In this document: positions 1 through 64,000 of the stretch, piece by piece
Layout of the letters: each line of letters opens with the position of its first letter
Numbering within the stretch: position 1 is the first letter of the stretch
Sequence record: GU911519.1
DNA: 64,000 nucleotides
DNA from: Acinetobacter phage Acj61
Reading direction: 5' to 3' (one strand)
The notes under the pieces: generated by a model
The model's database searches: none
What the model saw: the letters and a program-made list of their open reading frames with translations, nothing else
Told to the model about the DNA's origin: nothing
Program-made: the position numbers and the translations under genes

Positions 1-2196
1 CTATTTGCCAGGATTCAAAATTTTGTATTGTTCTGCAACTTTCATTGCATCTTTATCGCTGATATCGTATTTCTCTGCTAAATAGAATTCAATTAATGGA
101 TTCGATTTCTTGAACTCAGCATAGTTATGACGATAATCTTTTTCTGCAGCCTCCATTGCAGTTTTCCATTTAGTGACATAGATTTTCACTAACCGAGCAA
201 ATGTAGTTTGATTGCTAAATCGAATATCAACGAATCGATTTGCCCAAGCATTATACTCTTGCGCTTTAGGATTTCCTGTACGAGTGAATTCCTTGATCAT
301 GAAATTGAGACATTCATGTTTAGTCAATTTGTTGCACAATCGACTCTTAGGACTCAAGTAATAAACTTCATTTTTGCGTACTTCTTTTGTCAAATCTTTT
401 AGTTGTTGGAATGCTTCTAAGAATAAACATTCAACATTTTCGTTACGTTTGACTTTGTCCCAAATCGACGGACGAACCATTGTGAACTCACGGACATGCA
501 TGTACTTAGCCATTGTCTTGATTCGAGCGATCTCAATTCCGCAGATAAGATTAAAGTTATCATGTAGAGCTGCTGGTGTATCACGATATTGTCCGATAAC
601 ATAACCTTCTAACTCATCTACTTCATGTGCATTCATGAATAATTCTTGAGCTGTGTACATCTTAGCGGCATCGCTCCATGTGTAACGCATGCCATTTGGA
701 GATGCAGGTCGAGGAGCAGTATCACGAGTACGTTTGACTCCATAATTTGCTACTAACTTACGAACTTCTTCAAGTTCTGATGATCGAAGAGTGATTACTT
801 CGTCCATACCCATTGTAGAACGAATTTCTTTGAGTACATCAACTGCTCGCGGGTCGCCTTCAACCGTCATGTAGATGTACTCATCCTGAGTTGGATGATT
901 CACATCGGTTGAAGCATAAAGACCTTTCATTGTAGTCTGGATACTCTTCTTACAATCATTGATTAAAATGAATGCTCGTTTTTGCTTGTATGAGTACACA
1001 TTTGCTAAGTTGACTTCTGAAGCTCGGAAACGTCGATACGAACCAGATGTCTTTGTAACACCTTTCTTTGGAATAGCTTTGCCATACGAATATTCATAAA
1101 GGCGGCCGGCTTGGTTGATGCCAAGTTCAATACGAGTTAAGTCATGACCACTTGTCAATTCAGAAACAGTTTTGCCAAGGAACTTGATCTTTGAATTTGT
1201 AAGAGCAGTGAAAGCACCAGCTGACATGCTGTTTAAATGACGAGCTACTTCACGTGGATTAATCAATGCTCGAATGACATCCAAATCTTTTTCACGTTCA
1301 AATTCATTTAGACTATTTACTCGTTTGCAAATATTTGCAACAGTAGTTTCGTCCAATGAGAGTTCTTCACGAGATGGCTGGATGTCCAATTCGCCGAGCT
1401 CAAAATGGATGTACACTGTGTTATAGCTGTGTCCTAACCAAGATGCATCCATTCCATCGACATCTTTCAATGGATACACAATGTTACCGTACACTGCATA
1501 TATACCAGAGTTATGATTTGATTGACGAACTCCAAACCAATTCTTCGAGTACTGAGGCATTTTGTCAAATGAATCTACATTGAAATCTATGATGCCTTTG
1601 ATTTCATATGATTTGCTCGGAAATGGACGCATGACATAACTGATTTCGCTGTGCCATTTTGCAATGTCATCAATTTTGACAGGAACAATGACTTCAATAC
1701 CGGGCTTGTCAGTGTCATTGAAAGGCTCTTCATGAGTTTTGACAATTGCGGGTTCGCCATTTGAAAGCATACATGAATAAACTCGAACCATACCTTCAAA
1801 ATATGATACAACCGAGAATGTTGATGTGTAACTGAATGGAGACTTAGAACCAAGGCCTAGAGCACCAATCTGATCGTTACGATTCGCCTTTGTTGATGCG
1901 AAATAAGTTGTGTACAATTCGATCATGTCTTCATCTGAAAGGCCAGGACCAAAGTCACGTACAATGAAACGAGGATCGAGTAAGTTAGGACCTTGAATTT
2001 CATAAGGTGCACTATTTGAATTGATGACATGTGCATCAACTGCGTTACATACAAGTTCACGTACTACAGCACGAATCTTGTTCTTGTAGATGTTGCTTGA
2101 CAGCACTTTAAATGCTTTGGCTGATGCTGCAATCGTGAATGCTTTAGTTTCTCCAGCATTCCCGATGACTTGATCGTTTTCACCTTGAATAATCAT
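1..2196 (-). CDS. rIIA: rIIA membrane-associated protector protein (N-terminal HATPase_c/GHKL-like domain)
   Basis: Stop codon at 1-3; N-terminus MIIQGENDQVIGNAGETKAF...RAVVRELVCNAVDAH aligns with T4 rIIA; GAGGAG RBS ahead of ATG at 2196; track start 2286 is an in-frame upstream extension. Confidence 0.9.
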   Translation of the reverse strand: MIIQGENDQVIGNAGETKAFTIAASAKAFKVLSSNIYKNKIRAVVRELVCNAVDAHVINSNSAPYEIQGPNLLDPRFIVRDFGPGLSDEDMIELYTTYFASTKANRNDQIGALGLGSKSPFSYTSTFSVVSYFEGMVRVYSCMLSNGEPAIVKTHEEPFNDTDKPGIEVIVPVKIDDIAKWHSEISYVMRPFPSKSYEIKGIIDFNVDSFDKMPQYSKNWFGVRQSNHNSGIYAVYGNIVYPLKDVDGMDASWLGHSYNTVYIHFELGELDIQPSREELSLDETTVANICKRVNSLNEFEREKDLDVIRALINPREVARHLNSMSAGAFTALTNSKIKFLGKTVSELTSGHDLTRIELGINQAGRLYEYSYGKAIPKKGVTKTSGSYRRFRASEVNLANVYSYKQKRAFILINDCKKSIQTTMKGLYASTDVNHPTQDEYIYMTVEGDPRAVDVLKEIRSTMGMDEVITLRSSELEEVRKLVANYGVKRTRDTAPRPASPNGMRYTWSDAAKMYTAQELFMNAHEVDELEGYVIGQYRDTPAALHDNFNLICGIEIARIKTMAKYMHVREFTMVRPSIWDKVKRNENVECLFLEAFQQLKDLTKEVRKNEVYYLSPKSRLCNKLTKHECLNFMIKEFTRTGNPKAQEYNAWANRFVDIRFSNQTTFARLVKIYVTKWKTAMEAAEKDYRHNYAEFKKSNPLIEFYLAEKYDISDKDAMKVAEQYKILNPGK

Positions 2197-2206
2197 TACG
2201 GTCTCC

Positions 2207-2410
2207 TCAATAAGGGTTAGAGATAAGAGATTGAGCTTTAGCAAAATCTTCTTGGGTTGCAGAACCATCTTCGATACGATCAGCAAGTTCTAAGTTTGCT
2301 TTACGATCAATTTCAGCTTCATCGATATCAAAGAAACGTTCAGCGAAATGATGGCGAGTTGTTATTGCTTCTTTAAGGCGGTCTAAATTAATTTCAATAG
2401 GCAACATCAT
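2207..2410 (-). CDS. hypothetical small acidic protein (positional analogue of rIIA.1)
   Basis: 67-aa ORF immediately upstream of rIIA, downstream of an early-promoter cassette at 2431-2471. Confidence 0.5.
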   Translation of the reverse strand: MMLPIEINLDRLKEAITTRHHFAERFFDIDEAEIDRKANLELADRIEDGSATQEDFAKAQSLISNPY

Positions 2411-2430
2411 TTTGATTTACTCATTGTTTG

Positions 2431-2471
2431 TTGATAAGACCATTATATCAACGTGTCATGAAGAAGTAAAC
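2431..2471 (-). promoter_or_regulatory. early sigma70-type promoter cassette (PeSL-like) for rIIA.1/rIIA
   Basis: Sense strand: TTTACT (+2465-2470) - 17 nt - TATAAT (+2442-2447); core tgataagaccattata. Confidence 0.6.
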
Positions 2472-2494
2472 AGTTTTGTGAAAATATTTTGAAC

Positions 2495-2526
2495 TATTTT
2501 AAACGATCAAAGGACCCGAAGGTCCT
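2495..2526 (-). terminator. rho-independent terminator (UUCG tetraloop), bidirectional
   Basis: ggacc-cgaa-ggtcc with U/T runs on both strands. Confidence 0.5.
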
Positions 2527-2632
2527 TTTTGAATTTGTCTTTACGTTTGTACTGTGTCTTGTCTTGCACAACTTGCATCTTAAACGCAGGAGTTCGAACA
2601 GCTTTAGCGATTGGATTACGTTTACCTTTCAT
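2507..2632 (-). CDS. tiny basic ORF (41 aa, MKGKRNPIAKAVRTPAFKMQVVQDK...)
   Basis: ATG 6 nt after AAGGAA; sits between two terminator-like hairpins; its last codons lie inside the 2512-2525 hairpin, so it could equally be non-coding. Confidence 0.3.
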   Translation of the reverse strand: MKGKRNPIAKAVRTPAFKMQVVQDKTQYKRKDKFKKDLRVL

Positions 2633-2649
2633 AACATTTCCTTAAATAG

Positions 2650-2669
2650 GAGGCTGCTTTCGCAGCCTC
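2650..2669 (-). terminator. terminator-like GC hairpin after ATP-grasp gene
   Basis: gaggctgc-tttc-gcagcctc, 8-bp stem, 10 nt after stop codon. Confidence 0.45.
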
Positions 2670-2676
2670 ATTGAGT

Positions 2677-3915
2677 TTACTTCCAAAGATAAGAGTATTT
2701 ATCTTCAAGGTCATATGGAATCATCATATGACTTGCAAAGAATGCATTCATACCAGTGACTAGATTTTGATCTTCTCGGACACTCATACCACATGCCTTG
2801 TCGCCGATAATCCATGAACCAAGAATTGGGTAGTAGCCATCATGACTTGGAATGTCTACCCATTGCTGATACATGTAGCCCCAGTGATCATATTCTGGAA
2901 CCAAGTGAGAACCTTGAGCTAGTCGTTCAACATGATTTCCGTTCTCAAACGTTGATTGGAAAATGTTTGAACCTTCACGTCCATGGATGGCTTTCTTAGC
3001 CCATTTAGAATATGATGTCGGTTTATGGATATGAGATTCAAGAAGCAATGGATGATCTGGAAACATCTCCCAAAGCTTGACTAACATTGCCTTATTTGAC
3101 AATAACATTTTCCATGCAGGTTCCATCCAGCGTGTAGGAGCGTCGATGATATTTTTACCGAACTCTTCTTCAGTGATCCATTCCCATGGATACAATTTGA
3201 ACAAATCTCGAATTTCTTTATCTTCAAGATCAACAAATCGATTTTCAGGTGTAAGACCAATTTGTTCCATTTGGATTTCTTTAACAGTCATTCCTGAACG
3301 CAATGCGTTGTCCATGAGATAAACAAGATTGCCAAAGTCTTCATGACGGAATCCACCTGATGCAGCAAAGTGAATCAATGAACCTGGGCTGAATCGTTTC
3401 TGCCAAGTTTCAGTTAGTGTCTCATCAATAAGGTTATATTGAGTGCGAAGTTCTTGTGGCACAGGTTGTCCATTAGGAAGATTCTTGATTTGCTCTAAGT
3501 AATGCCATTGACCTACTGAACATTCAAGAATTGAAACTGGTGTGTCACCATTGTACTCTAACATTTTTAGAGAACCATCACGTTGTTGAACCAAATCGAA
3601 ACGACCGTATAATGAAGGCTCTTTAAGATGCCATGATTGTTCAATCAAAGGAATGTCACGTTCATTCAATTTGAAGTATTCAGGATAATCGCCTGATTTG
3701 ACCATTTGCGATACCATTTCGATACACATATTGTGAAGGTCTTGAGTTGCATCTTGAATTCGATCAACTTGCGTTTCAGAAAAAGCATACATAACACCTT
3801 CTTGCCAGTATGGTAAGTTGTCAGGGCCTGAAGGTGCGTTCCAATAATTCATGCCGATGCCTTCAAGCTGTTGGATGAAATCAGGACGTTTTTCAAAATT
3901 TGTATGACGTTTCAT
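2677..3915 (-). CDS. YgiC/YjfC-like glutathionylspermidine-synthase-family ATP-grasp ligase
   Basis: Motifs LFKLYPWE, WMEPAWKMLLSNKAMLVKLWEMFPDHPLL, REGSNI, ILGSWIIGDKACGMSVRED match E. coli YgiC/GspS synthetase domain; real ATG at 3915 (AAAGAG RBS); track start 3945 is the ATG inside TATAATG of the promoter. Confidence 0.75.
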   Translation of the reverse strand: MKRHTNFEKRPDFIQQLEGIGMNYWNAPSGPDNLPYWQEGVMYAFSETQVDRIQDATQDLHNMCIEMVSQMVKSGDYPEYFKLNERDIPLIEQSWHLKEPSLYGRFDLVQQRDGSLKMLEYNGDTPVSILECSVGQWHYLEQIKNLPNGQPVPQELRTQYNLIDETLTETWQKRFSPGSLIHFAASGGFRHEDFGNLVYLMDNALRSGMTVKEIQMEQIGLTPENRFVDLEDKEIRDLFKLYPWEWITEEEFGKNIIDAPTRWMEPAWKMLLSNKAMLVKLWEMFPDHPLLLESHIHKPTSYSKWAKKAIHGREGSNIFQSTFENGNHVERLAQGSHLVPEYDHWGYMYQQWVDIPSHDGYYPILGSWIIGDKACGMSVREDQNLVTGMNAFFASHMMIPYDLEDKYSYLWK

Positions 3916-3932
3916 ATTAACTCTTTGTTTTG

Positions 3933-3979
3933 TTGATAAGACCATTATACCACAAAGGCAGTTTGAAGTAAACTGCCTT
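3933..3979 (-). promoter_or_regulatory. early promoter cassette with -35 inside stem-loop
   Basis: ggcagttt-gaagt-aaactgcc hairpin (3957-3977) carries TTTACT; 17 nt; TATAAT at 3944-3949; hairpin doubles as terminator for upstream gene. Confidence 0.6.
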
Positions 3980-3989
3980 TTTCATTTAT

Positions 3990-4268
3990 TTAACGTGGTA
4001 TTGAAATTGTGCACATGTGGATAGGATATCGAATCTTATGCGTAGCAGTTGTTATGACTAGGATGCCTGAGTCATACGAGAAATCAAATGAGCTTGAACT
4101 ACCACGGTAAACGTTGATTCGTCCCTTTTGATCTGTACACTCTGCAACCCATAATTTAGGGTCTGTAGCTGGAGCAGCATTTACAGTTTGAGTTACAAAC
4201 AATGCTACTGCAATGATAAGACCGATGATGAAACACAAAATCATTTGACCATTATTTAAATTGTACAT
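3990..4268 (-). CDS. small secreted protein, two-Cys family (paralogue of 4272-4556)
   Basis: N-terminal signal peptide ...TQTVNAAP; GGAGATAATCA RBS; shares C-x-D-x-x-G-x-I-x-x-Y-x-G-x-S...C pattern with neighbour. Confidence 0.55.
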   Translation of the reverse strand: MYNLNNGQMILCFIIGLIIAVALFVTQTVNAAPATDPKLWVAECTDQKGRINVYRGSSSSFDFSYDSGILVITTATHKIRYPIHMCTISIPR

Positions 4269-4271
4269 TGA

Positions 4272-4556
4272 TTATCTCCATTCAACCATTTCACAACGAT
4301 GCTGAGGTATTGTGACAACTCGATCACGTAATGTAACGTTTACGTAAGTGCCATCACCGTACCAACGAATTGTATCTGAGTTGCCATTGTAAGTGATGAT
4401 ATTTTGACCAGTCAAATCAAAACAACGAAGTTCTCTATCTCCACGAATTTTACCGTCTGGTGCTGCTGTAGCAGCCTTTGATGCAAAGAATACTAATAAG
4501 CATACGATTGCAACAGTTATTGCACAAATTACTTTACGTTTCATGTTCGTCTCCAA
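4272..4556 (-). CDS. small secreted protein, two-Cys family (paralogue of 3990-4268)
   Basis: Signal peptide ...FFASKAATAAP; GGAGACGAAC RBS before ATG 4556. Confidence 0.55.
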   Translation of the reverse strand: METNMKRKVICAITVAIVCLLVFFASKAATAAPDGKIRGDRELRCFDLTGQNIITYNGNSDTIRWYGDGTYVNVTLRDRVVTIPQHRCEMVEWR

Positions 4557-4567
4557 TTATTTGGGAA

Positions 4568-4594
4568 AGAGAAAAGGGACTCATATGAGTCCCA
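4568..4594 (-). terminator. rho-independent terminator
   Basis: gggactca-ta-tgagtccc followed in sense by UUUUCUCUUUCCC. Confidence 0.55.
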
Positions 4595-4600
4595 GATTAA

Positions 4601-5149
4601 TTAACCACCAGATGAAACAGCTCCACCGAATCCACCACGAGATGCAGATGAAACACTTGATCGGCTTGAAGAACTCGAAGTTGCTGAGCTACGAGCGGCA
4701 GCTTGAGCACGAGATTCTGTTGAACGAGCTGAATTTAAGTTCGATGCACTTGGTCGAACATAAGCACTTGAACCGTATGAACGTTGGCGATCACGATACG
4801 AGTTATATGAACCATTTGACATCATGTTACCAAGCATCATACCCATTGCTCCAGCCATTAGCATATCCATGCCTGAGTAACCTGAACTTGCTGCTTGCTG
4901 AGATGCAGCTTGCGGATTCGTTTGATGCAATTCAAGAAGTTTTACCCAATCTTCATAAGAGCCAGTATAGCCATTAGCTTTGGCTTCTTCGTATGATTTA
5001 TTAAGTGTGTCGGCAACCTGAACGTATGCACCATCAGCAGTTTTTGCTACACCAGAATCTTGTGTTGCAACGCTGTCTTGGCTAGAACACCCAGCGAATA
5101 CAAAGGCAGGTACGATAAGCATTGCGATAGTTTTGTTTAAACGTTTCAT
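4601..5149 (-). CDS. lipoprotein with Ser-rich low-complexity C-terminus
   Basis: Signal + lipobox VFAGC; AAGGAAAAT RBS; followed by terminator hairpin 4576-4593. Confidence 0.6.
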   Translation of the reverse strand: MKRLNKTIAMLIVPAFVFAGCSSQDSVATQDSGVAKTADGAYVQVADTLNKSYEEAKANGYTGSYEDWVKLLELHQTNPQAASQQAASSGYSGMDMLMAGAMGMMLGNMMSNGSYNSYRDRQRSYGSSAYVRPSASNLNSARSTESRAQAAARSSATSSSSSRSSVSSASRGGFGGAVSSGG

Positions 5150-5158
5150 GTATTTTCC

Positions 5159-5500
5159 TTAAATATCAATTGATGAAAATTGTGCGATGATTGCAAGACC
5201 AACTGAAATGAATCCAAGACCAATCCAAGCTCCAATATCAAGAGTTTGATTAAGCATAGCCTTGGCTAAAACTGCAGTTGCGATAGCACCAACTCCAGCC
5301 CAGAGGACATACAAAATTCCTGCTTGCATATGTTTTAATGCGATAACACAGGCAATGAATGAACCAAAGTATAATAATCCTCCGATAATTGATGGAATGA
5401 TATTAGAAAAACCTTCGGATTTTGCCATATAAATTGTTGAAACTACATCAGTGACTATAGCGATTAATAACCAAAATGTTCCGATCATTGTAGGGCTCAT
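5159..5500 (-). CDS. SMR-family (EmrE/Gdx-like) four-helix small multidrug-resistance transporter
   Basis: 113 aa, 4 predicted TM helices; ...YMAKSEGF and YVLWAGVG match EmrE KFSEGF / YAIWSGVG; Asp18 aligns with EmrE Glu14. Confidence 0.7.
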   Translation of the reverse strand: MSPTMIGTFWLLIAIVTDVVSTIYMAKSEGFSNIIPSIIGGLLYFGSFIACVIALKHMQAGILYVLWAGVGAIATAVLAKAMLNQTLDIGAWIGLGFISVGLAIIAQFSSIDI

Positions 5501-5514
5501 ATTATATTTGATAG

Positions 5515-5557
5515 ATCTATTATAACAAAAAAGGAATATGATGTAAACATATTCCTT
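5515..5557 (-). promoter_or_regulatory. early promoter cassette with -35 in stem-loop (drives SMR gene)
   Basis: aaggaatat-gatgtaaac-atattcctt hairpin 5531-5557; TTTACA - 17 nt - TATAAT (5519-5524). Confidence 0.6.
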
Positions 5558-5569
5558 TATTATTTTTGA

Positions 5570-6274
5570 TTATTTAATTATCAATTTTTTATTTTCTATT
5601 CTTGCTCCAATAACTCTACCATATCCAACAAGCCAAGTTTTGAAATCCGTTCCTTTGGAATTGGATTCATATTTTTGCGAATCCATGTATTTTTTAAATA
5701 GCTCGAATGATTCTTCAGGATTTTTATCGATTTCATATTTAGCGTCATGGACTTTAGCTACGCCAGATTTAATTTTTGCGCTTTTGATAAGATTTGCCAT
5801 TAATTCGTCCAGCGGCAAATTTTTTCCGTATACGCTTGAAAATATTTTATTAATTCCGGTAGGCGACAGGCTTTTCACAAGTTTAAGGAATGTTTTATAT
5901 TTTTCTCCGTTCCATTTAGCGGCACGAAAGAAAATATTTGTCGGGCCACTTCTAACTGTAATGCTTGAATAACCAGCATCTTCTAATAAAGCTACAAAGG
6001 CACTAATTACAGCTGAATTTTCCGATGGTTTAAGAGATTTGTCTGATGATGACAATACTATATCAAAAGTTAAATAATAATCATCTTGCTTTAACTCAGT
6101 GATCATGTAATGTTTGATCAATGGCGTTTTTGTTGGGAGCCAAGAAGTCGTAATTCCGTTATCATACTTTGCTTTTGCACCAGGAAGCTTCGAACTTTTT
6201 AAAGCTTCTGTAGAGATTTTAAAAGAATTAGTCGGGATTGTCTCGGCTTCATATAATGTTTTAAAACTAATCAT
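5570..6274 (-). CDS. hypothetical protein (234 aa) in AT-rich island
   Basis: Long ORF with no recognisable motifs; local AT content clearly above flanking genes; own promoter cassette upstream. Confidence 0.5.
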   Translation of the reverse strand: MISFKTLYEAETIPTNSFKISTEALKSSKLPGAKAKYDNGITTSWLPTKTPLIKHYMITELKQDDYYLTFDIVLSSSDKSLKPSENSAVISAFVALLEDAGYSSITVRSGPTNIFFRAAKWNGEKYKTFLKLVKSLSPTGINKIFSSVYGKNLPLDELMANLIKSAKIKSGVAKVHDAKYEIDKNPEESFELFKKYMDSQKYESNSKGTDFKTWLVGYGRVIGARIENKKLIIK

Positions 6275-6313
6275 TGAGGTATTCCATTAAGGCAATTAAT
6301 ATGTAAAAATTAT

Positions 6314-7324
6314 TTATACAATTTGATCAAGCCATCTTTCACGAATTGTATCTTTAACAATAGTTTGAAGTCCGGCTTTCAATTTTGAAGGTTGTTTGGC
6401 ATCATTGATTGATACTCCTTCACGTTCAGCTTCAACAAAGATATCTCGCATGGTTAGACCGAGGACTTTACCAAAATCTTTAGAAGTCACTTCGCCGATA
6501 TGAGAGATTACGTTTGAAACACGGTTCCACGTAACAAATTCACTGAACTTTTCAAGAAGAGCTAAGTCTTCAGCAGGAAGAGGTACCGGAACAGCAGGTG
6601 CTTTACCTTTACCTTTTTCTTTGAATTTGTCAGTTTTATATTTGATAGCAATTCGGCCACCAGTTCGTAAGAACATAGGAGTTACTGGCTTGATCACAAG
6701 TCCTTCAGACACGTTGTCTTTTGCTTCCGGCTGTTCGAATTTCATTTGGTTAACGATTGCACCTTGAGCTTCAAATAATTTGTCGTACTCGTTAACAACA
6801 GTGTCATATTCGACTGGCAATTTTAAGAGTTCATCAATAGTTCCGAGGCCAATGACAGGAGCCATTTTAAGGTGATGAGCAAAACATAACTTAGTTACAA
6901 AGTCATCAGCCATGTACAAAGCTTCAGTTCCATTTTTGGTAAAGATGACATCAAACACATAGAAGTCTTTTTCACCATAATCAACTTCTTTCTGGATTCC
7001 ACCACCTGCATATTCACCAAAGATTTGAATTTGAGTGATTTCTCCACCAATGTATGCACTTTGAATTTCTTTAAAGTGAGTTTTGTATTTAGCCATGAGA
7101 TCTTCATAACCGAAGAACTTTTCAGTTTCAGTGATTGGGCCAGAACGTTTTGCAGGACTGATTGAGTCGGCAGTAATGATTACGCTGAAGTTAGTGCCAT
7201 GAATCTTTTCACGAGCAACAAATAATTCATTACGAAGTCCATTAGCATCGAGATAATCGAAAACCGCTGCAAGGAATTTACCGTTAGTGTGATTTTCTAA
7301 GCTAGAGTATTTTTGAAAAGTCAT
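6314..7324 (-). CDS. rnlB: RNA ligase 2 (Rnl2-type ATP-dependent RNA ligase)
   Basis: MTFQKYSSLENH...VAREKIHGTNFS (KxHG nucleotidyl-lysine motif)...FGEYAGGGIQKEVDYGEKDFYVFDV aligns closely with T4 gp24.1 Rnl2; AGGAAATG RBS. Confidence 0.85.
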   Translation of the reverse strand: MTFQKYSSLENHTNGKFLAAVFDYLDANGLRNELFVAREKIHGTNFSVIITADSISPAKRSGPITETEKFFGYEDLMAKYKTHFKEIQSAYIGGEITQIQIFGEYAGGGIQKEVDYGEKDFYVFDVIFTKNGTEALYMADDFVTKLCFAHHLKMAPVIGLGTIDELLKLPVEYDTVVNEYDKLFEAQGAIVNQMKFEQPEAKDNVSEGLVIKPVTPMFLRTGGRIAIKYKTDKFKEKGKGKAPAVPVPLPAEDLALLEKFSEFVTWNRVSNVISHIGEVTSKDFGKVLGLTMRDIFVEAEREGVSINDAKQPSKLKAGLQTIVKDTIRERWLDQIV

Positions 7325-7379
7325 GTCTACATTTCCTATGTGGTTAAATTTGATATTGATACTTTAAATCAAAAATGTT

Positions 7380-7574
7380 TTAAGCAATTGCAACGAAAGA
7401 ACGAGCGATAAGAATTGGACCTACTTTAATAGGTGTGAATGCACCTGATTTTGTGAGTTCATCGATAACTTTTGTGTGTTTGACAAAAGGTATATCTAAC
7501 GATACTTGCTCTTGGCTTATTGCTATGTGACCAGTTTCCATATTTGTTGCTACAGCTTCAAGTACGATTTTCAT
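7380..7574 (-). CDS. hypothetical small protein
   Basis: 64-aa ORF MKIVLEAVATNMETGH...; GGAG 6 nt upstream of ATG 7574. Confidence 0.4.
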   Translation of the reverse strand: MKIVLEAVATNMETGHIAISQEQVSLDIPFVKHTKVIDELTKSGAFTPIKVGPILIARSFVAIA

Positions 7575-7597
7575 ATTCATCTCCAAAAGGATGCGGC

Positions 7598-9418
7598 TTA
7601 TGCCGACATCCATACTTTACGTGGTGCTGAGTCATTCCCAAGAAGCATTTCAAAATGTTCTTTCCAATTTTCAGGCAATTTGACTACATCATAATGAGGT
7701 TCATTGATGACCTTTTCATACTCATCCACTTCCAGTGAGCCCAACCCCTTGATGTATCGAGCGTTCCATCCTTTGAGTTCATCTTTAACTGCTTCGTACT
7801 CATCAGATGTATAAAACCATTTCTGTTCTTTACCTTTCTGACAAATCCAAACTGGAGTCTTGACGAATTTGATACGTCCTTGTTCAAACAGTTCTGGCCA
7901 ATTCGCAAAGAATGCAAGTAACGATGGGTAGATCGAGCCGGTACCATCGACGTCGGCATCAGTCATGATAGCGATATTTCGATAGTTAAGACCTTCAGCT
8001 TTCTCACCAAATACAAGTCCAGTGATTGCACAGATATCGAATGACTCTTTATTCTTCAAGATGTCACTTGGCAACATACCCCATGTGTTCATGAATTTAC
8101 CACGTAGAGGATAACCACCATGCAATTCACGATTACGAGTGGATAGTAAATAACCAATCGCTGAGTCACCTTCTGTCAAGAACAGAGTTGTTTCAATATC
8201 TTCTTTGCCATACGCATTGGCTTTGATATGTTTTGCAACCTTAGCACGAGATGCAGCTTTCGATGCCTTAGTTTCTGCAGCCTTTTCAGCAGCAAGTTTA
8301 CGAGCAAGTACTGCTTCAATGATTGGCATCAGAATTTCTTCTGAGTTGACAAACATACGAGCAAGTTTCTTGATATCGATGTCAATATGAGACTTGATTT
8401 CTCCCCACGGAGATGTCAAACGTTCTTTAGTTTGAGAGTCAAATCGCATGTTAGACATGTCACGTACAAACATAACTACTGTGATGCATTCTTTGATACG
8501 TGCTTTGTTGATGTCGATTTTGTGCTTGCGTTTGATTAATGGAATCATTTCATTTGCAAGTTCGTCCATCACGTAATCAATATGAGAACCACCATTTTTA
8601 GTATGGATGTTATTCACATAAGTTAATTGACGGAAGCCATCGTCTGAACGTCCAATACCAATTGCACATTTTTCAGTGTCCATGACCAACATGTGTTCAT
8701 CGAACTGTTTCGCATACTTTTTGAAGTTACCAATTACACGAGTACCATTGAACTTGAATGCGATGTCTGGATACACAACCGAAAGAGTTTGAAGTCTATC
8801 TTCAATGATTTTGATAACTTGGTCACCAATGATTTCACAATCAAAATGACTGAAGTCTGGTTCAAACGAAACACTTGTACCTTGACGTCCACCGGCTTTT
8901 GATTTCCAATCAATTGAATCCATGTTGTCTTTACACTTAACCGTGATTGTGTTAGTGCCATCACATGTGATACCGGTGAAGATTGTTGAGAAGATATTCG
9001 TTAATGAACTGCCTACACCGTTCATACCACCAGTTTTACGTTCAGAATCATCACCGAAGTTACCACCAGCTTTAGGACGAGTCCATGCAGCTACAGGACC
9101 AGGAATCTGTTCACCTTCAGGAGTTGTGATCATTGCTTGCGGAATACCACGACCATTATCTGAAACACTTACTAAATGAGGTGAAACAGTTACGTCGATT
9201 TTATTCGCAAATTGGAAATTCGTACGAATCGCTTCATCGATTGAGTTATCGATAATTTCATCAATGATTTTCACAAGACCTGGAACGTATTTGATCTTTT
9301 GGAATTGTCCGAATACAAATCGTTCGTGTTCTTCATTGGCACTTGAACCAATGTACATACCACTTCGCTTAATGATATGTTCTTTATCACTTAAGATTTT
9401 GATTTCGTTATTAATCAT
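7598..9418 (-). CDS. 39: DNA topoisomerase II large subunit, fused gp39+gp60 (GyrB-like ATPase + Toprim)
   Basis: 606 aa from MINNEIKILSDKEHIIKRSGMYIGS...; GHKL ATPase and Toprim motifs; GGAGA RBS before ATG 9418; track start 9478 is an upstream in-frame extension. Confidence 0.9.
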   Translation of the reverse strand: MINNEIKILSDKEHIIKRSGMYIGSSANEEHERFVFGQFQKIKYVPGLVKIIDEIIDNSIDEAIRTNFQFANKIDVTVSPHLVSVSDNGRGIPQAMITTPEGEQIPGPVAAWTRPKAGGNFGDDSERKTGGMNGVGSSLTNIFSTIFTGITCDGTNTITVKCKDNMDSIDWKSKAGGRQGTSVSFEPDFSHFDCEIIGDQVIKIIEDRLQTLSVVYPDIAFKFNGTRVIGNFKKYAKQFDEHMLVMDTEKCAIGIGRSDDGFRQLTYVNNIHTKNGGSHIDYVMDELANEMIPLIKRKHKIDINKARIKECITVVMFVRDMSNMRFDSQTKERLTSPWGEIKSHIDIDIKKLARMFVNSEEILMPIIEAVLARKLAAEKAAETKASKAASRAKVAKHIKANAYGKEDIETTLFLTEGDSAIGYLLSTRNRELHGGYPLRGKFMNTWGMLPSDILKNKESFDICAITGLVFGEKAEGLNYRNIAIMTDADVDGTGSIYPSLLAFFANWPELFEQGRIKFVKTPVWICQKGKEQKWFYTSDEYEAVKDELKGWNARYIKGLGSLEVDEYEKVINEPHYDVVKLPENWKEHFEMLLGNDSAPRKVWMSA

Positions 9419-9475
9419 GTTGTCTCCATTTGGATGGGTTGATAGTGTTATAATAAACCAAAAAGTTTGAAAGCA

Positions 9476-9498
9476 CAAAAGGAGCCGAAGCTCCTTTT
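9476..9498 (-). terminator. rho-independent terminator, UUCG tetraloop
   Basis: Sense GGAGC-UUCG-GCUCC-UUUUGUGCUUUC directly after lysozyme stop. Confidence 0.65.
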
Positions 9499-9499
9499 A

Positions 9500-10072
9500 T
9501 TATTTTTCGAAATATGCCTTTTCTTTAATTCGTCGATTAGTCAAGCCAGGAATAACTTGTAGTACTCCTTTAACACGACCTTTATTCCAAACTAAAAATT
9601 GTTCAGCTGCGCCTTTGTAATCTTTAGCATTGAGTTTCTTGATAAGTGTAGAACCACCGATCGCACCTACGCCGATATTGTAAGTCAATGAAACTAATGC
9701 ATCAAATTGATTTTGAGTTACAGGAACTTGAATGAGTGAACTAACAGCAGGTACGAATTTCTTAAGATCGTTTGCTTTAAACTCATTGGCTTGAGCTTCA
9801 GTACATGTATCGCCTTTGGCTACTTTCTTGCCATTTGGATACACTGTTGTACCATATCCGATTGTCCAAATTCCAACGCTATCAAGATATGCTGCCAAAC
9901 GAAGTCCTTCGAACTGTTTGATCAATGCAACGCCTGCGTCTGAAATCTGAAGCGCCTTCTGAGATGGTGTCATATTGTTAAGGATGACATTCATCTCATC
10001 GACTTCTGCTTGAGTTAATCCACTGCCTTTGAATTCGCGCAGTGCATCAAATACTGGTTTTGAGTTGTCCAT
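9500..10072 (-). CDS. phage lysozyme (GH24, P22 gp19/lambda-R type) with ~45-aa N-terminal extension
   Basis: IKQFEGLRLAAYLDSVGIWTIGYGTT catalytic motif; AAGGAAAT RBS; terminator hairpin 9481-9494 immediately downstream. Confidence 0.8.
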   Translation of the reverse strand: MDNSKPVFDALREFKGSGLTQAEVDEMNVILNNMTPSQKALQISDAGVALIKQFEGLRLAAYLDSVGIWTIGYGTTVYPNGKKVAKGDTCTEAQANEFKANDLKKFVPAVSSLIQVPVTQNQFDALVSLTYNIGVGAIGGSTLIKKLNAKDYKGAAEQFLVWNKGRVKGVLQVIPGLTNRRIKEKAYFEK

Positions 10073-10101
10073 AAATATTTCCTTAAAAGAAAGTATTTAT
10101 G

Positions 10102-10704
10102 TCATTTGGTCTCCTTTGAGATAAAGAGCATTGTTACAAAGGATTGATATTTGACGTCCTTTAAATCTTGCTCATGATACATAGCATAAAAGATACTCTT
10201 GCGTTTGAGTTCAAACAATTTGATGACATACTCAAGAGTCCAGATGTCTAGGCTGAGTTCATCGATATCTTCACGAATTTGTGTCAAGATAATCAACGCT
10301 TCAACTATTGCAGCTTTGAAGTCCTCACGATATTCAAGAGTTTCGACATGATCAAAGCCTTCAACCAATTTTGTCATGTTAGTGAGTGCTATGCGATATC
10401 GATTCAGCAATACACTTTTGTGGTATTGACGAGGCACTTCAGAAAGATTCATAACAATCTGATGGGTTGTGCCTGATATTGCATCAGCTAAGTTAAGATT
10501 GAGAGCATTGGCCATACTTAGGATACAAGCTAATGCATCTTCATATGATGACTGGCGACGCAAATCAGAAGCTGCGTACTTGTTCAAGTGGTTGACCAAA
10601 TGACTCAAGCGTCCCATCAAAGGCTTCGTATAAATGTCTACATGATACCGTTTATCATGCAACTCTTGGAAGTACTGCAATTCGAGTAAAGGGATAAATT
10701 TCAT
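10102..10704 (-). CDS. hypothetical protein (weak resemblance to all-alpha NTP pyrophosphohydrolases, unverified)
   Basis: ORF from MKFIPLLELQYFQELH...; start overlaps upstream gene stop (ATGA); acidic E..E / EDxL patterns only. Confidence 0.45.
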   Translation of the reverse strand: MKFIPLLELQYFQELHDKRYHVDIYTKPLMGRLSHLVNHLNKYAASDLRRQSSYEDALACILSMANALNLNLADAISGTTHQIVMNLSEVPRQYHKSVLLNRYRIALTNMTKLVEGFDHVETLEYREDFKAAIVEALIILTQIREDIDELSLDIWTLEYVIKLFELKRKSIFYAMYHEQDLKDVKYQSFVTMLFISKETK

Positions 10705-11018
10705 GCTGCTAAAGGCTCCGCTAATTTGGCTGAGGCAGATTTGACTGGAATCATTGCCATAGCGCAAGCAGGCAATGGGTCGACTTCACGGAAATATTGA
10801 CGACATGCTGACCAGATATTCACGTTTACATCAATAGTACCATCGCCGAATTCAACTCCCATTATATTGCCGAATGCATCAACAATGATTGGAACTATTA
10901 CTTTGCCTTTAGCCATGATATCAAGAACAAGAGGCAAATAGGTTATAGAACGTTTTTGGAACCCGTCTTTATCAACGAGTTCATACATTTGGCCTTGGAT
11001 AAATTTTTCAGTAGACAT
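10701..11018 (-). CDS. hypothetical protein
   Basis: 105-aa ORF; stop overlaps next start. Confidence 0.45.
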   Translation of the reverse strand: MSTEKFIQGQMYELVDKDGFQKRSITYLPLVLDIMAKGKVIVPIIVDAFGNIMGVEFGDGTIDVNVNIWSACRQYFREVDPLPACAMAMIPVKSASAKLAEPLAA

Positions 11019-11019
11019 C

Positions 11020-11262
11020 TTAAATCTCCTTGTAAATCGTGGTACCTTCGTCAGTAATATGACGAACTGCTACAAAATCGATTTCATCATCTTTGATGAC
11101 GAAAAGAACTTGACTAGTTTCTAGGTGATTATGAAAGTGCTTTTCAACAACCGTTAATTCTGGATTCATGAGAATTGCTTCGAATTCTTCAACTGAGATT
11201 TCAACAGTGTTTGAAGGTTTAGGCATTTTGTTCACTTTAGCGATAAGTTGTTGTTTGTTCAT
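11020..11262 (-). CDS. hypothetical protein
   Basis: 80 aa; preceded by the conserved leader/RBS repeat (GAGGAAATCAC ATG). Confidence 0.5.
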   Translation of the reverse strand: MNKQQLIAKVNKMPKPSNTVEISVEEFEAILMNPELTVVEKHFHNHLETSQVLFVIKDDEIDFVAVRHITDEGTTIYKEI

Positions 11263-11264
11263 AG

Positions 11265-11294
11265 TGATTTCCTCAATTTGATTAATGATTTGAT
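11265..11294 (-). repeat. conserved leader+RBS repeat (copy 1 of 3)
   Basis: gatttcctcaatttgattaatgatttgata = sense ...TATCAAATCATTAATCAAATTGAGGAAATC-ATG; also 30489-30523 and 35463-35492. Confidence 0.85.
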
Positions 11295-11340
11295 AGAACT
11301 ATTATACACCAAAAATGACCAGATGTAAACCATCTGGTCA
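11290..11340 (-). promoter_or_regulatory. early promoter cassette with -35 in stem-loop
   Basis: accagatg-taaac-catctggt hairpin 11317-11339; TTTACA - 17 - TATAAT (11301-11306). Confidence 0.6.
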
Positions 11341-11352
11341 TTTATTTTTACT

Positions 11353-11622
11353 TTATTTTAATTGCATTCGATACAGTTCGATAATTTTACATATCATAGC
11401 AAATGGTGCTACGTCAGAGTATTTGTCGTAGACTTTGATGCATGGTGCTCCAATAGTAGCATCGATATTGAGAATCATATGCAAAGAGTCATAAAGATGT
11501 GGTATATCAAATGACTCAGCGGCTGATGAGTTCAATCCAGCCTTAATGACCTCATCACGAATATTGTCTTTTGATGTTTTGAACCAACTTACCAATTTGG
11601 TCAATTCGTCAGTATGGATCAT
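11353..11622 (-). CDS. hypothetical protein
   Basis: 89 aa; start overlaps dexA stop (ATGA-type coupling). Confidence 0.45.
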   Translation of the reverse strand: MIHTDELTKLVSWFKTSKDNIRDEVIKAGLNSSAAESFDIPHLYDSLHMILNIDATIGAPCIKVYDKYSDVAPFAMICKIIELYRMQLK

Positions 11623-12290
11623 GTCGATCTCCGCTTCTTAACTGTCTGAGGGTCTGTGTCTTCAGGCTCAGGCATGGTTTCAAGTCCTAAAGCATAACGT
11701 TGTGCAGTCTTCAGCATGATAACGTCTTTTGCACAGTCATGAATCGAGTCATGTGCAACGAATCCAGTCAAGACACCATTACGCAGAGGTGTCATCGATA
11801 ATCCACGAGTCAATGCTAAAGATTCGATTGCAGTACGAATATCACGTTGTGCCCAGAACTTGACAGGTTCAAAGTCTTCAGTTACGTCAGTCTTAAATGT
11901 TTGACGAATCATGTCAACTAAGATCGGGAAGTCAAATGACATTCCACGGCACCAGCCTTGGGATTTCCATGCGTTAACACCTGATTTTTTCAAGTAATCG
12001 AGCAATTGTGGAATTGCTTCTTCAACTGTCAAATCTTCAGGCGATGCCTTTAAGTTTTTCTTGGCAGCTTCATCTTGCTCTTTCCACCAGGCAATAGTTG
12101 ACGCCATAGTGGTTCGTACACCTTTCTGAGATTGCAGATTCAACTTGAATCGACGACCAGCATTACACAAATCATTGAATGATTGTACTACAGTAGGGTC
12201 AGAGTCAAATACAACAACTGAGATGTCAACAACAATTGAATCAGGACGTGAACCAAGAGTTTCTAAGTCAATAATAAAATCTTTAGCCAT
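11619..12290 (-). CDS. dexA: exonuclease A (3'-5' DEDD exonuclease)
   Basis: MAKDFIIDLETLGS...SQKG...KSQGWCRGMSFDFPILVDMIR...FVAHDSIHDCAKD aligns with T4 DexA; GGAGAGCCAC RBS. Confidence 0.88.
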   Translation of the reverse strand: MAKDFIIDLETLGSRPDSIVVDISVVVFDSDPTVVQSFNDLCNAGRRFKLNLQSQKGVRTTMASTIAWWKEQDEAAKKNLKASPEDLTVEEAIPQLLDYLKKSGVNAWKSQGWCRGMSFDFPILVDMIRQTFKTDVTEDFEPVKFWAQRDIRTAIESLALTRGLSMTPLRNGVLTGFVAHDSIHDCAKDVIMLKTAQRYALGLETMPEPEDTDPQTVKKRRST

Positions 12291-12301
12291 GTGGCTCTCC
12301 T

Positions 12302-12631
12302 TTAAAGTCCGTTAGCTTTAGGGTTTGTGCGTTCTTCGTATTTTTTGAAGATGTCAATCAATACGAAATATGTGTTGCCATCAGTCATATTGATCTTGGC
12401 TTCGTTAGTTCCAATTATATCATTGATCAACTTAGCATCTTCAATTCGCTGTTGCAAATCACGAATAAAACGAGGAAGCTCGACGTTTCCATAACCAGTT
12501 TGAGCAATGAATGTTTTATCTAAAACACGTGCCTCATTGATCTCTTGCAAACGTGCAACTAAGATTTCAACCGACTTAACAGAGAATGTTTGAAATGGTC
12601 TCATTATTCGCCACCTGTCATGAAGTTCCAT
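12302..12631 (-). CDS. hypothetical protein
   Basis: 109-aa ORF, gene-dense early region. Confidence 0.4.
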   Translation of the reverse strand: MELHDRWRIMRPFQTFSVKSVEILVARLQEINEARVLDKTFIAQTGYGNVELPRFIRDLQQRIEDAKLINDIIGTNEAKINMTDGNTYFVLIDIFKKYEERTNPKANGL

Positions 12632-12855
12632 TCACCTGAATATTGGATGACAATCGAATTCAAATCAGCTGCTAAGCTAAATGGAATCGTAACAGTCGCT
12701 TGGTCTTCACAGAAATTTAACGTTTCACGCAAATTGTAAAAAGGCTGAAATGCATAAAACACATTGCGAACGAAATCATTCTCGTCAGTCTTGTTGTCTA
12801 ATACCCAACGTAAAAGAGCCATGATTCGGTTCAACGCTTCATAAGGTAAGTTCAT
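12604..12855 (-). CDS. hypothetical protein
   Basis: 83-aa ORF overlapping neighbours by short stop/start overlaps. Confidence 0.4.
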   Translation of the reverse strand: MNLPYEALNRIMALLRWVLDNKTDENDFVRNVFYAFQPFYNLRETLNFCEDQATVTIPFSLAADLNSIVIQYSGEWNFMTGGE

Positions 12856-13199
12856 TGGATAGCTCCTAATTGTTTTGGTGTGGCATTCATTGTGCGAACG
12901 TATGCATTATGAAGCTCAACAGGTATTGTACTTGCATCAACTTCTAAGAAGCATTCGTATACCCAGTCAGACAAAACTACGTCATCCGATGGTGTATATC
13001 GAAAATCGTTTAGCACAACATATTTAGTGGCTACTCGATCGATTTCAGGCGTTGAGGCATGACGATCAATGGTTGACCCAACAGCTAATATCCCGATGAA
13101 GTCTCCTATTTCGACATCACCAAGACGAACGCCTTCTTTCCTTTTGATGCATTGGTAAATGTGGCCAAGCTTAAATTCGGTTACATTAGATAGTTTCAT
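12852..13199 (-). CDS. hypothetical protein
   Basis: 115 aa; promoter cassette 13216-13258 upstream. Confidence 0.45.
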   Translation of the reverse strand: MKLSNVTEFKLGHIYQCIKRKEGVRLGDVEIGDFIGILAVGSTIDRHASTPEIDRVATKYVVLNDFRYTPSDDVVLSDWVYECFLEVDASTIPVELHNAYVRTMNATPKQLGAIQ

Positions 13200-13215
13200 A
13201 ATTTCTCCGATCTAT

Positions 13216-13258
13216 CTGACAGGACCATTATAACATAGCCCTGTCGAGAAGTAAATAA
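13216..13258 (-). promoter_or_regulatory. early promoter cassette, palindrome-flanked -10
   Basis: gacaggacc|attata|...gccctgtc; TTTACT (13250-55) - 17 - TATAAT (13227-32). Confidence 0.55.
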
Positions 13259-13260
13259 GT

Positions 13261-14589
13261 TTAGACAAAATAAACGTTATTTCTTGCACGAGTTGCACCT
13301 ACGTACAGAAGTTGCTGCGCTAAATCAGCATCTGCACTATGGATACATGGAGTGTACAAGAATACGTTGTCAACAGAAGTACCTTGAGATTTGTGAATAG
13401 TGCCACATGGTAATGCTTTGACTTTATGGAACTCTTTACGAAGGTCCCACCATCCAGACCAATTCGGACGTTTACCTGTGTTACTATTCTTGAACTCATA
13501 GGCAACTGCTGATAGATAATGTTGGAAGATTTTCATTTGTCTCTCATCTTCAATGACACAAATGGAATCTACAACATCTGTTTCGATTGCACGTAATTCA
13601 AGGTGCCAACATTTCACTACATCTTCTTGATCGATTCCTCGAATAGCAAGTCGTTTTGTGATTGGTTGACAGCTCAATACTCGAACTAGTTCGCCATTGT
13701 TGAATCGCACATCAGTAAATGATTTACCTTCAAATTTATGAGTACGCATTAAAGGCTCTTGCATAACTAAAACTTCATCATTGATGAATGGCACTTCAGT
13801 TTGATACAATTTACGACGAATGATTTTGTTCAAGTTGCCTACTGACTTGTTGGTGAAAGCAAGCATACGATTTTCAAACAAGTCTTCTGGTGTCTTGACG
13901 ATGTCAAAATACTTGTACATGAAATTAGCAACAGAGCCACCAGTTGGCAGAACCATGTCATGAACACCTTCACCGTTAAGTAAGCATTCACGAATCCATT
14001 TACCATGACGAATTTCTGTTGCAACTTCGATAATTGGTGCATTAGATCGCATAACTTCAGTCAATGCAACCTGTTCGAATTTTTCGTTCAAGAAGAATGC
14101 ACTAACTTCTGGAATATTCGAGTTTGGAGCTACAGGACGAATCTGTGCAATATCGCCAAGCCCGATGATAGTACACCAATAAGGCACAGAAGCCATTAAA
14201 ATACGAAAGAGTTCACGATCATACATTGAGACTTCGTCACAAATCAGAACACGACATTCACTCAAATCCGGTACATCGCTTTGTTCAAAAAGAGTTGCAT
14301 CTTCATAAGTTGTCGGGTTGATTTTAAGCAATGAATGGATCGTCTGAGCTTCCATACCTGCAAGTTTCGATAGAACTTTTTTCGCTTGGTGAGTTGGAGC
14401 TGCCAGCATAATTCCACTTTCACCAGTTCGAATCAAATGATTGATGAGAAACTTTGTTAGAGTAGTTTTACCAGTCCCAGCAGGTCCATTGATTGTGATG
14501 TGTTGACCTTTTGTTTTCATAGCTTCTAGAGCTGCATTAAATGCGTTCTGTTGGCCTTCAGTCAAATCATCAAATTGTAGATCAGTCAT
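13261..14589 (-). CDS. dda: Dda DNA helicase (SF1B)
   Basis: MTDLQFDDLTEGQQNAFNAALEAMKTKGQHITINGPAGTGKTT...LYVGATRARNNVYFV aligns throughout with T4 Dda; real ATG 14589 (track start 14628 is the ATG inside TATAATG). Confidence 0.9.
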   Translation of the reverse strand: MTDLQFDDLTEGQQNAFNAALEAMKTKGQHITINGPAGTGKTTLTKFLINHLIRTGESGIMLAAPTHQAKKVLSKLAGMEAQTIHSLLKINPTTYEDATLFEQSDVPDLSECRVLICDEVSMYDRELFRILMASVPYWCTIIGLGDIAQIRPVAPNSNIPEVSAFFLNEKFEQVALTEVMRSNAPIIEVATEIRHGKWIRECLLNGEGVHDMVLPTGGSVANFMYKYFDIVKTPEDLFENRMLAFTNKSVGNLNKIIRRKLYQTEVPFINDEVLVMQEPLMRTHKFEGKSFTDVRFNNGELVRVLSCQPITKRLAIRGIDQEDVVKCWHLELRAIETDVVDSICVIEDERQMKIFQHYLSAVAYEFKNSNTGKRPNWSGWWDLRKEFHKVKALPCGTIHKSQGTSVDNVFLYTPCIHSADADLAQQLLYVGATRARNNVYFV

Positions 14590-14640
14590 AATATTGTACC
14601 TAAAACGTTTAAAGTCATTATAAACCACTTAGCTCTAAAG

Positions 14641-14934
14641 CTAAGCAGTTATTTGTTTGACAAAGCAAGTGCGAGATTTCTGGACGAGTTCTTGGCGTAC
14701 CCAGTCTTCAAGCTTTGGTGGCTCAATCATTTCCATTTTAGAACGAAAGATGCTAACTCGAACTTTTTTGTACTTGATGACCGGATTCAAGATGTTGATC
14801 ACCTTTTCAACGTATTTAGCACACTGAGCACTTGCAACAGCTTTATTCGGAAATACGAGCATTCTGTCTTCGTCTTGAACTAAAATCTCATAGCCATCTT
14901 TGTCTTTGTAGAAAACTCCGTAATAGATTCCCAT
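14641..14934 (-). CDS. hypothetical protein
   Basis: 97 aa from MGIYYGVFYKDKDGYEIL...; ATGA overlap with upstream gene. Confidence 0.4.
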   Translation of the reverse strand: MGIYYGVFYKDKDGYEILVQDEDRMLVFPNKAVASAQCAKYVEKVINILNPVIKYKKVRVSIFRSKMEMIEPPKLEDWVRQELVQKSRTCFVKQITA

Positions 14935-14935
14935 T

Positions 14936-15322
14936 TTAGTCTCCAAATTTAACTTCTTTGCCTGACAAGTTGATTGTGAAGTTTTCACGAATGATTTCGC
15001 GAATTTGCTTGTCACATTCTTCTTGAATGATTCGTTCAACGTCAGTTCGGTTTGAGGCCCAGTAACCACGTTCTTTGTTCATCAAGTCATTGAGGTATTT
15101 CTTAGTCTCAGATCGAACCAAGTTCTCAATTGTTGACTTCACATTGAATGCTTTAAACAAAGTTTCAACACGTTTCTCAACTTGTTCTTGCACAGTTTCT
15201 TTGTACAAGTTCATGATTTCGGCACGTGATACATTGTTGCCTGCGATAATATTTTTGACGATTCGTTTAAATTTAACAATTTCAGTATTCATGATTGCTC
15301 CAAGTCTTTCATTTTCTGCCAT
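14936..15322 (-). CDS. hypothetical protein
   Basis: 128-aa charged ORF. Confidence 0.45.
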   Translation of the reverse strand: MAENERLGAIMNTEIVKFKRIVKNIIAGNNVSRAEIMNLYKETVQEQVEKRVETLFKAFNVKSTIENLVRSETKKYLNDLMNKERGYWASNRTDVERIIQEECDKQIREIIRENFTINLSGKEVKFGD

Positions 15323-15726
15323 AATTCATTCGTTTTACCACCATTACGATCAGGATGCAATGCATACAAAATACGTTGCCATTCCTTCCTGTTGAACTGA
15401 TTAGGACCTAAATTAACAGGCGATTCTTGCGAACTAGATTTCGGTGGAGTCCAGTTCTGATTTTTTACAGTTGCACGATGTCGTTCAAGCAATTCATTAT
15501 ATGCTCTCACATTATCATTATGTTCTTTCAAAATCTTTTTAGCTTTATGAACAAGCGTATTGTAATCATCGATCATGATGTCGTATGCTTCACGAAGATC
15601 AGTTCCATCATTCGTTCGGTATCGTCGTCGAAGTCGTACCATTTCTAGTTCAAGTGCACGAGACTTAAAGAAGTACACTGACGCTGCTATCGCTGTCAAT
15701 AAAAAGAGTGTGATAAAGAATTCCAT
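15289..15726 (-). CDS. membrane-anchored protein with C-terminal J-domain-like segment (HPD motif)
   Basis: N-terminal TM helix; C-terminal KEWQRILYALHPDRNGGKTNELWQKMKDL resembles DnaJ helix II-HPD-helix III. Confidence 0.45.
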   Translation of the reverse strand: MEFFITLFLLTAIAASVYFFKSRALELEMVRLRRRYRTNDGTDLREAYDIMIDDYNTLVHKAKKILKEHNDNVRAYNELLERHRATVKNQNWTPPKSSSQESPVNLGPNQFNRKEWQRILYALHPDRNGGKTNELWQKMKDLEQS

Positions 15727-15736
15727 TTTGATTTCC

Positions 15737-16681
15737 TCAAACTCTGTCAGTTAGATTATAAGCCATTTTTTGTTTAAGCACTTTGGTCATTGGAGCATCT
15801 AATGCAAGTCCAAGCTCTACACGATACTTGTCCATTTTGCTTAAGTTCTCAAATTTCTTGAGGCCTTCGGCTACAATCTCGAGTTTGCTGATCGTCACAT
15901 TGATTGCTTCAATGTTTTTCAAGGTTCCTTCCATTGCAGCTGTAGTTCCTTTAAGATCAGCAGTCCATTCAACAACTTTCGAATCAACAATGCGTACTTT
16001 ACAGAGACGTTTTTGGAGTCGTCCGATGAAGCCGTCGTAATTGTGAGATACTTTTTCAAGAACTTCAAGACGTAAACGTTGTGCTTCTAACGTATCTGTG
16101 ATATTGCGAACTTTAGACTTAGTATGCTTAGACGCTTTGGTTTCCCATTTGATGATTAACGCTTTGTTGTCTTCAATCGATGCTTTTACATGATTAATAT
16201 TGCGTTGAACACCTAATGCATGATCATGTGCTTTACGCCATTGTGCATGGCCCCATGCTGGGATTACCAGCTTTTCTTTAAACTCATATCGTGGCTCTTC
16301 AACAAAGTCTTCGATACGCTTTTTAAGGCATCCGATTTTAGCTTTGCATGAGTTGACAGCGTTAATTCGTGATTTGATTGATTCTTTATGAGTTTCAATT
16401 CGTGCTAAAACATCTTCTGTCGTGTTAAGATCAGAGCGTACTTTATTTAACTCTTGAGTTACGACGATAACATTACCATCTACATACCCAATGTCATTGT
16501 TCAGACGTTCGAAAGAGAATCCATTTGGACCTGTGGCTTTCAATTCAGTACCAGAATATGAGCAATGTGTTTGTGCTTTAAGATTGGCGAAATACGTGAA
16601 AGACATAGCAAATTCTTTACCACGTGACTTAGCTTGTTCAGCCTTTTTAGCATAACATAAAGCGATATCCAGTGTATTCAT
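15737..16681 (-). CDS. HNH_3-like domain protein with long C-terminal coiled coil
   Basis: N-terminal CSYSG...FSFERLNNDIGYVDGNVIVVTQELNK fits the [DE]RIDN..GY...N..V...N..K pattern of HNH_3/AP2-type endonuclease domains; remainder predicted coiled coil. Confidence 0.4.
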   Translation of the reverse strand: MNTLDIALCYAKKAEQAKSRGKEFAMSFTYFANLKAQTHCSYSGTELKATGPNGFSFERLNNDIGYVDGNVIVVTQELNKVRSDLNTTEDVLARIETHKESIKSRINAVNSCKAKIGCLKKRIEDFVEEPRYEFKEKLVIPAWGHAQWRKAHDHALGVQRNINHVKASIEDNKALIIKWETKASKHTKSKVRNITDTLEAQRLRLEVLEKVSHNYDGFIGRLQKRLCKVRIVDSKVVEWTADLKGTTAAMEGTLKNIEAINVTISKLEIVAEGLKKFENLSKMDKYRVELGLALDAPMTKVLKQKMAYNLTDRV

Positions 16682-16700
16682 AATAAGTTCCTCATTTTGT

Positions 16701-16745
16701 TGATAAGACTATAATAACACAACGAGAGGACAAAGTAAACTGTTT
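16701..16745 (-). promoter_or_regulatory. early promoter cassette (variant -10 TATTAT)
   Basis: tgataagactataataac; TTTACT (16735-40) - 17 - TATTAT (16712-17). Confidence 0.5.
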
Positions 16746-16927
16746 GAGTGATCAAAATATGATCGTATAAATAGACGTCTAAGAATGCTTTACGCCAGGA
16801 TGGTATATTATGACATTATAATAGTTCTGATGCTTCAGATGAGTACCTTAATGGGGAAGAAGATTGAATTTGATGAGCATTGATGTTTTTCGATGTTTAT
16901 TGAAGGGAGAGCAGCAGAAAGACAAGC

Positions 16928-16947
16928 ATGGGACCTTTCGGTCCCAT
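16928..16947 (-). terminator. rho-independent terminator
   Basis: atgggacc-tttc-ggtcccat then U-rich tract in sense. Confidence 0.5.
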
Positions 16948-16965
16948 TTGCGCAGCAATAATCTA

Positions 16966-17484
16966 TTAAAGCAGAACATCAGCGAGATATTGACCTGCTT
17001 GCAAGCGATACTTACGACCGATCGTTCGGTCATTTTCACATGAGTCGATGAAGTCGTCCCATTTTTCTGTCAACAGCTTGACAAAGAAGTCCGAGTTTCC
17101 ACGATCAATGTATCGTTGGATGAACTCATCTTTTATTGAACGATCTGGGAATACGAGATCATATTTGATGCCTTCACGCTTCATAGCTTCACGAACATTA
17201 TCGTGTGAAGATACTAAAGCAACGAAATTGCCTTCATACAAGTCTTGTAGACCTTTCATGTGTTGAATATAATTCTGTGGGAACTTTGTCTTATCGAAAT
17301 AAGAGCTGTCGCTATCAAAAACGATTGGGTCTTGGAGTCCCATAAAGTTTCCAAAGTTCTCTTTTAATTCTTCGGGATTGACGCCTTGCACCAGTCCGTA
17401 CTCTTCAGCATTTCGAAATATTGTACTCTTTCCACAACCAGGGAAAGCACAGATGAATCCACGAGTGAAGATTTTACGAGCCAT
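16966..17484 (-). CDS. P-loop kinase, polynucleotide-kinase-like
   Basis: Walker A GFICAFPGCGKST, Walker B-like VFDSDSS, lid-like RYIDRGNSDF; ends 2 nt before macro-domain gene start. Confidence 0.55.
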   Translation of the reverse strand: MARKIFTRGFICAFPGCGKSTIFRNAEEYGLVQGVNPEELKENFGNFMGLQDPIVFDSDSSYFDKTKFPQNYIQHMKGLQDLYEGNFVALVSSHDNVREAMKREGIKYDLVFPDRSIKDEFIQRYIDRGNSDFFVKLLTEKWDDFIDSCENDRTIGRKYRLQAGQYLADVLL

Positions 17485-17485
17485 T

Positions 17486-17935
17486 TTATTTCTCCATATA
17501 GCAAACGATGATTTTTACATCAGGTGTGACACGATTGATGATTTCCGAGACGTCATTCCAATTACCACCTGCAATACCGCATCCGATGTATGGAATGCCA
17601 ATGATTTTGCCAGCGTAATCTTTGTTAAGCTTTGTAAATAGAGTCTCAATGTTTTTCTCTAAATCTGCTTTAGGGAAGCGTCCAGGTCGAAATTGCGTGT
17701 AGCCATTAATGAGGTCACCAAATGCATAAGTTGCTTTAGTGTAGTCTCCCATTTTGCTCCAATCGCCAAATTCAGATTTCAAATCAGCTTGGTATGCTTC
17801 GTAAAAACGTTGGAAAATCTGACCAGCAAGTCCAGCTCCCATTGTGTGAAAACAGTTGCAGCCTTGAACAATTGCATCAAAGTCGCCATGCTCAAAAGCA
17901 TCCAAAATATTTACTTCTACGTATTGTGAAATCAT
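17486..17935 (-). CDS. macro-domain protein (ADP-ribose binding/processing)
   Basis: AIVQGCNCFHTMGAGLAGQI and GIPYIGCGIAGGNW match macro-domain N..N-x-G-G-GV-AG-I and GIyG motifs. Confidence 0.6.
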   Translation of the reverse strand: MISQYVEVNILDAFEHGDFDAIVQGCNCFHTMGAGLAGQIFQRFYEAYQADLKSEFGDWSKMGDYTKATYAFGDLINGYTQFRPGRFPKADLEKNIETLFTKLNKDYAGKIIGIPYIGCGIAGGNWNDVSEIINRVTPDVKIIVCYMEK

Positions 17936-18147
17936 TGTTCACCTTCCTTTAATTTGATTATGAAATCTTTCATCACTGTGTGGTCATAAGCCTGACCAGT
18001 CCGTGTGTAGCCATCTAATAATGGATTCTCTTTCTCGAACTTTAGAAAGAGGTGATGGCACTGTGTTACTCTTGCGTTACTAACAAAATCCATTGTTCTC
18101 AATAGAGATGTGAATTGCATTAAACGCATGTCACGAATATTGTCCAT
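17932..18147 (-). CDS. hypothetical small protein
   Basis: 71 aa from MDNIRDM...; GGAGGTCCTA RBS; sits after terminator 18168-18181. Confidence 0.45.
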   Translation of the reverse strand: MDNIRDMRLMQFTSLLRTMDFVSNARVTQCHHLFLKFEKENPLLDGYTRTGQAYDHTVMKDFIIKLKEGEQ

Positions 18148-18156
18148 TAGGACCTC

Positions 18157-18182
18157 CAAAAACAAAAGGGACCGAAGTCCCA
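18157..18182 (-). terminator. rho-independent terminator, UUCG loop
   Basis: gggac-cgaa-gtccc with flanking A/T runs. Confidence 0.6.
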
Positions 18183-18186
18183 TTCA

Positions 18187-18384
18187 TTATTCAGCGCCAG
18201 CGACACTAATTACTTCGCTTGCAGCATTTAAAATTGCAGCGATTTCAATTACGCCAGTTGCTGAGCCACCTGAAGCAACTACTACAATTGCTAAGATGGT
18301 CCCATAAAGCTTAGGATTTTTCTTTGCAGAAGTTTTCACTTTACCAGTAATTGCTTTCAGTTTTTCAGTAAACTTACTCATCAT
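18187..18384 (-). CDS. hypothetical small protein (hydrophobic C-terminal half)
   Basis: 65-aa ORF MMSKFTEKLKAITGK... Confidence 0.45.
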   Translation of the reverse strand: MMSKFTEKLKAITGKVKTSAKKNPKLYGTILAIVVVASGGSATGVIEIAAILNAASEVISVAGAE

Positions 18385-18553
18385 TGTATTCCTTAATTGC
18401 GTCTTCTACCGAGTTACCTCGCATAATAGACATACAGATTGAAAGCTGACGAAACTCGTCAGTATCATAGCAATGCACATTGTCGAGAAGGCTCCGAGTA
18501 TTACTCAATGTTTCAGAGATGTACTCTGCTTCTTCAGGGCCAAGTGTTACCAT
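18374..18553 (-). CDS. hypothetical small protein (59 aa, below ORF-track cutoff)
   Basis: MVTLGPEEAEYISETLSNTRS...; AAGGAG RBS 7 nt upstream; stop overlaps next ATG. Confidence 0.45.
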   Translation of the reverse strand: MVTLGPEEAEYISETLSNTRSLLDNVHCYDTDEFRQLSICMSIMRGNSVEDAIKEYNDE

Positions 18554-18565
18554 GTTGTACTCCTT

Positions 18566-18837
18566 TTAGGTTGGGACTGAAGTCCCGATAAAGATATTTA
18601 TTTGATCACATTCCAAAGCCAACAAGTTGACTGAAAATTGGATGTTTGTTAAGTCTTCTAATGTTGGATGCTCATCACAAGTTAATCCTTCATGTTCGAA
18701 TTCAGCATAAGTCATTGCCCATTCTGGTTCATCAGGGAAGCAATCGTCTTCGTTTGCATAACGACCAATGTAAAACACCTGAAATTCGACTTCTGATTCG
18801 GCGCAAATGTTTGCAAGTTCTCAAATGATTTTACCAT
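18566..18837 (-). pseudogene. apparently frameshifted small acidic-protein gene
   Basis: GGAGAAATAA-ATG (18837) opens a frame that stops after 40 codons (18712); a long acidic ORF (...FYIGRYANEDDCFPDEPEW...) continues in another frame to 18566 without its own ATG. Confidence 0.3.
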
Positions 18838-18862
18838 TTATTTCTCCAAAAGCGAAAGTTTT

Positions 18863-18892
18863 GTTTACTTTCTTCACAACTTAAATTATAAT
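18863..18892 (+). promoter_or_regulatory. plus-strand (antisense-oriented) copy of early promoter
   Basis: GTTTACT (18863-69) - 17 nt - TATAAT (18887-92) on + strand; inverted copy of the 21293-21348 / 21924-21980 cassette. Confidence 0.45.
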
Positions 18893-18915
18893 GTAATAGA
18901 CCAAGAAATCTGTGG
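18875..18915. repeat. inverted-orientation copy of the 21293/21924 promoter repeat
   Basis: cacaacttaaattataatgtaatagaccaagaaatctgtgg = reverse complement of ccacagatttcttggtctattacattataattta... Confidence 0.85.
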
Positions 18916-19266
18916 AAAGTTACATCTTAGGTAGAACAAATTCATTTTCGAGATTACACAGAGGTGTCTTCTGTTCTTTGAATTTAGCTCCATAATAGTT
19001 ACATATACGTTTCCACAAAGGAAGTGCAGGCTTACTCCAGGAGTATTTGTGACCATAGAGTTGAAACAAAAGCGGATAATTTTTGTTTCAACTCTATGGT
19101 CTTGTGGTCGAATGAAGTTTTTGATGAGTGTACTCTCAGGGCCTACAGGTGTATGCGTGAGAACAGGTATCATCGAACCTACAACATGTACTGCTTGTTT
19201 TGAACCATAAAGCTCTACTACAACCGGAGTGTGACAGATGAGCCAATGTATTTTAACTATGTTCAT
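18886..19266 (-). CDS. doubtful ORF; N-terminal ~55 codons plausible, remainder traverses a 20-bp perfect inverted repeat
   Basis: ATG 19266 with GGAG RBS after terminator 19285-19300; 3' half (19052-19100 palindrome, odd Cys/Trp-rich composition) may be non-coding. Confidence 0.3.
   Translation of the reverse strand: MNIVKIHWLICHTPVVVELYGSKQAVHVVGSMIPVLTHTPVGPESTLIKNFIRPQDHRVETKIIRFCFNSMVTNTPGVSLHFLCGNVYVTIMELNSKNRRHLCVISKMNLFYLRCNFPQISWSITL
19052..19100. repeat. perfect 20-bp inverted repeat with 9-nt loop
   Basis: accatagagttgaaacaaaa-gcggataat-ttttgtttcaactctatggt. Confidence 0.9.
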
Positions 19267-19269
19267 ACT

Positions 19270-19301
19270 AAAACTCCAAGAAGAGGAGCCCGAAGGCTCC
19301 A
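19270..19301 (-). terminator. rho-independent terminator, UUCG loop
   Basis: ggagcc-cgaa-ggctcc after stop of 19308-19505 gene. Confidence 0.55.
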
Positions 19302-19307
19302 ATTCAA

Positions 19308-19505
19308 TTAGTTGACTTGAATTTCACCAGAGATATCGACATATGAAAGGACCCATTCTTCATCAACCCAAGTTAATGATTTAGGCTTTTCATGACCTGC
19401 AGGACCAGCATCAACGATTTCTCCTTCAAGAGGTTTAAAGAAGTAAACTTCGTTGTTGTGTTCGATTACTACAGTTGCGTCAGCTGGAATTTTATATGCG
19501 TTCAT
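19308..19505 (-). CDS. hypothetical small protein
   Basis: 65-aa ORF with cassette promoter upstream and terminator downstream. Confidence 0.5.
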   Translation of the reverse strand: MNAYKIPADATVVIEHNNEVYFFKPLEGEIVDAGPAGHEKPKSLTWVDEEWVLSYVDISGEIQVN

Positions 19506-19528
19506 AATATTTTACTCTTTGGTTTAAA

Positions 19529-19550
19529 TCAAATCCATTATTAGATTTGA
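19529..19550 (-). repeat. conserved 5'-leader hairpin (copy 1 of 6)
   Basis: tcaaatc-cattattag-gatttga; copies at 19947-19968, 20348-20369, 20856-20877, 21830-21851; covarying copy tcaaaac-catgattag-gttttga at 21210-21231. Confidence 0.85.
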
Positions 19551-19588
19551 TAAGACCATTATATCAAATGATCTTATCAATGTAAACT
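19546..19588 (-). promoter_or_regulatory. early promoter cassette
   Basis: tgataagaccattata...tgtaaac; -10 at 19558-63. Confidence 0.55.
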
Positions 19589-19592
19589 GTTT

Positions 19593-19928
19593 TTAGAAAT
19601 TATTTTCAATTAATTTCACATTGTGTAGTGAGCGAAGATACTCATCGGCTTCATCGATCATATCAAAACCACCAGGTTCAATGAATTCACCAAAGATGAA
19701 AGATTCATTATCAACTTCATAATTGAACTCTACACACATGTAGATGACTTCGTCTAAATCTTCATCTTCGTACTCGTACAAAGCAAAACCATTGATGACC
19801 ATTTCACTATCAGAATCAAAACTTACACCTTTGATGTATTGTTGAACCAATGAAAGGCCCGAGATTACATAGTACTCCGCTTGAAGTGCAGATTGAGTTT
19901 CGATTGAAGTAGGAAATTTGATGTTCAT
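19593..19928 (-). CDS. hypothetical acidic protein
   Basis: 111 aa; cassette promoter + conserved hairpin leader upstream. Confidence 0.5.
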   Translation of the reverse strand: MNIKFPTSIETQSALQAEYYVISGLSLVQQYIKGVSFDSDSEMVINGFALYEYEDEDLDEVIYMCVEFNYEVDNESFIFGEFIEPGGFDMIDEADEYLRSLHNVKLIENNF

Positions 19929-19961
19929 AATACTTTACTCTAAGTTTCAAATCCATTATTA

Positions 19962-20013
19962 GATTTGATAAGACCATTATATCAAAAAGGAAAGCAGTTG
20001 TAAACCACTTTCC
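19962..20013 (-). promoter_or_regulatory. early promoter cassette with -35 in stem-loop
   Basis: ggaaag...gtaaac...ctttcc hairpin 19989-20013; -10 19977-82. Confidence 0.55.
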
Positions 20014-20021
20014 TAAATGTT

Positions 20022-20330
20022 TTAAACTTTTTTCAACAATGTTTCAAGTGAAGACCCGTTCTTAATTGAATAGAAAATGTCTTTGATCTCTTCGTTGTCA
20101 AAGTTTTCAAGGCAGTCAAATCCTAGATCTAACAAAGTTTTATTCGTGTACTTTAACTCTGAATTTACTTCAAAGATGTAAGTGTACTTTTCAGTAGTGC
20201 AATGGAGGAAAACGACTTCATGTGAAGCCAGGATTAACACTGATGTGCCATGATTAAATGCATCAAGAACTACGACGTTGTGCAAATCATGTTGTTCTTT
20301 GATTGATTGTGCAAAGAAGTTGATGTTCAT
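20022..20330 (-). CDS. hypothetical protein
   Basis: 102 aa from MNINFFAQ...; track start is the artefactual ATG inside TATAATGGTCTTATC. Confidence 0.5.
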   Translation of the reverse strand: MNINFFAQSIKEQHDLHNVVVLDAFNHGTSVLILASHEVVFLHCTTEKYTYIFEVNSELKYTNKTLLDLGFDCLENFDNEEIKDIFYSIKNGSSLETLLKKV

Positions 20331-20361
20331 AATATTTCCTTCATATTTCAAATCCATTATT

Positions 20362-20413
20362 AGATTTGATAAGACCATTATATCAAAAGATCATGCTGTT
20401 GTAAACAGCATGA
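20362..20413 (-). promoter_or_regulatory. early promoter cassette with -35 in stem-loop
   Basis: catgctg-ttgtaaa-cagcatg hairpin 20392-20412; TTTACA - 17 - TATAAT (20377-82). Confidence 0.6.
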
Positions 20414-20424
20414 CCCAAATTATT

Positions 20425-20835
20425 TTACAATTTTTCGAAGTTTACACTAAAGAAAATTTGTTGATATGCTGCATCATAGAGATAAGTTGAACGAAAACTT
20501 TCTTTAAAGATATGAGCTCGATATCCTTTATCGGGTTCACCTGCTTTCTTTTTAGGCTTAATGAAATCTACCATAGCATGATTATTTGAACGAGTTACAA
20601 GGATTCCACCAAGAGATTGCAGCTTATTGATGATTTCATCGAATTTTGCAGCAATTTTCTTAGGCTTAACGTCTGTGCAATCCATGGGACTTAAAGTTAC
20701 ATAAGTTGGGATTAAACGATACATTGTACCAGTTGCATCACGGTAAGGGCGATACGTTCCATCTAAAGCTTCAACTTTAACAGTTGCTAATGGGAAAGCT
20801 TCTTTGAAAGATTTTTTGATTTCTGACATATTCAT
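20425..20835 (-). CDS. hypothetical protein
   Basis: 136-aa ORF. Confidence 0.5.
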   Translation of the reverse strand: MNMSEIKKSFKEAFPLATVKVEALDGTYRPYRDATGTMYRLIPTYVTLSPMDCTDVKPKKIAAKFDEIINKLQSLGGILVTRSNNHAMVDFIKPKKKAGEPDKGYRAHIFKESFRSTYLYDAAYQQIFFSVNFEKL

Positions 20836-20870
20836 AACAATTTACTCATTTTATATCAAATCCATTATTA

Positions 20871-20915
20871 GATTTGATAAGACCATTATACCATCATTTG
20901 CTTTAGAAGTAAACA
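20871..20915 (-). promoter_or_regulatory. early promoter cassette
   Basis: TTTACT (20908-13) - 17 - TATAAT (20885-90). Confidence 0.55.
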
Positions 20916-20943
20916 CTTTTAGCAAATTATTTTCGGTTTATTT

Positions 20944-20976
20944 TCGCACAAAAAGAGGAGCCTTGAGCTCCTCTTT
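20944..20976 (-). terminator. rho-independent terminator
   Basis: gaggagc-cttga-gctcctc then UUUUUGUG in sense. Confidence 0.6.
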
Positions 20977-20985
20977 CTTAGAAGA

Positions 20986-21192
20986 TTATTCTTCTTCCAT
21001 GTGTGCCATTAACGTCTGGATTAACGTGTCATAATCGCCTTCCATACATTTGTTGGTAACCTTTTGGCATTCTTCCATCGTCCAACCTTGACGTACTGCA
21101 AGTCTTTTGAAGTGACCCATTAGAGCAAAAGCGTTTCCATTGAGACCAACTAAAGAACCTTTAACAAATTTTGGTGGATTGAATAAGTTCAT
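20986..21192 (-). CDS. hypothetical small protein
   Basis: 68 aa from MNLFNPPKF...; terminator 20955-20973 downstream. Confidence 0.45.
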   Translation of the reverse strand: MNLFNPPKFVKGSLVGLNGNAFALMGHFKRLAVRQGWTMEECQKVTNKCMEGDYDTLIQTLMAHMEEE

Positions 21193-21224
21193 AATATTTC
21201 CTTCATTTTTCAAAACCATGATTA

Positions 21225-21269
21225 GTTTTGATAAGACCATTATATCAACTCATAAAGCAAAAGTAAACA
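21225..21269 (-). promoter_or_regulatory. early promoter cassette
   Basis: TTTACT (21262-67) - 17 - TATAAT (21239-44). Confidence 0.55.
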
Positions 21270-21292
21270 GTTTTGATAAAATATTTTTGTGC

Positions 21293-21348
21293 TACAGATT
21301 TCTTAGTCTATTACATTATAATTTAGAACTCAAGAAAAGTAAATAGTA
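21293..21348 (-). promoter_or_regulatory. second early promoter family (no palindrome), copy B
   Basis: Sense ATTTACT (21338-43) - 17 - TATAAT (21315-20); ~57-bp near-identical repeat of 21924-21980. Confidence 0.5.
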
Positions 21349-21354
21349 GAAGCC

Positions 21355-21384
21355 ACAAAAAGGTGATCATTTGATCACCTTTTA
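21355..21384 (-). terminator. rho-independent terminator
   Basis: aggtgatca-tt-tgatcacct flanked by A and T runs. Confidence 0.6.
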
Positions 21385-21392
21385 TTCAATGA

Positions 21393-21812
21393 TTACCAGA
21401 TGCTGCAGTTGTCATCTTCATCTTCATCAAACTCTTCCTCTTCGTAGTTTGTGTAGATTTCAAGCTCGTTAAACTTGAACGTTCCGTTGTCATAACTGAA
21501 AGCAATTGAAGTATCGTTAAACATAAATGAGTTTTGCTTAACAAAGTCTTCTTTAAGTTTTTCAGGACAACATAAAGCTAATGGAACTACACCGATAATT
21601 CCTGCGTCTACTGAGAAAGATACACCTAAGTTTGAATCATAACATCCATCTCCCCAAGCAGTGTTTGAGAGAGCCATCTGATGACCTTCAATTTCAACAA
21701 TTTGAGCACGTGTGTTGAAATCCATTTTATCGCAAAGCACATCATAAGCATCATCACGCATTACGTAACATGGATCGATTGTGATGTAAGTAGCTTGTGG
21801 TAATGTAATCAT
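21393..21812 (-). CDS. hypothetical acidic protein
   Basis: 139 aa with poly-acidic C-terminus. Confidence 0.5.
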   Translation of the reverse strand: MITLPQATYITIDPCYVMRDDAYDVLCDKMDFNTRAQIVEIEGHQMALSNTAWGDGCYDSNLGVSFSVDAGIIGVVPLALCCPEKLKEDFVKQNSFMFNDTSIAFSYDNGTFKFNELEIYTNYEEEEFDEDEDDNCSIW

Positions 21813-21844
21813 TTCAATTTCCTCTAAGTTTCAAATCCATTATT

Positions 21845-21889
21845 AGATTTGATAAGACCATTATACTACGTTTTGCTATTGAAGTAAAC
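21845..21889 (-). promoter_or_regulatory. early promoter cassette
   Basis: TTTACT (21882-87) - 17 - TATAAT (21859-64). Confidence 0.55.
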
Positions 21890-21923
21890 TGTTTTTGCGA
21901 AAATAGTTTAAAATATTTTAGAG

Positions 21924-21980
21924 CCACAGATTTCTTGGTCTATTACATTATAATTTAGAACTCAAGAAAAGTAAATAGTA
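21924..21980 (-). promoter_or_regulatory. second early promoter family, copy C
   Basis: ATTTACT (21970-75) - 17 - TATAAT (21947-52). Confidence 0.5.
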
Positions 21981-21985
21981 CAGAC

Positions 21986-22016
21986 CGCAAAAAGGTGATC
22001 GAATGATCACCTTTTG
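21986..22016 (-). terminator. rho-independent terminator (variant of 21355-21384 with covarying loop)
   Basis: aggtgatc-gaat-gatcacct then UUUUUGCGG. Confidence 0.6.
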
Positions 22017-22021
22017 TTCTA

Positions 22022-22357
22022 TTAAAGTGCTTTCTCTTTAATCAAGTCGATTTCAGCTTTGCATGATCTGCATGTTGTGCAAGATGAAGCAAAACCATGT
22101 TTTAGAGCAGAATATTTAGCACTGGCGTTATGAACTTCTTTTGCTGCTTCAAGAGTTGAAATAACAAATGCATTAGTTTCGTATTTGCGTCCAAAGAAAT
22201 GGCGAGCTGAATGCTTAGCTCTCCAAACTGCATCATCAAAGGTCCCATAAGCTTGATCGATATCATGAGCTACTTCGCGAAGGTACATGTCAATTGTATA
22301 ATCAGGAAATTCTGAAGCTAAAGCAGTTTTCATAGATTGGATAGCTGAAGTAGTCAT
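22022..22357 (-). CDS. hypothetical protein
   Basis: 111-aa ORF; terminator 21993-22012 downstream. Confidence 0.5.
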   Translation of the reverse strand: MTTSAIQSMKTALASEFPDYTIDMYLREVAHDIDQAYGTFDDAVWRAKHSARHFFGRKYETNAFVISTLEAAKEVHNASAKYSALKHGFASSCTTCRSCKAEIDLIKEKAL

Positions 22358-22382
22358 GATAATTTACTCAATGTAGTATTTG

Positions 22383-22426
22383 ATTTGATAAGACTATTAT
22401 ACACTAACTACTTCATGATGTAAACT
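22383..22426 (-). promoter_or_regulatory. early promoter cassette
   Basis: TTTACA (22419-24) - 17 - TATAAT (22396-401). Confidence 0.55.
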
Positions 22427-22858
22427 GTTTTGTTCATTAAAAACCAAATAAGTTTGATGGACTCCATAAGGCTTCCAACCATTTCGTTTCATTCCGTAGC
22501 CCATTGAGCCAGTCGAACGCATCATCTTAATGAAGCCTTCTTTGTGTAAACGCTGAAGTGCTTTTGATTGCTGGAAGTTAGCTTGGTACTTGCGATTGAT
22601 AGGAAGACGCAGATAATGGCCGTCGACTTTCTGTGTAAAGTATTCTTTCAACAAACGATATTGTTCATTGTCAGAATACGTGTTTCCAATGATATGCAAG
22701 ATTTGAGTCCGAGCTAACCAACGCATTTCATACGAGATTTGTGCTTCAGTAGCTTTGGGATACTTAGCACGTACGCGTTCTTCGAGATTTCCAAACGTAG
22801 TCCTTTCTTCTTGCTTCATTTCAGCAAGGATTTCCTTGAGTGTGAAATTGGTTTTCAT
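22397..22858 (-). CDS. hypothetical basic protein
   Basis: 153-aa ORF. Confidence 0.45.
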   Translation of the reverse strand: MKTNFTLKEILAEMKQEERTTFGNLEERVRAKYPKATEAQISYEMRWLARTQILHIIGNTYSDNEQYRLLKEYFTQKVDGHYLRLPINRKYQANFQQSKALQRLHKEGFIKMMRSTGSMGYGMKRNGWKPYGVHQTYLVFNEQNSLHHEVVSV

Positions 22859-23133
22859 ACATCCACCTTTTGCTCTAAGATTACGATTTCATGACGTTCA
22901 GTTCCCCATCCAACTAAAGGTACATCGCCATGGAAATATGCAACAGCTTTTACATCTTTACAAGTGTACTTTTGCTCTTGCCAAAGGAATTCGTTTTCAG
23001 GTTTGTCGCGAAGTCCAGAGAAACGTTTAGCCAAATCGGCTTTAGCTGATTCAGCAGAGTTATACATGCCAACAACTTTAGTAGAGGTTTCCCAGGTGTC
23101 TTCACGTGCAATTGCAAGGTAGATAGTTTTCAT
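22855..23133 (-). CDS. hypothetical protein
   Basis: 92 aa; ATGA overlap. Confidence 0.45.
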   Translation of the reverse strand: MKTIYLAIAREDTWETSTKVVGMYNSAESAKADLAKRFSGLRDKPENEFLWQEQKYTCKDVKAVAYFHGDVPLVGWGTERHEIVILEQKVDV

Positions 23134-23441
23134 GTTAGATCTCCTATTACGTCATAACAATCAGCAAAAACATTTGGTTTGCATGGATATAATTCGTTTC
23201 GAGTACCACGAATTATATAATCACCAACTGAAGCAAAAATTGGTCCTTCAAGAGTAGAAATTTCGATACCTTGGTTTCGTACTATGTCGCAGTAATCATG
23301 GAATTTATCTTGAGACACCGAGTGTCTCGTATCAACGATTTGTCCCATGAACTCTAATACTTGTTTTGTTGACGCTTGAGTACCAGTCCATAGAATAGCT
23401 GTAACTTCTACTGGTTTCTTGCGAATGCGTAAAATTGTCAT
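23130..23441 (-). CDS. hypothetical protein
   Basis: 103-aa ORF. Confidence 0.45.
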   Translation of the reverse strand: MTILRIRKKPVEVTAILWTGTQASTKQVLEFMGQIVDTRHSVSQDKFHDYCDIVRNQGIEISTLEGPIFASVGDYIIRGTRNELYPCKPNVFADCYDVIGDLT

Positions 23442-23458
23442 TTTGATTTCCTCTTTGA

Positions 23459-23501
23459 TTTGATAGGACCATTATACAACAGTCTTATTGAGAAGTAAAC
23501 A
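23459..23501 (-). promoter_or_regulatory. early promoter cassette
   Basis: TTTACT (23494-99) - 17 - TATAAT (23471-76). Confidence 0.55.
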
Positions 23502-23503
23502 GC

Positions 23504-23833
23504 TTATTTTGAACCTGTGATCAATTGTTTGAAAACTGATCCGACGTCACGCTTTGAGTTGCCTCGTTTAATTTCACGTAAACGACAGATTGCATCGCCA
23601 AGCATCCAAGCTTGATGTTGGATTCTAAAGCGTTTTGCTTGTAATGCATTACGTTTGTTTTGCACTTCTTTAATTCGTTGCTTATCTGCAAGTCCAGCAG
23701 GACGATCATTACGAATACGCCAACGGCGTTCATTGTATTCATTAAGAGTCAACTTTTGAATTACAACATCGATTGCTTTGAGTTCACGCTTTAGACGGAT
23801 TTGTTCATTCTTTAAGGCAGGTTCTAAATTCAT
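23504..23833 (-). CDS. hypothetical basic coiled-coil protein
   Basis: From MNLEPALKNEQIRLKRELKA... Confidence 0.4.
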   Translation of the reverse strand: MNLEPALKNEQIRLKRELKAIDVVIQKLTLNEYNERRWRIRNDRPAGLADKQRIKEVQNKRNALQAKRFRIQHQAWMLGDAICRLREIKRGNSKRDVGSVFKQLITGSK

Positions 23834-23850
23834 TTCAGATCTCCAGATAC

Positions 23851-23874
23851 GAAAAAAGGAGCACAAGGCTCCCA
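23851..23874 (-). terminator. rho-independent terminator
   Basis: ggagc-acaag-gctccc then UUUUUUCG in sense. Confidence 0.6.
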
Positions 23875-23887
23875 TTTTCTAATCAAT

Positions 23888-24070
23888 TTACGCTACAGCG
23901 ATAACGCGATCAACTTGAATCAAAAGATTCGCTTTACGTTGAGCAGCTTTACGAGCAGATTTTGCAAATGCAAGACCAAGAGCTAATTTCGTTGTTGCTC
24001 GTGGGTCACGCAATTTACCAGCTTTGGACGTTGTGAATTCAGTTGTAACTGCAGGTTTAGACTTAGCCAT
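23888..24070 (-). CDS. small basic protein
   Basis: 60 aa MAKSKPAVTT...; terminator 23858-23873 downstream. Confidence 0.4.
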   Translation of the reverse strand: MAKSKPAVTTEFTTSKAGKLRDPRATTKLALGLAFAKSARKAAQRKANLLIQVDRVIAVA

Positions 24071-24098
24071 GATAGGATTCCTTTAGGATTGATTTGAT

Positions 24099-24140
24099 AG
24101 GACCATTATATCATAGTCCTATCTAGTTGTAAACTGCTTT
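24099..24140 (-). promoter_or_regulatory. early promoter cassette, palindrome-flanked
   Basis: gataggac|cattatatca|tagtcctatc; TTTACA (24133-38) - 17 - TATAAT (24110-15). Confidence 0.55.
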
Positions 24141-24156
24141 TTGAAAATAATTTAAC

Positions 24157-24270
24157 CGAGCAACAAAGAATCTTGACTTGGTTTATGAGAACTTTCAGAA
24201 GTAGGTTTAGGCTTCTGTTTTTCAGGAGTTTTGACTGTTACTTCAACTTTAATTACTGCACTCATATTGT
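24157..24270 (-). CDS. tiny ORF (37 aa, Lys/Pro-rich)
   Basis: GGAGAAACAAT-ATG strong RBS; below track cutoff. Confidence 0.35.
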
Positions 24271-24581
24271 TTCTCCATTGCGATGATTGCATTAATCCAT
24301 TTGGTTTTAACCATTGACGGACTTATTTTAGAAAGGCGAGTTATTGACCAACCTGCATGAATCCAAGACTTGACATCGTGTTTAGGCACAACTCGTTCTT
24401 GATAATCGATTCCAATACCTCGGCTGATTTCGACATATTCTTTAGAAGGCTCCCAATGTTTAGGAAGCAGTTCTGGTGGCTCGGTTGCGTTGATAAGTGC
24501 TTTAATCAACGAAGGGTCCATAGGTTGCACGGAACAGATTTCCTGTGCAAACTCAGCAGGTATAGGAAACTTAGTAGCCAT
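24249..24581 (-). CDS. hypothetical protein
   Basis: ATG 24581 lies 10 nt after the gp56 stop. Confidence 0.4.
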   Translation of the reverse strand: MATKFPIPAEFAQEICSVQPMDPSLIKALINATEPPELLPKHWEPSKEYVEISRGIGIDYQERVVPKHDVKSWIHAGWSITRLSKISPSMVKTKWINAIIAMEKQYECSN

Positions 24582-25089
24582 TGTTCTGACGATCAAAGTT
24601 TTCTTTATTCTTTAAGAAGTACAACTCAAAGATTTCTTGAGAATCAAGGCCTAATGCAACATTCATGTTCAAGAAGAAGTGCCAGATATCAATGAGCTCG
24701 AATTTGATTTCAAGTTGATCTTCAGGACTCAAGTCTTTGATAAGAGTTGAACGTTTTTCAAGGTTATTAGCTTTCCATGCCTTCCAAACGCCTGATGCAT
24801 CTTTTTCGCCATTTGACATACCACCAAGTGATGTAAGCAATTCACGGAATTCATCGCTCATGCAATCCCATTGAGTACGAAGCCAGTCAACAGTTTTACC
24901 AGCTGTGTCAATGTCATTTGGATTCAAGTTCATTTCTGGTTTTTCGATTGCAAGTTTAGTTTGCAAAGCACGTTGCATTCCAAGCATTGAATCGAGGTAT
25001 TGTTCGCCATTTGAACGAATATTTTCAGATTCTTGACGAGCAGCTTCAATACCGTCTACTAGTGATGCGCATTCATTAAAGTGAGCCAT
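24571..25089 (-). CDS. 56: dCTP pyrophosphatase (dCTPase/dUTPase, MazG-like)
   Basis: MAHFNECASLVDGIEAA...FRELLTSLGGMSNGEKDASGVWKAWKA...EIKFELIDIWHFFLNM...FELYFLKNKENFDRQNNGY aligns closely with T4 gp56. Confidence 0.9.
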   Translation of the reverse strand: MAHFNECASLVDGIEAARQESENIRSNGEQYLDSMLGMQRALQTKLAIEKPEMNLNPNDIDTAGKTVDWLRTQWDCMSDEFRELLTSLGGMSNGEKDASGVWKAWKANNLEKRSTLIKDLSPEDQLEIKFELIDIWHFFLNMNVALGLDSQEIFELYFLKNKENFDRQNNGY

Positions 25090-25137
25090 GTGTTTCTCCA
25101 ATATGTTTGGGTTAATTTGATAGGATCATTATAACAC

Positions 25138-25575
25138 TTAAATTTCAAAAGCGTTAAATGATCGGTGAATTGAACGAATAAAACGTTCTGACGATTCAAT
25201 TGCTTGATGCCGAGTATGGATGCCATCGTAATAGCCTGATTTAGCTCGTTCGAGCTGTGCTTCAGCACGTTTTAGACTATTGTTCAGAGTACGCAATCGA
25301 CGACACTTGTTGCCATACTGATCTCGAACAGTCTCGAGAGTTTGTTTAACACATTGCAAGCGTTCGATTTGAGCTAACGTGGTTTTATGAATCTTGCCAG
25401 CTCGTCGAGCAGCAGGCCATGCTTCAGCTGCTAATGCATTGTTTTTGACCTTTGCGGAATATAACAAAGTTGCATTTAAGACTTCAATTTGAGCCTTGAC
25501 TGTAGCGATATCTCGGTTGAAGTCTTTGATAAATTGCTTAACCAAGATGATCTTTTCGTGCGGTAACTGTTTCAT
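25138..25575 (-). CDS. hypothetical coiled-coil protein
   Basis: 145-aa ORF. Confidence 0.45.
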   Translation of the reverse strand: MKQLPHEKIILVKQFIKDFNRDIATVKAQIEVLNATLLYSAKVKNNALAAEAWPAARRAGKIHKTTLAQIERLQCVKQTLETVRDQYGNKCRRLRTLNNSLKRAEAQLERAKSGYYDGIHTRHQAIESSERFIRSIHRSFNAFEI

Positions 25576-25838
25576 TATGGAGCACTCCGTTGTAAATTGA
25601 CTTGTTGAAGCTTGACCATCTCTTCAATTTCAGAGATCATATCGGATGCGATATTTTCATCTCCATTATACCAAATGTACGACCAATAGCCTTTAGAGTT
25701 TTGGACACAAAATGCGTCGTCATGTAGATCGGAGCACGAGAGTCCGATCTGATCACAATACGTTTTAAGGACTTCATCGACTTGGCTGCGTGTGAGTAAT
25801 ATTGTCATTTGCTTTCCTTCATTTTGTTGAGTAACCAT
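25575..25838 (-). CDS. hypothetical protein
   Basis: 87-aa ORF. Confidence 0.45.
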   Translation of the reverse strand: MVTQQNEGKQMTILLTRSQVDEVLKTYCDQIGLSCSDLHDDAFCVQNSKGYWSYIWYNGDENIASDMISEIEEMVKLQQVNLQRSAP

Positions 25839-26431
25839 TCTTGGCGTTGAGCGCCATTGAAATCAGCCGGTACACTCATCATTGCATTTGCACATTTGAT
25901 GAGTTCTTCAGGCGTATAGTTATAAAACAGGTTGCACCACTTAGAATCAAATTTGTTTCGTTCTTCACGTTCAACTCGTTCTTTGAAACGCTCTTTAAAG
26001 AACTCAACAATTTCAGGCTCTGTGCCAGACAAGAACAAGTCTTGTGGAATCATTTCAAGGTTCCAAGTTTCAGGTTCACCTGCACAGTCGTCGTATTGGT
26101 CTTGGATCTCTACTGCGCAGACTCGACACATCGGAGTCACAACTTCGATTTTGTGGAATCCTGCATCTACAGCAAGATTTTCAGGTTTGTTGTACTCTTC
26201 TGAAGTCAATCCAGGTTTGTAGTTAGGATTGTCGACCCATTGAGAGTTATCAAACGGGAATACTTCAGCATGAAAGCCATGATACGAGTGGATGAATCCT
26301 GGAAGAGATTCAGACGAGTCTGGAAGTTCAGTTAAGCTATCAATAGCTTGAGCTGCCAGTCGTACAAAGATCTGACCACGTTTCTTGATCTTTGTGTGTG
26401 CGTCTTCTTTGATTTGGAAAATGTTTTTCAT
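25805..26431 (-). CDS. hypothetical acidic protein
   Basis: 208-aa ORF. Confidence 0.5.
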   Translation of the reverse strand: MKNIFQIKEDAHTKIKKRGQIFVRLAAQAIDSLTELPDSSESLPGFIHSYHGFHAEVFPFDNSQWVDNPNYKPGLTSEEYNKPENLAVDAGFHKIEVVTPMCRVCAVEIQDQYDDCAGEPETWNLEMIPQDLFLSGTEPEIVEFFKERFKERVEREERNKFDSKWCNLFYNYTPEELIKCANAMMSVPADFNGAQRQEWLLNKMKESK

Positions 26432-26790
26432 TCTTCAATGTACTCCATTGTAAATTCACGTTTGTGTCCGTCTTCACGAGAAGTCTTAATTGTGATAGGA
26501 CCTTCAAAACGAACAGTTTTAATCATTTGAACTGCAAGTTCATTTTGAAGTCTTGCGTTCGGATTTATGAAATGTGTTGCCCATTCAATGTTATGACGAA
26601 CATTGTAGATTTCGCTAAGGTACAATCCAAAGATAGAACCATTAGGGTTTTGGCGATCATTGAAAACAAATTGCTGAGTGTTTTTCTCAATGAATTGTTC
26701 AACGATTTGGCGTCCTTTCCAGAATTTCAAAGGATTGAAAACTTTAACTTCTTTGAATTCAACCATTGTAATTCTAATCTTCTGTACCAT
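26428..26790 (-). CDS. hypothetical protein
   Basis: 120 aa; leader resembles the conserved cassette leader. Confidence 0.45.
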   Translation of the reverse strand: MVQKIRITMVEFKEVKVFNPLKFWKGRQIVEQFIEKNTQQFVFNDRQNPNGSIFGLYLSEIYNVRHNIEWATHFINPNARLQNELAVQMIKTVRFEGPITIKTSREDGHKREFTMEYIEE

Positions 26791-26810
26791 AACGATTTAC
26801 TCAATTTGAT

Positions 26811-26852
26811 TTGATAGGACCATTATAACACGGATTTCGTGATTTGTAAACC
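26811..26852 (-). promoter_or_regulatory. early promoter cassette
   Basis: TTTACA (26845-50) - 17 - TATAAT (26822-27). Confidence 0.55.
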
Positions 26853-27320
26853 ATATCTTGTGTTTTCTATCAAATTTTTCACATAAATGTCTGCAACAGT
26901 TTTTACAGCATTAGTCTTTGGCTTACCACGTATTACAGGCTCTAAAGCACAGAATAATCCTATCAGCAGTTTGTCATCGTCTGATTGGAAATCACGTGAA
27001 AACTTGTTGAGCTTGGCAGTGATTGCCTTGATATACACCTCTTTTGATGCTTCAAGCCAGATGTCGATTACTTTCTCACTTGATTCAAGGAGGTCCTTTC
27101 GATTGCCATCAAATGACATGACGGGCACAGAATCTGCATAGTTATAGAGATTCACAACAAGTTTAGTGTCATCTTGACGATGCTGAGCAAACTCAGCATA
27201 CTTGATATCGCTCGAGTCGATTATCTTGAATGTGTCATTTGCTTCAAACATTGCAAAGCATGATTTCTCTGCAATGTTCAGCTCCTCTTTCATTTCTTGG
27301 TATGAACTAAAGATGTCCAT
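26823..27320 (-). CDS. hypothetical protein
   Basis: 165-aa ORF just upstream of primase. Confidence 0.5.
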   Translation of the reverse strand: MDIFSSYQEMKEELNIAEKSCFAMFEANDTFKIIDSSDIKYAEFAQHRQDDTKLVVNLYNYADSVPVMSFDGNRKDLLESSEKVIDIWLEASKEVYIKAITAKLNKFSRDFQSDDDKLLIGLFCALEPVIRGKPKTNAVKTVADIYVKNLIENTRYGLQITKSVL

Positions 27321-27328
27321 AATGCCTC

Positions 27329-28360
27329 CTATATTTTTCGATACTTTGACATACGTAATTGTGCGAGTAATCCAACAGCCCAGTTATCGACAATGTACTC
27401 TTCGATATCTCTGGGATCGGCTCCTTCTTTTGCAACCATGTCATTGATGTCTTTAGAATGCCATGGAGCTTCATCCCAGAAGCAAACTCGTTCACCTGCA
27501 GCAATCAGTTTTTCCATACGTTTGATAGTGTCGTTGTGTCGTGGTTCGTTGTCGAGCACCCAAATACGTTTATCTTTATACGGCACTTGATCTAAATCCA
27601 GTGAACCACCTGTGATTGCAATCGCATTTGGTATGAATAGACTATCAATAGGTCCTTCCATTACATACACCCATTGCTTAGAGTCATCTACCATATCAAC
27701 TCCATAGACTTTAGAGGCATCTTCATGAGCCTTAATAGTCATATACTTTTGACGAGCTAATGATGAAAGAGCACGTCCTTGATAAGCTTCAATTTTGTGT
27801 TCTTTGTTGTAGATTGGAATCACCAGACGACATTCTTGACGTGGATTGTCAAATGTAGGCTTTGTTGCATTAACCATTTCTTGCCAATGAGCAGTGAACC
27901 AGAGTCGTTTGTAAGCACTCTTTGGAATTGCACGATTCACAACATATTTGATGATTGGATGATTTGTCGGCAATCGATCTAATCGTTCGCAGAAATCGAG
28001 CTTTTCAATGATGAGTTTCTTTGTGAACTTTTCCGAAATTTCAGTTTCCACAACTTTTGGAGTTTCTTTCTTTCCAAAGGTTTCCTCTTTACGTTTTTCA
28101 AGCAAGTATTCACGATACAAACTCTCATCATGATTCTCCAAGAATCGTCCAAATCCTGCAGAATAATCGCAGTTGAAACAGTGACAAAACATTGTGCCTT
28201 TGTATTCATAATACCAGAATCGAGCTTTCAATCGATCTGTTGCAGAATCTCCACAAATTGGACACGAACAGTTGAGCTTAAATGGCATCGTTGATACTTG
28301 TCTAAAGTTTCGTTGATACGAAAATATTCGTAACGCGAACTCGTTGTCTACATACGACAT
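27329..28360 (-). CDS. 61: DNA primase (zinc-ribbon + Toprim)
   Basis: MSYVDNEFALRIF...CPICGDSATDRLKARFWYY...CFNCDY...YVMEGPIDSLFIPNAIAITGG...WVLDNEPRH aligns with T4 gp61; GAGGAAAG RBS. Confidence 0.9.
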   Translation of the reverse strand: MSYVDNEFALRIFSYQRNFRQVSTMPFKLNCSCPICGDSATDRLKARFWYYEYKGTMFCHCFNCDYSAGFGRFLENHDESLYREYLLEKRKEETFGKKETPKVVETEISEKFTKKLIIEKLDFCERLDRLPTNHPIIKYVVNRAIPKSAYKRLWFTAHWQEMVNATKPTFDNPRQECRLVIPIYNKEHKIEAYQGRALSSLARQKYMTIKAHEDASKVYGVDMVDDSKQWVYVMEGPIDSLFIPNAIAITGGSLDLDQVPYKDKRIWVLDNEPRHNDTIKRMEKLIAAGERVCFWDEAPWHSKDINDMVAKEGADPRDIEEYIVDNWAVGLLAQLRMSKYRKI

Positions 28361-28380
28361 ATTACTTTCCTCACCAAAAT

Positions 28381-28430
28381 GGGACTTGTTATAGTCCCAT
28401 TATATCATAATTTGTTCAAGTTTACAAGTT
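28381..28430 (-). promoter_or_regulatory. promoter for primase gene with 5'-leader hairpin
   Basis: TTGTAA (28423-28) - 17 - TATAAT (28399-404); gggact-tgttat-agtccc hairpin lies in leader before GAGGAAAG RBS. Confidence 0.5.
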
Positions 28431-28884
28431 TGCGTTTCTTCATAGTGGCAGGTCCTTTGTTTGTAACAGCACCTGTCGTTTCACCTGAAGCAATTGACTT
28501 AGCACTGCCAGAACCATCTCCTGCATCACCAGCAACCATTGATTCATATAATCTATCATCTAATTCTGTAGCGATTAAGGACCAATCACTTTCTGTGAGT
28601 CCAAATCGACTACCAATTGCAGAAAGTGAAGAAGAAATTGTGGCCATAGTTGTAGCGCCGGGCACAGTAGCCATCATGCGTTTCATTGCACGTATTGAAG
28701 CATGAAATGGAGTATAAGCACTCTTCTCTTCTTCAGTTTTAGGACGTTTTAGAACGTTTCCTTTGTTATCGATCACGCCAACACGAAATGCCTCCCAATC
28801 TTCAAACGACTTCTGCATAAGTCGGATGAAGCGGTAAGCATAAATTGAATCGGCAGTGGTTTTAGCTATTCCACCAATACTCAT
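28405..28884 (-). CDS. hypothetical protein
   Basis: 159-aa ORF, Ala/Gly/Ser-rich centre. Confidence 0.5.
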   Translation of the reverse strand: MSIGGIAKTTADSIYAYRFIRLMQKSFEDWEAFRVGVIDNKGNVLKRPKTEEEKSAYTPFHASIRAMKRMMATVPGATTMATISSSLSAIGSRFGLTESDWSLIATELDDRLYESMVAGDAGDGSGSAKSIASGETTGAVTNKGPATMKKRKLVNLNKL

Positions 28885-29156
28885 TTTACCTGTCCTATCA
28901 TTTGTTTGAGAAAGCGTTTATCGAACTTCGGATCACAATACATTTTTGAAGCAATGTACTCCAAATCCTTATGAGTTAATTCGCTTGTGTTGAGGCGAGG
29001 ATTCATGTTACGGATGTCTTGACGAATACGTTCGAAGTAAACAGCTTGTTGAAGAGGAGTACTCGGTTGAGCAGATTTAAAAGCAACACATTTATTCGAA
29101 TCTTCAGCCATAGCAGAAGTTGAGATCAAAGCTAATGCGATTAAAAACTTTTTCAT
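28881..29156 (-). CDS. small secreted protein
   Basis: MKKFLIALALISTSAMA signal peptide; GGAG RBS. Confidence 0.5.
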   Translation of the reverse strand: MKKFLIALALISTSAMAEDSNKCVAFKSAQPSTPLQQAVYFERIRQDIRNMNPRLNTSELTHKDLEYIASKMYCDPKFDKRFLKQMIGQVK

Positions 29157-29180
29157 TTGGTACTCCAATAAGTATTTATT

Positions 29181-29221
29181 TGATGGAGCCATTATATCAT
29201 AGCTCCATGCGAAAGTAAACT
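29181..29221 (-). promoter_or_regulatory. early promoter cassette, covarying palindrome
   Basis: atggagc|cattatatca|tagctccat; TTTACT (29214-19) - 17 - TATAAT (29191-96). Confidence 0.55.
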
Positions 29222-29471
29222 ATTGTTTAACGTAAGTTTCGCCGTCGATAACGACGGTTGTTTGAGTTGTTTTACCGACTGGATAAGTAGTGCTTGTAGT
29301 GCTGTTAGGACAACGAACTACATTCAAATACGTGTATTTGCCTTGCAAATAAGTAATAGTGCAATCTTTCAATTCTTCTGGCATTGTGTATTGCTCAGAA
29401 ATATCTTTTGCACTTGGAGTACATCCGGTAATTGCTAATGCTATAGAAGCGATGATAAGTAACTTTTTCAT
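29220..29471 (-). CDS. small lipoprotein
   Basis: Signal + lipobox LAITGC. Confidence 0.55.
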   Translation of the reverse strand: MKKLLIIASIALAITGCTPSAKDISEQYTMPEELKDCTITYLQGKYTYLNVVRCPNSTTSTTYPVGKTTQTTVVIDGETYVKQ

Positions 29472-29473
29472 GA

Positions 29474-29881
29474 TTAACCCCAGTAGTTCATGCGATATTT
29501 GTAGAATTGGCGACGCAATTTCAGAGAAATTCGTTGTGTTCGATTAAGTGACCAAATCAGATTATCTCGTACCCAATGTGCATAAACTTTACGATTTGGA
29601 TTCCTGAAAGGATTTTTATCAGAGTGTTCGTATTCTTCTGGACCACCTACTGGATACATGAAGGTTCCTGTTTCAGGATTGGTTGCTTCAATGAAATCTT
29701 TTTGCGCGTCAAAGAACGCATCAGAACCACGATGAAAGAAATAACCAGTTACTAAACAAAGCCCCATGTATGGATTCACTTTACGTGGAAGATTATCCAC
29801 GTTTTTAGGAGTCGACGCGATTTCATCCCAATGCTCGAGTAAAAATTCAAGACGTAAGATTGCTTCTACTTTAGAAATCAT
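29474..29881 (-). CDS. hypothetical protein
   Basis: 135-aa ORF. Confidence 0.45.
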   Translation of the reverse strand: MISKVEAILRLEFLLEHWDEIASTPKNVDNLPRKVNPYMGLCLVTGYFFHRGSDAFFDAQKDFIEATNPETGTFMYPVGGPEEYEHSDKNPFRNPNRKVYAHWVRDNLIWSLNRTQRISLKLRRQFYKYRMNYWG

Positions 29882-29888
29882 AATAACC

Positions 29889-30212
29889 TCAACAAATTAA
29901 TTCAGCGAATGCCCAGTCTGCGTGATAAACTGAAGCACCTTGTGCATCATTCATACAAACTGTATCGACTGGATTCACTACACGAAAGAGAACAGGTTCT
30001 CCACCAATTGATTTAGCAGCTCGTCCTGCATAAATCTTTGCTAAACCGATGTCTTCGGTGAAGAAGATTCGATTTAAGTTTTTGTTACGTCCCTTTTCAG
30101 AGATTGTGTTTGAAATTTCAGGAGGTAACAGAAGATTCTCGATACCTGCTGCAGTGCATGACCCATGATAAAATACTTTAGGCTCTGTAGGGAAGAAGGT
30201 ATCGAGATTCAT
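29889..30212 (-). CDS. hypothetical protein with HGS...PPE motif (speculatively NAD-binding ART-like)
   Basis: VFYHGSCTAAGIENLLLPPE loosely resembles the PARP HGS-x-GIL-x-GL-IAPPE segment; too short for a full fold. Confidence 0.4.
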   Translation of the reverse strand: MNLDTFFPTEPKVFYHGSCTAAGIENLLLPPEISNTISEKGRNKNLNRIFFTEDIGLAKIYAGRAAKSIGGEPVLFRVVNPVDTVCMNDAQGASVYHADWAFAELIC

Positions 30213-30490
30213 TAGCCTGCTACCTGTACATCAGCATGACATAGATTTTTCATGATGTCTGCTATATCAAAGTCAAGTGATTGCGGATTCTTGAAACTGA
30301 TCTGAAGAACTGTAGCATCTTCAGTGCAAATCGCAATTTCAACGTTTTTAAACACTGCCATTACAACATTATCGTCTTCACAATAAACTTCGAAGCGTTT
30401 TGAAGAACCATTTACGTCTAACCAGATTTCACCTTCATCATTGGCTGCATTCATTAAATCGTCGATGATTGATGTGTTAATGTGAATCAT
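30212..30490 (-). CDS. hypothetical acidic protein
   Basis: 92 aa; preceded by conserved leader/RBS repeat. Confidence 0.45.
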   Translation of the reverse strand: MIHINTSIIDDLMNAANDEGEIWLDVNGSSKRFEVYCEDDNVVMAVFKNVEIAICTEDATVLQISFKNPQSLDFDIADIMKNLCHADVQVAG

Positions 30491-30516
30491 TTCAATTTCC
30501 TCAATTTGATTAATGA

Positions 30517-30559
30517 TTTGATATGTCTATTATACCATACGTGGCTTTGGTTGTAAACT
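30517..30559 (-). promoter_or_regulatory. early promoter cassette + conserved leader
   Basis: TTTACA (30552-57) - 17 - TATAAT (30529-34); leader 30489-30523. Confidence 0.55.
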
Positions 30560-30805
30560 ACTTTTTGAATCTTTTTCAACAGGTTGTACACATTGTATGA
30601 TTTGTCCTGTTGGATACTGAGCGATTTGATGCAGAGTAGCTGCTTCTTCATCGTCAATGGTTTGGACAACATCGAGCACTAAGATGCCATTGATGCATTC
30701 AAACGAGATATTTGTTACAATCTTAGGTTCGTAAACATAAGAGCTTTGAGCTTCTGTGCAACCAGAAGAGACCAATAACGCAAGAGCAATAGCAAAGTAT
30801 TTCAT
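30530..30805 (-). CDS. small lipoprotein
   Basis: Signal + lipobox LVSSGC. Confidence 0.55.
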   Translation of the reverse strand: MKYFAIALALLVSSGCTEAQSSYVYEPKIVTNISFECINGILVLDVVQTIDDEEAATLHQIAQYPTGQIIQCVQPVEKDSKSSLQPKPRMV

Positions 30806-30807
30806 GA

Positions 30808-31140
30808 TTAATCCTTTTTGAATGGAACCCAGGTGTTAAAAATTTCTACAGCACATTCTAAAATGTCCTTGTACTCTTCTAAGCGAGGATTAACTCGTTC
30901 GTTTTTACGGAACATCATTGAGAGAACACCTGTTTCACGATTGAAGTAGTATGAATAACTACCAATATGCATGAGGATACAGTGAGAACGGTCTTCCACG
31001 ATGACACTGTGAAAGGCTTTAGATTTGACGAATCGATAATCTCCGGCTTGGAGGGCTGCAACCGAAGGAATTAAAGCTTGAGCTTGGCATTCCATTGGTT
31101 CATATTTTCCAGTTGTTGAAGATTTGATAAGTTTGTACAT
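30808..31140 (-). CDS. hypothetical protein
   Basis: 110 aa from MYKLIKSS...; only ATG in frame. Confidence 0.4.
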   Translation of the reverse strand: MYKLIKSSTTGKYEPMECQAQALIPSVAALQAGDYRFVKSKAFHSVIVEDRSHCILMHIGSYSYYFNRETGVLSMMFRKNERVNPRLEEYKDILECAVEIFNTWVPFKKD

Positions 31141-31162
31141 GATAAAAATTTCGTTAGTTGAT

Positions 31163-31210
31163 TTGATAAGACCATTATACCACAAAAGGCAGTTTGATGT
31201 AAACTGCCTT
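31163..31210 (-). promoter_or_regulatory. early promoter cassette with -35 in stem-loop
   Basis: ggcagttt-gatgt-aaactgcc hairpin 31189-31209; -10 31174-79. Confidence 0.55.
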
Positions 31211-31227
31211 TTACGATTATTTAGAAC

Positions 31228-33012
31228 TTAGTTCCAGAGTTTTTCACGAATCTCATAGAGATCGACAAACTTGAGGAGTTCACCGTCTTTATATACTGTA
31301 GTGAGTAGACCACCTTTTTCCAGTTCACGAGAGACATTATCGATGAAGATGAGTTTACCATCTTTCTCAACAACTGTCATCAGGCCTTTAGCAGATTTCT
31401 TGCTCGAATCTGTTTTAGGGTCTTTGTAAATTGGCTTGTCAACTTGTTGCCCATTGATATCGACGATAGTATTAGTTGCTTTGATTGCCATGCCCAAGTG
31501 ATCTCGAGAAATCATGTTCAATGAGTATGACCCAACACCAAATACGATATTAGTTGATGCAAAACCTGCTTCTTCAAGACGAGTCAGAATTTCTTCTGAA
31601 CGTTGAACTGTGATGCCATCACCATAAATCATGCCGATGTGGCTGTCGAGTTCAATAAAGCCTTGAGTGTTTTCAGTTCCACCAAAGATCGCATGTAATG
31701 ATGCAATTGTACCTAATGCTTCTGCTTCAGAGATTTCAACTAAGAAGATTCCACCTTCGTCTCCGCAGATTTTGCTATAACGACCAGCAATTCGTACAAC
31801 TTCAAAGCCATCTTCTTTAGCTTTAGCAACTTTACGGTTAATAAGTTCTTGATATCCACGATCACCGGCTTCAATTAGCTCATCAGTAGATAACCCAATT
31901 GATGTAAAACGATATCCAGCAATTACATGGACTGGGTTACCAGAGTCACCTCGAACTACGAATTTACCATCACGAGCTTCAATTACATCTTTTAATCGAG
32001 GTAGAATTTTAGTGATGAAAGTCCAATAATCGTATGAGTCTGCAACATAAGACACAATGCCTGTTGGGAAGCGTTCAGTTAACAATTTCTTGGCATACAA
32101 GAATTCTGCTTCTTCGAGTGAAATAGGCTCATCCGGGGTGTTAACCTGAAGTGAAGTGTTCCATCGTTCTTGTTCTGTCAAAATACCAGAAGTGGTTACT
32201 GAGTGTTCACCTGCTGGGACTGAACCAGCTAATAAACGATGATCATTTTTAGCGTTGTAGAATGTTTTAGCAGCCCATAGTGAAGCTACATTATCGGTAC
32301 CACATGAGCTCAATAAGAATGCTGCACCATTGATTGCACATGATTCAAAACCAGATTGACCTCGTGACGAGAAGTCATGGTTCTGGAATTCTACACCTGC
32401 TGTAGAACCAGTAGTACGAATTGCATAATCATTTGAGATCAAACGATAAGTACGTGCAATTGTTGCAACAGTGAGTTGTTTCCACATGTCCATCGAGATG
32501 CCAGTTTCTAAGAAGTTTGGCAACCATTCGAAATCAGGATGTGTATTTCGAATTGTGAAAACTGGAGTTCCAATATCAACTAAAGTACCTTCATCAAGAG
32601 CTTTGATTTCAACTGGCAGGTAACCAAGATCATGTAATGCTTCAAATTGATCGAATTTTTCTTGTCCAATGTATGGACCTAAAACATCTTTCATTTCTTG
32701 AATTGCTTCAGCTTTAGGACGATCGAAGAATCCTTTCTTAGCCATTAGATGCAAACGAATAACCATCCATTGGATACCAAATACAACTACTTTGCCGTCG
32801 TAGTGTTTGCCAAGCATAGCACGTAAGTAATGGTCAAAGCGAGGTGTCAAGTTTGAGTAAATTTCACTAACGCCTTCAGTTTCAAACAAGATATGGCTCA
32901 ATTTATAAGAATCGGTCCAATATAAAAACGGGTTGATTGGAGCGATAAACTCTGCAGCATTTTCTAAAGCAATTTGAATGACGGTCTTTTGCGATTCGAT
33001 TGGTGCGTTCAT
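31228..33012 (-). CDS. NAMPT-family nicotinamide phosphoribosyltransferase homologue (candidate Namat of NARP1 / NadV)
   Basis: 594 aa, full-length NAMPT-like; AAGGAG RBS 7 nt before ATG 33012; 10 nt after Prs-like gene stop. Confidence 0.85.
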   Translation of the reverse strand: MNAPIESQKTVIQIALENAAEFIAPINPFLYWTDSYKLSHILFETEGVSEIYSNLTPRFDHYLRAMLGKHYDGKVVVFGIQWMVIRLHLMAKKGFFDRPKAEAIQEMKDVLGPYIGQEKFDQFEALHDLGYLPVEIKALDEGTLVDIGTPVFTIRNTHPDFEWLPNFLETGISMDMWKQLTVATIARTYRLISNDYAIRTTGSTAGVEFQNHDFSSRGQSGFESCAINGAAFLLSSCGTDNVASLWAAKTFYNAKNDHRLLAGSVPAGEHSVTTSGILTEQERWNTSLQVNTPDEPISLEEAEFLYAKKLLTERFPTGIVSYVADSYDYWTFITKILPRLKDVIEARDGKFVVRGDSGNPVHVIAGYRFTSIGLSTDELIEAGDRGYQELINRKVAKAKEDGFEVVRIAGRYSKICGDEGGIFLVEISEAEALGTIASLHAIFGGTENTQGFIELDSHIGMIYGDGITVQRSEEILTRLEEAGFASTNIVFGVGSYSLNMISRDHLGMAIKATNTIVDINGQQVDKPIYKDPKTDSSKKSAKGLMTVVEKDGKLIFIDNVSRELEKGGLLTTVYKDGELLKFVDLYEIREKLWN

Positions 33013-33022
33013 GTAGAACTCC

Positions 33023-33937
33023 TTATGCATTGATTAGGGTATTAACAATTACTTTTTCTTGCTCTTGAACAGTCAAGGCAAAATACGTGCTTCGTTTCAT
33101 GTAATGAGTATAGATTGTATCATACTCTACTAAAAGATTTTCGACTGCATAGTTTGAAAATATACCATGAGTAACGTATAGGTATAATTTTACACCATTT
33201 TTCGGCTTAAGTACACCGTTTTTTACATTTTCTTTAAAACATTTTGCAACTTCAATGAATGTTCGACCACCTTCACAGATGTCATCGACAACTAAGAATT
33301 CGTTGAACTTTTCAGGTTGTCCTACAATTTGTGAATCAAGCTTGAAGCCCGTGATTTTACCTGTAGCCAGATCGCGAGTCTTATCAAACCGAATGATTGC
33401 ATCAGGAATCTTTTTACGAGCACCATTATCAGGACAGATCAAACCAACATTTTCGAGTTCAACAGTGTTTTGACATAAAACTCGCTGATGAAGATTCAAA
33501 GAGCCTTTGACCAAATCTGTCATGACTTCACTATGGCAGTCACTAAAAACAACGGAATCGAATCCAATTGAGTTGACGAAATCTGCAAAGACTTTAGCTC
33601 CAAAGCCATCGATACCATCAAGCATCGGGCGATCATATCGAGTGTAAGGTGTCGATAAGATATTCAAGCAATACGAACGTGGTCGATTTACAGAGTTTTG
33701 CTCCAAGATATTTTTGATTTGTGCTACAATCATTAGGTCGTCCATCGATTCAACAAATGCATCAATACGTGCAGTTTGCCATTCAAAACCTTTTGTGATA
33801 GATGGAATCAGTACTCGTACTGACCCATCGTTAAAGGTGTTGATCTCGACGCCGACTTCTACAGTTTTAGCACCCATGTACGCTAGTTGCAGTGTATCAG
33901 GGATAAGGTTCACTGTGAATTTTTCGACGACTTTCAT
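33023..33937 (-). CDS. ribose-phosphate pyrophosphokinase (Prs) homologue (candidate Adps of NARP1)
   Basis: 304 aa; PRPP/ribose-phosphate binding loop FLVVDDICEGGRTF (cf. Prs DDIIDTGGT); AAGGAG RBS. Confidence 0.8.
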   Translation of the reverse strand: MKVVEKFTVNLIPDTLQLAYMGAKTVEVGVEINTFNDGSVRVLIPSITKGFEWQTARIDAFVESMDDLMIVAQIKNILEQNSVNRPRSYCLNILSTPYTRYDRPMLDGIDGFGAKVFADFVNSIGFDSVVFSDCHSEVMTDLVKGSLNLHQRVLCQNTVELENVGLICPDNGARKKIPDAIIRFDKTRDLATGKITGFKLDSQIVGQPEKFNEFLVVDDICEGGRTFIEVAKCFKENVKNGVLKPKNGVKLYLYVTHGIFSNYAVENLLVEYDTIYTHYMKRSTYFALTVQEQEKVIVNTLINA

Positions 33938-33947
33938 TTACTGCTCC

Positions 33948-34094
33948 TTAAAATTTAGTTAGTGCGTATTCGATTGCAAGGTACCATGAGATTGGCGGGA
34001 TAAAGATTGATCCGACCGTCCACCAAAAACCTTTTGCAACAACGATGCCAGTAATCCAAATTGCGAATGCGATTAAGCTTGCTAAGTAACGCAT
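33948..34094 (-). CDS. tiny membrane protein (48 aa)
   Basis: MRYLASLIAFAIWITGIVVAKGFWW...; AGGAGAAACAC RBS. Confidence 0.45.
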   Translation of the reverse strand: MRYLASLIAFAIWITGIVVAKGFWWTVGSIFIPPISWYLAIEYALTKF

Positions 34095-34110
34095 GTGTTT
34101 CTCCTGTTGA

Positions 34111-34476
34111 TTAATTGATTTCACCACAGTCACGTAGTGATTTTTCGACTCGAGCTAGATAACCTTCAGTGTATCCAGACCAGTTATTTGCTACAACTCC
34201 ACCATTAAGCTTGTGAGCTGATTCAAGGCAAGTTTTAGCTAATTCGTTAGTGTCGTTGTATACTACATCTCGATTAGTATTACCTGCTATACAAGAGCGA
34301 TAATCTTTTTTGATGTCATCGCGATAAGTCCAGTTGTTCTTAACCGCTTGACGAATTCCACCACCAAATGAACATTCTTTAGCTTCTGCGGCTTGTTCGC
34401 GTTCAAGTTGCTCAGCAGATTTGACACAGCCAGTTAAAGCAATTGCAATTAAAGATACACATAGTAAGGTTTTCAT
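34111..34476 (-). CDS. lipoprotein
   Basis: Signal + lipobox IALTGC; 4 additional Cys. Confidence 0.55.
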   Translation of the reverse strand: MKTLLCVSLIAIALTGCVKSAEQLEREQAAEAKECSFGGGIRQAVKNNWTYRDDIKKDYRSCIAGNTNRDVVYNDTNELAKTCLESAHKLNGGVVANNWSGYTEGYLARVEKSLRDCGEIN

Positions 34477-35459
34477 TTCATTTCACCATTTGGATTATAT
34501 GGAAGTATTATACCATCTTTCATGGCATTTGTAAACTTTGTAATGTAATCATCGTTGTAAAGATTTGTAACTACATCAAAGTTTTCCCAAGCGAATTCAC
34601 GGAACCAGCCTGAAGTAATCGACGTACAGACTTTCTCGAGAGCAATCATGAAACTTTCGTATGGACGAACCATAAACTCATTAGGAATCTGTGAACGTTC
34701 TAATGCAAGGACGTATGATTCTTCGAGGACTCCGAGTAATTGGACTGCCTTGCTTTGAGCAAAGAAACGATCTTTGTCGCAATGAACTTCTTGATTTTCA
34801 GTCATGTAGTATTCGTATGCTGGCTTGTCAAGAAGCTTTACTGCTCGATGAATCGAGTCATGGTCATAAATGTAATTGAAATTTGAATGGAAGAAATCTG
34901 ATTTGCCTACGTTGAGCTTTGGAGTCGCGTAATCGTATGTCTCCTTCATTCGTGCCTGATAGAACTGCTCGTCGATGATCTTTGCACCGATTTTACGCAT
35001 GTTCTTGATGTGTTTCATGGTCTTATGAAAATGAGGACTATTACGAAGATAACGATGACTCATCTTAAGCGTATAAAGCAAATCTAATGACGCATACATG
35101 TAGTTAGCGTAATTGATTGACTCTGGTAGTTTAGGAGCGAGTTGAACTTCATGTTCGAAGCCATGATATAACTGATAAGTCGTAGACTTCTTTGAAGTTG
35201 GAAAGGTGAGTTCCCACATTGATCCGTAATGATTCAAGACGATTGTACCAGTCTTGAATTTCTTAGATGTGGTAATCTTTTCGATTGCAAGAGATGAGTT
35301 GAATTGACGTAAGTAATCAATAAACTCGTATGCAGACTTTTGATTTGGCACGATGATATCGTGATCAAGAGGTTCGAGATTGTGATCGATATGCAGTTTG
35401 TCAAGATGACGAACTAATGCATGAGAACCAATAACGAGAGGTTGAAATGATAATTTCAT
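34473..35459 (-). CDS. hypothetical protein (328 aa; possible degenerate GS...DxD nucleotidyltransferase-like N-terminus)
   Basis: Long ORF; PLVIGSHAL...DHDIIV loosely reminiscent of pol-beta NTase fold; preceded by conserved leader/RBS repeat. Confidence 0.5.
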   Translation of the reverse strand: MKLSFQPLVIGSHALVRHLDKLHIDHNLEPLDHDIIVPNQKSAYEFIDYLRQFNSSLAIEKITTSKKFKTGTIVLNHYGSMWELTFPTSKKSTTYQLYHGFEHEVQLAPKLPESINYANYMYASLDLLYTLKMSHRYLRNSPHFHKTMKHIKNMRKIGAKIIDEQFYQARMKETYDYATPKLNVGKSDFFHSNFNYIYDHDSIHRAVKLLDKPAYEYYMTENQEVHCDKDRFFAQSKAVQLLGVLEESYVLALERSQIPNEFMVRPYESFMIALEKVCTSITSGWFREFAWENFDVVTNLYNDDYITKFTNAMKDGIILPYNPNGEMK

Positions 35460-35486
35460 GATGATTTCCTCAATTTGATTAATGAT

Positions 35487-35527
35487 TTGATAGGACCATT
35501 ATACCATGAATCCTATCAAAAGTAAAC
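35487..35527 (-). promoter_or_regulatory. early promoter cassette + conserved leader
   Basis: TTTACT (35521-26) - 17 - TATAAT (35498-503). Confidence 0.55.
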
Positions 35528-35529
35528 AA

Positions 35530-35835
35530 TTAATTGTAGAATTCTTCACATCCGGCGAAAATAATTCTAAGGGCTTCTTTATGAGAGCATTCCCAACCTA
35601 CATTTTCATGACCGTGCTTAACAACGTCATGCCATGCAAATAAAGGAATCTCGTCATTGATTACTTCATAGATGTTTCGCACATACTCATCAAAGTATTC
35701 GCGTTGAATCGCAACATCTTCAAGTAGATCAGCAGAACAATGACTGCCATGCTTTTTCCATAATAGCTTTAGAACCGAGTTTGCGAACTGTGCACGATGA
35801 TCGTTATTATGGAAATGTGATTGCTTCTTACTCAT
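35530..35835 (-). CDS. hypothetical protein
   Basis: From MSKKQSHFHNNDH...; ATG overlaps stop of upstream paralogue (ATGAGTAA). Confidence 0.4.
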   Translation of the reverse strand: MSKKQSHFHNNDHRAQFANSVLKLLWKKHGSHCSADLLEDVAIQREYFDEYVRNIYEVINDEIPLFAWHDVVKHGHENVGWECSHKEALRIIFAGCEEFYN

Positions 35836-36001
35836 AAGAAGACGACCAGCTTTGAGTCCAATCGACATTCACATCAGTACGATTTTTAAAGCGAACTGTG
35901 AACTCAAGAGAGTTGTCTTCAGCAAGCTGTTCAGCTTGTTCAACCAACGCATTGATTGATTCTTCAAGAGCAGATAAATGCTGTTGTGGTGATGTAGCCA
36001 T
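35828..36001 (-). CDS. small protein, W-x-SS(E/Y) C-terminal family, paralogue 3 (57 aa, below track cutoff)
   Basis: MATSPQQHLSALEESINALVEQAEQL...QSWSSSYE. Confidence 0.4.
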   Translation of the reverse strand: MATSPQQHLSALEESINALVEQAEQLAEDNSLEFTVRFKNRTDVNVDWTQSWSSSYE

Positions 36002-36011
36002 GTGGCTCTCC

Positions 36012-36212
36012 TTAACAAGATTCAGATGAGTTGTACCATGAAATGGTAGTGTGGCCGCCAGATTTTTCTAGGTCAAATCCATGGCGTGAATTCCAATCTA
36101 AGTTGGCTTCAGTTGCGATGTCATCCGCAAGACGAGCAAGAGATTCGATGTTTTCCAAAATCTCTTTAACACGTCGAGATGCCTTAATTTCTGCTTCAGT
36201 ATATGCTGCCAT
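36012..36212 (-). CDS. small protein, ...WYNSSESC family, paralogue 2
   Basis: MAAYTEAEIKASRRVKEILENIESL...ISWYNSSESC; AGAGGAAATTGAA RBS. Confidence 0.45.
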   Translation of the reverse strand: MAAYTEAEIKASRRVKEILENIESLARLADDIATEANLDWNSRHGFDLEKSGGHTTISWYNSSESC

Positions 36213-36232
36213 TTCAATTTCCTCTTTGTTTG

Positions 36233-36274
36233 ATGATAGGACCATTATAACATGGTCATAATTTAAAGTAAACC
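36233..36274 (-). promoter_or_regulatory. early promoter cassette
   Basis: TTTACT (36267-72) - 17 - TATAAT (36244-49). Confidence 0.55.
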
Positions 36275-36280
36275 GCTTTT

Positions 36281-36478
36281 TTAACAAGATTCACTAGAAG
36301 GATACCATTTTCCTTCTTCACCATCATAACGTCCACCCATACCGTAAGCAGGATAAATGTCGAATGACAAGTTATGCTTGTCTGCATGAGCTTCAGCTTC
36401 TGCAATAGCTTTGCTAATTGCGGTATCGAGTTCATCCATACGTTTACGTGGATTAGTTGCTGGTGCACCTTTACTCAT
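36281..36478 (-). CDS. small protein, ...WYPSSESC family, paralogue 1
   Basis: MSKGAPATNPRKRMDELDTAISKAIAEAEAH...GKWYPSSESC; GGAGACTATT RBS. Confidence 0.45.
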   Translation of the reverse strand: MSKGAPATNPRKRMDELDTAISKAIAEAEAHADKHNLSFDIYPAYGMGGRYDGEEGKWYPSSESC

Positions 36479-37067
36479 AATAGTCTCCAAATAATTTAAA
36501 GTCGCCTGATAGGCTTAAGTCCATAGTTGCGATACTGTGGGCGATATCTTCTTTAAGGGTTTGAAGCATTTCGAATGCCTCTTCCATCGTTTTCGCCTTG
36601 CCTAAGTTACAGACTGGAATCATGTAATCTTTTGCAAGACGTAGGGCTTGGCCTGTACCACCAGTCACAAGTCCATCTGGCGTCCAACATAGAATGAAAG
36701 CCACTGGTTCGATTAAATGTGGTCCCAAAATGATGTTACAATTTCGAGCATGCATTAAGCGAGCTGTTGGTGAGCAACGATTCCATGCGGGATGATATTT
36801 CTTTGCTAAGTCCATGACCTTTTTGCTTCGATCAAAAGGCATGATGTTATTGCGATATCCATTGTAGCCAGGGAAAGGAAGATAGTTCCGAAGAGAACCA
36901 TTACCTTGCATAGCTCCATCAATAAACGCAGAATCAGCACCTTTAGCTCCACCTGTTGAAACAGTGTGTCCTTGTTCAGCCATGTATGTTGCAAAGTTTC
37001 TCATACCTTTAAGTATGATGGTAGGAGTCTCGCGACTCCCTATTCCTGCATAATTTAAGACAGCCAT
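36471..37067 (-). CDS. DprA/Smf-like Rossmann-fold (SLOG-type) protein
   Basis: MAVLNYAGIGSRETP...STGGAKGADSAFIDGA matches DprA GSR..P / G-x-GiD motifs; AAGGAGA RBS; track start is TATAATG artefact. Confidence 0.55.
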   Translation of the reverse strand: MAVLNYAGIGSRETPTIILKGMRNFATYMAEQGHTVSTGGAKGADSAFIDGAMQGNGSLRNYLPFPGYNGYRNNIMPFDRSKKVMDLAKKYHPAWNRCSPTARLMHARNCNIILGPHLIEPVAFILCWTPDGLVTGGTGQALRLAKDYMIPVCNLGKAKTMEEAFEMLQTLKEDIAHSIATMDLSLSGDFKLFGDYYE

Positions 37068-37128
37068 TTTGGTCTCCTTCAATTCTTTTAAAACCTTCTT
37101 AGCTAATTTGAGCCATTTGGATGTTTGA

Positions 37129-37170
37129 TTTGATAGGACCATTATACAACAGTCCTATCATAAAGTAAAC
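37129..37170 (-). promoter_or_regulatory. early promoter cassette, perfect palindrome
   Basis: tgataggac|cattatacaac|agtcctatca; TTTACT (37164-69) - 17 - TATAAT (37141-46). Confidence 0.6.
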
Positions 37171-37176
37171 TGCTTT

Positions 37177-38628
37177 TTAAAATTTAATTTGATCTGCTAA
37201 ATCTTCCAATTCGGATCGTGATGCAGCTTGAACTCGATGAACTTTGTTTAGATGCTCTTGAGTTGTTTGCTGAGCATGAGAGATTTCCATTTCATGATCA
37301 CTTGCAGCCGGAATCTTTGGAGCAGTTTCACCGTCAGGTTCAACCCATCGTTGATTGCCTTTCTTGACAACTAATGTGAACTTGTTATTGATCATCTTAT
37401 CACCATAGCGTGATTTGAGCTGTTTGATCAATTGAAGTCCTTGTTGTGCAAGTTCTTCTGTTTCAATGACACCTAACATGAAGTCAGCTGTATGTACAAG
37501 ACCTGCAGATTCAGCAACATCACTCATTGACATGTCTGATGCATCCCATCCACCACGAGTAGTTTGAGCTGCTGACCAAATCAATGTGTTTGTGTCAAAC
37601 GCTAATGCACGAAGTTCTTCGGCAATCGCTTTAACTAATGTGTATGAGTTTTCAGTGTATTGTTTAATACGACATGAACCACAAATACCTAAGTAGTCAA
37701 TGATGATTACGTCAGGCACAAAGCCTTTCTTCAATTTCAACTCGTTGATTAATGCTCGGAATGTGTTAGCATTAGCTCCACCAGTTGCATATTGTTTGAT
37801 GTACAATTGTCCAAGTACGTTAGCTTTTCTCCAACGTTCCATCTTAGACTTGTACTCTGGGTACGAGATTTTGCCATCATCAATATCGTCTAATGTGACA
37901 TCTAACAAGTTAGCATCGATACGTTTAGCACATACCTCTTCTGCCATTTCCATTGTGATGTACAAGACGTTTTTACCAGTCTGCAAATAATCTGCTGCTA
38001 ATGTACAAAGACCTAACGATTTACCAACGTTCGAACCGGCAAGTAAGATGTTTAATGTAGCATTCTCTGCTCCACCTTTAGTGATTCTGTTCAAAATAGG
38101 AAGTTTGAATGGAATCTTGCGTGTTTTGTTTTGATAAGATAACCAACGAGCTTCATAGTCATCCATCCAGTTGTGACCAACTGATGAGTCAAAGCAAACA
38201 CTTAATGCATCGCGCATGATGTCTGGAATTGCACCGACATCTTGAATTTTTCGATTTCTCTGTTCTGGTGGAAGATCAGCATTCGTTTGAATTTGAATAA
38301 TTCGAGATGTTGCGTTGTACATTGCTACCTTTTGAATGTACTTCTCGGTTTCTGGGATTAACCAATCACAGCTTTCTACTTGATCAGAAAGAGAGTTCAA
38401 AAGGTCATTTGCGCCTTTAAGTTCAACTTCGCCTGCACGTGAATTTGATAGTGCAAGATTCAAAGCTACTTTAGATGGCACACCATTATAATCGTTTACA
38501 TGTTTCCGAATTGAGTTATACAAAATTCGTGCCGGTCCTTTCTCGAAGTAGTCTTCATTGAGATATGGCCACACACGTCCAAAATAGTCTTGATTGGCGA
38601 CTAATTGCCCTAAAATCACATCGATCAT
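37177..38628 (-). CDS. 41: replicative DNA helicase (DnaB-like)
   Basis: MIDVILGQLVANQDYFGRVWPYLNEDYFE...LLAGSNVGKSLGL...IIIDYLGI aligns with T4 gp41; AAGGTGGA RBS. Confidence 0.9.
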   Translation of the reverse strand: MIDVILGQLVANQDYFGRVWPYLNEDYFEKGPARILYNSIRKHVNDYNGVPSKVALNLALSNSRAGEVELKGANDLLNSLSDQVESCDWLIPETEKYIQKVAMYNATSRIIQIQTNADLPPEQRNRKIQDVGAIPDIMRDALSVCFDSSVGHNWMDDYEARWLSYQNKTRKIPFKLPILNRITKGGAENATLNILLAGSNVGKSLGLCTLAADYLQTGKNVLYITMEMAEEVCAKRIDANLLDVTLDDIDDGKISYPEYKSKMERWRKANVLGQLYIKQYATGGANANTFRALINELKLKKGFVPDVIIIDYLGICGSCRIKQYTENSYTLVKAIAEELRALAFDTNTLIWSAAQTTRGGWDASDMSMSDVAESAGLVHTADFMLGVIETEELAQQGLQLIKQLKSRYGDKMINNKFTLVVKKGNQRWVEPDGETAPKIPAASDHEMEISHAQQTTQEHLNKVHRVQAASRSELEDLADQIKF

Positions 38629-38649
38629 ATTTCCACCTTTGTCCAATTA

Positions 38650-38690
38650 GAAATCATTATATACCACAAATGGTCCCGAAGGACCATTGC
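38650..38690 (-). promoter_or_regulatory. extended -10 promoter for gene 41 fused to UUCG terminator hairpin
   Basis: Sense ...ggtccttcgggacc-atttgTGgTATATAATg; no clear -35. Confidence 0.4.
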
Positions 38691-39023
38691 TTAAAACATA
38701 AATCGTTTTGTTGATTTGAGAATCTCGTCAAGCTGAAGCTTGAGCACATGTTCGACATGTGGTGTCAACTCTGCCTTACGATCTTCACTTGGAGTACTGA
38801 AGCCATATGATACTCCATTACCAGAAATTTGAAGTTCTGTAACGTAAACAATATGATCAGTACCGTCTTCCAGTTTAATCAGGATTTCTTGCTTGACATC
38901 TTTCATGGCCTCTTTAATGATACCTAAAGACTTGTCATAGAGAGTGTTATCAGGTGGACCTGATGGTTCAATGTACTCTTCTACGTCTTCGATGTCTAAA
39001 TTCAAATCGAAATCATTAGCCAT
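38691..39023 (-). CDS. hypothetical acidic protein (in the position of T4 gene 40)
   Basis: 110-aa ORF between gene 41 and glycosyltransferases. Confidence 0.45.
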   Translation of the reverse strand: MANDFDLNLDIEDVEEYIEPSGPPDNTLYDKSLGIIKEAMKDVKQEILIKLEDGTDHIVYVTELQISGNGVSYGFSTPSEDRKAELTPHVEHVLKLQLDEILKSTKRFMF

Positions 39024-39026
39024 TTC

Positions 39027-40145
39027 TTACTCCATCAATGCCTTTTCCCACATTGCGAATACACGTTCTGGGCGATACTGCTCATACAATGCATTAGCTC
39101 GTTCAACACGTTGTTCAAACGTATCGGTGAATTCATTCAATGCCTTTGAATATGCAGCAATAATTTCTTTGGTGTCCATACCATCTTCAATCCAAACGAT
39201 CTTAGTGTTAGGGTCATGTTCAAGCGTTGCATGACTATAACCACGTTGAATCAATTGCAGAACTGGAACACCTTTCTCAATTGCTTCCATTGAGCCATGT
39301 TCGATGGTACCTGTGTCATGACAAGTATTGACGAGCACAAGTGCTTCTTTCAATGTTTCTTGAATCAATTTACGGGGTTTGTCCATTTGAACGAATGGCT
39401 CTTTCAAATATTTCTTTGGTGGAGCCCATTGGCTTGGCAAGAACGCAACGATTTTGTGAGGACACTGTGCCATAGATTCTAACGCAACGTTTGTCTTTCG
39501 GAATTTCAAGTCATAACGCTGAGCTTGGACAACAGTACCATTTGAAGGCAGAACTTCAGGCTTTTTCTCAATCAGAGTTGCTGGGAAGAAATTGTCTGAA
39601 ATGATGTCATGTTCAGCCCAGTAATCAAAATCGATAGCATCAACAGCAAGTTTGGTATTCATTTTAGAATAGACACGAGTTGTCAAATCCTTAAATGTAT
39701 GAGTTGGCACTAAGTTCTTACCACCGTTCTGATGAATGAAGATTGCTGTACGCCAGATCGAAATAAGTGTACGGATGCCTGGGTCAAGTGGAGTTGCTAA
39801 AAGATTTCGAATTTTTGGTCCAAGTCCTAATTTGACAAGACCATTGATTACACCTTTAGCGCCTTCAACAGTAACGACAACATCATATTTTGAGTAGTCT
39901 TGCTCAGCAATTTTCTCAACGATTTTATTGCCATGTTTGATTGTGTACTTATCCACAATAGGATAATCAATCGAGATCGGATTTACTTTGTACGGACCAA
40001 AGTTCTCGTCACCAAAAGCCATATAATCAATTTCATGATGTTGGCTCATTGTTTTGATGAAGTTTAATTGAACCGACTCGAGACCACCTGAAATGTAGTC
40101 TGCGTTGAAAGTGATAAAACGACATGGAATGTATAAAATTTTCAT
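39027..40145 (-). CDS. GT-B fold glycosyltransferase (candidate DNA hmC glycosyl/arabinosyl transferase), paralogue A
   Basis: 372 aa; C-terminal ...LVNTCHDTGTIEHGSMEAIEKGVPVL fits the GT-B E-x7-E sugar-donor motif; ~45% identical to neighbour. Confidence 0.65.
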   Translation of the reverse strand: MKILYIPCRFITFNADYISGGLESVQLNFIKTMSQHHEIDYMAFGDENFGPYKVNPISIDYPIVDKYTIKHGNKIVEKIAEQDYSKYDVVVTVEGAKGVINGLVKLGLGPKIRNLLATPLDPGIRTLISIWRTAIFIHQNGGKNLVPTHTFKDLTTRVYSKMNTKLAVDAIDFDYWAEHDIISDNFFPATLIEKKPEVLPSNGTVVQAQRYDLKFRKTNVALESMAQCPHKIVAFLPSQWAPPKKYLKEPFVQMDKPRKLIQETLKEALVLVNTCHDTGTIEHGSMEAIEKGVPVLQLIQRGYSHATLEHDPNTKIVWIEDGMDTKEIIAAYSKALNEFTDTFEQRVERANALYEQYRPERVFAMWEKALME

Positions 40146-40176
40146 GTTAGGTCCTGACGTGATTGTAATGATATTT

Positions 40177-40196
40177 ATAGAGCCCGAAGGCTCTAT
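40177..40196 (-). terminator. terminator-like UUCG hairpin after glycosyltransferase B
   Basis: atagagcc-cgaa-ggctctat; weak U tract. Confidence 0.45.
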
Positions 40197-40202
40197 AACA
40201 TT

Positions 40203-41321
40203 TTAGCTCAAAACTGTTTCCCACAGTTTGAAGTATGCATCTTTGTTGAAACGATTGTACAAATATTCTGCACGTTTGACACGATTTTCTTGAGTGTCAG
40301 TGAATTCATTTAATGCTTTAGCATACATATCAATCAATGTTGCAGTGTCAGTACCTTCTTCAAATTCAACACGAACTGTTGTCGGGTCGTATTCGAATGT
40401 TGCATGATTGAATCCTTTTTGAATCAATTGCAAGACCGGTACACCTTGTGAAATGGCTTCAAGACTTCCATTTTCAACTGTGCCAGTGTTATGACATGTG
40501 TTGACAAGAACTTTAGCAACAGAGATTTCGATTTGGATTTCACGACGAGATGAATCGATCATGACCCATGACTTCTCTAACCATTTCTTGCCTGGTGCCC
40601 ATTTGCTAGGACAGAATGCAAGTTTAGGACCTTGATACAAGTCCATTGCACCGAATGCTACATTTGATTTACGAAATGCATTGTCAAAACGTTGAGCTTG
40701 AACAATGTGTCCTTCTGATTCAAGGACGTCTGGCTTTTCTTCAATCAAGATCGGTGGATAGAAATCATCTGCGATGATGTCATTGGCTTGCCAATATTCA
40801 AAGTCTATGACTTCTGCTGCAATTCGTGTATTCATTTTCGAGTACACTTGAGCTGCTAAGTCTTTAAACGTTTGAGTTGGAACAATGTTCTTTCCGCCTA
40901 ATTTGTGAACCATTACTGCGTTGTTCCAGCATTGAACGATACCACGAACCGATGGGTCAAGTGGAGTTGCAAGAATATTGCGAACTTTTGAAATTTGACC
41001 AAGTTCAGCTAATGCATTGAGAACCATCTTACTGCCTTCGATAATAACGATAGCATCATATTGGTCCCAATCTTGAATTTCTTGCAACAAGTACTTGATC
41101 TTGTATGCATGTGCTGTAGTGAACTTACCACCAATCGGTTTGTTGATAGACAATTCATTGACTGCTAAGTGTCCGAAGTCTTCATCGCCAAATGATACAT
41201 AATCGATGTCATGTACCTTTGACATGTTGTTGATGAAGTTGTACTGAACAGCCTCAAGTCCGCCATCGACACGATTGATATTGAAAGGTACTGAACGGCA
41301 AGGCAAATATAAAATTTTCAT
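40203..41321 (-). CDS. GT-B fold glycosyltransferase, paralogue B
   Basis: From MKILYLPCRS...; ...VNTCHNTGTVENGSLEAISQGVPVL; GGAGCATAAC RBS. Confidence 0.65.
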   Translation of the reverse strand: MKILYLPCRSVPFNINRVDGGLEAVQYNFINNMSKVHDIDYVSFGDEDFGHLAVNELSINKPIGGKFTTAHAYKIKYLLQEIQDWDQYDAIVIIEGSKMVLNALAELGQISKVRNILATPLDPSVRGIVQCWNNAVMVHKLGGKNIVPTQTFKDLAAQVYSKMNTRIAAEVIDFEYWQANDIIADDFYPPILIEEKPDVLESEGHIVQAQRFDNAFRKSNVAFGAMDLYQGPKLAFCPSKWAPGKKWLEKSWVMIDSSRREIQIEISVAKVLVNTCHNTGTVENGSLEAISQGVPVLQLIQKGFNHATFEYDPTTVRVEFEEGTDTATLIDMYAKALNEFTDTQENRVKRAEYLYNRFNKDAYFKLWETVLS

Positions 41322-41322
41322 G

Positions 41323-41862
41323 TTATGCTCCAATGAATTCTTTGATTTTCAAATCAGCTACTACTTGATCAAATGGCTTGGCTTCGATAACGCCATTGTA
41401 CACATCATGTTCAAGAATTTTGTATGGAGTAATCCAAAGAGCTTTGTACAAGCTTTCGAATTCATCAACGATCTTATTGAATTGATCTTCTGAGATTGCA
41501 ATCAAATCATCGGCGAAATTATCTTCAAGTTTGTTACGAGTGAGTCCAACTACAAGAACTTGGTTGTTCTCGATGAATCGTTGGAAGTCATCCATGAACA
41601 CATCAGTTCGTTTTCCACGAAGTACACTTTCATACACAATGTTACTTAAACCACCACGATCAAGAACATAAGTCTGATCATTATTGATATATTGTAACAT
41701 AGTTTCAAAGATAGCAACTTCATTACGTGTTACACAAGTGAAACGTCCTTCACTTGTCTTTTTAGGAAACTTCATTACCTTTGCTCCAAGGCTTTCGAGG
41801 CCTTGGATAAAAGTAGTTTTTCCTGAGTTGTCGGGACCTTCAACCAGAATTAACTTAGCCAT
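41323..41862 (-). CDS. thymidylate-kinase-like dNMP kinase
   Basis: P-loop LILVEGPDNSGKTT, cf. Tmk FIVFEGxDGSGKTT. Confidence 0.6.
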   Translation of the reverse strand: MAKLILVEGPDNSGKTTFIQGLESLGAKVMKFPKKTSEGRFTCVTRNEVAIFETMLQYINNDQTYVLDRGGLSNIVYESVLRGKRTDVFMDDFQRFIENNQVLVVGLTRNKLEDNFADDLIAISEDQFNKIVDEFESLYKALWITPYKILEHDVYNGVIEAKPFDQVVADLKIKEFIGA

Positions 41863-42779
41863 ACATCTTCTCCATTTTCGATAACTACATCTTCGTATAG
41901 AGGCATTATATACTCGGATTCAATGTCAGCATCGAAATAGATCAATTCTGCAAGACCTGGATGAAAAACTTTTTGAGGATTTTCATTGTAGATAATTTTT
42001 GGTTGTCCAATCAAAACTCGATAATAATCTTGCTTTGACAACTTGATATTGTGAATCACAGCTCGTTCAGGATATTTTGAACGATCGAACGTGTCATTAG
42101 GGTCGGTCACAAAGACTGCACCATTTTTGAGTTCCATAGATTTCTCTACAACTGCATCAAAATCATAACACTTATCCGAGATTCGGAATGGATGAAAAAT
42201 AGTTCTATCACCAATATGAATAACTTCTGCATCACCCAAATATCGGTCAATGATTTCTGGACTCACAACCTTTTGACAAACAACAATTTTTTCTGCCGGG
42301 GCACCATTTTCAACAAGTACATCTTTTTGACATTGATTCAAAACGAATGTACGTTGTGATAAGATCACACTTGCTACATCAGTTTGTAAGAATCCATCAA
42401 TGTATGCTCGTGGATTTTCAGGGTCAGCAGTAATGTTGAAGTTGAAGATGATTGGAATCTTGCCGAAGTAACCAGTGATATCCGTCACAACGATATCGCA
42501 ATCCAAGAATGTGATGATCTTTGCAATCTTATCACGATTACAATTCCAGAACGATCGACGTGTTTCAAATGCATTAGTCATGTAAGGCACTTGGATGTAC
42601 ACGAATTCCGGAAAGAGTTCTTTAAGTTCATCATAGTCTGCAATAGCTGTTGGGATTGTAATTACATCACCAGCTCGAGCACGACTTAAATGAAGTTGGA
42701 AATTGCCGTCCTTAAGGACTGAGTATAACCCAGTCTCATAAGAACGCATAGAGAAGATTGGTACAATCAGCTTACGCAT
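41850..42779 (-). CDS. hypothetical protein (309 aa) within DNA-modification cluster
   Basis: AAGGAACCTGAT RBS; no motif recognised. Confidence 0.5.
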   Translation of the reverse strand: MRKLIVPIFSMRSYETGLYSVLKDGNFQLHLSRARAGDVITIPTAIADYDELKELFPEFVYIQVPYMTNAFETRRSFWNCNRDKIAKIITFLDCDIVVTDITGYFGKIPIIFNFNITADPENPRAYIDGFLQTDVASVILSQRTFVLNQCQKDVLVENGAPAEKIVVCQKVVSPEIIDRYLGDAEVIHIGDRTIFHPFRISDKCYDFDAVVEKSMELKNGAVFVTDPNDTFDRSKYPERAVIHNIKLSKQDYYRVLIGQPKIIYNENPQKVFHPGLAELIYFDADIESEYIMPLYEDVVIENGEDVWLS

Positions 42780-42789
42780 ATCAGGTTCC

Positions 42790-43503
42790 TTATTTTACCC
42801 ATGGTAAAAATGTTTTGACATATTCGAGGTCTCGTTCAAAGACATGAGCAGATACGATTGAATGTGAATATGTACCCAATTCTACTCCACATTTATCAGC
42901 AATGTGTTGCATAAATTTCTGCATCAAGTAGAAATCTAATTGCATAACAACAGCACAGTTTTGACTACGCATGTGTGTATGAGCATAAAGGCGACCTTCA
43001 CGAATATAGAACGTCACAGAATCAGTACACGGATATTCCAATGTTTCATCTGCATCAAGAAGAACTTGGTCCTGTTCTTGCAAGATTTGAAAAACTACTC
43101 GACGTGAGTTTTCCTTTTCTTTGAGCTCTTTAATAAGAGCGGGCATTTGTGCAGCGATTCGTGGACCATAGAAAGTGTTGAAATTCGCAGGAAGAGATTC
43201 CGTCTTCGGTTTCGCAAGGAATTTCGCGACATTTGGATATTCCTTAAACGCTTGTTCCGCATCTGTGCCACCTGCAATCATGAATTCCCAGAACTTTTCT
43301 GCATAGTTGTAATCAATACGATTGATCTTTTTGTTTCCGAAAGTTGCACCTTCTTCAGGATATTCAACTTCGATTAGAAGTGATCCAATTTCACGACATT
43401 TGCCAATGCGAGATTCAGTGATGAATTCAGGAGTTTCTACTACTTTGGCGACAGTCAATAAGAATGCTTCTTCAAATGTTGCTGCGTCTATATACTTTGA
43501 CAT
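42790..43503 (-). CDS. 42: dCMP hydroxymethylase (thymidylate-synthase family)
   Basis: ...YPCTDSVTFYIREGRLYAHTHMRSQNCAVVMQLDFY... matches T4 gp42 FMCTNTVQYLIRD...MRSNDVV.G..D active-site region (catalytic Cys). Confidence 0.8.
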   Translation of the reverse strand: MSKYIDAATFEEAFLLTVAKVVETPEFITESRIGKCREIGSLLIEVEYPEEGATFGNKKINRIDYNYAEKFWEFMIAGGTDAEQAFKEYPNVAKFLAKPKTESLPANFNTFYGPRIAAQMPALIKELKEKENSRRVVFQILQEQDQVLLDADETLEYPCTDSVTFYIREGRLYAHTHMRSQNCAVVMQLDFYLMQKFMQHIADKCGVELGTYSHSIVSAHVFERDLEYVKTFLPWVK

Positions 43504-43889
43504 TACTTCACCTGTGGTTTGTATGGTTGTTTAGATAATAATTCATTTTTGAAGAAAGCATCTTTGAATTCTTGTGGATTCATCGATTTGTCATCAATAA
43601 TCCAGTCATACACGGGCTTGTGAGTCATGAGTTCATGATATTTGACGCCGATCTTTTCAAGATTCTTGACTAAAGATGGAACGATATCTGTTGCGATACG
43701 TCCAGGACCAACTGACTTCATTCCACGAGCAGTGTAAAGAGTGATATGATGACCTTGCTCATACAACTCATTGATAATTTGAACCATTGTTACATCAGGC
43801 TTGAAATTTTCATAATCTCTGTTGTCGTCCCAGAGAGTTATCGTATCATCGATGTCCACACAAAAATGCTTGCGTTTTACATTGTCCAT
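43503..43889 (-). CDS. HAD-superfamily phosphatase
   Basis: From MDNVKRKHFCVDIDDTIT (DxDxT motif I). Confidence 0.6.
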   Translation of the reverse strand: MDNVKRKHFCVDIDDTITLWDDNRDYENFKPDVTMVQIINELYEQGHHITLYTARGMKSVGPGRIATDIVPSLVKNLEKIGVKYHELMTHKPVYDWIIDDKSMNPQEFKDAFFKNELLSKQPYKPQVK

Positions 43890-44209
43890 TAGTATAAGTC
43901 CTCTGAAAATAAAATACCTGGCGAACCAGTAACACGACGAATTTGATTTGCTGCTTTGGCAATTAACCAAGCTTCTTCACGATCAACAAAACGTCCTTCC
44001 GATGTGGTGAATCCTTGATGCCAGTGATTGTAGTCAGCATCTTCACCATAAATTTTATCAGCGACATTAAAAAATATATCGTCGCCATGACGTTTAGACA
44101 TAATCATCATATTGTCTTCAGGATTCAGTGCCGAAGCACTGATCACGATTTCCTGAAGTTGACGATGTCCAGTATGTTTATCAACACATAATAGAGCACC
44201 GATTGGCAT
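43889..44209 (-). CDS. hypothetical protein in sugar cluster
   Basis: 106-aa ORF with stop/start overlaps on both sides. Confidence 0.45.
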   Translation of the reverse strand: MPIGALLCVDKHTGHRQLQEIVISASALNPEDNMMIMSKRHGDDIFFNVADKIYGEDADYNHWHQGFTTSEGRFVDREEAWLIAKAANQIRRVTGSPGILFSEDLY

Positions 44210-45867
44210 TAGATTTTCTCCCAGTCAAAAACTTGTACAGGATGAGCATTAGGGCGATACTTTTCACCAGTTTCTAAGTCTGTAAGAAGCCATTTGCCTG
44301 GATTCTTTGTCTTTAGAACTGATACGACGAGATCAGTATCATGTGAAACTTTACCATTACGAAGACGTCGACCAGCTTCATCAAGAGTCCGAGTCAATAG
44401 ATGCATCCCGTAATAGTATGCACTTACTGCTTTGATTGGATTGTTCTTGAAATATCCAGCTAATGCGATCCAAATAACTGCAACCCATAGACGATGGAAA
44501 ATGTTGAAGTTTGGATTGTAGAAGCTATCAAGTTCATTGATCTTGACTGTTGCTGATTGACCATCAATCGATAATCCACCCCACATAGGGTCAGAATTAA
44601 ATTCATCATAACCACTTAATGCATAAAGCACTTTAGCTTCATCATAAATTCGTGGACCAAATAATTTCGTTTTACCGAAGTAGCCACGTGGGTCAATCAA
44701 ACGAACACCTGAATCATCGAGCATCAAGTTACTAAAGTTCGGATCACCATGAATGATGTGGTAGTTATTGTGAATTGATTCATAGATCAAATGTGAATAT
44801 GCTTGTTGCAACATAGTCTTCAAACGACCAATACGAGTTCCATTGACAAAACGAATCTTGCCGAATGAATCAATGACACCTTGAATTTCTTTACAACGAG
44901 CTAAAACTTTATCGATGACTTCATATTGATAATCACGAGCTTTAGTTTCGTATGTGACTTTGCATCCAATTTCTGGGAATTTCAAAGTTTCAAGAATTTC
45001 ATCCAATAATTCTGGTTTGTAGACTTCGAACATTGGTTTGCCATGAATTCGTTCCATTTTGAAGTTGCATGCATTAGGAGTATTGCGTCGATCAATAATC
45101 TTTGGCAATGCTGGGCTATCAACATGGTCATACCATGACAGTTCTTCAGCTTGCAGTTCACGACCCTTTTCATTTAATGCAGCTTTGAAAACTACATCAC
45201 CAGAGAAAGTAACTGAGTTGAATTCACGATTCAATTCACGATGACGATGAGCATTTTGAAGTTTCGGTTTGTCACCTAAATCAGTGAGCCCAATCAATTC
45301 TTCTTGATAGAACGAATCTTTAACATCGAGCAATTCGACAAAGTCACGACCTTTGAAATATTCGTTGGCTTCATCTTTGTCATCGAAACGCTGAATGAAG
45401 AAATCATCGTACTGATAAATGCCAACTACGTTGCCGCCGGTTCCACCGGTTTCTTTGAGTTCATTGCCATCAAAGTTATAGCGGCATTCATCACCGAATG
45501 TGTAGATCGCATCATGGTCCCATGAGAATGCATCAAATTCTGGAATGACATCACACCAGTTGAAAACGACATTATGCCCATTGATTCGATTGGCAACTTG
45601 AGATATAGCATAGGCTGAACCATAAGCTTCGTCAACTGTTTCAACTGTGATGTTGAGTTTAAAGACTTTGGCATATTCGCGAACTTGTTTTGCAAACTTG
45701 CTATGAACGACAACAATAATTTCTTGAGCACCAGCTTGTTTATAGATCGAATATAAATGATGCAGAATTGTGTGTTGTTTGTAGTTCACCAAGACTTTAG
45801 GAATATGGTGTGTGATTGGATACAATCGAGTTGCAAGTCCAGCACCAAGAATAACTACTTTTTTCAT
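44209..45867 (-). CDS. bifunctional sugar-1-phosphate nucleotidyltransferase / sugar kinase (APH/ChoK-like)
   Basis: N-term ILGAGLATRLYPITHHIPKVLV (G-x-G-x-R-x-P...K NTase loop); C-term ...HGDPNFSNLMLDD...IDPRGYFG (Brenner HxDxxxxN + DFG-like) kinase motifs. Confidence 0.7.
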   Translation of the reverse strand: MKKVVILGAGLATRLYPITHHIPKVLVNYKQHTILHHLYSIYKQAGAQEIIVVVHSKFAKQVREYAKVFKLNITVETVDEAYGSAYAISQVANRINGHNVVFNWCDVIPEFDAFSWDHDAIYTFGDECRYNFDGNELKETGGTGGNVVGIYQYDDFFIQRFDDKDEANEYFKGRDFVELLDVKDSFYQEELIGLTDLGDKPKLQNAHRHRELNREFNSVTFSGDVVFKAALNEKGRELQAEELSWYDHVDSPALPKIIDRRNTPNACNFKMERIHGKPMFEVYKPELLDEILETLKFPEIGCKVTYETKARDYQYEVIDKVLARCKEIQGVIDSFGKIRFVNGTRIGRLKTMLQQAYSHLIYESIHNNYHIIHGDPNFSNLMLDDSGVRLIDPRGYFGKTKLFGPRIYDEAKVLYALSGYDEFNSDPMWGGLSIDGQSATVKINELDSFYNPNFNIFHRLWVAVIWIALAGYFKNNPIKAVSAYYYGMHLLTRTLDEAGRRLRNGKVSHDTDLVVSVLKTKNPGKWLLTDLETGEKYRPNAHPVQVFDWEKI

Positions 45868-45940
45868 ATTTGAATAATTCCTAAGAAGAACTGTGATACG
45901 TTAATTATACCACAGTTCTGAGTTAAAGTACATTGCTATT

Positions 45941-46573
45941 TTATTTAGTTTCGGACTTTAACATAGCACCTAATGAACCGCCAGGATGATACGCATAGAA
46001 ATCTTCACGTTTAAAGCCAACATACTTCGACAGAATGACACCGATTGTATCGAGAAGAGCCAATAGAACTGTCGTACTGGTCGTCGGAGCCAAGTTATTG
46101 TCATCACATTCTACAATGCCAGGAATACCAAATTCGATGTCAAATGGAGCTTTCTGCTCATCAGTCAAATTCGGGTTACAATGTAACAAGATTTGAAGAA
46201 CATTTGGACGAATTTTATTGAGGTGCTGTGCCATGTACTGCATTTCGTCAGTTTTGCCTGAACGTGAAACGTGAATAACTACGTCGTCATGTGCAATGAA
46301 GCCAGCGTCACCGTGTGAATAATGACATGTGTTAAGGTACATTGATGGGATACCTAAGCTTGCGAAAGTTTCAGAAGCTTTAGCTGCCATGTTTGCATTT
46401 TTACCAACACCGGTGATCATGATACGACGACGATAATTTGATGCTGCAACTGGCTTTAACGTTTCAATCATGCTGTCATATTTGTCGCCGTTAAGAGCGA
46501 TCGCGGTATGAAGATGATCTAATGCGTCATTTTGAGCTTCAACAACTTGTAATGCTAAATCGATATTGTCCAT
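45941..46573 (-). CDS. SIS-domain sugar-phosphate isomerase, KpsF/GutQ-type (arabinose-5-phosphate isomerase-like, no CBS domains)
   Basis: ITGVGKNANMAAKASETFASLG, VIHVSRSGKTDE and APTTSTTVLLALLDTIGVILSKYVGFKREDFYAYHPGGSLG match KpsF SIS domain. Confidence 0.7.
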   Translation of the reverse strand: MDNIDLALQVVEAQNDALDHLHTAIALNGDKYDSMIETLKPVAASNYRRRIMITGVGKNANMAAKASETFASLGIPSMYLNTCHYSHGDAGFIAHDDVVIHVSRSGKTDEMQYMAQHLNKIRPNVLQILLHCNPNLTDEQKAPFDIEFGIPGIVECDDNNLAPTTSTTVLLALLDTIGVILSKYVGFKREDFYAYHPGGSLGAMLKSETK

Positions 46574-46581
46574 ATTTACCT

Positions 46582-46854
46582 CTAAATACTAGAAACTGCT
46601 GCGAACTCAGCAATTGCCATAATGAATGTTACAAGAACGAACGCTACTGTGAAAATAAGAGTTCGAACTATTTGAGAACCGGTTAGCCCTTTCAATGCCA
46701 AGATGAATGCGATAATCCATCCGATAGCAGTCCAACCGAAGAAAATGTTGACCATCAAAACTGATACGTTGTTTGATGTCGTGTAGTAGGTCGCTGTGAT
46801 TCCTGGTAGCAAGTACAGGAAAAATAGTAACGCACAAACTAATAAGATACTCAT
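46582..46854 (-). CDS. small membrane protein (3 TM; in the position of T4 imm)
   Basis: From MSILLVCALLFFLYLL...; GAGGAAATCATC RBS. Confidence 0.5.
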   Translation of the reverse strand: MSILLVCALLFFLYLLPGITATYYTTSNNVSVLMVNIFFGWTAIGWIIAFILALKGLTGSQIVRTLIFTVAFVLVTFIMAIAEFAAVSSI

Positions 46855-46876
46855 GATGATTTCCTCATCTAAATTA

Positions 46877-46920
46877 TTTGATAGGACCATTATAACACAG
46901 TCCTATCAAATCGTATACTG
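46877..46920 (-). promoter_or_regulatory. early promoter cassette, perfect palindrome
   Basis: tgataggac|cattataacac|agtcctatca; -10 46889-94; -35-like GTATAC. Confidence 0.5.
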
Positions 46921-46929
46921 CTTTATGAA

Positions 46930-48102
46930 TTAAAAACCGAAAATATCTTCAAGAGAAGCTTTCTTTTCACATTGAAGCCCAGCGGCTTCACACATACCTT
47001 CAAGTGGAGTCTTGAAAGATTTACCGAATAATGAGACATAATCGACTGAACGTAGAACGTTTTGACGAATCTCAGTTGGAATCTCTGTACCAGAAGGCCA
47101 TGCAATCAATTTGTCACCAAATGGGTTGGCAGGTACTAATGGCAGAACCATGACCTTTTCGCCTTCTTGGATGTCTGTTGCACCAGGGATTTCTTTGATT
47201 GCTCGTTTGTAAGTCAGAACTCCACGAATATGAGCAGGACACTTGAGACCAGGGAATCCATTGTCATCATATTTAGCAATGTTGTTTGCAGACGAAACTT
47301 TAGCGATCACTTTGTAATCAAGAGCTCGATATTCATTTTCAAACTCTTTGTAGTAAGTTTGAAGTGATTTCTCACCTTCTTGAAGCATTCGGCGAATAGA
47401 TTCAACTAATGCATCTTGAACTGCCTTAGGAGTAGATGATTGCTGAGTTTCCATTCCCATGATTTTCAAGTATGGTGTCTTGAATCGAGTACCTTCCATG
47501 TCCCATACACAAAGTGCATATCGTTTCTTAGCTTTCCAGAATCCACCGATACCTTCAGAACCAAGTGGTGGTGCAGAGATTGCTTCACGATCCATAAACA
47601 TCAAATGTTCGCGATTGTTCATGTACTCACACATTTCACGATATGCTGTATCAATCATTGGTTCCATTTTCTTGAGACCAAATTGATTCAAGAATTCGAT
47701 CAAATCATTTGTCTCTTTGAAACGTTCGATGCCAACTTTTTCAATTACTTTGTCAACACAGACATAGATCGAATCTGTATCACCAGCAATAACGAATGCA
47801 TGTCCTGTAGTTCCACAGACTTTATTCAAGTACTCGTTAACTTTTCGTTCAATCCATTGAATTGCCATTTGTCCAAACGTAGTAATTGCTGCAGCATTTC
47901 GAAGATCATAGAATCGGAAATAAATATTACCTAAAGCACCATACAACGAGTTAATGAGTAGCTTTCGGTTGATCTGATTCGTGTCACACAACATGATGAA
48001 ATCGGCACAATCTTGTTCAAGTTTTTCGATTTCTTCGTCAGACAGTGTTTGAAGATAAGCGATTTCTTCGTCAGTGAAATCACGTCCAAAGTCAAGGTTC
48101 AT
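46930..48102 (-). CDS. 43: DNA polymerase, family B, C-terminal cistron (palm motifs A/C, thumb) = 43B
   Basis: MNLDFGRDFT...NRKLLINSLYGALGN (motif A)...FVIAGDTDSIYV (motif C)...KKRYAL; own GGAG RBS and ATG at 48102. Confidence 0.88.
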   Translation of the reverse strand: MNLDFGRDFTDEEIAYLQTLSDEEIEKLEQDCADFIMLCDTNQINRKLLINSLYGALGNIYFRFYDLRNAAAITTFGQMAIQWIERKVNEYLNKVCGTTGHAFVIAGDTDSIYVCVDKVIEKVGIERFKETNDLIEFLNQFGLKKMEPMIDTAYREMCEYMNNREHLMFMDREAISAPPLGSEGIGGFWKAKKRYALCVWDMEGTRFKTPYLKIMGMETQQSSTPKAVQDALVESIRRMLQEGEKSLQTYYKEFENEYRALDYKVIAKVSSANNIAKYDDNGFPGLKCPAHIRGVLTYKRAIKEIPGATDIQEGEKVMVLPLVPANPFGDKLIAWPSGTEIPTEIRQNVLRSVDYVSLFGKSFKTPLEGMCEAAGLQCEKKASLEDIFGF

Positions 48103-48301
48103 AAGAACTCCAATTAAGATGGGATAATGTAATTGTATATCAAATTATCGATTCGCACCTGTCGAATCAACTGAGCCGTCACAGACTACACACGGGACTC
48201 TACCAGTTTCTCGTATGTAGTTCTGACGGATTTCTTCAGAAGTCATTGTAGGTGCATCGTAATGATACGTAGTGCAGCCGGTAAGAGTGATAATCAATAA
48301 G

Positions 48302-48484
48302 CTAATTGCGTACTTCATATGTTATGTCTACCCGTGCTGTAAGAGATAATTCTTCTTCGCAATTTGAGCATTCGATGACGAATGAATCGCCATCATGTCT
48401 CCAGTTTTCAGTGTAGTCGGTAGAGTCGTTTTGGTGTCCACAGAATGGACACCCAACGTCATCACTCATACTTTTCACCTTCAA
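48302..48484 (-). CDS. small zinc-ribbon-like protein
   Basis: CPFCG...C..C pattern. Confidence 0.4.
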   Translation of the reverse strand: MKVKSMSDDVGCPFCGHQNDSTDYTENWRHDGDSFVIECSNCEEELSLTARVDITYEVRN

Positions 48485-49019
48485 CTTTATTTTGAAGTTT
48501 GAAACGACGATTCAAGTCAACGTTAATGTTGAGATATCCTGACACGTTTCGTGAAATTTTGTCTGCAACACCTGCATCGTTTGCAAGTGAAACAAGTTCA
48601 GTCAAACGAATTTCAGCTTCATTGATCTCGCCTGTGTAGTCTGATGAGCTATAACGCTGAGAATAATTTGCATACGTGTAATCATGTACTGCAGATTGAA
48701 TTCGACGTTGTAATTGATCGATCATAGATGTGCCTCGTTGATAGTAGACTGGCTCTGGTTTCTTCCAATCATATGGGAATAATTTGTGGCACTTTGTGCA
48801 ACGTTTTTGAGGAGGATTCGATAGTAACATACGTCCTTCCTGAAATTCATGTTCGCATTCTGGAATACGAGGCTCGATACCTGAAACACATCCAGTTGTT
48901 AAGCTCAGAGGTGCTTGCACTGGCGGTGTAGCAACAAGTATTGAATGTTTCAATTCAGGTGCAGGTTGTCCATATACACCATTGAACCATTGTTCAGCTA
49001 AAGATTTCATACGAACCAC
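48462..49019 (-). CDS. hypothetical Cys-containing protein
   Basis: 185-aa ORF inside the gene-43 insertion. Confidence 0.45.
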   Translation of the reverse strand: MVRMKSLAEQWFNGVYGQPAPELKHSILVATPPVQAPLSLTTGCVSGIEPRIPECEHEFQEGRMLLSNPPQKRCTKCHKLFPYDWKKPEPVYYQRGTSMIDQLQRRIQSAVHDYTYANYSQRYSSSDYTGEINEAEIRLTELVSLANDAGVADKISRNVSGYLNINVDLNRRFKLQNKVEGEKYE

Positions 49020-49483
49020 TCCGGTTGATTACGATTTTTCCATTCAGCAAGATTTCGTTTTTCAGTCATGTACAACTCGCGATACAATTGAACTGTGTCT
49101 GCGTTGTGTACTACACGTCCAGGCAAAACTGCAACGAATGGAGTCAATTCACCTTTTCCATCAGGAATTTTATCAAGAACATCGATAAACAAAGGAATCA
49201 AACGAGAACCTGCATGTACCTTACCATATCGATGAGTGTACTCATCAAGAAGAGCCATGTTAAGTTCGAGTAGATATTCAAAGTTTGCTTTAGATTCACG
49301 AACCCAAACTGCTGAAGGATGATTGACATGAGTTTTACGATACATATCTTCCGTAGCTAAGCCGAAAACATGGCATGCAGTCGAAAGAAGTTGATTGTAC
49401 TCAGTAATCATTTTAACAACGTGTTTGTTGCCATGTGCTTGAGCACATAGATTTATGTCGTGATCTAAAAGAAAGATGTTCAT
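49007..49483 (-). CDS. hypothetical protein
   Basis: 158-aa ORF. Confidence 0.5.
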   Translation of the reverse strand: MNIFLLDHDINLCAQAHGNKHVVKMITEYNQLLSTACHVFGLATEDMYRKTHVNHPSAVWVRESKANFEYLLELNMALLDEYTHRYGKVHAGSRLIPLFIDVLDKIPDGKGELTPFVAVLPGRVVHNADTVQLYRELYMTEKRNLAEWKNRNQPEWFV

Positions 49484-49501
49484 GATAATTCCATCATTGT
49501 T

Positions 49502-49542
49502 TTGATAGGACCATTATAACATAGTCCTATCAAAAAGTAAAC
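49502..49542 (-). promoter_or_regulatory. early promoter cassette, perfect palindrome
   Basis: TTTACT (49536-41) - 17 - TATAAT (49513-18). Confidence 0.55.
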
Positions 49543-49814
49543 TAAACTTTGGTCAAAAGTTTCTTGATTTCAGAAATTAATGCTTCAACTTCTTTCGCCA
49601 TTGTAGTCTGATGCTCAGGCTTGGTTGTAACTTCAGCAACACCTTTTATTCGATAGGCTGCAATAAGAATCTCTTCAATTTGAGGTTTTAATGCAGGTCC
49701 AACCCGAAAACTTTCGAATTTGAAATCATCGGTACTTATACGACGTGGTTCAGTGATAAGTGGATTGCGTTGTCCAATTCCGATACCAACGCCTGGAAAA
49801 TTACCGTCATGCAT
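49542..49814 (-). CDS. hypothetical protein
   Basis: 90-aa ORF after cassette promoter 49502-49542. Confidence 0.45.
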   Translation of the reverse strand: MHDGNFPGVGIGIGQRNPLITEPRRISTDDFKFESFRVGPALKPQIEEILIAAYRIKGVAEVTTKPEHQTTMAKEVEALISEIKKLLTKV

Positions 49815-49824
49815 AGCATGTCTC

Positions 49825-50022
49825 CTATTTGATTTGCTCTAATTTATCTCGAAGCCCGTGAAGAGTACCAAGTGTACCTTCATCAGTGCAGAACAAGATT
49901 TCGCCTTCGATCATACCTAGACATTCACGAGCGATGAAATGTGCATCATCAAACTTGTCCTTCCAGTTGACCAACTTGTTAGCTTCATTTTCAGAAGCTA
50001 ACGTACCATTAATTGCTATCAT
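49825..50022 (-). CDS. hypothetical small protein
   Basis: 65-aa ORF. Confidence 0.4.
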   Translation of the reverse strand: MIAINGTLASENEANKLVNWKDKFDDAHFIARECLGMIEGEILFCTDEGTLGTLHGLRDKLEQIK

Positions 50023-50030
50023 TCTAGCTC

Positions 50031-50267
50031 CTAGAATAACCCGTCGATAGTTTCTTTACCAGCAGCGTGTGGATTCATGAACCACAACAAACCAGTGATA
50101 AAACCCGCGATGTACAGCAAAGGAAATGCAATTAACAAAGTCACAATGAATTTGTAGACAATCAATGCTTTCATAGCAGTTGATTCTTGGTCTTTGTATG
50201 CACCTTTAGCAGCTTTGTATAGATCCATTTTATACTCCAATTTCCCAGAAGCATTGTGCAATGGCAT
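50031..50267 (-). CDS. small membrane protein
   Basis: 78 aa, one long hydrophobic segment. Confidence 0.45.
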   Translation of the reverse strand: MPLHNASGKLEYKMDLYKAAKGAYKDQESTAMKALIVYKFIVTLLIAFPLLYIAGFITGLLWFMNPHAAGKETIDGLF

Positions 50268-50547
50268 GATTCAATTGCATGTCAGAATGAAGTGACTGCT
50301 GAATCAATTGAGCAACAAATGCAATCTCAGATTCTTTGTTGGCTCGAGCGTTGATAGTAACTTCTGCATTTCGTCGAGCCAGATCGATTGCAGAAAACCG
50401 AGCTTTGTAGCGAGGCTGTGTAATGGCTTTCAATAAACCAGGTTGCCATGAAATCGTGAAGCCAGATTTGATTTCAGCAATAATGAACATACTAGTCTCG
50501 CATGACTGCGTCACGCAGGCTTCGCCTTTCTCATTTTTGTAAATCAT
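50230..50547 (-). CDS. hypothetical protein
   Basis: From MIYKNEKGEACV...; GGAGCGAGAAAA RBS. Confidence 0.45.
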   Translation of the reverse strand: MIYKNEKGEACVTQSCETSMFIIAEIKSGFTISWQPGLLKAITQPRYKARFSAIDLARRNAEVTINARANKESEIAFVAQLIQQSLHSDMQLNHAIAQCFWEIGV

Positions 50548-50930
50548 TTTTCTCGCTCCAAGATTTTCGTACAGCAAAATCGTAGTCTTTGCTAGCATTC
50601 AAGAAATGACCATGCATCTTATGGATTTCAATTGAGATAAGATGAAATACTTCATCATTCATCGGTTTGTGACGATACATATCTGACATACGTTCGATAG
50701 CAACAGTGATGTCGTCTAAGATTGATGCACCACCTGATGATTCAATTCGATCAATAACAACTGGGTCAACATTGACTGCAATAACATTAGCTTGTGGCTT
50801 ACACACAAGAGTGTAAGGATACAACGTAATGATTGTTGTGTCTTCCAATTTTTGCACTGATGGCAATGGATACACTTCAGATGGAGTGAATGACATCAAT
50901 CCATCAATAGGCATCTGTTCTAAACCAATC
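50531..50930 (-). CDS. hypothetical protein
   Basis: From MIGLEQMPIDG...; GGGAG RBS 8 nt upstream. Confidence 0.45.
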
Positions 50931-51223
50931 ATATCTTCTACTCCCAAAGTAATCTGAAGTGACAGAACTATTATAATGAACATTTTATACTATTCAGGCT
51001 TATAGCACTCTTCCGTTGTAAATATTTTTGCCAACTTCAGGAGGATAACTTTTGAACTGTTTACGAGTCACCACATCTTAAACACTTTGTGTAACGCATA
51101 GAGAATTTGTATGCATTGCTTTGAGTTAGTCCACCGCCTTTAACTCGTTCGGTCCATTGGTCCTAGTGATGAAAGATTTCTTCATGTTCGACTGTGTGTT
51201 TGCACATAAGTTGCTGAAGTATT

Positions 51224-51658
51224 TTAAACATTGAACGGACTCACTACAGGTAAATTGATTGTGTTACCATACATACGACGAGAACCTTGATAACATCCGG
51301 ATAACGAGTTTGCCATAATTGTATAAAATGGGCGAAGAGCAGGTTTTTGAGATTCAACTTCTACTGAAAGCCCGTATTCAGTCATGAGTTTGTTATACAT
51401 TTGATCATGAACCATCAAATTATGTTCAAGACGTTCAAGGATTGACATTGTTACAGGAATGAATTGCTCGAGAACTGAAGGATCGATTGCAACTGGTTTA
51501 GGGTCCCAAAAACCACCAAGTGTACATTTAGAAGAAGATCCGAACACCTCATTAAACTGCTTGTCAATTGCATCAGAGATAATAGTATCCATCATATTCA
51601 CAGTTAGATTATCCTGTGTTAAATCCTGAATGGCCTGTGTTAAAGTAGTTTGTTTCAT
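51224..51658 (-). CDS. hypothetical protein
   Basis: 144-aa ORF. Confidence 0.5.
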   Translation of the reverse strand: MKQTTLTQAIQDLTQDNLTVNMMDTIISDAIDKQFNEVFGSSSKCTLGGFWDPKPVAIDPSVLEQFIPVTMSILERLEHNLMVHDQMYNKLMTEYGLSVEVESQKPALRPFYTIMANSLSGCYQGSRRMYGNTINLPVVSPFNV

Positions 51659-51675
51659 AATTTAATACTCATTAG

Positions 51676-51717
51676 ATGATAAGACTATAATAACAAATCA
51701 TATAGCAAAAGTAAACT
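51676..51717 (-). promoter_or_regulatory. early promoter cassette (variant -10 TATTAT)
   Basis: tgataagactataataac; TTTACT (51710-15) - 17 - TATTAT. Confidence 0.5.
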
Positions 51718-51726
51718 ATTAGATGC

Positions 51727-51750
51727 CACAAAAGGAGCATAAAGCTCCTA
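51727..51750 (-). terminator. rho-independent terminator
   Basis: aggagc-ataaa-gctcct then UUUGUGGC. Confidence 0.55.
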
Positions 51751-51766
51751 TGTGATTACATTTTGA

Positions 51767-52036
51767 TCAGAACAATGTATCTAACTCTACTGCAATAGGC
51801 AGAAGTTCGTTAGTCAATGCTTTGATATTGTCACCTGTGATAGGTAATCCAATGTACTTGTGAGTGATCTGCTCCATATCTGCGATACGTTGCTTGTTCA
51901 TGTCTCGATCACGTGGGTCAACGATCAAACGAATATTTTCTTTAGCGAACTCAATAGCTACAATGCCAAGAGTAATTTTTGCATCTAAAGAACGAGTTGC
52001 ACGAGTATCAATTTTAGGTTTGAATGTGTTTTTCAT
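51767..52036 (-). CDS. hypothetical protein
   Basis: 89 aa; terminator 51733-51749 downstream. Confidence 0.45.
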   Translation of the reverse strand: MKNTFKPKIDTRATRSLDAKITLGIVAIEFAKENIRLIVDPRDRDMNKQRIADMEQITHKYIGLPITGDNIKALTNELLPIAVELDTLF

Positions 52037-52089
52037 ATCATAACTCCGGTTTGTAAGATCATTATACTACATGTTAAGAAGAAGCACAA

Positions 52090-53598
52090 TTACTTGCGCA
52101 ACTTCTTGAGGATTTCTAAGTTTCGTTTACCAGGCAACATCTTGTTTTTCCATTCTTTACGTTGGAAGAACACTTTGGTGATTTCTTCAGGAATCACACC
52201 TTGGACATCTTTGGTGTACATCATGCCGTTTGGTGAACAACTGTACACTTCTGAAGGACGTGGAGCAGTTTTGTTGATGTACTCAGCCAATGGACTTAAT
52301 GCGAATGTACCTGCAATAGTTTCTGGGCTGATATTCACTTGACGAATGATCGATGGATACAATGATGTCAAGTCAAATGACATAACATATTTGTAAGCAC
52401 CTGGTTTTGGTTCCTTAACGTATGCACCTGGATAACCTTGACGAATATGAGATTTGCCTTCTGGTAAGATCGTGTGCTTTGATTTCAATGAGTTGAATAA
52501 AATCGCATCCCAAGTTTTGATTGGAGACATGACTGATCCGATTGCCATTTTAGCATAGTAACCCATTGAAAGTGATAGGTTAATGAATCCACGTTTCACA
52601 TCAATCGCTTGTACAGATTCAACGTCCATGATGTTGTACGAAATGTAACGTTGGTGATTTCGTTCACGTAACTTGTTAATTGGACCATCATATTCCAACT
52701 TACCAACACCGGTTTCATATTTCGCAATGAAGTCAAGTTTATAAGTCGGTTGGTTTGTGAATGCGAACTTTTTGTATAAGTCCATGTAGTCAAGAATCGT
52801 GACACCTACGATATTGAAGATTTCTTTGTCACCATACATGTTAGTGATGACTTTAGAAGTTACTTTACCGAATGGACTCATTCGATTGACTGCACTGTTA
52901 CCAAGAACTCGTTTCAAACGATTGAGCACGTATGGAATATCGAATCCTTCAACGTTCCAACCTGTGAAAATTACTGGTCGTTTAGTTTCCCAAAGATTGA
53001 CGTATTCCATCAATAATTCTTTTTCAGAATCAAATGGCATGTACACGACTTTGTCTAAAAGATTTTGAGGTACTTCATCACCACCTTCAGAATCTGGGCG
53101 AGCTGCAAGTTTGATGTCCCATTTCGAAACAGAACCATAAACCGAATTCAACAAGTCAAAGACATAGTACTTGTCATCGATTGAATCATAGTGAGTGATC
53201 GCATCGATTTCATACATCGCTTCAGCTGGATTCGGGAACTCTGCTGCAGTCACCTCAATGTCCATATTGGCAACACGAACATATTTTCGATTGTACTCAA
53301 TCACATCTTTGTATGTGTCAGCAATATATGCTAATTTGAAGTCATCCATACCAAGAACATCGACGATACCACGAGTTTTCTGCATCCAATCTTTGGCATC
53401 TTTGATGCATGTGAATCGTTTAGGGAGACATGGCTTACCATAAATGTCTTTGTACTTTGATTCAACGTGATCTTGTGCATGAATGAATAATGTCGGTTCA
53501 TATGGCACATAACGAATAACTTCTTCACCAAATTCATTGATGTATCGTTCACAAATGTTGTTACCAATCTGTTCGACTGCTAAATAAAAAGGCTTCAT
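52090..53598 (-). CDS. 43: DNA polymerase, family B, N-terminal cistron (N-domain + 3'-5' exonuclease + start of pol) = 43A
   Basis: MKPFYLAVEQIGNNICERYI...VRVANMDIEVT (Exo I)...YNIMDVESV...FDLTSLYPSIIRQVNISPETI aligns with T4 gp43 residues 1-~500; ends ...FFQRKEWKNKM... where T4 continues. Confidence 0.88.
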   Translation of the reverse strand: MKPFYLAVEQIGNNICERYINEFGEEVIRYVPYEPTLFIHAQDHVESKYKDIYGKPCLPKRFTCIKDAKDWMQKTRGIVDVLGMDDFKLAYIADTYKDVIEYNRKYVRVANMDIEVTAAEFPNPAEAMYEIDAITHYDSIDDKYYVFDLLNSVYGSVSKWDIKLAARPDSEGGDEVPQNLLDKVVYMPFDSEKELLMEYVNLWETKRPVIFTGWNVEGFDIPYVLNRLKRVLGNSAVNRMSPFGKVTSKVITNMYGDKEIFNIVGVTILDYMDLYKKFAFTNQPTYKLDFIAKYETGVGKLEYDGPINKLRERNHQRYISYNIMDVESVQAIDVKRGFINLSLSMGYYAKMAIGSVMSPIKTWDAILFNSLKSKHTILPEGKSHIRQGYPGAYVKEPKPGAYKYVMSFDLTSLYPSIIRQVNISPETIAGTFALSPLAEYINKTAPRPSEVYSCSPNGMMYTKDVQGVIPEEITKVFFQRKEWKNKMLPGKRNLEILKKLRK

Positions 53599-53629
53599 AA
53601 ACTACTCCATAATTATAGGGAAATTGTAT

Positions 53630-53655
53630 ACCAAAAAAATTTAAAGCGGGTTTCC
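53630..53655 (-). terminator. rho-independent terminator
   Basis: aaagcggg-tttc-cccgcttt then AAAUUUUUUUGG in sense; between small membrane gene and gene 43A. Confidence 0.6.
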
Positions 53656-53665
53656 CCGCTTTCTT

Positions 53666-53905
53666 TTAATTGGTTTGAACATCGTTTGCGATTGCTCGTT
53701 TGCTCATTTCTTCTCGAGGAATCCAGCCTTTTTCTGTTTTGACATAACATCCTGAAACTATGCTATATCGAGTTTGCCGATCAGTCATTGATTCGTAACT
53801 ATTGCATTGCATGAATCCAGAAACAGTGTTCCATCCAGCGATTAAGATTGCAATAACGACTACTAAAATGATTGTGGCCCATAATTCAAATGCGGCGTTT
53901 GACAT
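53666..53905 (-). CDS. small membrane protein
   Basis: N-terminal TM helix; terminator 53633-53652 downstream. Confidence 0.45.
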   Translation of the reverse strand: MSNAAFELWATIILVVVIAILIAGWNTVSGFMQCNSYESMTDRQTRYSIVSGCYVKTEKGWIPREEMSKRAIANDVQTN

Positions 53906-53906
53906 A

Positions 53907-54263
53907 TTAGTTTCCTACAGTGTACTTTGATTTAAGTGTCCATTCAGACTTTTGACTGAACTTAATAACTCGGAAATTGTTAGAGATTTCTACATCTCCG
54001 AGGTCAGTTTTGATAAGACCCCATGCTTCAAGAGTCTTAGCAATTGATTTGGTACGAAGCAGATCATCTTCAGACATGTTGACAGCTTTGCCATCTAATT
54101 TCATCATGTCTTTAAAATGAGCAATGAAATATTTTCCTTGCTTTTGCAAGATATGGCAAGACTGGTACAAGACTTTGTCTTTATTGTTTGCGATACCCAT
54201 GCGAGTAAGAGTTTCTTTAACTTTTAGGAAGTCGTCTGGTGTGTTCAAAATAATGTTAATCAT
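53907..54263 (-). CDS. regA: RegA translational repressor
   Basis: MINIILNTPDDFLKVKETLTRMGIANNKDKVLYQSCHILQKQGKYFIAHFK...NNFRVIKF aligns near-identically with T4 RegA. Confidence 0.92.
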   Translation of the reverse strand: MINIILNTPDDFLKVKETLTRMGIANNKDKVLYQSCHILQKQGKYFIAHFKDMMKLDGKAVNMSEDDLLRTKSIAKTLEAWGLIKTDLGDVEISNNFRVIKFSQKSEWTLKSKYTVGN

Positions 54264-54826
54264 AGCAATCTCTTTAACTCTTTCTGCTCTTTGACATTTT
54301 TCGTGATCGACTTCAAAAATTCATCAGTCACGAATCCTTTAGCTTGTTGCAACACTGCATCAAGTTTACCTTTATGTTGTAGCAAATCACGATATTCTAC
54401 CGCTTTGCCTGGGTTGACTTTGTAAAACTTCTGTAGAAGTTGAAGTACAAATTTGTCTTTGAATGATTCATCAAGCTTAACTGCCTTAGCGAATCGTTTG
54501 CCATGTGGAATCGCATTCATTAAGTAGTTATGATGAGCTTGGTCACTCATTCCATGAAGTAACATGTTAGCCATGTACACATGGTGGATGCAATCAACGT
54601 GTTTCGATAACATGTTGTCAACTGCAAACTTTGAATATGAATCGATGTTGCCAACAGGTAATTCTTTCTTACCCGTGTTGATATTGTTGAGCAACATGAA
54701 GAATTCATTTTCAGGTTTTTCTTTATATGAATCAGCCAACTTCTGAACTGCTTCCCAATCTTTGCCAAACCAAGCAACGTCATGTTCAGAATATTGTTGT
54801 TCATCTTCACCAAATAAACAGATCAT
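54260..54826 (-). CDS. 62: clamp-loader small subunit
   Basis: ...AWFGKDWEAVQKLADSYKEKPENEFF...VTDEFLKSITKNVKEQKELKRLL aligns with T4 gp62. Confidence 0.88.
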   Translation of the reverse strand: MICLFGEDEQQYSEHDVAWFGKDWEAVQKLADSYKEKPENEFFMLLNNINTGKKELPVGNIDSYSKFAVDNMLSKHVDCIHHVYMANMLLHGMSDQAHHNYLMNAIPHGKRFAKAVKLDESFKDKFVLQLLQKFYKVNPGKAVEYRDLLQHKGKLDAVLQQAKGFVTDEFLKSITKNVKEQKELKRLL

Positions 54827-54844
54827 GATAATGTCCTCATTTAG

Positions 54845-54886
54845 TTGATAAGGCTATTATATCAAATAGCCTTGGATTTGTAAACA
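54845..54886 (-). promoter_or_regulatory. early promoter cassette between genes 44 and 62, covarying palindrome
   Basis: aaggcta|ttatatcaaa|tagcctt; TTTACA (54879-84) - 17 - TATAAT (54856-61). Confidence 0.55.
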
Positions 54887-54887
54887 C

Positions 54888-55853
54888 TTAGTTCCATTGA
54901 ATTTCGAGAACTAAACGAGTGAACATGTACATCATGTGGATTTCGACGTTGGCTGCAAGACCATGCATCTGATTATTTTCACCTACAATTTCATACATAC
55001 GAATGATACTGGCTTTTGAGACCTTAGTGTACAATTCATTTGCAAGTTTTTCGATGAAGAATGAATAATCCGGTGCATACTTAGGAGCTAATGCTCGTAA
55101 TGTTGCAAGGTCTTTTCCTTTGAGAGCTTCGAGAACATCATCAATTGAACCACGATCATTTGTTACAATCGAAAGAATACCTTCGTCAATAACACCTTTG
55201 GTTGAATAATGATCTAATTGCTTGATCGTTTCACGGAAATCTGGGAAGTTTTTCTTGACCAAAGCTGCAATGACCTTACGATCTTGGACTTCGATGCCTT
55301 CATTTTCACAGATTGCCATACAACGAACAATCATTTCTTTCATCATGGTACGTGTATCTTCTTGAGTTGGTGACCCAAATTGGATAACGTTAGCACGAGA
55401 ACGAAGTGGTTTGATGATACCTTCGAGATTGTTGGCAGTGATAATGATTGAACAGTTGTTGCCATAAGTTTCCATGAAAGTACGTAAGTGACGTTGTGCT
55501 TCAGCAACACCAGCTCGGTCGAACTCATCAATAACAATAACTTTTTGACGTCCATCCATTGATTTAGATGATGCGAAACGAGTCAATTCATTACGAACGA
55601 AATCGATCTTACAGTCAGAACCATTGACAAAGAACATTTCTGCATTAATATCAGCACATAGGGCTTTTGCAACAGTTGTCTTACCGGTACCAGGAGAATT
55701 TGATTGGAGAATGAGATGTGGAATCTTGCCTTTCTTAACCAAGGCTAAAAAGATTTCCTTATCATGTGCAGGCAAAACACATTCTTGAATTGATTGTGGA
55801 CGATATTTCAACTCAAACATATGTTCTTGTGCGTTAATTGTTAAATTACTCAT
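54888..55853 (-). CDS. 44: clamp-loader large subunit (AAA+ ATPase)
   Basis: ...KGKIPHLILQSNSPGTGKTTVAKALC...QKVIVIDEFDR...CSIIITANN aligns with T4 gp44. Confidence 0.92.
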   Translation of the reverse strand: MSNLTINAQEHMFELKYRPQSIQECVLPAHDKEIFLALVKKGKIPHLILQSNSPGTGKTTVAKALCADINAEMFFVNGSDCKIDFVRNELTRFASSKSMDGRQKVIVIDEFDRAGVAEAQRHLRTFMETYGNNCSIIITANNLEGIIKPLRSRANVIQFGSPTQEDTRTMMKEMIVRCMAICENEGIEVQDRKVIAALVKKNFPDFRETIKQLDHYSTKGVIDEGILSIVTNDRGSIDDVLEALKGKDLATLRALAPKYAPDYSFFIEKLANELYTKVSKASIIRMYEIVGENNQMHGLAANVEIHMMYMFTRLVLEIQWN

Positions 55854-55884
55854 AATAAGCTCCGTGTCATTTCAGAAAAATAAG

Positions 55885-55910
55885 AAGTAAGGAAGGCCCG
55901 AAGGCCTTAA
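55885..55910 (-). terminator. rho-independent terminator, UUCG loop, after gene 45
   Basis: aaggcc-cgaa-ggcctt then CCUUACUUCUUAUUUUU. Confidence 0.6.
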
Positions 55911-55911
55911 C

Positions 55912-56598
55912 TTAGAAATCGTGTGTTGAATCAGCTTCTACTGCTAAGACATATGATGCAGTTGTACCTTCGAACTTAGAAGCGAACATTTCACCAGTAG
56001 CCCATAGCAATACTTTGTAGCTATCTTGTTGCATTTTCATATTTGCAATATTGATAACAAAGTTGAAGTTGTTAGAGTCATTATATTCTGTTGCATCGAA
56101 CTTGTACAATGGTTTTTCAAGTTTTGAATCGGCAATTTTGTTAAATGATTTGATAACGATTTTACCATCTTCAGAACCAATTGTCAAAGTATCAGCGCCA
56201 AGACCACGTGAAACTCGCATGATTTGTTGATATTCTTCGGCATTCAATTCGAAGATCACGTTTGCAGTTGGGAAACTGATTTGTTTCTTAGGTGCAACGA
56301 TTGTTGATGGGTCTGCAGAAGGCCAAGTGATTTCAGATCGAGCACCTTTGATTGAGATGTCACCTTCTTTATTCAATGAGATTGTTGCATTTTCATCAGC
56401 TAACGATAGAATGCTTAAGAACGCATTGAGATCGTAAATACCAAATTCTGCATCAATTTCATCACTCAATGTTGCTTCGGCATAAGTTGCACCATTGACA
56501 GATCGAGTCATTACGAATTGACCAGGTTTTAATACGATACCGCCATTGATTGTTGCAAAGTTTTTAAGAGTAGCCAAAGATTCTTTAGAGAGTTGCAT
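55912..56598 (-). CDS. 45: sliding clamp
   Basis: MQLSKESLATLKNFATINGGIVLKPGQFVMTRSVNG...YVLAVEADSTHDF aligns with T4 gp45. Confidence 0.92.
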   Translation of the reverse strand: MQLSKESLATLKNFATINGGIVLKPGQFVMTRSVNGATYAEATLSDEIDAEFGIYDLNAFLSILSLADENATISLNKEGDISIKGARSEITWPSADPSTIVAPKKQISFPTANVIFELNAEEYQQIMRVSRGLGADTLTIGSEDGKIVIKSFNKIADSKLEKPLYKFDATEYNDSNNFNFVINIANMKMQQDSYKVLLWATGEMFASKFEGTTASYVLAVEADSTHDF

Positions 56599-56646
56599 AA
56601 TTACCTCGAAATGTTAATAAAAATGTTGTTAGTGATATTATATCAC

Positions 56647-57021
56647 TTATTCGCCTTTCGCAGAACGAGTTGCGAAATCTTCAAGCCATAGTTGAGCTGC
56701 AGTGATGAGTAATTCATCGGAGTCAGAGCAGAAGGCATCTTCAAGACGTTCGATACCATCGACTTTAACAAATTTAGCACCATCTTCAATTGCTTTGAGA
56801 CGTGCATCTTTCATGAGTTTGACCCAGATCGCTTGAACTTCAAAGTCGAATTCACGGAACAGTTGACATTTTACATATCCAGGGAAGTGTTCAAATTTGG
56901 CTTTATCTGCCTCAGGCATCTGAAGTTTCCAAGCATTTCGAACACGTTGATCACAAGATTCACCACGAGTTTTCTTTGGTTGGATGTCTGCAGGAGTGAT
57001 CATAGTCATTGAATTGTTCAT
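56647..57021 (-). CDS. rpbA: RNA-polymerase-binding protein RpbA-like (by position between 45 and 46)
   Basis: 124-aa ORF in the conserved 45-rpbA-46 slot; sequence identity not verified. Confidence 0.5.
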   Translation of the reverse strand: MNNSMTMITPADIQPKKTRGESCDQRVRNAWKLQMPEADKAKFEHFPGYVKCQLFREFDFEVQAIWVKLMKDARLKAIEDGAKFVKVDGIERLEDAFCSDSDELLITAAQLWLEDFATRSAKGE

Positions 57022-57097
57022 AATAAATTCCTTGATTAAGTGGATGTATCAATTAAGATTTGATGAGAGTATTTTAAACTACAATTTAATATAGCAC

Positions 57098-57286
57098 TCA
57101 ATCATAATACTCTGATAAGAGCCAGGCGTCATTTCGCCCTGATTTAATTTTGAGGAATCCCTCTTCACCAAAGGCAGCTAAAAGCTGCTCTTTAGTAACG
57201 AGAGTTTCTTCATTCGTATAGAGATTAGTAAGTGTATACTTCTTAATCTCTGGGTGCAATGACAAATCGTTTAGAGTTTCCATCAT
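57098..57286 (-). CDS. hypothetical small protein
   Basis: 62-aa ORF abutting the gene 46 start. Confidence 0.4.
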   Translation of the reverse strand: MMETLNDLSLHPEIKKYTLTNLYTNEETLVTKEQLLAAFGEEGFLKIKSGRNDAWLLSEYYD

Positions 57287-58965
57287 TACTCCATAATTGT
57301 GAATCGGCCCACCTTCTTCATTTGCAAGTGCTGGCCATAATCTTGCGGATTATGATCTCGGTGAGAGATAATGAAAATGTTAGCGTCTTTCAATTCGCCT
57401 AGGATTTGATTGATAGACTTCATTGCTTGTGCGTCAACTGGGCCATCGAAAACTTCATCCAAGAACAGACAGTTAATTTTAATACCACTTACTTTTTCAG
57501 CAATATCTCGCCAAGTAAATAGCAATGCGATGTCAATACGAGCTTTCTCGCCTTGACTGAATGAAGCATAGGTGAACTCTTCACGTCCACGTGACTTGAT
57601 CGTTTCTGAGAATTCTTCATCAAGAACGAACGAGTAGTCAGCTTCCATAATGTTCAAATAGTGATTAATTTGCTTATTGAACAAAGGGATGTACTTCTTG
57701 ATAATAGAGCCTTTGATGCCAGAATCTTTGAGCATTTCAGTGATTAGACCACGACGATGTTTTTCAAGTACCAAGTCAGACTTGTGCTGAATGTCATTAT
57801 TTAATTTCGACTGAAGCGAATTAACTTCTTCAGTGTTATCAACAAATTCCTTTGATGCTTCTTCAAGAGCAGCATTGATCTTTCGAATTCGTTCGACTTG
57901 TTGAACAGCCAATTGGCGATTCGTTGCGATCTGGTTTTCATAACGACGAATTTCCTCTTTAGCATTCAAGTGAGCTACTTTACGAGAGTGAACTTCAGCA
58001 TGAACTTCTTTAAGGCGTTCGAATTCTGATGTCAATGAAGCTTTAGAATCTTCAATCTTGTCTACCAATGAGTCATCTGAAAGTTGTTGTAAACATGTAG
58101 GACATGAGCCACCTTTTTGATACAATGATAGCACACGAACTGTTTGATTGAGTTCACCTTCGATTTGTACTACAGCACGATGAGCATTATGGCTTTCGTC
58201 TGATGGGTCTTCACCTGCATCAACGCCTAAGATTTTTTCATTCAATGACTGATTTTCTGCTTTGATCTTTTCGATCTCAGCCATCGCCTCGTCTTTCATT
58301 GTCTGTAGTCGAGTGATGTTGTCACCAGACAATTTCTTTTGACGCTCAGCATAGTCATTATGAGTTTTGATCTGAGTTTGGGTATGTCCAATTGTCAAAT
58401 CAATTTGCTGTACATCAGTGTTCAATTCACGAATTGCACTTTTGTTAAGCTTGTCCATTTCTGCAAGAATCGTTACTTCTAATAAGTCTTCAACTAACTT
58501 ACGACGTGAAGGAGTATTGAGTCCCATAAATGGCGTGTAACCAGCAGTACCGAGTACGACGATTTGCTTGAATGATGCATAGTTCATTCCAATCATTTCT
58601 TCGAAGTGAGTTTGGAAATCACGTACACTTGCTGATTCATCGATTGGTACACCATCTTTCTTGACGGTGAACACATTCGGCTTGATGCCACGAGCGATTT
58701 CAAACACATGTCCATCATACTCCATTGCCAATTCAACTAACAAAGCTTTCTTTGTAACTGAGTTGACCAACTGGCCTTTTTTGATGTCACGAAACGGTTT
58801 TCCAAATAGAGCAAATGTGATTGCTTCTAACATTGTACTCTTGCCACCGCCATTTTTACCTGTGATGAGAGTCTTATGATGTGCATCAAGTGCAATTCGG
58901 ATTTCTGTATCGCCTACAGACATGATATTCTTGTAGGCGACGCTGTTGAGTTTAAATGTTTTCAT
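57286..58965 (-). CDS. 46: recombination endonuclease subunit (SbcC/Rad50-like)
   Basis: MKTFKLNSVAYKNIMSVGDTEIRIALDAHHKTLITGKNGGGKSTMLEAITFALFGKPFRD...LFLDEVFDG...QHLQMKKVGRFTIME aligns with T4 gp46; ATG 58965. Confidence 0.92.
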   Translation of the reverse strand: MKTFKLNSVAYKNIMSVGDTEIRIALDAHHKTLITGKNGGGKSTMLEAITFALFGKPFRDIKKGQLVNSVTKKALLVELAMEYDGHVFEIARGIKPNVFTVKKDGVPIDESASVRDFQTHFEEMIGMNYASFKQIVVLGTAGYTPFMGLNTPSRRKLVEDLLEVTILAEMDKLNKSAIRELNTDVQQIDLTIGHTQTQIKTHNDYAERQKKLSGDNITRLQTMKDEAMAEIEKIKAENQSLNEKILGVDAGEDPSDESHNAHRAVVQIEGELNQTVRVLSLYQKGGSCPTCLQQLSDDSLVDKIEDSKASLTSEFERLKEVHAEVHSRKVAHLNAKEEIRRYENQIATNRQLAVQQVERIRKINAALEEASKEFVDNTEEVNSLQSKLNNDIQHKSDLVLEKHRRGLITEMLKDSGIKGSIIKKYIPLFNKQINHYLNIMEADYSFVLDEEFSETIKSRGREEFTYASFSQGEKARIDIALLFTWRDIAEKVSGIKINCLFLDEVFDGPVDAQAMKSINQILGELKDANIFIISHRDHNPQDYGQHLQMKKVGRFTIME

Positions 58966-59068
58966 AGTTGTGAACCTGCCATAAGACCGCCAAAAAATGC
59001 AGCTGTTGCGATAGCACACCAAATCAATTCATTTGCGAACCATTCACGTTTTGTCATCTTGACATAAA

Positions 59069-60085
59069 TCATTTTGAAGCCTCCAAGTACAATTGTTTAA
59101 CGATTATCTTTGTTGCATCGATATCTGCAGCATTGACTTCAGGTAGAGCATCAACATATTCTTCCATCAAATCTGGTAGTGTCTTGATCTCTTCATCAAC
59201 TGCATCGTCAGTTACTTCAACTGATGTATCAACTTTAACAATGACCTTCAATTCATGAACAACTTCTTCGAGTGCAGTTTCAAATGCAACCAAAGACTTA
59301 TCCATTTTGTCTACTATAACACGTAATGAGATGTTTGTAAACTGTCTTGGATTAATTGAGCATGGATAATAAATCTTTTTGTGCCAGATCGTTTCATTTG
59401 GAACGAATTCTGATTCTTCGGTTTCTGTATCAAAAATCCAGAATCCACGAATGTCATTTTCATCACCAGCAGTCAGTGTGTAAGGAGTTCCAATGTAACT
59501 GACATTCTTATTTTCTGATTGTGTATGGAAGTGACCTGACCATGCTCGTTTGTATCGACGTAAGAAATCAGGCTCAATACCATGTGATTTCATGCCTTTG
59601 TAGAAATAGAATCCATTTAGTTCGAAGTGTCCTAAACAATATCGAGCTTCAGTAGTTTTCATGTACTCAAGAATTTCTTCTCGATTCTCATCACAAATCC
59701 AAGGCACCATATCGATTTTGAGTCCATCATAATCAACAGTTGTGATCTTATCATAGATTGTGAAGTGCGGGAACTGAGTCAACAATTCTGTGCAAGCATT
59801 CGGATGAATTTTTTGTTTGAGTGACATGTCGTGATTACCCACAATCACATCGACTTCAATACCTGCATTGCCAATTTCAGTTGCGATTTCACGAGTGAAT
59901 TCCATGCACTTGTGAGTAATTGCTTTGCGTACATCGAACCAGTCACCAGCCTGTAACCATTTCGTGATGCCGTGCTTCTTTGAGATTTCAATCGCTTGAC
60001 GAATTGCATCTCGTTGTAAGTCTTGAACCCATTTGTCATCTTGCTTGACTCCAAAATGAAGGTCGCCAAGTTTAAGTACTTTCAT
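59069..60085 (-). CDS. 47: recombination endonuclease subunit (SbcD/Mre11-like phosphoesterase)
   Basis: MKVLKLGDLHFGVK...WLQAGDWFDVRKAITHK...VIVGNHDMS...GHFELNGFYFYKG...WSGHFH aligns with T4 gp47. Confidence 0.92.
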   Translation of the reverse strand: MKVLKLGDLHFGVKQDDKWVQDLQRDAIRQAIEISKKHGITKWLQAGDWFDVRKAITHKCMEFTREIATEIGNAGIEVDVIVGNHDMSLKQKIHPNACTELLTQFPHFTIYDKITTVDYDGLKIDMVPWICDENREEILEYMKTTEARYCLGHFELNGFYFYKGMKSHGIEPDFLRRYKRAWSGHFHTQSENKNVSYIGTPYTLTAGDENDIRGFWIFDTETEESEFVPNETIWHKKIYYPCSINPRQFTNISLRVIVDKMDKSLVAFETALEEVVHELKVIVKVDTSVEVTDDAVDEEIKTLPDLMEEYVDALPEVNAADIDATKIIVKQLYLEASK

Positions 60086-60325
60086 GTTTTACCTCCAACG
60101 TAATGATTCCATTATACCACAAAAGGATGCTAAAGCATCCCCGTGAAGTTATCGAACAAATCAGGCTTCGCTTCGCGCTGGTCCGGGTCCGGACCAGAAA
60201 TCCACTTCGTAAATAACTAACGAAGTTATTTATAACTTTTCTCTGAGCACTTTCTCGAAAAGTGAACAATTTAGTTTAGAAAGTAAACATCCAATTGTAT
60301 TGTATTTGTAACAACATATAGATAC

Positions 60326-60351
60326 GCGAAAGGGACTCAATTGAGTCCCTA
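60326..60351 (-). terminator. rho-independent terminator
   Basis: agggactcaa-ttgagtccct then UUCGCG. Confidence 0.5.
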
Positions 60352-60355
60352 TACG

Positions 60356-60724
60356 TTATTTAGCGGTTTGTACAATATCGAGCAATGATTGACGGCTGGT
60401 ATTCCACATTGTGCGAATGAGTTCGTCGTTATAAGGCTGTTTATAAATGTCACGCAATTTCTTAATAGCGTATGCATAACCATCAAATCGGTTTTCCATT
60501 AAACATTTACCAGCATGATTTTTGAGACGTTTGATTTCACGTCCATTTCGTTTTAAAACCCGTTGTGCTTTTTGAGTAGCCATAGACATCATTTTATCGT
60601 GCATCTTTTCTGCATCGTAGTGGTCTAAGAGAGATGATTGACCTTCATCTTCGGCTTGTTCTTCAGTGAGGTTTGCTTGGATTGCTTCAGCTTCAACTAA
60701 TTGATGTTCGATATTGGCTTGCAT
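60356..60724 (-). CDS. hypothetical acidic protein
   Basis: 122 aa; terminator 60331-60350 downstream. Confidence 0.45.
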   Translation of the reverse strand: MQANIEHQLVEAEAIQANLTEEQAEDEGQSSLLDHYDAEKMHDKMMSMATQKAQRVLKRNGREIKRLKNHAGKCLMENRFDGYAYAIKKLRDIYKQPYNDELIRTMWNTSRQSLLDIVQTAK

Positions 60725-60726
60725 AA

Positions 60727-60903
60727 TTATCCCTTTGTTTCGTAGGTGAGCTGCAATCCGAATGATGATTCAGATACGTTAAATTGATAATCTAAATCGA
60801 AATTCGGATCGATTTCAGCTCTGAATAGATTGTTACCACCAGGTAACGTTGCGTATTGGCTGTCTTCATTTAATAGATGAGTTATGTCAAGATTCATCTC
60901 CAT
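60727..60903 (-). CDS. possible small ORF downstream of gene 55
   Basis: ATG overlapping gp55 C-terminus; weak RBS. Confidence 0.3.
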
Positions 60904-61432
60904 ATAGGAAATCCAGGTTAGGTCCATCAGCTTTCGCTTGCTCTTTCGGCTGAGCTTTAACTGACTCTTCATATTGCGTCATTTTGTCGTAGATGTCTTG
61001 AATGAAATTCTCATCGGCTATTGAGGCCATATCAGTATCTCGTGAATCATAAACATTGTTGACAAAGTAGCTATATTTCTTAGCCATCTCTTTACGTTCT
61101 TTCTTGATACGCTGAACAAAGGCATTGAAACAAGCTTGGGTGATATACGCATGTGGATTATTGAATCGGGTCTCATCGAAGTTGATAAGACCTTTAATCG
61201 ACGCTTCAATCCCATCCGATATCATTTCCTCTTTCCAAGACGACGAATATCCTGAAAAGTTGAATCGTTTCGAAAGTCCTTTTGCAATTAAAAGGATTGC
61301 TTTACCGATCGTGTCATTTTGGCGAACAGGTTCACCTGCCTCAGCACATTTCTGTTTCCAATCGCAAATCGCTTGATACAGCTCTTTGTTATTGACATAA
61401 TTGTTCTTCGGCTTAATTGGTTGGTCAGTCAT
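60887..61432 (-). CDS. 55: late-transcription sigma factor
   Basis: ...[16 protein letters not shown]...[47 protein letters not shown]...[41 protein letters not shown] aligns near-identically with T4 gp55. Confidence 0.93.
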
Positions 61433-61492
61433 AGTTAATTACCTCTTGATAAGATAATTATACAACACTTAATCATAAAGCATATGAAATAT

Positions 61493-61900
61493 TTATGTCT
61501 TTGGTAACTTGTCTATCGGTTTGATTTCATCGGCTTTCCAAACTTTACCTTCAACATATGATTTGAACACAAGTTCTTCAGATTCTGACACACGTTTCAA
61601 ATCTCCAGAGATATCTACAGAGACATACACAATTTCACCGTTGCGAACACAGATTTCGCCTAGACGTTGACATTGGTCATTGTAGATCGTCGCAATTAGA
61701 TTTGAATTCGTGCGAGTTTCATATGACAAGATATGAACGTACCCAATAACAGTAGGCTCAACAATGGTTTCTTCAATGAATAACCACTTTTTCTTAGTGA
61801 CTAACTGATTCCATTGTAAGGCGTGAAAGCCTTGATTAAGAGATTGTAGTCGTTTGATTGCACTTAACATATCATACTCCAGTTTGTTTTGATAGTTCAT
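61493..61900 (-). CDS. hypothetical protein
   Basis: 135-aa ORF. Confidence 0.45.
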   Translation of the reverse strand: MNYQNKLEYDMLSAIKRLQSLNQGFHALQWNQLVTKKKWLFIEETIVEPTVIGYVHILSYETRTNSNLIATIYNDQCQRLGEICVRNGEIVYVSVDISGDLKRVSESEELVFKSYVEGKVWKADEIKPIDKLPKT

Positions 61901-61937
61901 TATACCACAAAAGACAGTTTGAAGTAAACTGCCTTTT
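61890..61937 (-). promoter_or_regulatory. early promoter cassette with -35 in stem-loop
   Basis: gacagttt-gaagt-aaactgcc hairpin; -10 61899-904; 18-nt spacer. Confidence 0.5.
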
Positions 61938-61941
61938 TCAA

Positions 61942-62244
61942 TTAATTTTGTGGTGGGTCAACATCGTATCCCATTTCGTATAACGTTGACTGCAAATTTT
62001 TGATTCGTACTATGTTGTCGTCAATGAATACGACAGGGTACATGATTTGTCGGTTAGGAAACTTTGCTCGTTTGACTAATGAATCTATTAACTCGGTGTT
62101 GTACACAGGGAAGTCATCTTCACCTCGAGTCACCACCTTATGAAATTCAAATTCAATTCCAGCCTCACTGAACAATCGTTTTGCTGCTATGCAGCCTCCA
62201 CATCGAAAATCTGATTCGTCGACTCCATAAATCTCAGCTTTCAT
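61942..62244 (-). CDS. nrdH: glutaredoxin-like protein NrdH
   Basis: MKAEIYGVDESDFRCGGCIAAKRLF... CxxC redoxin motif; ATGA overlap with gene 49. Confidence 0.7.
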   Translation of the reverse strand: MKAEIYGVDESDFRCGGCIAAKRLFSEAGIEFEFHKVVTRGEDDFPVYNTELIDSLVKRAKFPNRQIMYPVVFIDDNIVRIKNLQSTLYEMGYDVDPPQN

Positions 62245-62729
62245 TTCGCACCCTTCAAAAATAATTTGAGCCCTTTCTTAAAGATTGGAACTCGTTTGAC
62301 CTTAGTCGTTTTAGGTGGAAATTCGACATTGTATTTTGCAGCCATGTCGTCCATACCTTTAACATCAAGTCGAGAAAATAATTTAGACAAATCATTGACA
62401 AATTGAGGATGGATGTTGTGTTCTGAAAGGTCTTTGCGATAATATTCTGCTAATGTTTCTAACCAATCAGCAATATCGACTCCTTTCGTCTTTAATCCAG
62501 ACGTGTCAAATTTGTGTTTGATTTGTCCTTCTAATGAATTGCAGTACAAACAGAGAAGAGCTCGAACTTTACCGGCGTTAGGACCTTCTAGCGTGTGGTC
62601 ATGATCTAAATGATTTGAGGCGATGTCTTCGTTTAGTTCTCTTCCACAAATCGGACATAATCCATTCTGTTCTTGATACAAGCGTTCTTTCTCTGCAACA
62701 TAGAGCTTTCCAATAAGTAGAATATTCAT
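62241..62729 (-). CDS. 49: endonuclease VII (Holliday-junction resolvase)
   Basis: MNILLIGKLYVAEKERLYQEQNGLCPICGRELNEDIASNHLDHDHTLEGPNAGKVRALLC..C aligns with T4 gp49. Confidence 0.9.
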   Translation of the reverse strand: MNILLIGKLYVAEKERLYQEQNGLCPICGRELNEDIASNHLDHDHTLEGPNAGKVRALLCLYCNSLEGQIKHKFDTSGLKTKGVDIADWLETLAEYYRKDLSEHNIHPQFVNDLSKLFSRLDVKGMDDMAAKYNVEFPPKTTKVKRVPIFKKGLKLFLKGAK

Positions 62730-62759
62730 ACAATCCTCCGTAGATGATTGTATTTATTG

Positions 62760-63044
62760 TCAGATTTCCACTAATCGGATTGAATCATTCTTGTCGAATA
62801 AGCACCAATATTCTTCAAGAGCTTCAAAATTGTTGACATCAAAAATTTCTTGAGTTTCGATATCTTTGATCGATACGATTCCCCATTCATCTGGATGTCC
62901 ATCAAGCGTGTCTACTTCTAAAATCTCATAGACTTTGCCTGGGGTCAGGTTAGGCATAGACTGAACGAAAAATTGATTAGGTTCCATCCATGCTTTGTTG
63001 ATGATTAGATGTTGACCAACATCTGGTTTTATACGAATAGGCAT
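62760..63044 (-). CDS. hypothetical acidic protein (member of a three-gene paralogous array)
   Basis: 94 aa ...EEYWCLFDKNDSIRLVEI. Confidence 0.45.
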   Translation of the reverse strand: MPIRIKPDVGQHLIINKAWMEPNQFFVQSMPNLTPGKVYEILEVDTLDGHPDEWGIVSIKDIETQEIFDVNNFEALEEYWCLFDKNDSIRLVEI

Positions 63045-63337
63045 TATTTCTCCACAAATTCAAATTCGGCTGTTACGTCAGTGTAGACGAAGCACCAGTA
63101 ATCATGAGCAGGACGCTGATCTTCAGGTAATCGACCTAGTTCAGCAATATCAAAGAAGGCACCAGTTGCAGTGTCACGAAGTTTTGTGATACCAAAATCG
63201 TTTTCGTCTTCCGTTAAATATTCGGTTCCGACGATTTCATATGTCGCATCAGCACTTAGTTCCGGGAATAGCTTAACTAGCCCATCAACTTCGTTTTCAA
63301 AAAATGCTTCAGTTAAAGTAATAAACTTAGACGGCAT
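63044..63337 (-). CDS. hypothetical acidic protein (paralogue)
   Basis: From MPSKFITLTEAFFENE...; ends ...YWCFVYTDVTAEFEFVEK; GGAG RBS; track N-terminal extension runs through terminator hairpin. Confidence 0.45.
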   Translation of the reverse strand: MPSKFITLTEAFFENEVDGLVKLFPELSADATYEIVGTEYLTEDENDFGITKLRDTATGAFFDIAELGRLPEDQRPAHDYWCFVYTDVTAEFEFVEK

Positions 63338-63344
63338 AATAGGC

Positions 63345-63366
63345 TCCAAAAGGGACCGAAGTCCCA
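63345..63366 (-). terminator. rho-independent terminator, UUCG loop
   Basis: gggac-cgaa-gtccc then UUUUGGAGCC (GGAG serves as next gene's RBS). Confidence 0.55.
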
Positions 63367-63383
63367 ATTTAATCGATTGATAA

Positions 63384-63713
63384 TTAGAACTCAACTATTT
63401 CAAATCGTTCTGCACTAAATTCTGAAAAGAATGCCCAGAAGTCATCCTTTTCATCGAGATACACATCATCAATATCGATGACTTTACCAGTTTTAGCGTG
63501 ACGAAGCTGAGTAGCTCCAATTGTTAATTCAAGAATTTCAGTGTGTTCGTCTTCAGCCATTGAATCACGAGTTTTAATAACAAAGAACTCGTCAGAAGTT
63601 CCGAGTAAAGGTTCATTTTTAACTAACTTGCGCATGTCTTTTCGGAAAGTTTCAGTTAAAGTAACAAGAGTGCCTGTACGAAATTTTACTGGGTTAAGAG
63701 CTGAAGTAGTCAT
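63384..63713 (-). CDS. hypothetical acidic protein (paralogue)
   Basis: 109 aa ...DDFWAFFSEFSAERFEIVEF. Confidence 0.45.
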   Translation of the reverse strand: MTTSALNPVKFRTGTLVTLTETFRKDMRKLVKNEPLLGTSDEFFVIKTRDSMAEDEHTEILELTIGATQLRHAKTGKVIDIDDVYLDEKDDFWAFFSEFSAERFEIVEF

Positions 63714-63762
63714 AATATCTCCAAATGTTTGGGTTCAATTCGTTAAAAGTATATTGTAAACC

Positions 63763-64000
63763 TTATTTCGATTTAGCAATATGGGTTCGTAATTCGTTAA
63801 AGCCACCAATGTGTTTTTCATCTTCAAATACAACTGGCAAACTGAGACCTACAATCGAGGTACGTCTAAGTTTTTGAAGCAAATCTGCAATGATCTCATC
63901 ATTAAAGACCGGGCCTTCTTCATTTTTTGAATCGGCTAAAGACACAAATTCAAATTCACGTTTCTTTGCAGTACAGAGACGTTTTGCTCCATCACAATTG
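63763..64000 (-). CDS. nrdC: thioredoxin/glutaredoxin NrdC, partial (N-terminus beyond window end)
   Basis: ...CNCDGAKRLCTAKKREFEFVSLADSK...TSIVGLSLPVVFEDEKHIGGFNELRTHIAKSK aligns with T4 NrdC (CVYCDNAKRLL...IGGFDQLREYFK). Confidence 0.8.
   Translation of the reverse strand, partial: NCDGAKRLCTAKKREFEFVSLADSKNEEGPVFNDEIIADLLQKLRRTSIVGLSLPVVFEDEKHIGGFNELRTHIAKSK

Follow-up and report, generated by a model that had tools for sequence, protein, structure and literature searches.

Repeated early-promoter cassettes with overlapping stem-loops, probably of the PeSL type, in Acinetobacter phage Acj61

PeSL elements and the early-gene arm of Acj61

PeSL (promoter-early stem-loop) elements have been defined for RB49/phi1, PST/T4 and nt-1/KVP40. 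Their subclasses already include stem-loops overlapping the -35 or the -10 (Arbiol et al. 2010; PMC2839356), one of them published as 'SLS overlapping the -10 box' (PMC2839356). Crossovers in RB49 have been located to the interval from the -10 to the ATG. Stems that enclose the -10 occur in RB49 in the same register as those described here, e.g. ATGCGGTTAT/ATGACCGCAT and GGGAGTAT/ATACTCCC, and in T4 at the promoters upstream of dmd and motB. The window of the present study, a stretch of 64,000 nucleotides of the Acj61 sequence (GU911519.1), is the early-gene arm of a T4-like myovirus whose nearest relatives are Acinetobacter T4-like phages. It begins in rIIA, where synteny with Acj9 also starts, and its genes lie on the minus strand. 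A unit repeated throughout this arm matches the PeSL family, as had been proposed from the sequence alone: an AT-rich tract, a -35 and a -10, a stem-loop in variable position, SD and ATG on the 3' side and a stop codon on the 5' side were all found. The cassettes are thus probably PeSL composites, and together with the roles suggested below for two classes of stem-loop this is the explanation that we favour. Since descriptions of this arrangement exist for other T4-like phages, Acj61 adds a well-supported new example of a known element rather than a novel kind.

From 5' to 3', a cassette consists of an A/T-rich UP-like tract (74% AT upstream of the -35 compared to 62% for the window), the -35 GTTTAC, an 18-nt spacer that usually ends in TGn, the -10 TATAAT, a conserved discriminator and putative start region (GGTCYTATCAA), a leader of 20-45 nt, the SD and the ATG. 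The preceding gene has its stop codon 25-50 nt upstream of the -10 or within it. This unit presumably serves as a promoter for the host sigma-70 RNA polymerase. Every cassette occupies a short gap upstream of a minus-strand gene, and these gaps are so short that a second signal overlies the promoter, where the polymerase does not read sequence-specifically.

The pattern GTTTAC-N16-18-TATAAT has 23 exact matches in the window (0.04 expected by chance), of which 22 are on the minus strand. With a PWM derived from the cassette copies, 28 sites were detected, 28/28 on the minus strand, at 15.7-73.7 bits, while shuffled sequence tops out at -1.4; a scan for a -10 with the conserved downstream TATC(A/T) added five sites that lack a good -35 (61462, 57076, 45909, 25133 and 9455). 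Together, the profile and motif scans yield 33 cassettes, every one on the minus strand, and there are at least three variants (three near 60116, 38661 and 28404), in line with the more than 30 copies claimed previously (Table 1). An independent repeat finder collected 20 copies of a 58-nt unit in one group. Several copies without GTTTAC have a TGCTT placed 15 nt before the -10 and, judged by these motifs, look like middle (MotA-type) promoters. Stem-loops over the promoter, part of the name given to the cassette in the sequence-only reading, are limited to about 18-20 of the 33 cassettes (~60%); ~40% have no stem at all. A third subfamily of cassettes features a hairpin at the 5' end of the leader.

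Table 1 Cassettes and variants in the window. Arms are listed 5' arm first; z, RNAfold z-score.
Type	Position	Strand	Stem arms	Other features
Early promoter, no stem over promoter	2430..2471	-		-35 2466-2471; -10 2442-2447; conserved GGTCTTATCAAC; separate upstream UUCG hairpin + T-run, 2512-2525
Class T	3932..3977	-	GGCAGTTT (3970-3977), AAACTGCC (3957-3964)	arms around part of -35, then TTTGTGG; -10 3944-3949
Class T	5507..5558	-	AAAGGAATATG (5548-5558), CATATTCCTTT (5530-5540)	-35 in loop; T-run after arms; -10 5519-5524
Middle-promoter-like	9438..9495	-		no GTTTAC; TGCTT 15 nt upstream of TATTAT (9450-9455); UUCG terminator hairpin 9480-9495; upstream of topoisomerase gene
Class T	11289..11342	-	AATGACCAGATG (11331-11342), CATCTGGTCATT (11314-11325)	T-run after arms; -10 11301-11306
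Class P	13215..13256	-	GACAGGGC (13238-13245), GTCCTGTC (13218-13225)	one G·U; -35 ATTTAC; -10 13227-13232; just downstream of dda; z -3.3
No strong stem	16699..16740	-		-10 TATTAT; spacer TCCTC complementary to downstream SD GAGGA
Class P	19546..19587	-	TTGATAAGATCAT (19568-19580), ATGGTCTTATCAA (19547-19559)	one G·U; also 5'-leader hairpin
Class T	19964..20014	-	20003-20014, 19988-19999	then TTTTGA; 5'-leader hairpin
Class T	20365..20416	-	13 bp, 20404-20416, 20388-20400	then TTTGAT; 5'-leader hairpin
No promoter stem	20873..20914	-		5'-leader hairpin AUCAAAUC..GAUUUGA; repeat family D5
No promoter stem	21227..21268	-		leader hairpin with compensatory change AAAAC/GUUUU
No promoter stem	21848..21889	-		5'-leader hairpin
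No stem	22384..22425	-		upstream ORF stop codon inside TATAAT
Weak stem only	23459..23500	-	ATAAGAC, GTCCTAT	7 bp, one A·C
Class P	24093..24134	-	GATAGGACTAT (24113-24123), ATGGTCCTATC (24096-24106)	6-nt loop; z -2.7
Middle-promoter-like by GCTTTT 15 nt upstream	25116..25157	-		-10 + TATCAA, no GTTTAC; upstream of dCTPase gene
No strong stem	26810..26851	-		upstream stop codon inside TATAAT
Variant	28381..28427	-	GGGACT-ataaca-AGTCCC (28381-28398)	TTGTAA-N17-TATAAT, -10 28399-28404; hairpin downstream of -10, then ATTTTGG
Class P	29179..29220	-	ATGGAGCTAT (29199-29208), ATGGCTCCAT (29183-29192)	covarying arms; z -2.5
No stem	30517..30558	-		29-nt leader TATCAAATCATTAATCAAATTGAGGAAAT common to 11306 and 35503; repeat family D6
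Class T	31162..31209	-	AGGCAGTTT (31201-31209), AAACTGCCT (31187-31195)	19-nt spacer
Weak stem only	34495..34536	-	ATGAAAG, CTTCCAT	one A·C; divergent downstream region
Class P	35486..35527	-	TTTGATAGGA (35511-35520), TCCTATCAAA (35486-35495)	z -3.0
Weak class P	36232..36273	-	TATGACCAT (36252-36260), ATGGTCCTA (36237-36245)	one mismatch
Class P	37129..37170	-	TGATAGGAC (37152-37160), GTCCTATCA (37131-37139)	just downstream of gene 41 helicase; orthologue of T4 promoter upstream of dmd; z -3.2
Variant	38644..38687	-	TGGTCC-TTCG-GGACCA	no GTTTAC; UUCG hairpin, then TTTGTGG-TATATAAT
Class P	45887..45933	-	AGAACTGTGGTA (45908-45919), TATCACAGTTCT (45887-45898)	unrelated arms; -35 ATGTAC; p=0.0005; z -3.1
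Class P	46876..46918	-	ATTTGATAGGAC (46900-46911), GTCCTATCAAAT (46876-46887)	z -4.8
Class P	49500..49542	-	TTTTGATAGGACTAT (49521-49535), ATGGTCCTATCAAAA (49500-49514)	15 pairs incl. one G·U; 6-nt loop; z -3.6
TATTAT -10	51675..51749	-		separate upstream hairpin AGGAGC..GCTCCT + T-run, 51733-51749
Class P	54844..54885	-	AAGGCTAT (54866-54873), ATAGCCTT (54850-54857)	covarying arms; gene 44/gene 62 junction
Weak cassette	57059..57100	-		-10 TAAAAT, poor -35; conserved CATCAAATC downstream
Variant	60099..60146	-	GGGGATGC-ttt-AGCATCC	no GTTTAC; hairpin, then TTTTGTGG-TATAAT
Middle-promoter-like	61445..61486	-		TGCTTTA-N13-TATAAT; upstream of gene 55 homologue
Class T	61887..61934	-	AGGCAGTTT (61926-61934), AAACTGTCT (61912-61920)	19-nt spacer

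Two classes of stem-loop over the promoter

Class T, with 7-8 copies, has the -35 between its arms or included in them, followed by a T-run that fills the spacer. Hairpin and T-run were found by our own scan as well as by a consensus terminator scan, and the terminator-like hairpins noted before at 3957, 31189, 61912, 5531 and 20392 are real. Transcripts that come in from the gene upstream would meet class T as an intrinsic terminator or attenuator.

Class P comprises 10-11 copies. Its arms are located in the spacer and in the discriminator/+1 region, and the -10 hexamer is the loop. The palindromes described as bracketing the -10 at 24101, 37131, 46879, 49503, 29183, 54850 and 13218 do so; the one at 28381 (gggact/agtccc) does not, as this hairpin comes after its TATAAT and has TTTT behind it. 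Palindromes that enclose the -10 correspond to the published PeSL subclass with the stem-loop over the -10 box. Class P stems have no T-run and do not mask the SD. They are free of a U-tract, and none was among the calls of the consensus terminator scan, so that the terminator/attenuator role claimed for PeSL stem-loops is not obviously applicable. With a 5' arm upstream of the predicted transcription start, the class P hairpin would be confined to read-through RNA from promoters further upstream, and transcripts of the cassette's own promoter would lack it; on such read-through transcripts it may function as an intercistronic attenuator or as a stability or processing hairpin. The two classes are mutually exclusive (0/30 vs 35/95), largely for the physical reason that each needs the spacer, and the depletion is not significant when the terminators lie upstream of the -35 (2/13, p=0.21).

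Covariation of the class P stems and the readings it allows

Class P stems were evaluated in a set of 138 unique promoters drawn from the window, from Acj9 and from 44 T4-like loci. At least nine Watson-Crick pairs enclose the -10 in 26/138 promoters, compared to 1 with shuffled spacers, 1 with reversed spacers and 8 with swapped 3' halves. Among the 49 stems with at least seven Watson-Crick pairs, 21 have one dyad centre in common, between -12 and -11, and any other centre accounts for at most 6. In RNAfold predictions for the window, the hairpin is the dominant structure at 10 sites, nine of which have z-scores of -2.2 to -4.8. The arms vary in a manner that keeps the structure, as the sequence-only reading had maintained. 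In the window 51.7% of cells pair (48.5 +/- 1.0 in shuffles, reached by 0/500; slid controls 30-43%) and the covariation score is 0.179 vs 0.142 in shuffles (1/500). For 35 orthologous promoters downstream of gene 41, that of T4 included, the values are 61.7% vs 55.4 +/- 1.2 (0/500) and 0.312 vs 0.236 (0/500), with double-sided changes in 11 of 12 pairs and 23-43% pairing in slid controls. Acj9 carries AGTCCTA/TAGGACT at the gene 44/gene 62 junction, in the same place as the Acj61 stem.

Interior non-Watson-Crick pairs in stems of at least eight pairs comprise 10 G·U, 1 A·C and 4 others (null 12 : 16 : 55); this excess is partly non-independent, as 4 of the 10 G·U are the same consensus pair CTAT/ATGG, which leaves an independent count of about 6:1, and in a replicate set of 56 metagenome promoters G·U vs A·C was 2:1. 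The prevalence of G·U on the sense strand indicates the RNA level, and we infer that class P acts as RNA rather than DNA. An unlikely alternative is extrusion at the DNA level, as a cruciform or a single-strand hairpin with the -10 as its loop, giving either a supercoiling-sensitive promoter or a recombination or nuclease hotspot that drives shuffling. Several arms are indeed perfect palindromes of 8-12 bp (11-15 bp with the flanking CTAT/ATGG, around a 6-nt loop), and the fixed dyad centre is where promoter melting begins. However, this position is also explained by keeping both hexamers free of arm sequence, many loops measure 8-16 nt and are thus unfavourable for extrusion, and a sense-strand G·U becomes A·C on the complementary strand, which weakens the extruded form. 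The cruciform-prone site considered previously is disfavoured by the same G·U bias.

Less likely still is translational discrimination, in which folding of the read-through RNA would make the ribosome-binding site inaccessible, but transcripts that begin within the hairpin would be translated (cf. T4 e, soc, 49 and I-TevI). The promoter-in-hairpin logic is the same, the proximal transcript being devoid of the 5' arm, and in relatives the SD does lie within the 3' arm (loci L071, TTCTCCAGTAGTTG/CAACTACTGGAGAA, L048 and L096, and Acj9 30584). Relatives also have an anti-SD in the spacer that covaries with the SD (TCTCC/GGAGA, TTCCTCT/AGAGGAA, TCCTC/GAGGA). The window hairpins end only 4-10 nt before the SD, but their 3' arm extends from about -5 to +8 and at no site takes in the SD or the ATG, and the predicted shift in SD-AUG unpaired probability between read-through and primary RNA is no greater for class P (0.05) than for stemless cassettes (0.085).

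T4-type replication yields templated mutations at quasipalindromes, and repeated cassettes, with exact shared runs of up to 44 nt, can swap sequence. The palindromes could be a functionless by-product of template-switch correction or concerted evolution, which we regard as very improbable: structure in the same register but with different arms is kept at orthologous junctions where gp41 is only 60-70% identical (T4, Acj9 and RB49 included), the stems are strongly enriched relative to shuffled and slid controls, and DNA-templated correction would not predict a G·U bias. The least probable of these readings is the operator suggested previously, taken here as the target of a dimeric DNA-binding regulator that would switch off early promoters. 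There is dyad symmetry over -10/+1, and the half-site GTCCTATCAAA recurs in five or six copies, but elsewhere in this genome the symmetry persists with unrelated arms (GCTCCAT, AGCCTT, CACAGTTCT, GTCCTGTC), most cassettes possess the downstream half only and the arms vary freely between phages.

Cassettes as possible sites of recombination

Recombinational shuffling of small genes by the cassettes, also put forward in the earlier reading, is plausible and weakly supported by a comparison with the distant relative Acj9: synteny breaks fall at 24/33 cassette junctions vs 36/79 others (odds ratio 3.2, p=0.012), an enrichment that is confounded because promoters cluster where small genes abound. 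Near-identical copies may double as short homologies for recombination, as proposed for RB49/phi1, PST/T4 and nt-1/KVP40; exact runs common to two cassettes amount to at least 30 nt in 12 pairs. Open reading frames that begin with 'MVLS' start at the ATG inside TATAATG (3945, 20378, 21240, 37142 and 46890) and are spurious, as had been suspected.

The early-promoter cassette and its setting

All long ORFs of the window lie on the minus strand, and the same strand carries a recurrent promoter motif. GTTTAC and TATAAT separated by 16-18 nt (GTTTAC-N16-18-TATAAT) occur 23 times (22 on the minus strand, one on the plus strand) vs 0.04 expected; a position weight matrix (PWM) derived from these copies identifies 28 sites, 28/28 on the minus strand, with a best shuffled-sequence score below 0. 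Conservation extends beyond the hexamers into a downstream block, TATAAT-GGTCYTATCAA(atc). Scanning with the -10 element plus this block yielded five additional sites whose -35 element is poor or absent, and three more variant cassettes were found in other gaps of the window. An independent repeat finder returned 20 copies of a 58-nt family, together with an 84-nt subfamily of six members (19.5-21.9 kb) and a 76-nt subfamily of four, and the GTTTAC/TATAAT cassettes were the top hits of an independent consensus promoter scan, where they rank as strong sigma-70-type promoters. The repeated cassette described by the sequence-only reading thus stands, with small corrections.

The cassettes are built like T4 early promoters, in which an UP element is followed by -35 GTTTAC, TGn and the -10 element (Hinton 2010 review, PMC2988021; Nolan et al. 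2006, PMC1524935). GTTTAC, a TGn extended -10 (TG precedes the -10 element in most copies), TATAAT, UP-like upstream A-tracts and a preference for C at -3 to -1 are common to both; the conserved block 3' of the -10 element is longer in the window than in T4, a property common to Acj9, a related Acinetobacter phage. The 25 nt upstream of the -35 element are 74% AT, compared with 62% for the whole window, and have the consensus AAAATnATTTTCAAAAAACA in the PWM alignment; they correspond to the AT-rich tract of promoter-early stem-loop (PeSL) units. The further PeSL landmarks are likewise present, with a stop codon at the 5' end of the cassette and an SD and start codon at its 3' end. Most cassettes have the stop of the preceding ORF 24-51 nt ahead of the -10 element, and three have it inside TATAAT; leaders measure 18-72 nt, mostly 21-46 nt, and nearly all cassettes have an SD-like motif. 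All cassettes lie in short gaps, the median gap being 62 nt with a cassette vs 2 nt without. As had been noted from the sequence, the ATG in TATAATG opens false 'MVLS' reading frames; annotators should be aware that at least five ORFs acquire a wrong N-terminal extension ('MVLS...') from it, and that cassettes signal transcription-unit boundaries.

The window begins within rIIA and is collinear with Acj9 over the initial ~68 kb of that genome, its last genes matching Acj9 at ~68.2 kb. Glutathionylspermidine synthase, RnlB, topoisomerase, dexA, dda, primase, NAMPT, gene 41 helicase, a split DNA polymerase, clamp loader, clamp, genes 46/47 and gene 55 are common to both. Nucleotide identity to deposited phages reaches at most about 75-78%, in parts of the window (megablast, phage genomes), and no sequence in IMG/VR or the metagenome contigs exceeds 70% identity to the gp41 protein. 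Relatives closer than ~70% amino-acid or ~75% nucleotide identity were not found by megablast against phage genomes, gp41 scans of IMG/VR and metagenome contigs, or a class P DNA pattern. Collinearity and low identity together identify the window as the early arm of a T4-like myovirus that is divergent and has its nearest kin in the Acinetobacter group. Neither tRNAs nor matches to Rfam covariance models at gathering score were found in the 64 kb window. Acj9p080, a single Acj9 gene, is matched by two tandem paralogues of the window, one 81% and the other 53% identical to it; DNA repeats spaced 1173-1176 nt are common to the two.

Stem-loops over the promoter

PeSLs have a stable stem-loop in one of five positions: 5' of the -35 element, over it, between the two boxes, over the -10 element or 3' of it. 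In the window the stem-loop lies over the -35 element with a T-run in 7-8 cassettes, over the -10 element in 10-11, upstream in 3-4 and downstream of the -10 element in one (28381); about 40% of cassettes lack one over the promoter. The copy at 28381 had been described as bracketing the -10 element, which we correct here: its hairpin lies downstream of a TATAAT.

Class T stems measure 8-13 bp; the -35 element is flanked by their arms or forms part of them, and the T-run that follows occupies the spacer up to TGn. By stem scan and terminator scan, only class T fits the intrinsic-terminator consensus of a G+C-containing hairpin with an immediate U-tract. In class P the spacer holds one arm and the discriminator/+1 block the other, leaving the -10 element as the loop. 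RNAfold predicts this hairpin as dominant at 10/10 sites, with stems of 9-15 bp that are often lengthened by CUAU/AUGG to leave a hexaloop; z-scores range from -2.2 to -4.8 with one exception (-0.97). An intrinsic-terminator scan of the window called none of the class P hairpins, which are followed by A-rich sequence and no U-tract. The two classes do not occur together (0/30 vs 35/95), largely because both require the spacer. Regarding them as functional alternatives was rejected, as depletion is not significant for terminators upstream of the -35 element (2/13, p=0.21).

Class L is a 9-bp leader hairpin that begins at +2 of the predicted transcript (to +23) in six adjacent cassettes. The copy at 21244 has a compensatory change from AAAUC/GAUUU to AAAAC/GUUUU, and the same leader hairpin is present in Acj9 (L032) around 17692, 19264, 21730 and 22958. 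It may act as a 5' stem-loop stabiliser of the mRNA. Intergenic gaps of the window also contain UUCG-tetraloop hairpins resembling the C(UUCG)G hairpins common between T4 cistrons.

Coordinates of stem classes, promoter-like sites and other features in the window (single numbers are -10 coordinates of cassettes)
Feature	Position	Strand	Remark
Class P	13232, 19563, 24110, 29196, 35503, 37146, 45909, 46894, 49518, 54861	-	weak: 36249
Class T	3949, 5524, 11306, 19981, 20382, 31179, 61904	-	stem + T-run
Class T variants	60116, 38661, 9455
Class L leader hairpin	19563-21865 (cassettes); 19490-21870 (hairpin region)		AUCAAAUC-uaauaaug-GAUUUGA
Cassette with anti-SD in spacer	16716 (16699-16740)		spacer TCCTC, SD GAGGA
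Second promoter-like repeat	21892-21976	-	in 114-nt repeat
Second promoter-like repeat	21260-21344	-	in 114-nt repeat
Second promoter-like repeat	18863-18915	+	antisense into ORF 18886-19266
Middle-promoter-like sites	9438-9495, 61445-61486, 25116-25157, ~52040-52089, ~7325-7379
UUCG-tetraloop hairpins	~63345-63375, 55870-55900, 40165-40195, 38670-38687, 19280-19300, 9480-9495, 2512-2525		GGGAC-TTCG-GTCCC, GGAGCC-TTCG-GGCTCC; T-run after most
Non-coding gap	60086-60355		270 nt, between gene 47 homologue and next gene
Perfect palindrome	~56633-56645		GTGATAT-A-ATATCAC, TATAAT inside
Tandem paralogues	39027-40145, 40203-41321		372 aa each

Class P stems exceed chance. Taken singly, ten window sites differ from shuffled spacers at p<0.05, five of them at p<=0.005. 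In a pooled set of 138 unique promoters, which comprises those of the window, of Acj9 and of 44 T4-like loci retrieved via gp41, 26 have at least nine Watson-Crick pairs around the -10 element, compared with one for shuffled spacers, one for reversed spacers and eight for swapped 3' halves. The dyad centre lies between -12 and -11 in 21 of the 49 stems with at least seven Watson-Crick pairs, and no other centre is used more than six times. Of 100 promoters outside the window, 21 have an in-register run of seven pairs or more (swaps 3.9, slid registers 0-2). A replicate of 56 further promoters from metagenome contigs contained five stems of at least nine pairs vs 0-1 in controls.

Within the window, arms of quite different sequence keep their pairing: GATAGGAC/GTCCTATC, ATGGAGC/GCTCCAT, AAGGCTAT/ATAGCCTT, GACAGGGC/GTCCTGTC and AGAACTGTG/CACAGTTCT. 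With the register fixed in a 33-sequence alignment, 51.7% of cells are paired vs 48.5 +/- 1.0 in shuffles (0/500), slid controls pair 30-43%, and the covariation score is 0.179 vs 0.142 (1/500). A stronger test is provided by orthologues. The promoter directly downstream of gene 41 has a class P stem not only in the window but also in Acj9 and other Acinetobacter phages, in many enterobacterial T4-likes and in T4, where the promoter at 20560-20612 (locus L078) is the one upstream of dmd and arms GACAAGACTA/TAGTCTTGTC enclose its -10 element. Among 35 distinct sequences from this junction, 61.7% of cells are paired (shuffles 55.4 +/- 1.2, 0/500; slid register 23-43%), 53 cells are changed on both sides (29.4 +/- 6.3, 0/500) and the covariation score is 0.312 (0.236 +/- 0.015, 0/500); 11/12 pairs are changed on both sides, a value of 8.8 +/- 1.2 in shuffles, 33/500 of which reach 11. 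The junction of gene 44 and gene 62 has a class P stem in the window (AAGGCTAT) and in Acj9 (AGTCCTA) with different arms, and T4 has a second -10-enclosing stem, GGGACCA/TGGTCCC, in the early promoter upstream of motB (~7160-7215). The earlier observation that arms differ yet stay complementary is therefore borne out by both covariation scores. The -10 stems are selected as structure and covary among paralogous copies as well as at orthologous junctions including those of T4, RB49 and Acj9; such statistical evidence is an addition missing from the original PeSL descriptions.

Level and role of the -10 stems

Structural selection could act on RNA or on DNA. In stems with at least eight Watson-Crick pairs, single interior non-Watson-Crick positions are G·U in ten cases, A·C in one and other in four, against a null of 12 : 16 : 55. 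Sense-RNA pairing is favoured over a cruciform by this distribution because what is G·U in the sense strand becomes a mismatched A·C in the complementary one. The independent G·U:A·C count is ~6:1, since four of the ten G·U are one consensus pair, and the ratio is 2:1 in the metagenome replicate set. An in-register wobble test on runs of at least seven pairs gave no asymmetry between sense and antisense (21 vs 20 outside the window, 6 vs 7 inside); because it was flat, the argument for RNA over DNA is confined to the interior mismatches of long stems. RNA is the more likely level of class P pairing, on evidence that is suggestive, not decisive.

The predicted transcription start is an A seven nucleotides after the -10 hexamer. 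The 5' arm of class P is located upstream of this position, so that the hairpin would form only in read-through RNA from upstream promoters. Our best guess is that class P serves as an attenuator or as a stability or processing hairpin on such read-through transcripts. Stabiliser hairpins include the REP-type and T4 UUCG-tetraloop hairpins between cistrons and the ompA-type hairpins at mRNA 5' ends. Like these, the window elements are stable stem-loops that lack a U-tract and stand either between cistrons or, in the case of the class L leader hairpin, at the start of the mRNA; unlike them, the window hairpin is superimposed on a predicted promoter, and its stabilising effect is putative.

A more far-reaching alternative, which we regard as rather unlikely, is that class P is a non-terminator RNA element distributed throughout the T4 superfamily, with variable covarying stems and a constant (G/U)UAUAAU loop. 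Present only in read-through (delayed-early) transcripts, it could be read by a nuclease or RNA-binding protein that sets the fate of read-through vs promoter-proximal mRNA; or else it could be a hairpin in the DNA itself, linking supercoiling to promoter opening or recombination.

Masking of the SD was considered and rejected for the window. In T4 e, soc, 49 and I-TevI a hairpin with an internal promoter, late or middle, sequesters the SD or AUG (Uzan & Miller 2010, PMC3014915). Class P is like these genes (PMC3014915) in having the promoter inside a hairpin that can fold only in transcripts from upstream. Unlike in these genes, the 3' arms in the window stop 4-30 nt before the SD, and no sequestration of SD or start codon by the 3' arm was found there; predicted SD-to-AUG accessibility is unchanged, in that read-through and primary transcripts differ no more than in stemless cassettes. 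The 3' arm does contain the SD in some relatives (loci L071, L048 and L096; Acj9 30584). In many T-even-type relatives (L061-L066, L075, L048, L071, L084-L087) an anti-SD in the spacer of the promoter downstream of gene 41 covaries with the SD of the following gene, as TCTCC/GGAGA, TCCTC/GAGGA or TTCCTCT/AGAGGAA, which suggests SD masking in the read-through RNA of these relatives. The logic of T4 e/soc/49 would thus belong to the wider family and not to the window.

A conserved-sequence operator for a dimeric repressor, an idea raised in the sequence-only reading, is not borne out because the arms vary inside one genome: at least five unrelated arm sequences occur in the window, with no half-site conserved across the sites.

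Relation to PeSLs, cassette exchange and neighbouring sites

PeSLs of RB49 and phi1 consist of an upstream stop, an AT-rich tract, -35/-10 elements, a stem-loop, an SD and an ATG, and fall into five subclasses by stem-loop position, with G-T pairs allowed (Arbiol et al. 2010, PMC2839356). The commonest positions are between the boxes or overlapping the -10 element; when assayed with lacZ, one stem-loop behaved as a strong terminator, and the promoters of PeSLs were very strong (PMC2839356). PeSLs were later found also in PST/T4 and nt-1/KVP40, and middle-promoter versions were added (Comeau et al. 2014, PMC4122927). The window cassettes have the same parts and a variable stem position, including over the -35 or -10 element (PMC2839356, PMC4122927). 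RB49, checked directly, has in-register -10-enclosing stems (ATGCGGTTAT/ATGACCGCAT, ATGGGAGTA/TACTCCCAT, GGGAGTAT/ATACTCCC and GGGGATAT/ATGTCCCC), and the window palindromes are therefore the PeSL stem-loop component, of subclasses already described. The PeSL interpretation proposed initially was thus right, and PeSL-type cassettes extend to a divergent T4-like lineage related to Acinetobacter phages. Unlike published PeSLs, those of the window have a T4-type -35 element (GTTTAC, 18-nt spacer) in place of TTGACA and stems that are not polyG/polyC; their GGTCYTATCAA discriminator/start region is unusually long and conserved and is itself the class P 3' arm. The host lineage is Acinetobacter-like, and the promoter, terminator and mini-circle activities of the window cassettes are putative.

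In RB49, crossovers between neighbouring PeSLs give rise to mini-circles and were mapped between the -10 element and the ATG or in the loop (PMC2839356). Exact runs common to cassettes of the window reach 44 nt, with 12 pairs of at least 30 nt, and fall mostly between the -10 element and the SD, the same segment as the mapped RB49 crossovers. PeSLs favour hyperplastic regions, beside ORFans and indels with respect to related phages. In the window, cassettes are dense in small-gene blocks, ten lying within 4.6 kb (19.5-24.1 kb), much as RB49 has eight in ~5 kb; there are none in 37.2-45.9 kb or 57.1-61.4 kb, and conserved replication blocks are without any. In a comparison with the distant relative Acj9, confounded because promoters cluster where small genes abound, synteny breaks coincide with 24/33 cassette junctions vs 36/79 others (odds ratio 3.2, p=0.012). 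This excess is consistent with PeSL-mediated exchange; it would also arise if novel small genes merely tended to come with promoters of their own. Recombinational shuffling by cassettes stays plausible but unproven, given how far Acj9 has diverged and that the searches turned up no close relative.

Several other promoter-like sites and palindromes were noted. A second promoter-like repeat has the form (A/G)TTTAC-N18-TATAAT-GTAATAGAC(C/T)AAGAAATCTGT(G/A)G. The 114-nt repeats that contain its two minus-strand copies are 89% identical; each copy is preceded by a hairpin, AAGGTGATC..GATCACCTT, with a T-run and stands ~76 nt upstream of a standard cassette. Its plus-strand copy is the sole strong promoter-like site on that strand of the window. 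Middle-promoter-like sites have a -10 element, TGCTT (or GCTT) ~15 nt upstream of it and, in most, a TATCA block, with no GTTTAC. They share the layout of T4 MotA-dependent middle promoters (a 'PmSL' analogue) and are found upstream of topoisomerase, gene 55, dCTPase and RnlB homologues. The non-coding gap next to the gene 47 homologue contains several strong palindromes, GGGACTCAATTGAGTCCC and CTGGTCCGGACCCGGACCAG among them, and a TATAAATA motif resembling the T4 late promoter; it could be the site of a small RNA or an origin-like element. Finally, the gap that precedes the sliding-clamp (gene 45) homologue contains a perfect palindrome with TATAAT inside.

Follow-up and report, generated by a model that had tools for sequence, protein, structure and literature searches.

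In this study, a 64-kb window (the whole stretch of DNA analysed) of Acinetobacter phage Acj61 was investigated, and we observed that two adjacent genes on the minus strand very probably (about 0.9 in our estimate, judged from sequence comparison) form a NARP1 module of Adps and Namat. This assignment, which a sequence-only reading had preferred to a PRPP-dependent Prs/NadV pair, is supported by clade membership, the clamp helix, the family scores, the catalytic residues and a prior listing. In the proposed pathway, a host SIR2, TIR or SEFIR defence would split NAD+ into ADP-ribose and nicotinamide; Adps would then move the beta,gamma-pyrophosphate of ATP onto the terminal ribose of ADP-ribose to give ADPR-PP, and Namat would swap the pyrophosphate of ADPR-PP for nicotinamide, yielding NAD+ directly, without an NMN intermediate or an NMNAT. 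The ADPR-PP/NAD+ chemistry and the protection from NAD+-depleting defences are established for homologues only, and by analogy with Bas63, SPbetaL1, FADO and ICP1 both reactions and an anti-defence role are most likely in Acj61 as well. In vitro, Namats still make some NMN from PRPP, so that a minor activity of the classical kind is possible.

Gene pair and prior listing

31228..33012, minus strand: namat, nicotinamide ADP-ribose transferase homologue (NAMPT-like), 594 aa
33013..33025, minus strand: adps-namat junction, TAAGGAG-N6-ATG, with TAA overlapping the Shine-Dalgarno sequence (TAAGGAG), read from the sequence
33023..33937, minus strand: adps, ADP-ribose pyrophosphate synthetase homologue (Prs-like), 304 aa, ATG start

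Both open reading frames were found on the minus strand, with the 304-aa Prs-like gene directly upstream of the 594-aa NAMPT-like gene, as the sequence-only reading had described. The adps stop codon (TAA, 33025-33023) and the namat start codon (ATG, 33012-33010) are separated by 10 bases (GGAGTTCTAC); the 10-nt gap with AAGGAG before the ATG was thus read correctly, and the AAGGAG overlaps the adps stop codon. The two genes are translationally coupled. At full length, the namat reading frame in the ORF list of the window spans 31228..33030 (600 aa), and an internal ATG at 33012 gives the 594-aa product, which begins MNAPIESQ. We place the start at 33012 because the alternative ATG, at 33030, falls within adps and is not preceded by a Shine-Dalgarno sequence; the published entry GU911519_00062 starts at the same codon. 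The shortness of the Prs homologue, which had been taken to favour NARP1, is a weak argument, since the protein has 304 aa and E. coli Prs 315 aa, and length does not discriminate by itself.

The gene pair is already known, as it was catalogued in the discovery paper (Osterman et al. 2024). The Adps is 100% identical over its full length to the entry GU911519_00063 of that work, and the first 399 aa of the Namat are identical to GU911519_00062, of which 399 residues are shown there; the two entries are labelled 'Namat within 10 genes: Yes' and 'Adps-associated', respectively (Osterman et al. 2024). In the same paper NARP1 is defined by an Adps-clade Prs-like gene at most 10 genes from a Namat-clade gene, and in Acj61 adps and namat are adjacent, 10 nt apart and on the same strand. 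The Prs class I definition does not fit, with TIGR01251 below threshold and Pfam without a match, and neither does that of NARP2, with the Namat outside the KVP40-type clade and the window without an NMNAT. The same adps-namat pair occurs in Acj9, vB_AciJM_313 and Acibel004.

NARP1 is an important recent discovery, in which phages rebuild a metabolite destroyed by host immunity. The Acj61 instance adds little to it, the pair having been tabulated in the supplement to the discovery paper. What it offers in practice is a correct re-annotation, given that close relatives are still labelled Prs and NadV in public records, and modest help in forecasting whether a therapeutic Acinetobacter phage can escape Thoeris, DSR or SIR2-type defences.

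The Prs-like protein

33257..33292, minus strand: PP-loop segment VVDDICEGGRTF with D218, D219, C221-T226 and F227 (alignment)
33353..33385, minus strand: catalytic beta-hairpin motif DKTRDLATGKI with Lys186 (alignment)

The Adps matches phrog_619 at 1.7e-65. A Pfam scan returned no family at E <= 0.01, Pribosyltran_N and Pribosyl_synth included, and with zero matches Pfam is unusable for classifying this protein. On TIGR01251 the protein scored 45 bits, under the cut-off of 113, and so failed the Prs family threshold, while E. coli Prs scored 423 (422.7) bits and tested Adps 98-138 bits. Against an Adps profile from which Acj61's own clade had been left out, the Acj61 protein scored 178 (178.3) bits against 134 (134.5) bits for E. 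coli Prs, to which it is 22.7% identical. Judging by these comparisons, it belongs with Namat-linked PRPS-like proteins and not with cellular Prs. The Adps tree has one Prs outgroup only, and for that reason the tree alone is no test of monophyly. The profile-HMM and phylogenetic placement that the sequence-only reading had proposed as a check came out in its favour: the Prs-like protein outscored E. coli Prs on the Adps profile and failed the Prs model, and the NAMPT homologue fell outside the NadV clade with 100% bootstrap.

The residues of the active site point the same way. Lys186 in the hairpin aligns to K162 of SPbetaL1 Adps and K185 of ICP1 Adps, the mutants of which are both inactive (PMC13586617), and the hairpin follows the Adps-type pattern K-x-R-[DN]-x-x-T-G-x-I, where the Prs counterpart is KRRPRAN. 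The ribose-phosphate binding loop VVDDICEGGRTF pointed out earlier was located at residues 216-227 (window 33292-33257); its D218/D219 and PP loop align to D212/D213 and the PP loop C215-S220 of ICP1 Adps. The remodelled PP loop followed by Phe is present as C221-E-G-G-R-T226-F227, and the sole change from the CDGGRTF of Bas63 is a conservative Asp to Glu, at the position of PP-loop Asp216 in ICP1 Adps; the region reads DDICDGGRTF in Bas63 and DDMIDTGGTL in E. coli Prs. In structures of ICP1 Adps, the ADPR acceptor contacts F18, R87, F92, H121, D161, D212 and D213 (PMC13586617). The matches to the ICP1 ligand contacts in Acj61 are F35, R100, H135, D170, K186, D218 and D219, and the adenine-contacting F92 is replaced by M105, as it also is by Met in the tested Bas63 Adps. 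At the C-terminus, where PRPS has its alpha11-alpha12 regulatory or filament module, the tail is about 15 residues shorter than that of E. coli Prs and not alignable with it.

The NAMPT-like protein and its selectivity clamp

31501..31533, minus strand: selectivity-clamp helix (SCH) GSYSLNMISRD, aa 494-504 (alignment)
32788..32838, minus strand: selectivity-clamp loop (SCL) equivalent FDHYLRAMLGKHYDGKV, aa 59-75 (alignment; rule from PMC12774641)

The Namat matches phrog_448 at 4.5e-176 and PF04095 at 1.4e-29, as well as PF18127; for both proteins of the pair, chance similarity is out of the question. It scored 419.7 bits on NF006629 (cut-off 405), a model that was dropped as a discriminator because the KVP40 Nampt and the tested Namats alike score above its cut-off. 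In a tree of 18 sequences, 449 columns and 200 bootstrap replicates, the Namat was placed with the Adps-associated clade containing the tested Bas63 and SPbetaL1 Namats, while cellular NadV, the KVP40 Nampt and further Nmnat-linked phage Nampts all lay on the far side of a split with 100% bootstrap. Its identity is 38.8-42.5% to tested Namats and 30.9% to the KVP40 Nampt, and its top PDB match is the SPbetaL1 Namat (9w5w/9w5x) at 336 bits, with human NAMPT at 179 bits. The core is intact, with D34, Y36, F214, R217, D240, H270 (in GEHS), R354 and D356 standing for D13, Y15, F189, R192, D215, the catalytic His, R306 and D308 of SPbetaL1. When the region was compared by megablast with a phage collection that lacks the window's own genome, the one match was Acj9, at 79.7% identity and covering namat only.

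The protein carries about 100 residues more than the SPbetaL1 Namat, and their reading as a novel inserted domain was rejected, since the main insertion (about aa 373-425) is also found in the tested Bas63 Namat (593 aa); it is common to A511 too, and shortened in JG004. The smaller insertion (277-297) also occurs in JG004, is reduced to five residues in Bas63 and is missing in A511.

The clamp helix opens with G494-S495-Y496, the Namat-type GS plus aromatic (Y496 being the F392 equivalent), whereas all eight Nampt-group sequences begin GG[GA] (group pattern GG[GA]LLQ). At position 7 it carries Met500 where SPbetaL1 has Y396, hence no aromatic residue, and the closing TRD has become S502-R-D. 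Position 7 is Met in each of the four Acinetobacter phages compared, Cys in JG004, Lys in Aeromonas phage 65 and Phe in A511. According to the published rule, position 7 is 'most often' aromatic, not universally so, and single clamp mutants lose just 1.3-1.7-fold of their activity; on these grounds we read Met500 as an apparent clade-specific clamp variant and as no reason to exclude a Namat. The Acinetobacter T4-like phages are accordingly candidate carriers of this variant. The loop is 17 aa long, 7-10 residues longer than Nampt loops, and reads F-D-H61-Y62. The published rule asks for Arg as third residue, or for Lys/Tyr there if the fourth residue can stack (PMC12774641); in Acj61 the third residue is His and the fourth is aromatic, while the two read K-W in Bas63 and K-Y in Acj9. 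The loop sequence is weakly discriminating, since Nampts also read G-G-K-F.

NMNAT search and rival explanations

No NMNAT was found in the window, as the sequence-only reading had noted: Pfam scans of 50 ORFs gave zero CTP_transf_like or NUDIX matches, and three NMNAT-Nudix proteins compared with all six frames of the 64-kb window gave nothing below E = 0.5. A four-sequence profile found nothing in the six frames either, though it was diluted by the phiAS5 'nucleotidyltransferase', which was discarded as a query, its N-terminal sequence not being that of an NMNAT. This screen covered 64 kb of a genome that we take to be about 160-170 kb. Outside the window, the absence of an NMNAT rests on the 'Adps-associated' label (Table S2, Osterman et al. 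2024) and on the statement in the same work that zero phages carry both NARP1 and NARP2.

The first rival to NARP1 is a booster of classical salvage, in which the Prs-like protein would make PRPP from ribose-5-phosphate, the NAMPT-like protein would make NMN, and host NadR, NadM or NadD would finish NAD+. Such an arrangement would follow NARP2-like logic without a phage NMNAT. It is suggested by the public annotation of close relatives as Prs and NadV, by the passing NF006629 score (419.7 bits against 405), by the feasibility of PRPP to NMN conversion by Namats in vitro and by the one non-aromatic clamp position. NF006629, however, does not discriminate, as the tested Namats pass it too; the Prs model failed (45 against 113 bits) and the Prs-like protein sits with Namat-linked homologues; and a split with 100% bootstrap stands between the Namat and every Nmnat-linked or cellular Nampt. 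It has also been published that SPbetaL1 Adps yielded no PRPP-type product and that Bas63 NARP1 functions in a host without pncC and nadR. We consider this explanation very improbable. Slimmer still is the chance that the Prs-like protein, the most Prs-divergent family member, is decayed or non-catalytic, with the NAMPT-like enzyme alone active. The low TIGR01251 score (45 bits against 98-138 for tested Adps) could be read in that direction, as could the 44.6% identity between the Acj61 and Acj9 Adps proteins while the Namats of the same pair share 78.7%; yet the catalytic and acceptor residues (K186, H135, D170, D218, D219, R100 and F35) are all intact, the reading frame is full-length and translationally coupled, and the gene has been kept in four Acinetobacter phages.

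Comparison with known systems

Among the tested systems, the NARP1 of Escherichia phage Bas63 (JohannRWettstein), comprising genes 79-80 and tested in vivo (Osterman et al. 2024), resembles the Acj61 pair in the order adps then namat, in Namat length (593 aa against 594 aa in Acj61), in the sites at which its Namat is extended by insertions when compared with that of SPbetaL1, in the PP loop DDIC[D/E]GGRTF, in Met at the ICP1 F92 position, and in an SCL whose presumed stacking residue is the fourth (K-W in Bas63, H-Y in Acj61). The two differ in that their identity is just 32.5% for Adps and 38.8% for Namat, Tyr occupies SCH position 7 in Bas63 but Met does so in Acj61, and the two genes lie 45 nt apart in Bas63 against 10 nt with an overlapping Shine-Dalgarno sequence in Acj61. 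For the NARP1 of the Bacillus phage SPbetaL1, biochemistry and Namat crystal structures (9w5w/9w5x) are available, and for Vibrio phage ICP1 the structures of Adps (PMC13586617). All NAM/NMN-site residues and the GS-aromatic start of the clamp helix of the SPbetaL1 Namat are kept in Acj61, as are, in Adps, the catalytic Lys and the acceptor residues. The Acj61 Namat is, however, longer than that of SPbetaL1 at the N-terminal 20 aa, 277-297 and about 373-425, together the roughly 100 residues discussed above; the SPbetaL1 clamp residues Y396 and R40 correspond to Met500 and His61; and the Adps PP loops read CEGGRT in Acj61, CDGAAS in ICP1 and SSFGGT in SPbetaL1.

The NARP2 of Vibrio phage KVP40 (NadV/Nampt and NatV/Nmnat) shares with the Acj61 system the Nampt fold family, a T4-like phage and the purpose of sustaining NAD+ during infection, but KVP40-type Nampts fall in a clade of their own (100% bootstrap), with a GGGLLQ clamp helix and a short SCL, and NARP2 has no adjoining Prs-like gene and requires an NMNAT. 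E. coli prs and the NadV of Ralstonia and Arthrobacter have the PRPS and type II phosphoribosyltransferase folds and the core catalytic residues in common with Acj61; cellular NadV nevertheless grouped with the Nmnat-linked clade, Ralstonia NadV adjoining a bifunctional NMNAT/Nudix gene, and cellular Prs differs from the Acj61 protein, which lies below the Prs model threshold and is, as stated, 22.7% identical to E. coli Prs. The NARP1-AP of Vibrio phage Gary (Adps-Adpp-Namat) has the same core pair, and an Adpp-family Macro homologue is also present in the Acj61 window; the Macro gene is inside the operon in Gary and 13.3 kb away in Acj61.

The Macro-domain gene and a possible extended pathway

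17486..17935, minus strand: 149-aa protein with a Macro domain, Adpp (ADPR-1''-phosphate phosphatase) family; PF01661 at 22.1 bits, phrog_335 'phosphatase' at 7e-49

Compared with the Macro protein encoded in the NARP1 operon of phage phiAbaA1, the Acj61 Macro protein scored 115 bits; with the tested Adpp of Vibrio phage Gary it scored 47.8 bits. It may possibly be accessory to the NARP1 module. Its gene, the only one of the Adpp family found, is unlinked to the adps-namat pair, and in ten neighbouring ORFs scanned no Macro match was found, whereas the NARP1-AP operon definition places a Macro gene within two genes. A dispersed NARP1-AP, in which the core pair and this phosphatase homologue would together recycle ADPR-1''-phosphate from RES-type defences, is conceivable, and we give it perhaps one chance in a few. 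The homology of the 149-aa protein to the Adpp family is clear, and the published screen was confined to genes no more than two away from NARP1 and so would have missed this one; Acj61 does not appear in the table of that screen. Against this, the gene lies 13.3 kb off, probably in a separate transcription unit, and Macro homologues occur in 2546 phage records compared with 1317 with an Adps homologue. The family, being commoner than NARP1, may therefore serve other ADP-ribose chemistry, and we rejected the gene as a NARP1-specific one because phage records with the family are about double those with Adps. It is somewhat less probable again that Acj61 has such a dispersed extended pathway through the Macro protein and, in parallel, a Met clamp variant that alters ADPR-PP/PRPP selectivity. 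If that were true, operon-proximity screens would undercount extended NARP1, or the clamp rule would be looser than published.

Neighbouring elements

31184..31212, strand unassigned in the feature list (+ strand in the scanner): 13-bp palindromic hairpin, 16 nt past the namat stop
33948..34094, minus strand: two-helix membrane ORF, 48 aa, with a second TAAGGAG-N6-ATG junction between it and adps; phrog_16613 at 2.9e-25
34507..34535, minus strand: sigma-70-like promoter candidate, TTTACA-17-TATAAT with TG, 11/12 matches, the nearest strong one upstream

The stop codon of the 48-aa membrane ORF (33950-33948) is followed by the adps ATG at 33937, and this ORF is probably the first gene of the adps-namat operon; Acj9 has a 51-aa ORF at the equivalent place. 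Together, adps, namat and the small upstream membrane ORF probably form an early transcription unit. The promoter candidate upstream is inference only, because sigma-70-like sites in the region are no commoner than in shuffled sequence. Downstream, the hairpin after namat likely acts as a transcription stop; its 3' arm on the coding strand ends in UUUU, and it overlaps the next promoter-like site (31203-31174).

Proposed function of the gene pair

The two adjacent genes of Acj61 most probably constitute NARP1 (probability about 0.9, from the combined comparisons), in which Adps, the Prs-like protein, would produce ADPR-PP and Namat, the NAMPT-like protein, would produce NAD+, countering NAD+-cleaving defences. 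By homology with the proteins of Bas63, SPbetaL1, FADO and ICP1, Adps would act on ADP-ribose and ATP to give pyrophosphorylated ADPR (ADPR-PP), and Namat would join ADPR-PP to nicotinamide; the rebuilding of NAD+ would neutralise defences that cleave it into ADPR and nicotinamide. The features of the region are as follows.

34535-34507: strong sigma-70-like promoter match, upstream of the unit
34111-34476 (-): 121-aa lipoprotein-like ORF, phrog_6360, upstream of the 48-aa ORF
33948-34094 (-): 48-aa two-helix membrane ORF, phrog_16613; TAA then GGAG; ten bases lie between its stop and the adps ATG
33023-33937 (-): Prs-like ORF (adps), 304 aa, by ORF call
31228-33030 (-): NAMPT-like open frame (namat), directly 3' of the Prs-like ORF; ATG at 33012 gives 594 aa
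31184-31212: 13-bp hairpin, sixteen bases after the namat stop, overlapping the next promoter-like site

The sequence-only reading had placed a 304-aa Prs homologue directly upstream of a 594-aa NAMPT homologue, and this was accurate according to the ORFs, the junction and very strong family matches: in profile searches the NAMPT-like protein matched phrog_448 (4.5e-176), PF04095 (1.4e-29) and NF006629 (419.7 bits), and the Prs-like protein, whose residues 216-227 form the motif VVDDICEGGRTF, matched phrog_619 at 1.7e-65. The claimed spacing of 10 bases from the adps stop to the namat ATG, with AAGGAG, was also confirmed in the sequence, where the TAA at 33025-33023 overlaps the Shine-Dalgarno (TAAGGAG). 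The junction between the 48-aa ORF and adps, TAAGGAG-N6-ATG, has the same design; in Acj9, a 51-aa ORF lies at the position of this membrane ORF. The promoter-like sites showed no enrichment over shuffled sequence, and the transcription map is therefore one that we infer.

Identity of the Prs-like protein

The Prs-like protein had no Pfam match at E <= 0.01, and on TIGR01251 it scored 45 bits, below the cut-off of 113, as against 422.7 for E. coli Prs and, among tested Adps, 138.5 for Bas63, 106 for SPbetaL1 and 98.3 bits for ICP1. On an Adps profile built from 16 Namat-linked homologues, from which the Acinetobacter-phage clade was excluded, it reached 178.3 bits compared with 134.5 bits for E. 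coli Prs, so that the profile check proposed in the sequence-only reading favours Adps on both scores. The shortness of the Prs homologue, offered earlier as an argument for NARP1, carries little weight, as 304 aa against the 315 aa of E. coli Prs is no meaningful size gap.

When the ICP1 Adps structures (PMC13586617) were laid onto the alignment, K186 was found to be the catalytic hairpin lysine, equivalent to ICP1 K185 and SPbetaL1 K162, whose mutants are inactive (PMC13586617). The acceptor contacts F35, R100, H135, D170, D218 and D219 are kept, and Met takes the place of ICP1 F92, in common with Bas63. The PP loop reads CEGGRTF, whereas that of Bas63 Adps reads CDGGRTF. The Adps tree had E. 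coli Prs as its sole outgroup and thus gives placement among Adps homologues, not monophyly.

Identity of the NAMPT-like protein

The NAMPT-like protein was compared in a set of 18 sequences, itself included. The Namat side comprised the tested Bas63 and SPbetaL1 proteins and seven Adps-adjacent homologues (Acj9, vB_AciJM_313, Acibel004, A511, ICP1, JG004 and Aeromonas phage 65); the Nampt side comprised the tested KVP40 protein, five further phage Nampts, those of YB07 and Magneto being encoded next to NMNAT-type genes, and two cellular NadV. The Ralstonia NadV gene adjoins a bifunctional NMNAT/Nudix gene. Neighbour-joining over 449 well-occupied columns gave a split at 100% bootstrap between Adps-linked and Nampt sequences, and the Acj61 protein fell on the Adps-linked side, within an Acinetobacter-phage subclade at 100% support. 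The phylogenetic check likewise foreseen in the sequence-only reading hence places it in the Adps-linked clade and not with canonical NadV. Its closest solved structure is SPbetaL1 Namat (9w5w/9w5x, 336 bits; human NAMPT, 179 bits), and all nicotinamide/NMN-half contacts of the Namat structures are kept in the alignment, namely D34, Y36, F214, R217, D240, H270, R354 and D356.

The published discriminator between Namat and Nampt is the "selectivity clamp" (PMC12774641), formed of a helix and a loop. The clamp helix of the Acj61 protein, GSYSLNMISRD, has the Namat-specific start of GS plus an aromatic residue, with Y496 equivalent to F392, as against GG[GA]LLQ in all Nampt-group sequences of the 18-sequence alignment. 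Its second adenine-stacking position is Met500, not Tyr/Phe, and TRD is replaced by SRD. This position 7 is Met in all four Acinetobacter phages, Cys in JG004 and Lys in Aeromonas phage 65, and an aromatic residue at position 7 is therefore not a universal rule in Adps-linked homologues. In SPbetaL1 Namat, single clamp mutations lowered activity only 1.3-1.7-fold (PMC12774641). The clamp loop is long (F-D-H-Y), with an aromatic fourth residue like that of the K-W loop of Bas63 Namat; its third residue is His, and as Nampts too show G-G-K-F here, the loop sequence discriminates only weakly.

The protein is longer than SPbetaL1 Namat by about 100 residues. These were considered as a novelty and rejected, since the main insertion (about aa 373-425) also occurs in Bas63 Namat, a tested protein of 593 aa, and A511 and, shortened, in JG004. 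A smaller insertion (277-297) is common to JG004, shrinks to five residues in Bas63 Namat and is lacking in A511.

The classical route and the search for NMNAT

The alternative is a classical Prs/NadV route, in which Nampt (NadV) works with an Nmnat. Residual doubt about NARP1 arises because of the clamp variant, together with activity known from homologues only. As the sequence-only reading had stated, no NMNAT was found in the 64-kb window: Pfam scans of the ten neighbouring ORFs and of 40 of the 48 minus-strand ORFs of at least 140 aa gave no CTP_transf_like, NUDIX or NadR-type match (six minus-strand ORFs of at least 489 aa, too long for NMNAT, were left out), and NMNAT-Nudix queries from YB07, Magneto and Ralstonia returned nothing below E = 0.5 in six frames. 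Osterman et al. recorded for every Namat whether its genome holds Adps or Nmnat at any position, and reported no phage with both (bioRxiv 10.1101/2024.02.11.579819). With the profile scores and the tree placement also on the side of NARP1, we regard the classical route as very improbable.

Prior cataloguing and possible accessory genes

Osterman et al. (bioRxiv 10.1101/2024.02.11.579819) include GU911519_00063 of Acj61 among the Adps homologues in their supplement ("Namat within 10 genes: Yes") and label GU911519_00062 "Adps-associated". Our Prs-like protein is 100% identical to the former and our NAMPT-like protein is identical to the latter over the 399 residues printed, which marks the window as Acj61 or an almost identical isolate; this exact pair was therefore previously catalogued as NARP1 by the discoverers of the pathway. 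The Acj61 pair is already known and system-level novelty is essentially none, leaving three minor additions: the Met clamp variant, the coupled upstream membrane ORF and the following Adpp-family gene.

17486-17935 (-): Macro-domain protein, 149 aa; PF01661, 22.1 bits; phrog_335 "phosphatase"

Judged by its sequence, this protein is a homologue of the NARP1-associated ADPR-1''-phosphate phosphatase Adpp, with 115 bits against the Macro copy of the phiAbaA1 NARP1 operon and 47.8 bits against the tested Adpp of Vibrio phage Gary. A distance of 13.3 kb separates the gene from adps and namat, which puts it outside the published screen's radius of two genes. Its family occurs in 2546 phage records compared with 1317 for Adps homologues; the family is therefore not NARP1-specific and its tie to NARP1 is only putative. 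Within the operon itself, a Macro-domain or RyR-domain accessory was absent among the ten neighbouring ORFs (Pfam), unlike NARP1-AP and RyDEP, which carry a Macro or RyR gene in the operon. In Acibel004, an "Appr-1-p processing" Macro gene (955-1503 of locus L010) lies three genes upstream of adps, just beyond the NARP1-AP two-gene radius, and its product is only 26% identical to the Acj61 Macro protein.

Divergence and genome setting

Megablast of the region against the phage collection gave Acj9 as the sole match, at 79.7% nucleotide identity and in namat only (31377-32940). Namat of the two phages is 78.7% identical and Adps only 44.6% (50.3% between Acj61 and vB_AciJM_313), which suggests a recombination breakpoint near the namat 5' end or much faster Adps evolution.

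The surrounding genes are T4-like (dda-type helicase, RNA ligase 2, gp41-type helicase, gp43 fragments, gp44/62/45 and endonuclease VII), and include the following cluster, which matches the one previously reported for Acj61 (PMC6024577).

39027-46573 (-): RB69-type hydroxymethylcytosine (hmC) arabinosylation cluster, comprising an NTP_transferase fusion of 552 aa, a protein with a SIS domain, a thymidylate-synthase-like protein of dCMP hydroxymethylase type and two ORFs of ~375 aa without a Pfam match

Some 2.5 kb upstream of adps and namat is a DprA-like/SLOG-type gene (phrog_768; 36471-37142, -). Klebsiella phage Matisse and Stenotrophomonas phage YB07 also carry DprA-like genes within a few genes of Nampt (L005 1179-1655 and L015 5310-5813 in our loci of these phages), which may reflect either conserved gene order or a functional connection. 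A 328-aa DUF7277 + DUF7275 protein (34473-35459, -; 235.6 bits; phrog_2141) has a counterpart of the same place and length in Acj9p074. About 1 kb downstream of namat, a 107-aa ORF (29889-30212, -; phrog_2110) matched ART-PolyVal (ADP-ribosyltransferase) at E = 0.07, too weak to interpret. The 103-aa secreted protein at 28881-29192 (-) matched T4 Spackle below the threshold (E = 2.3e-4; 22.1 bits, cut-off 27), and a role in superinfection exclusion is possible. A glutathionylspermidine-synthase-like ATP-grasp protein (GSP_synth, 378 bits; 2677-3945, -) was observed near a DUF1190 protein (4601-5149, -), a pairing that resembles bacterial ygiC/yjfC-type operons and is atypical cargo in a T4-like phage.
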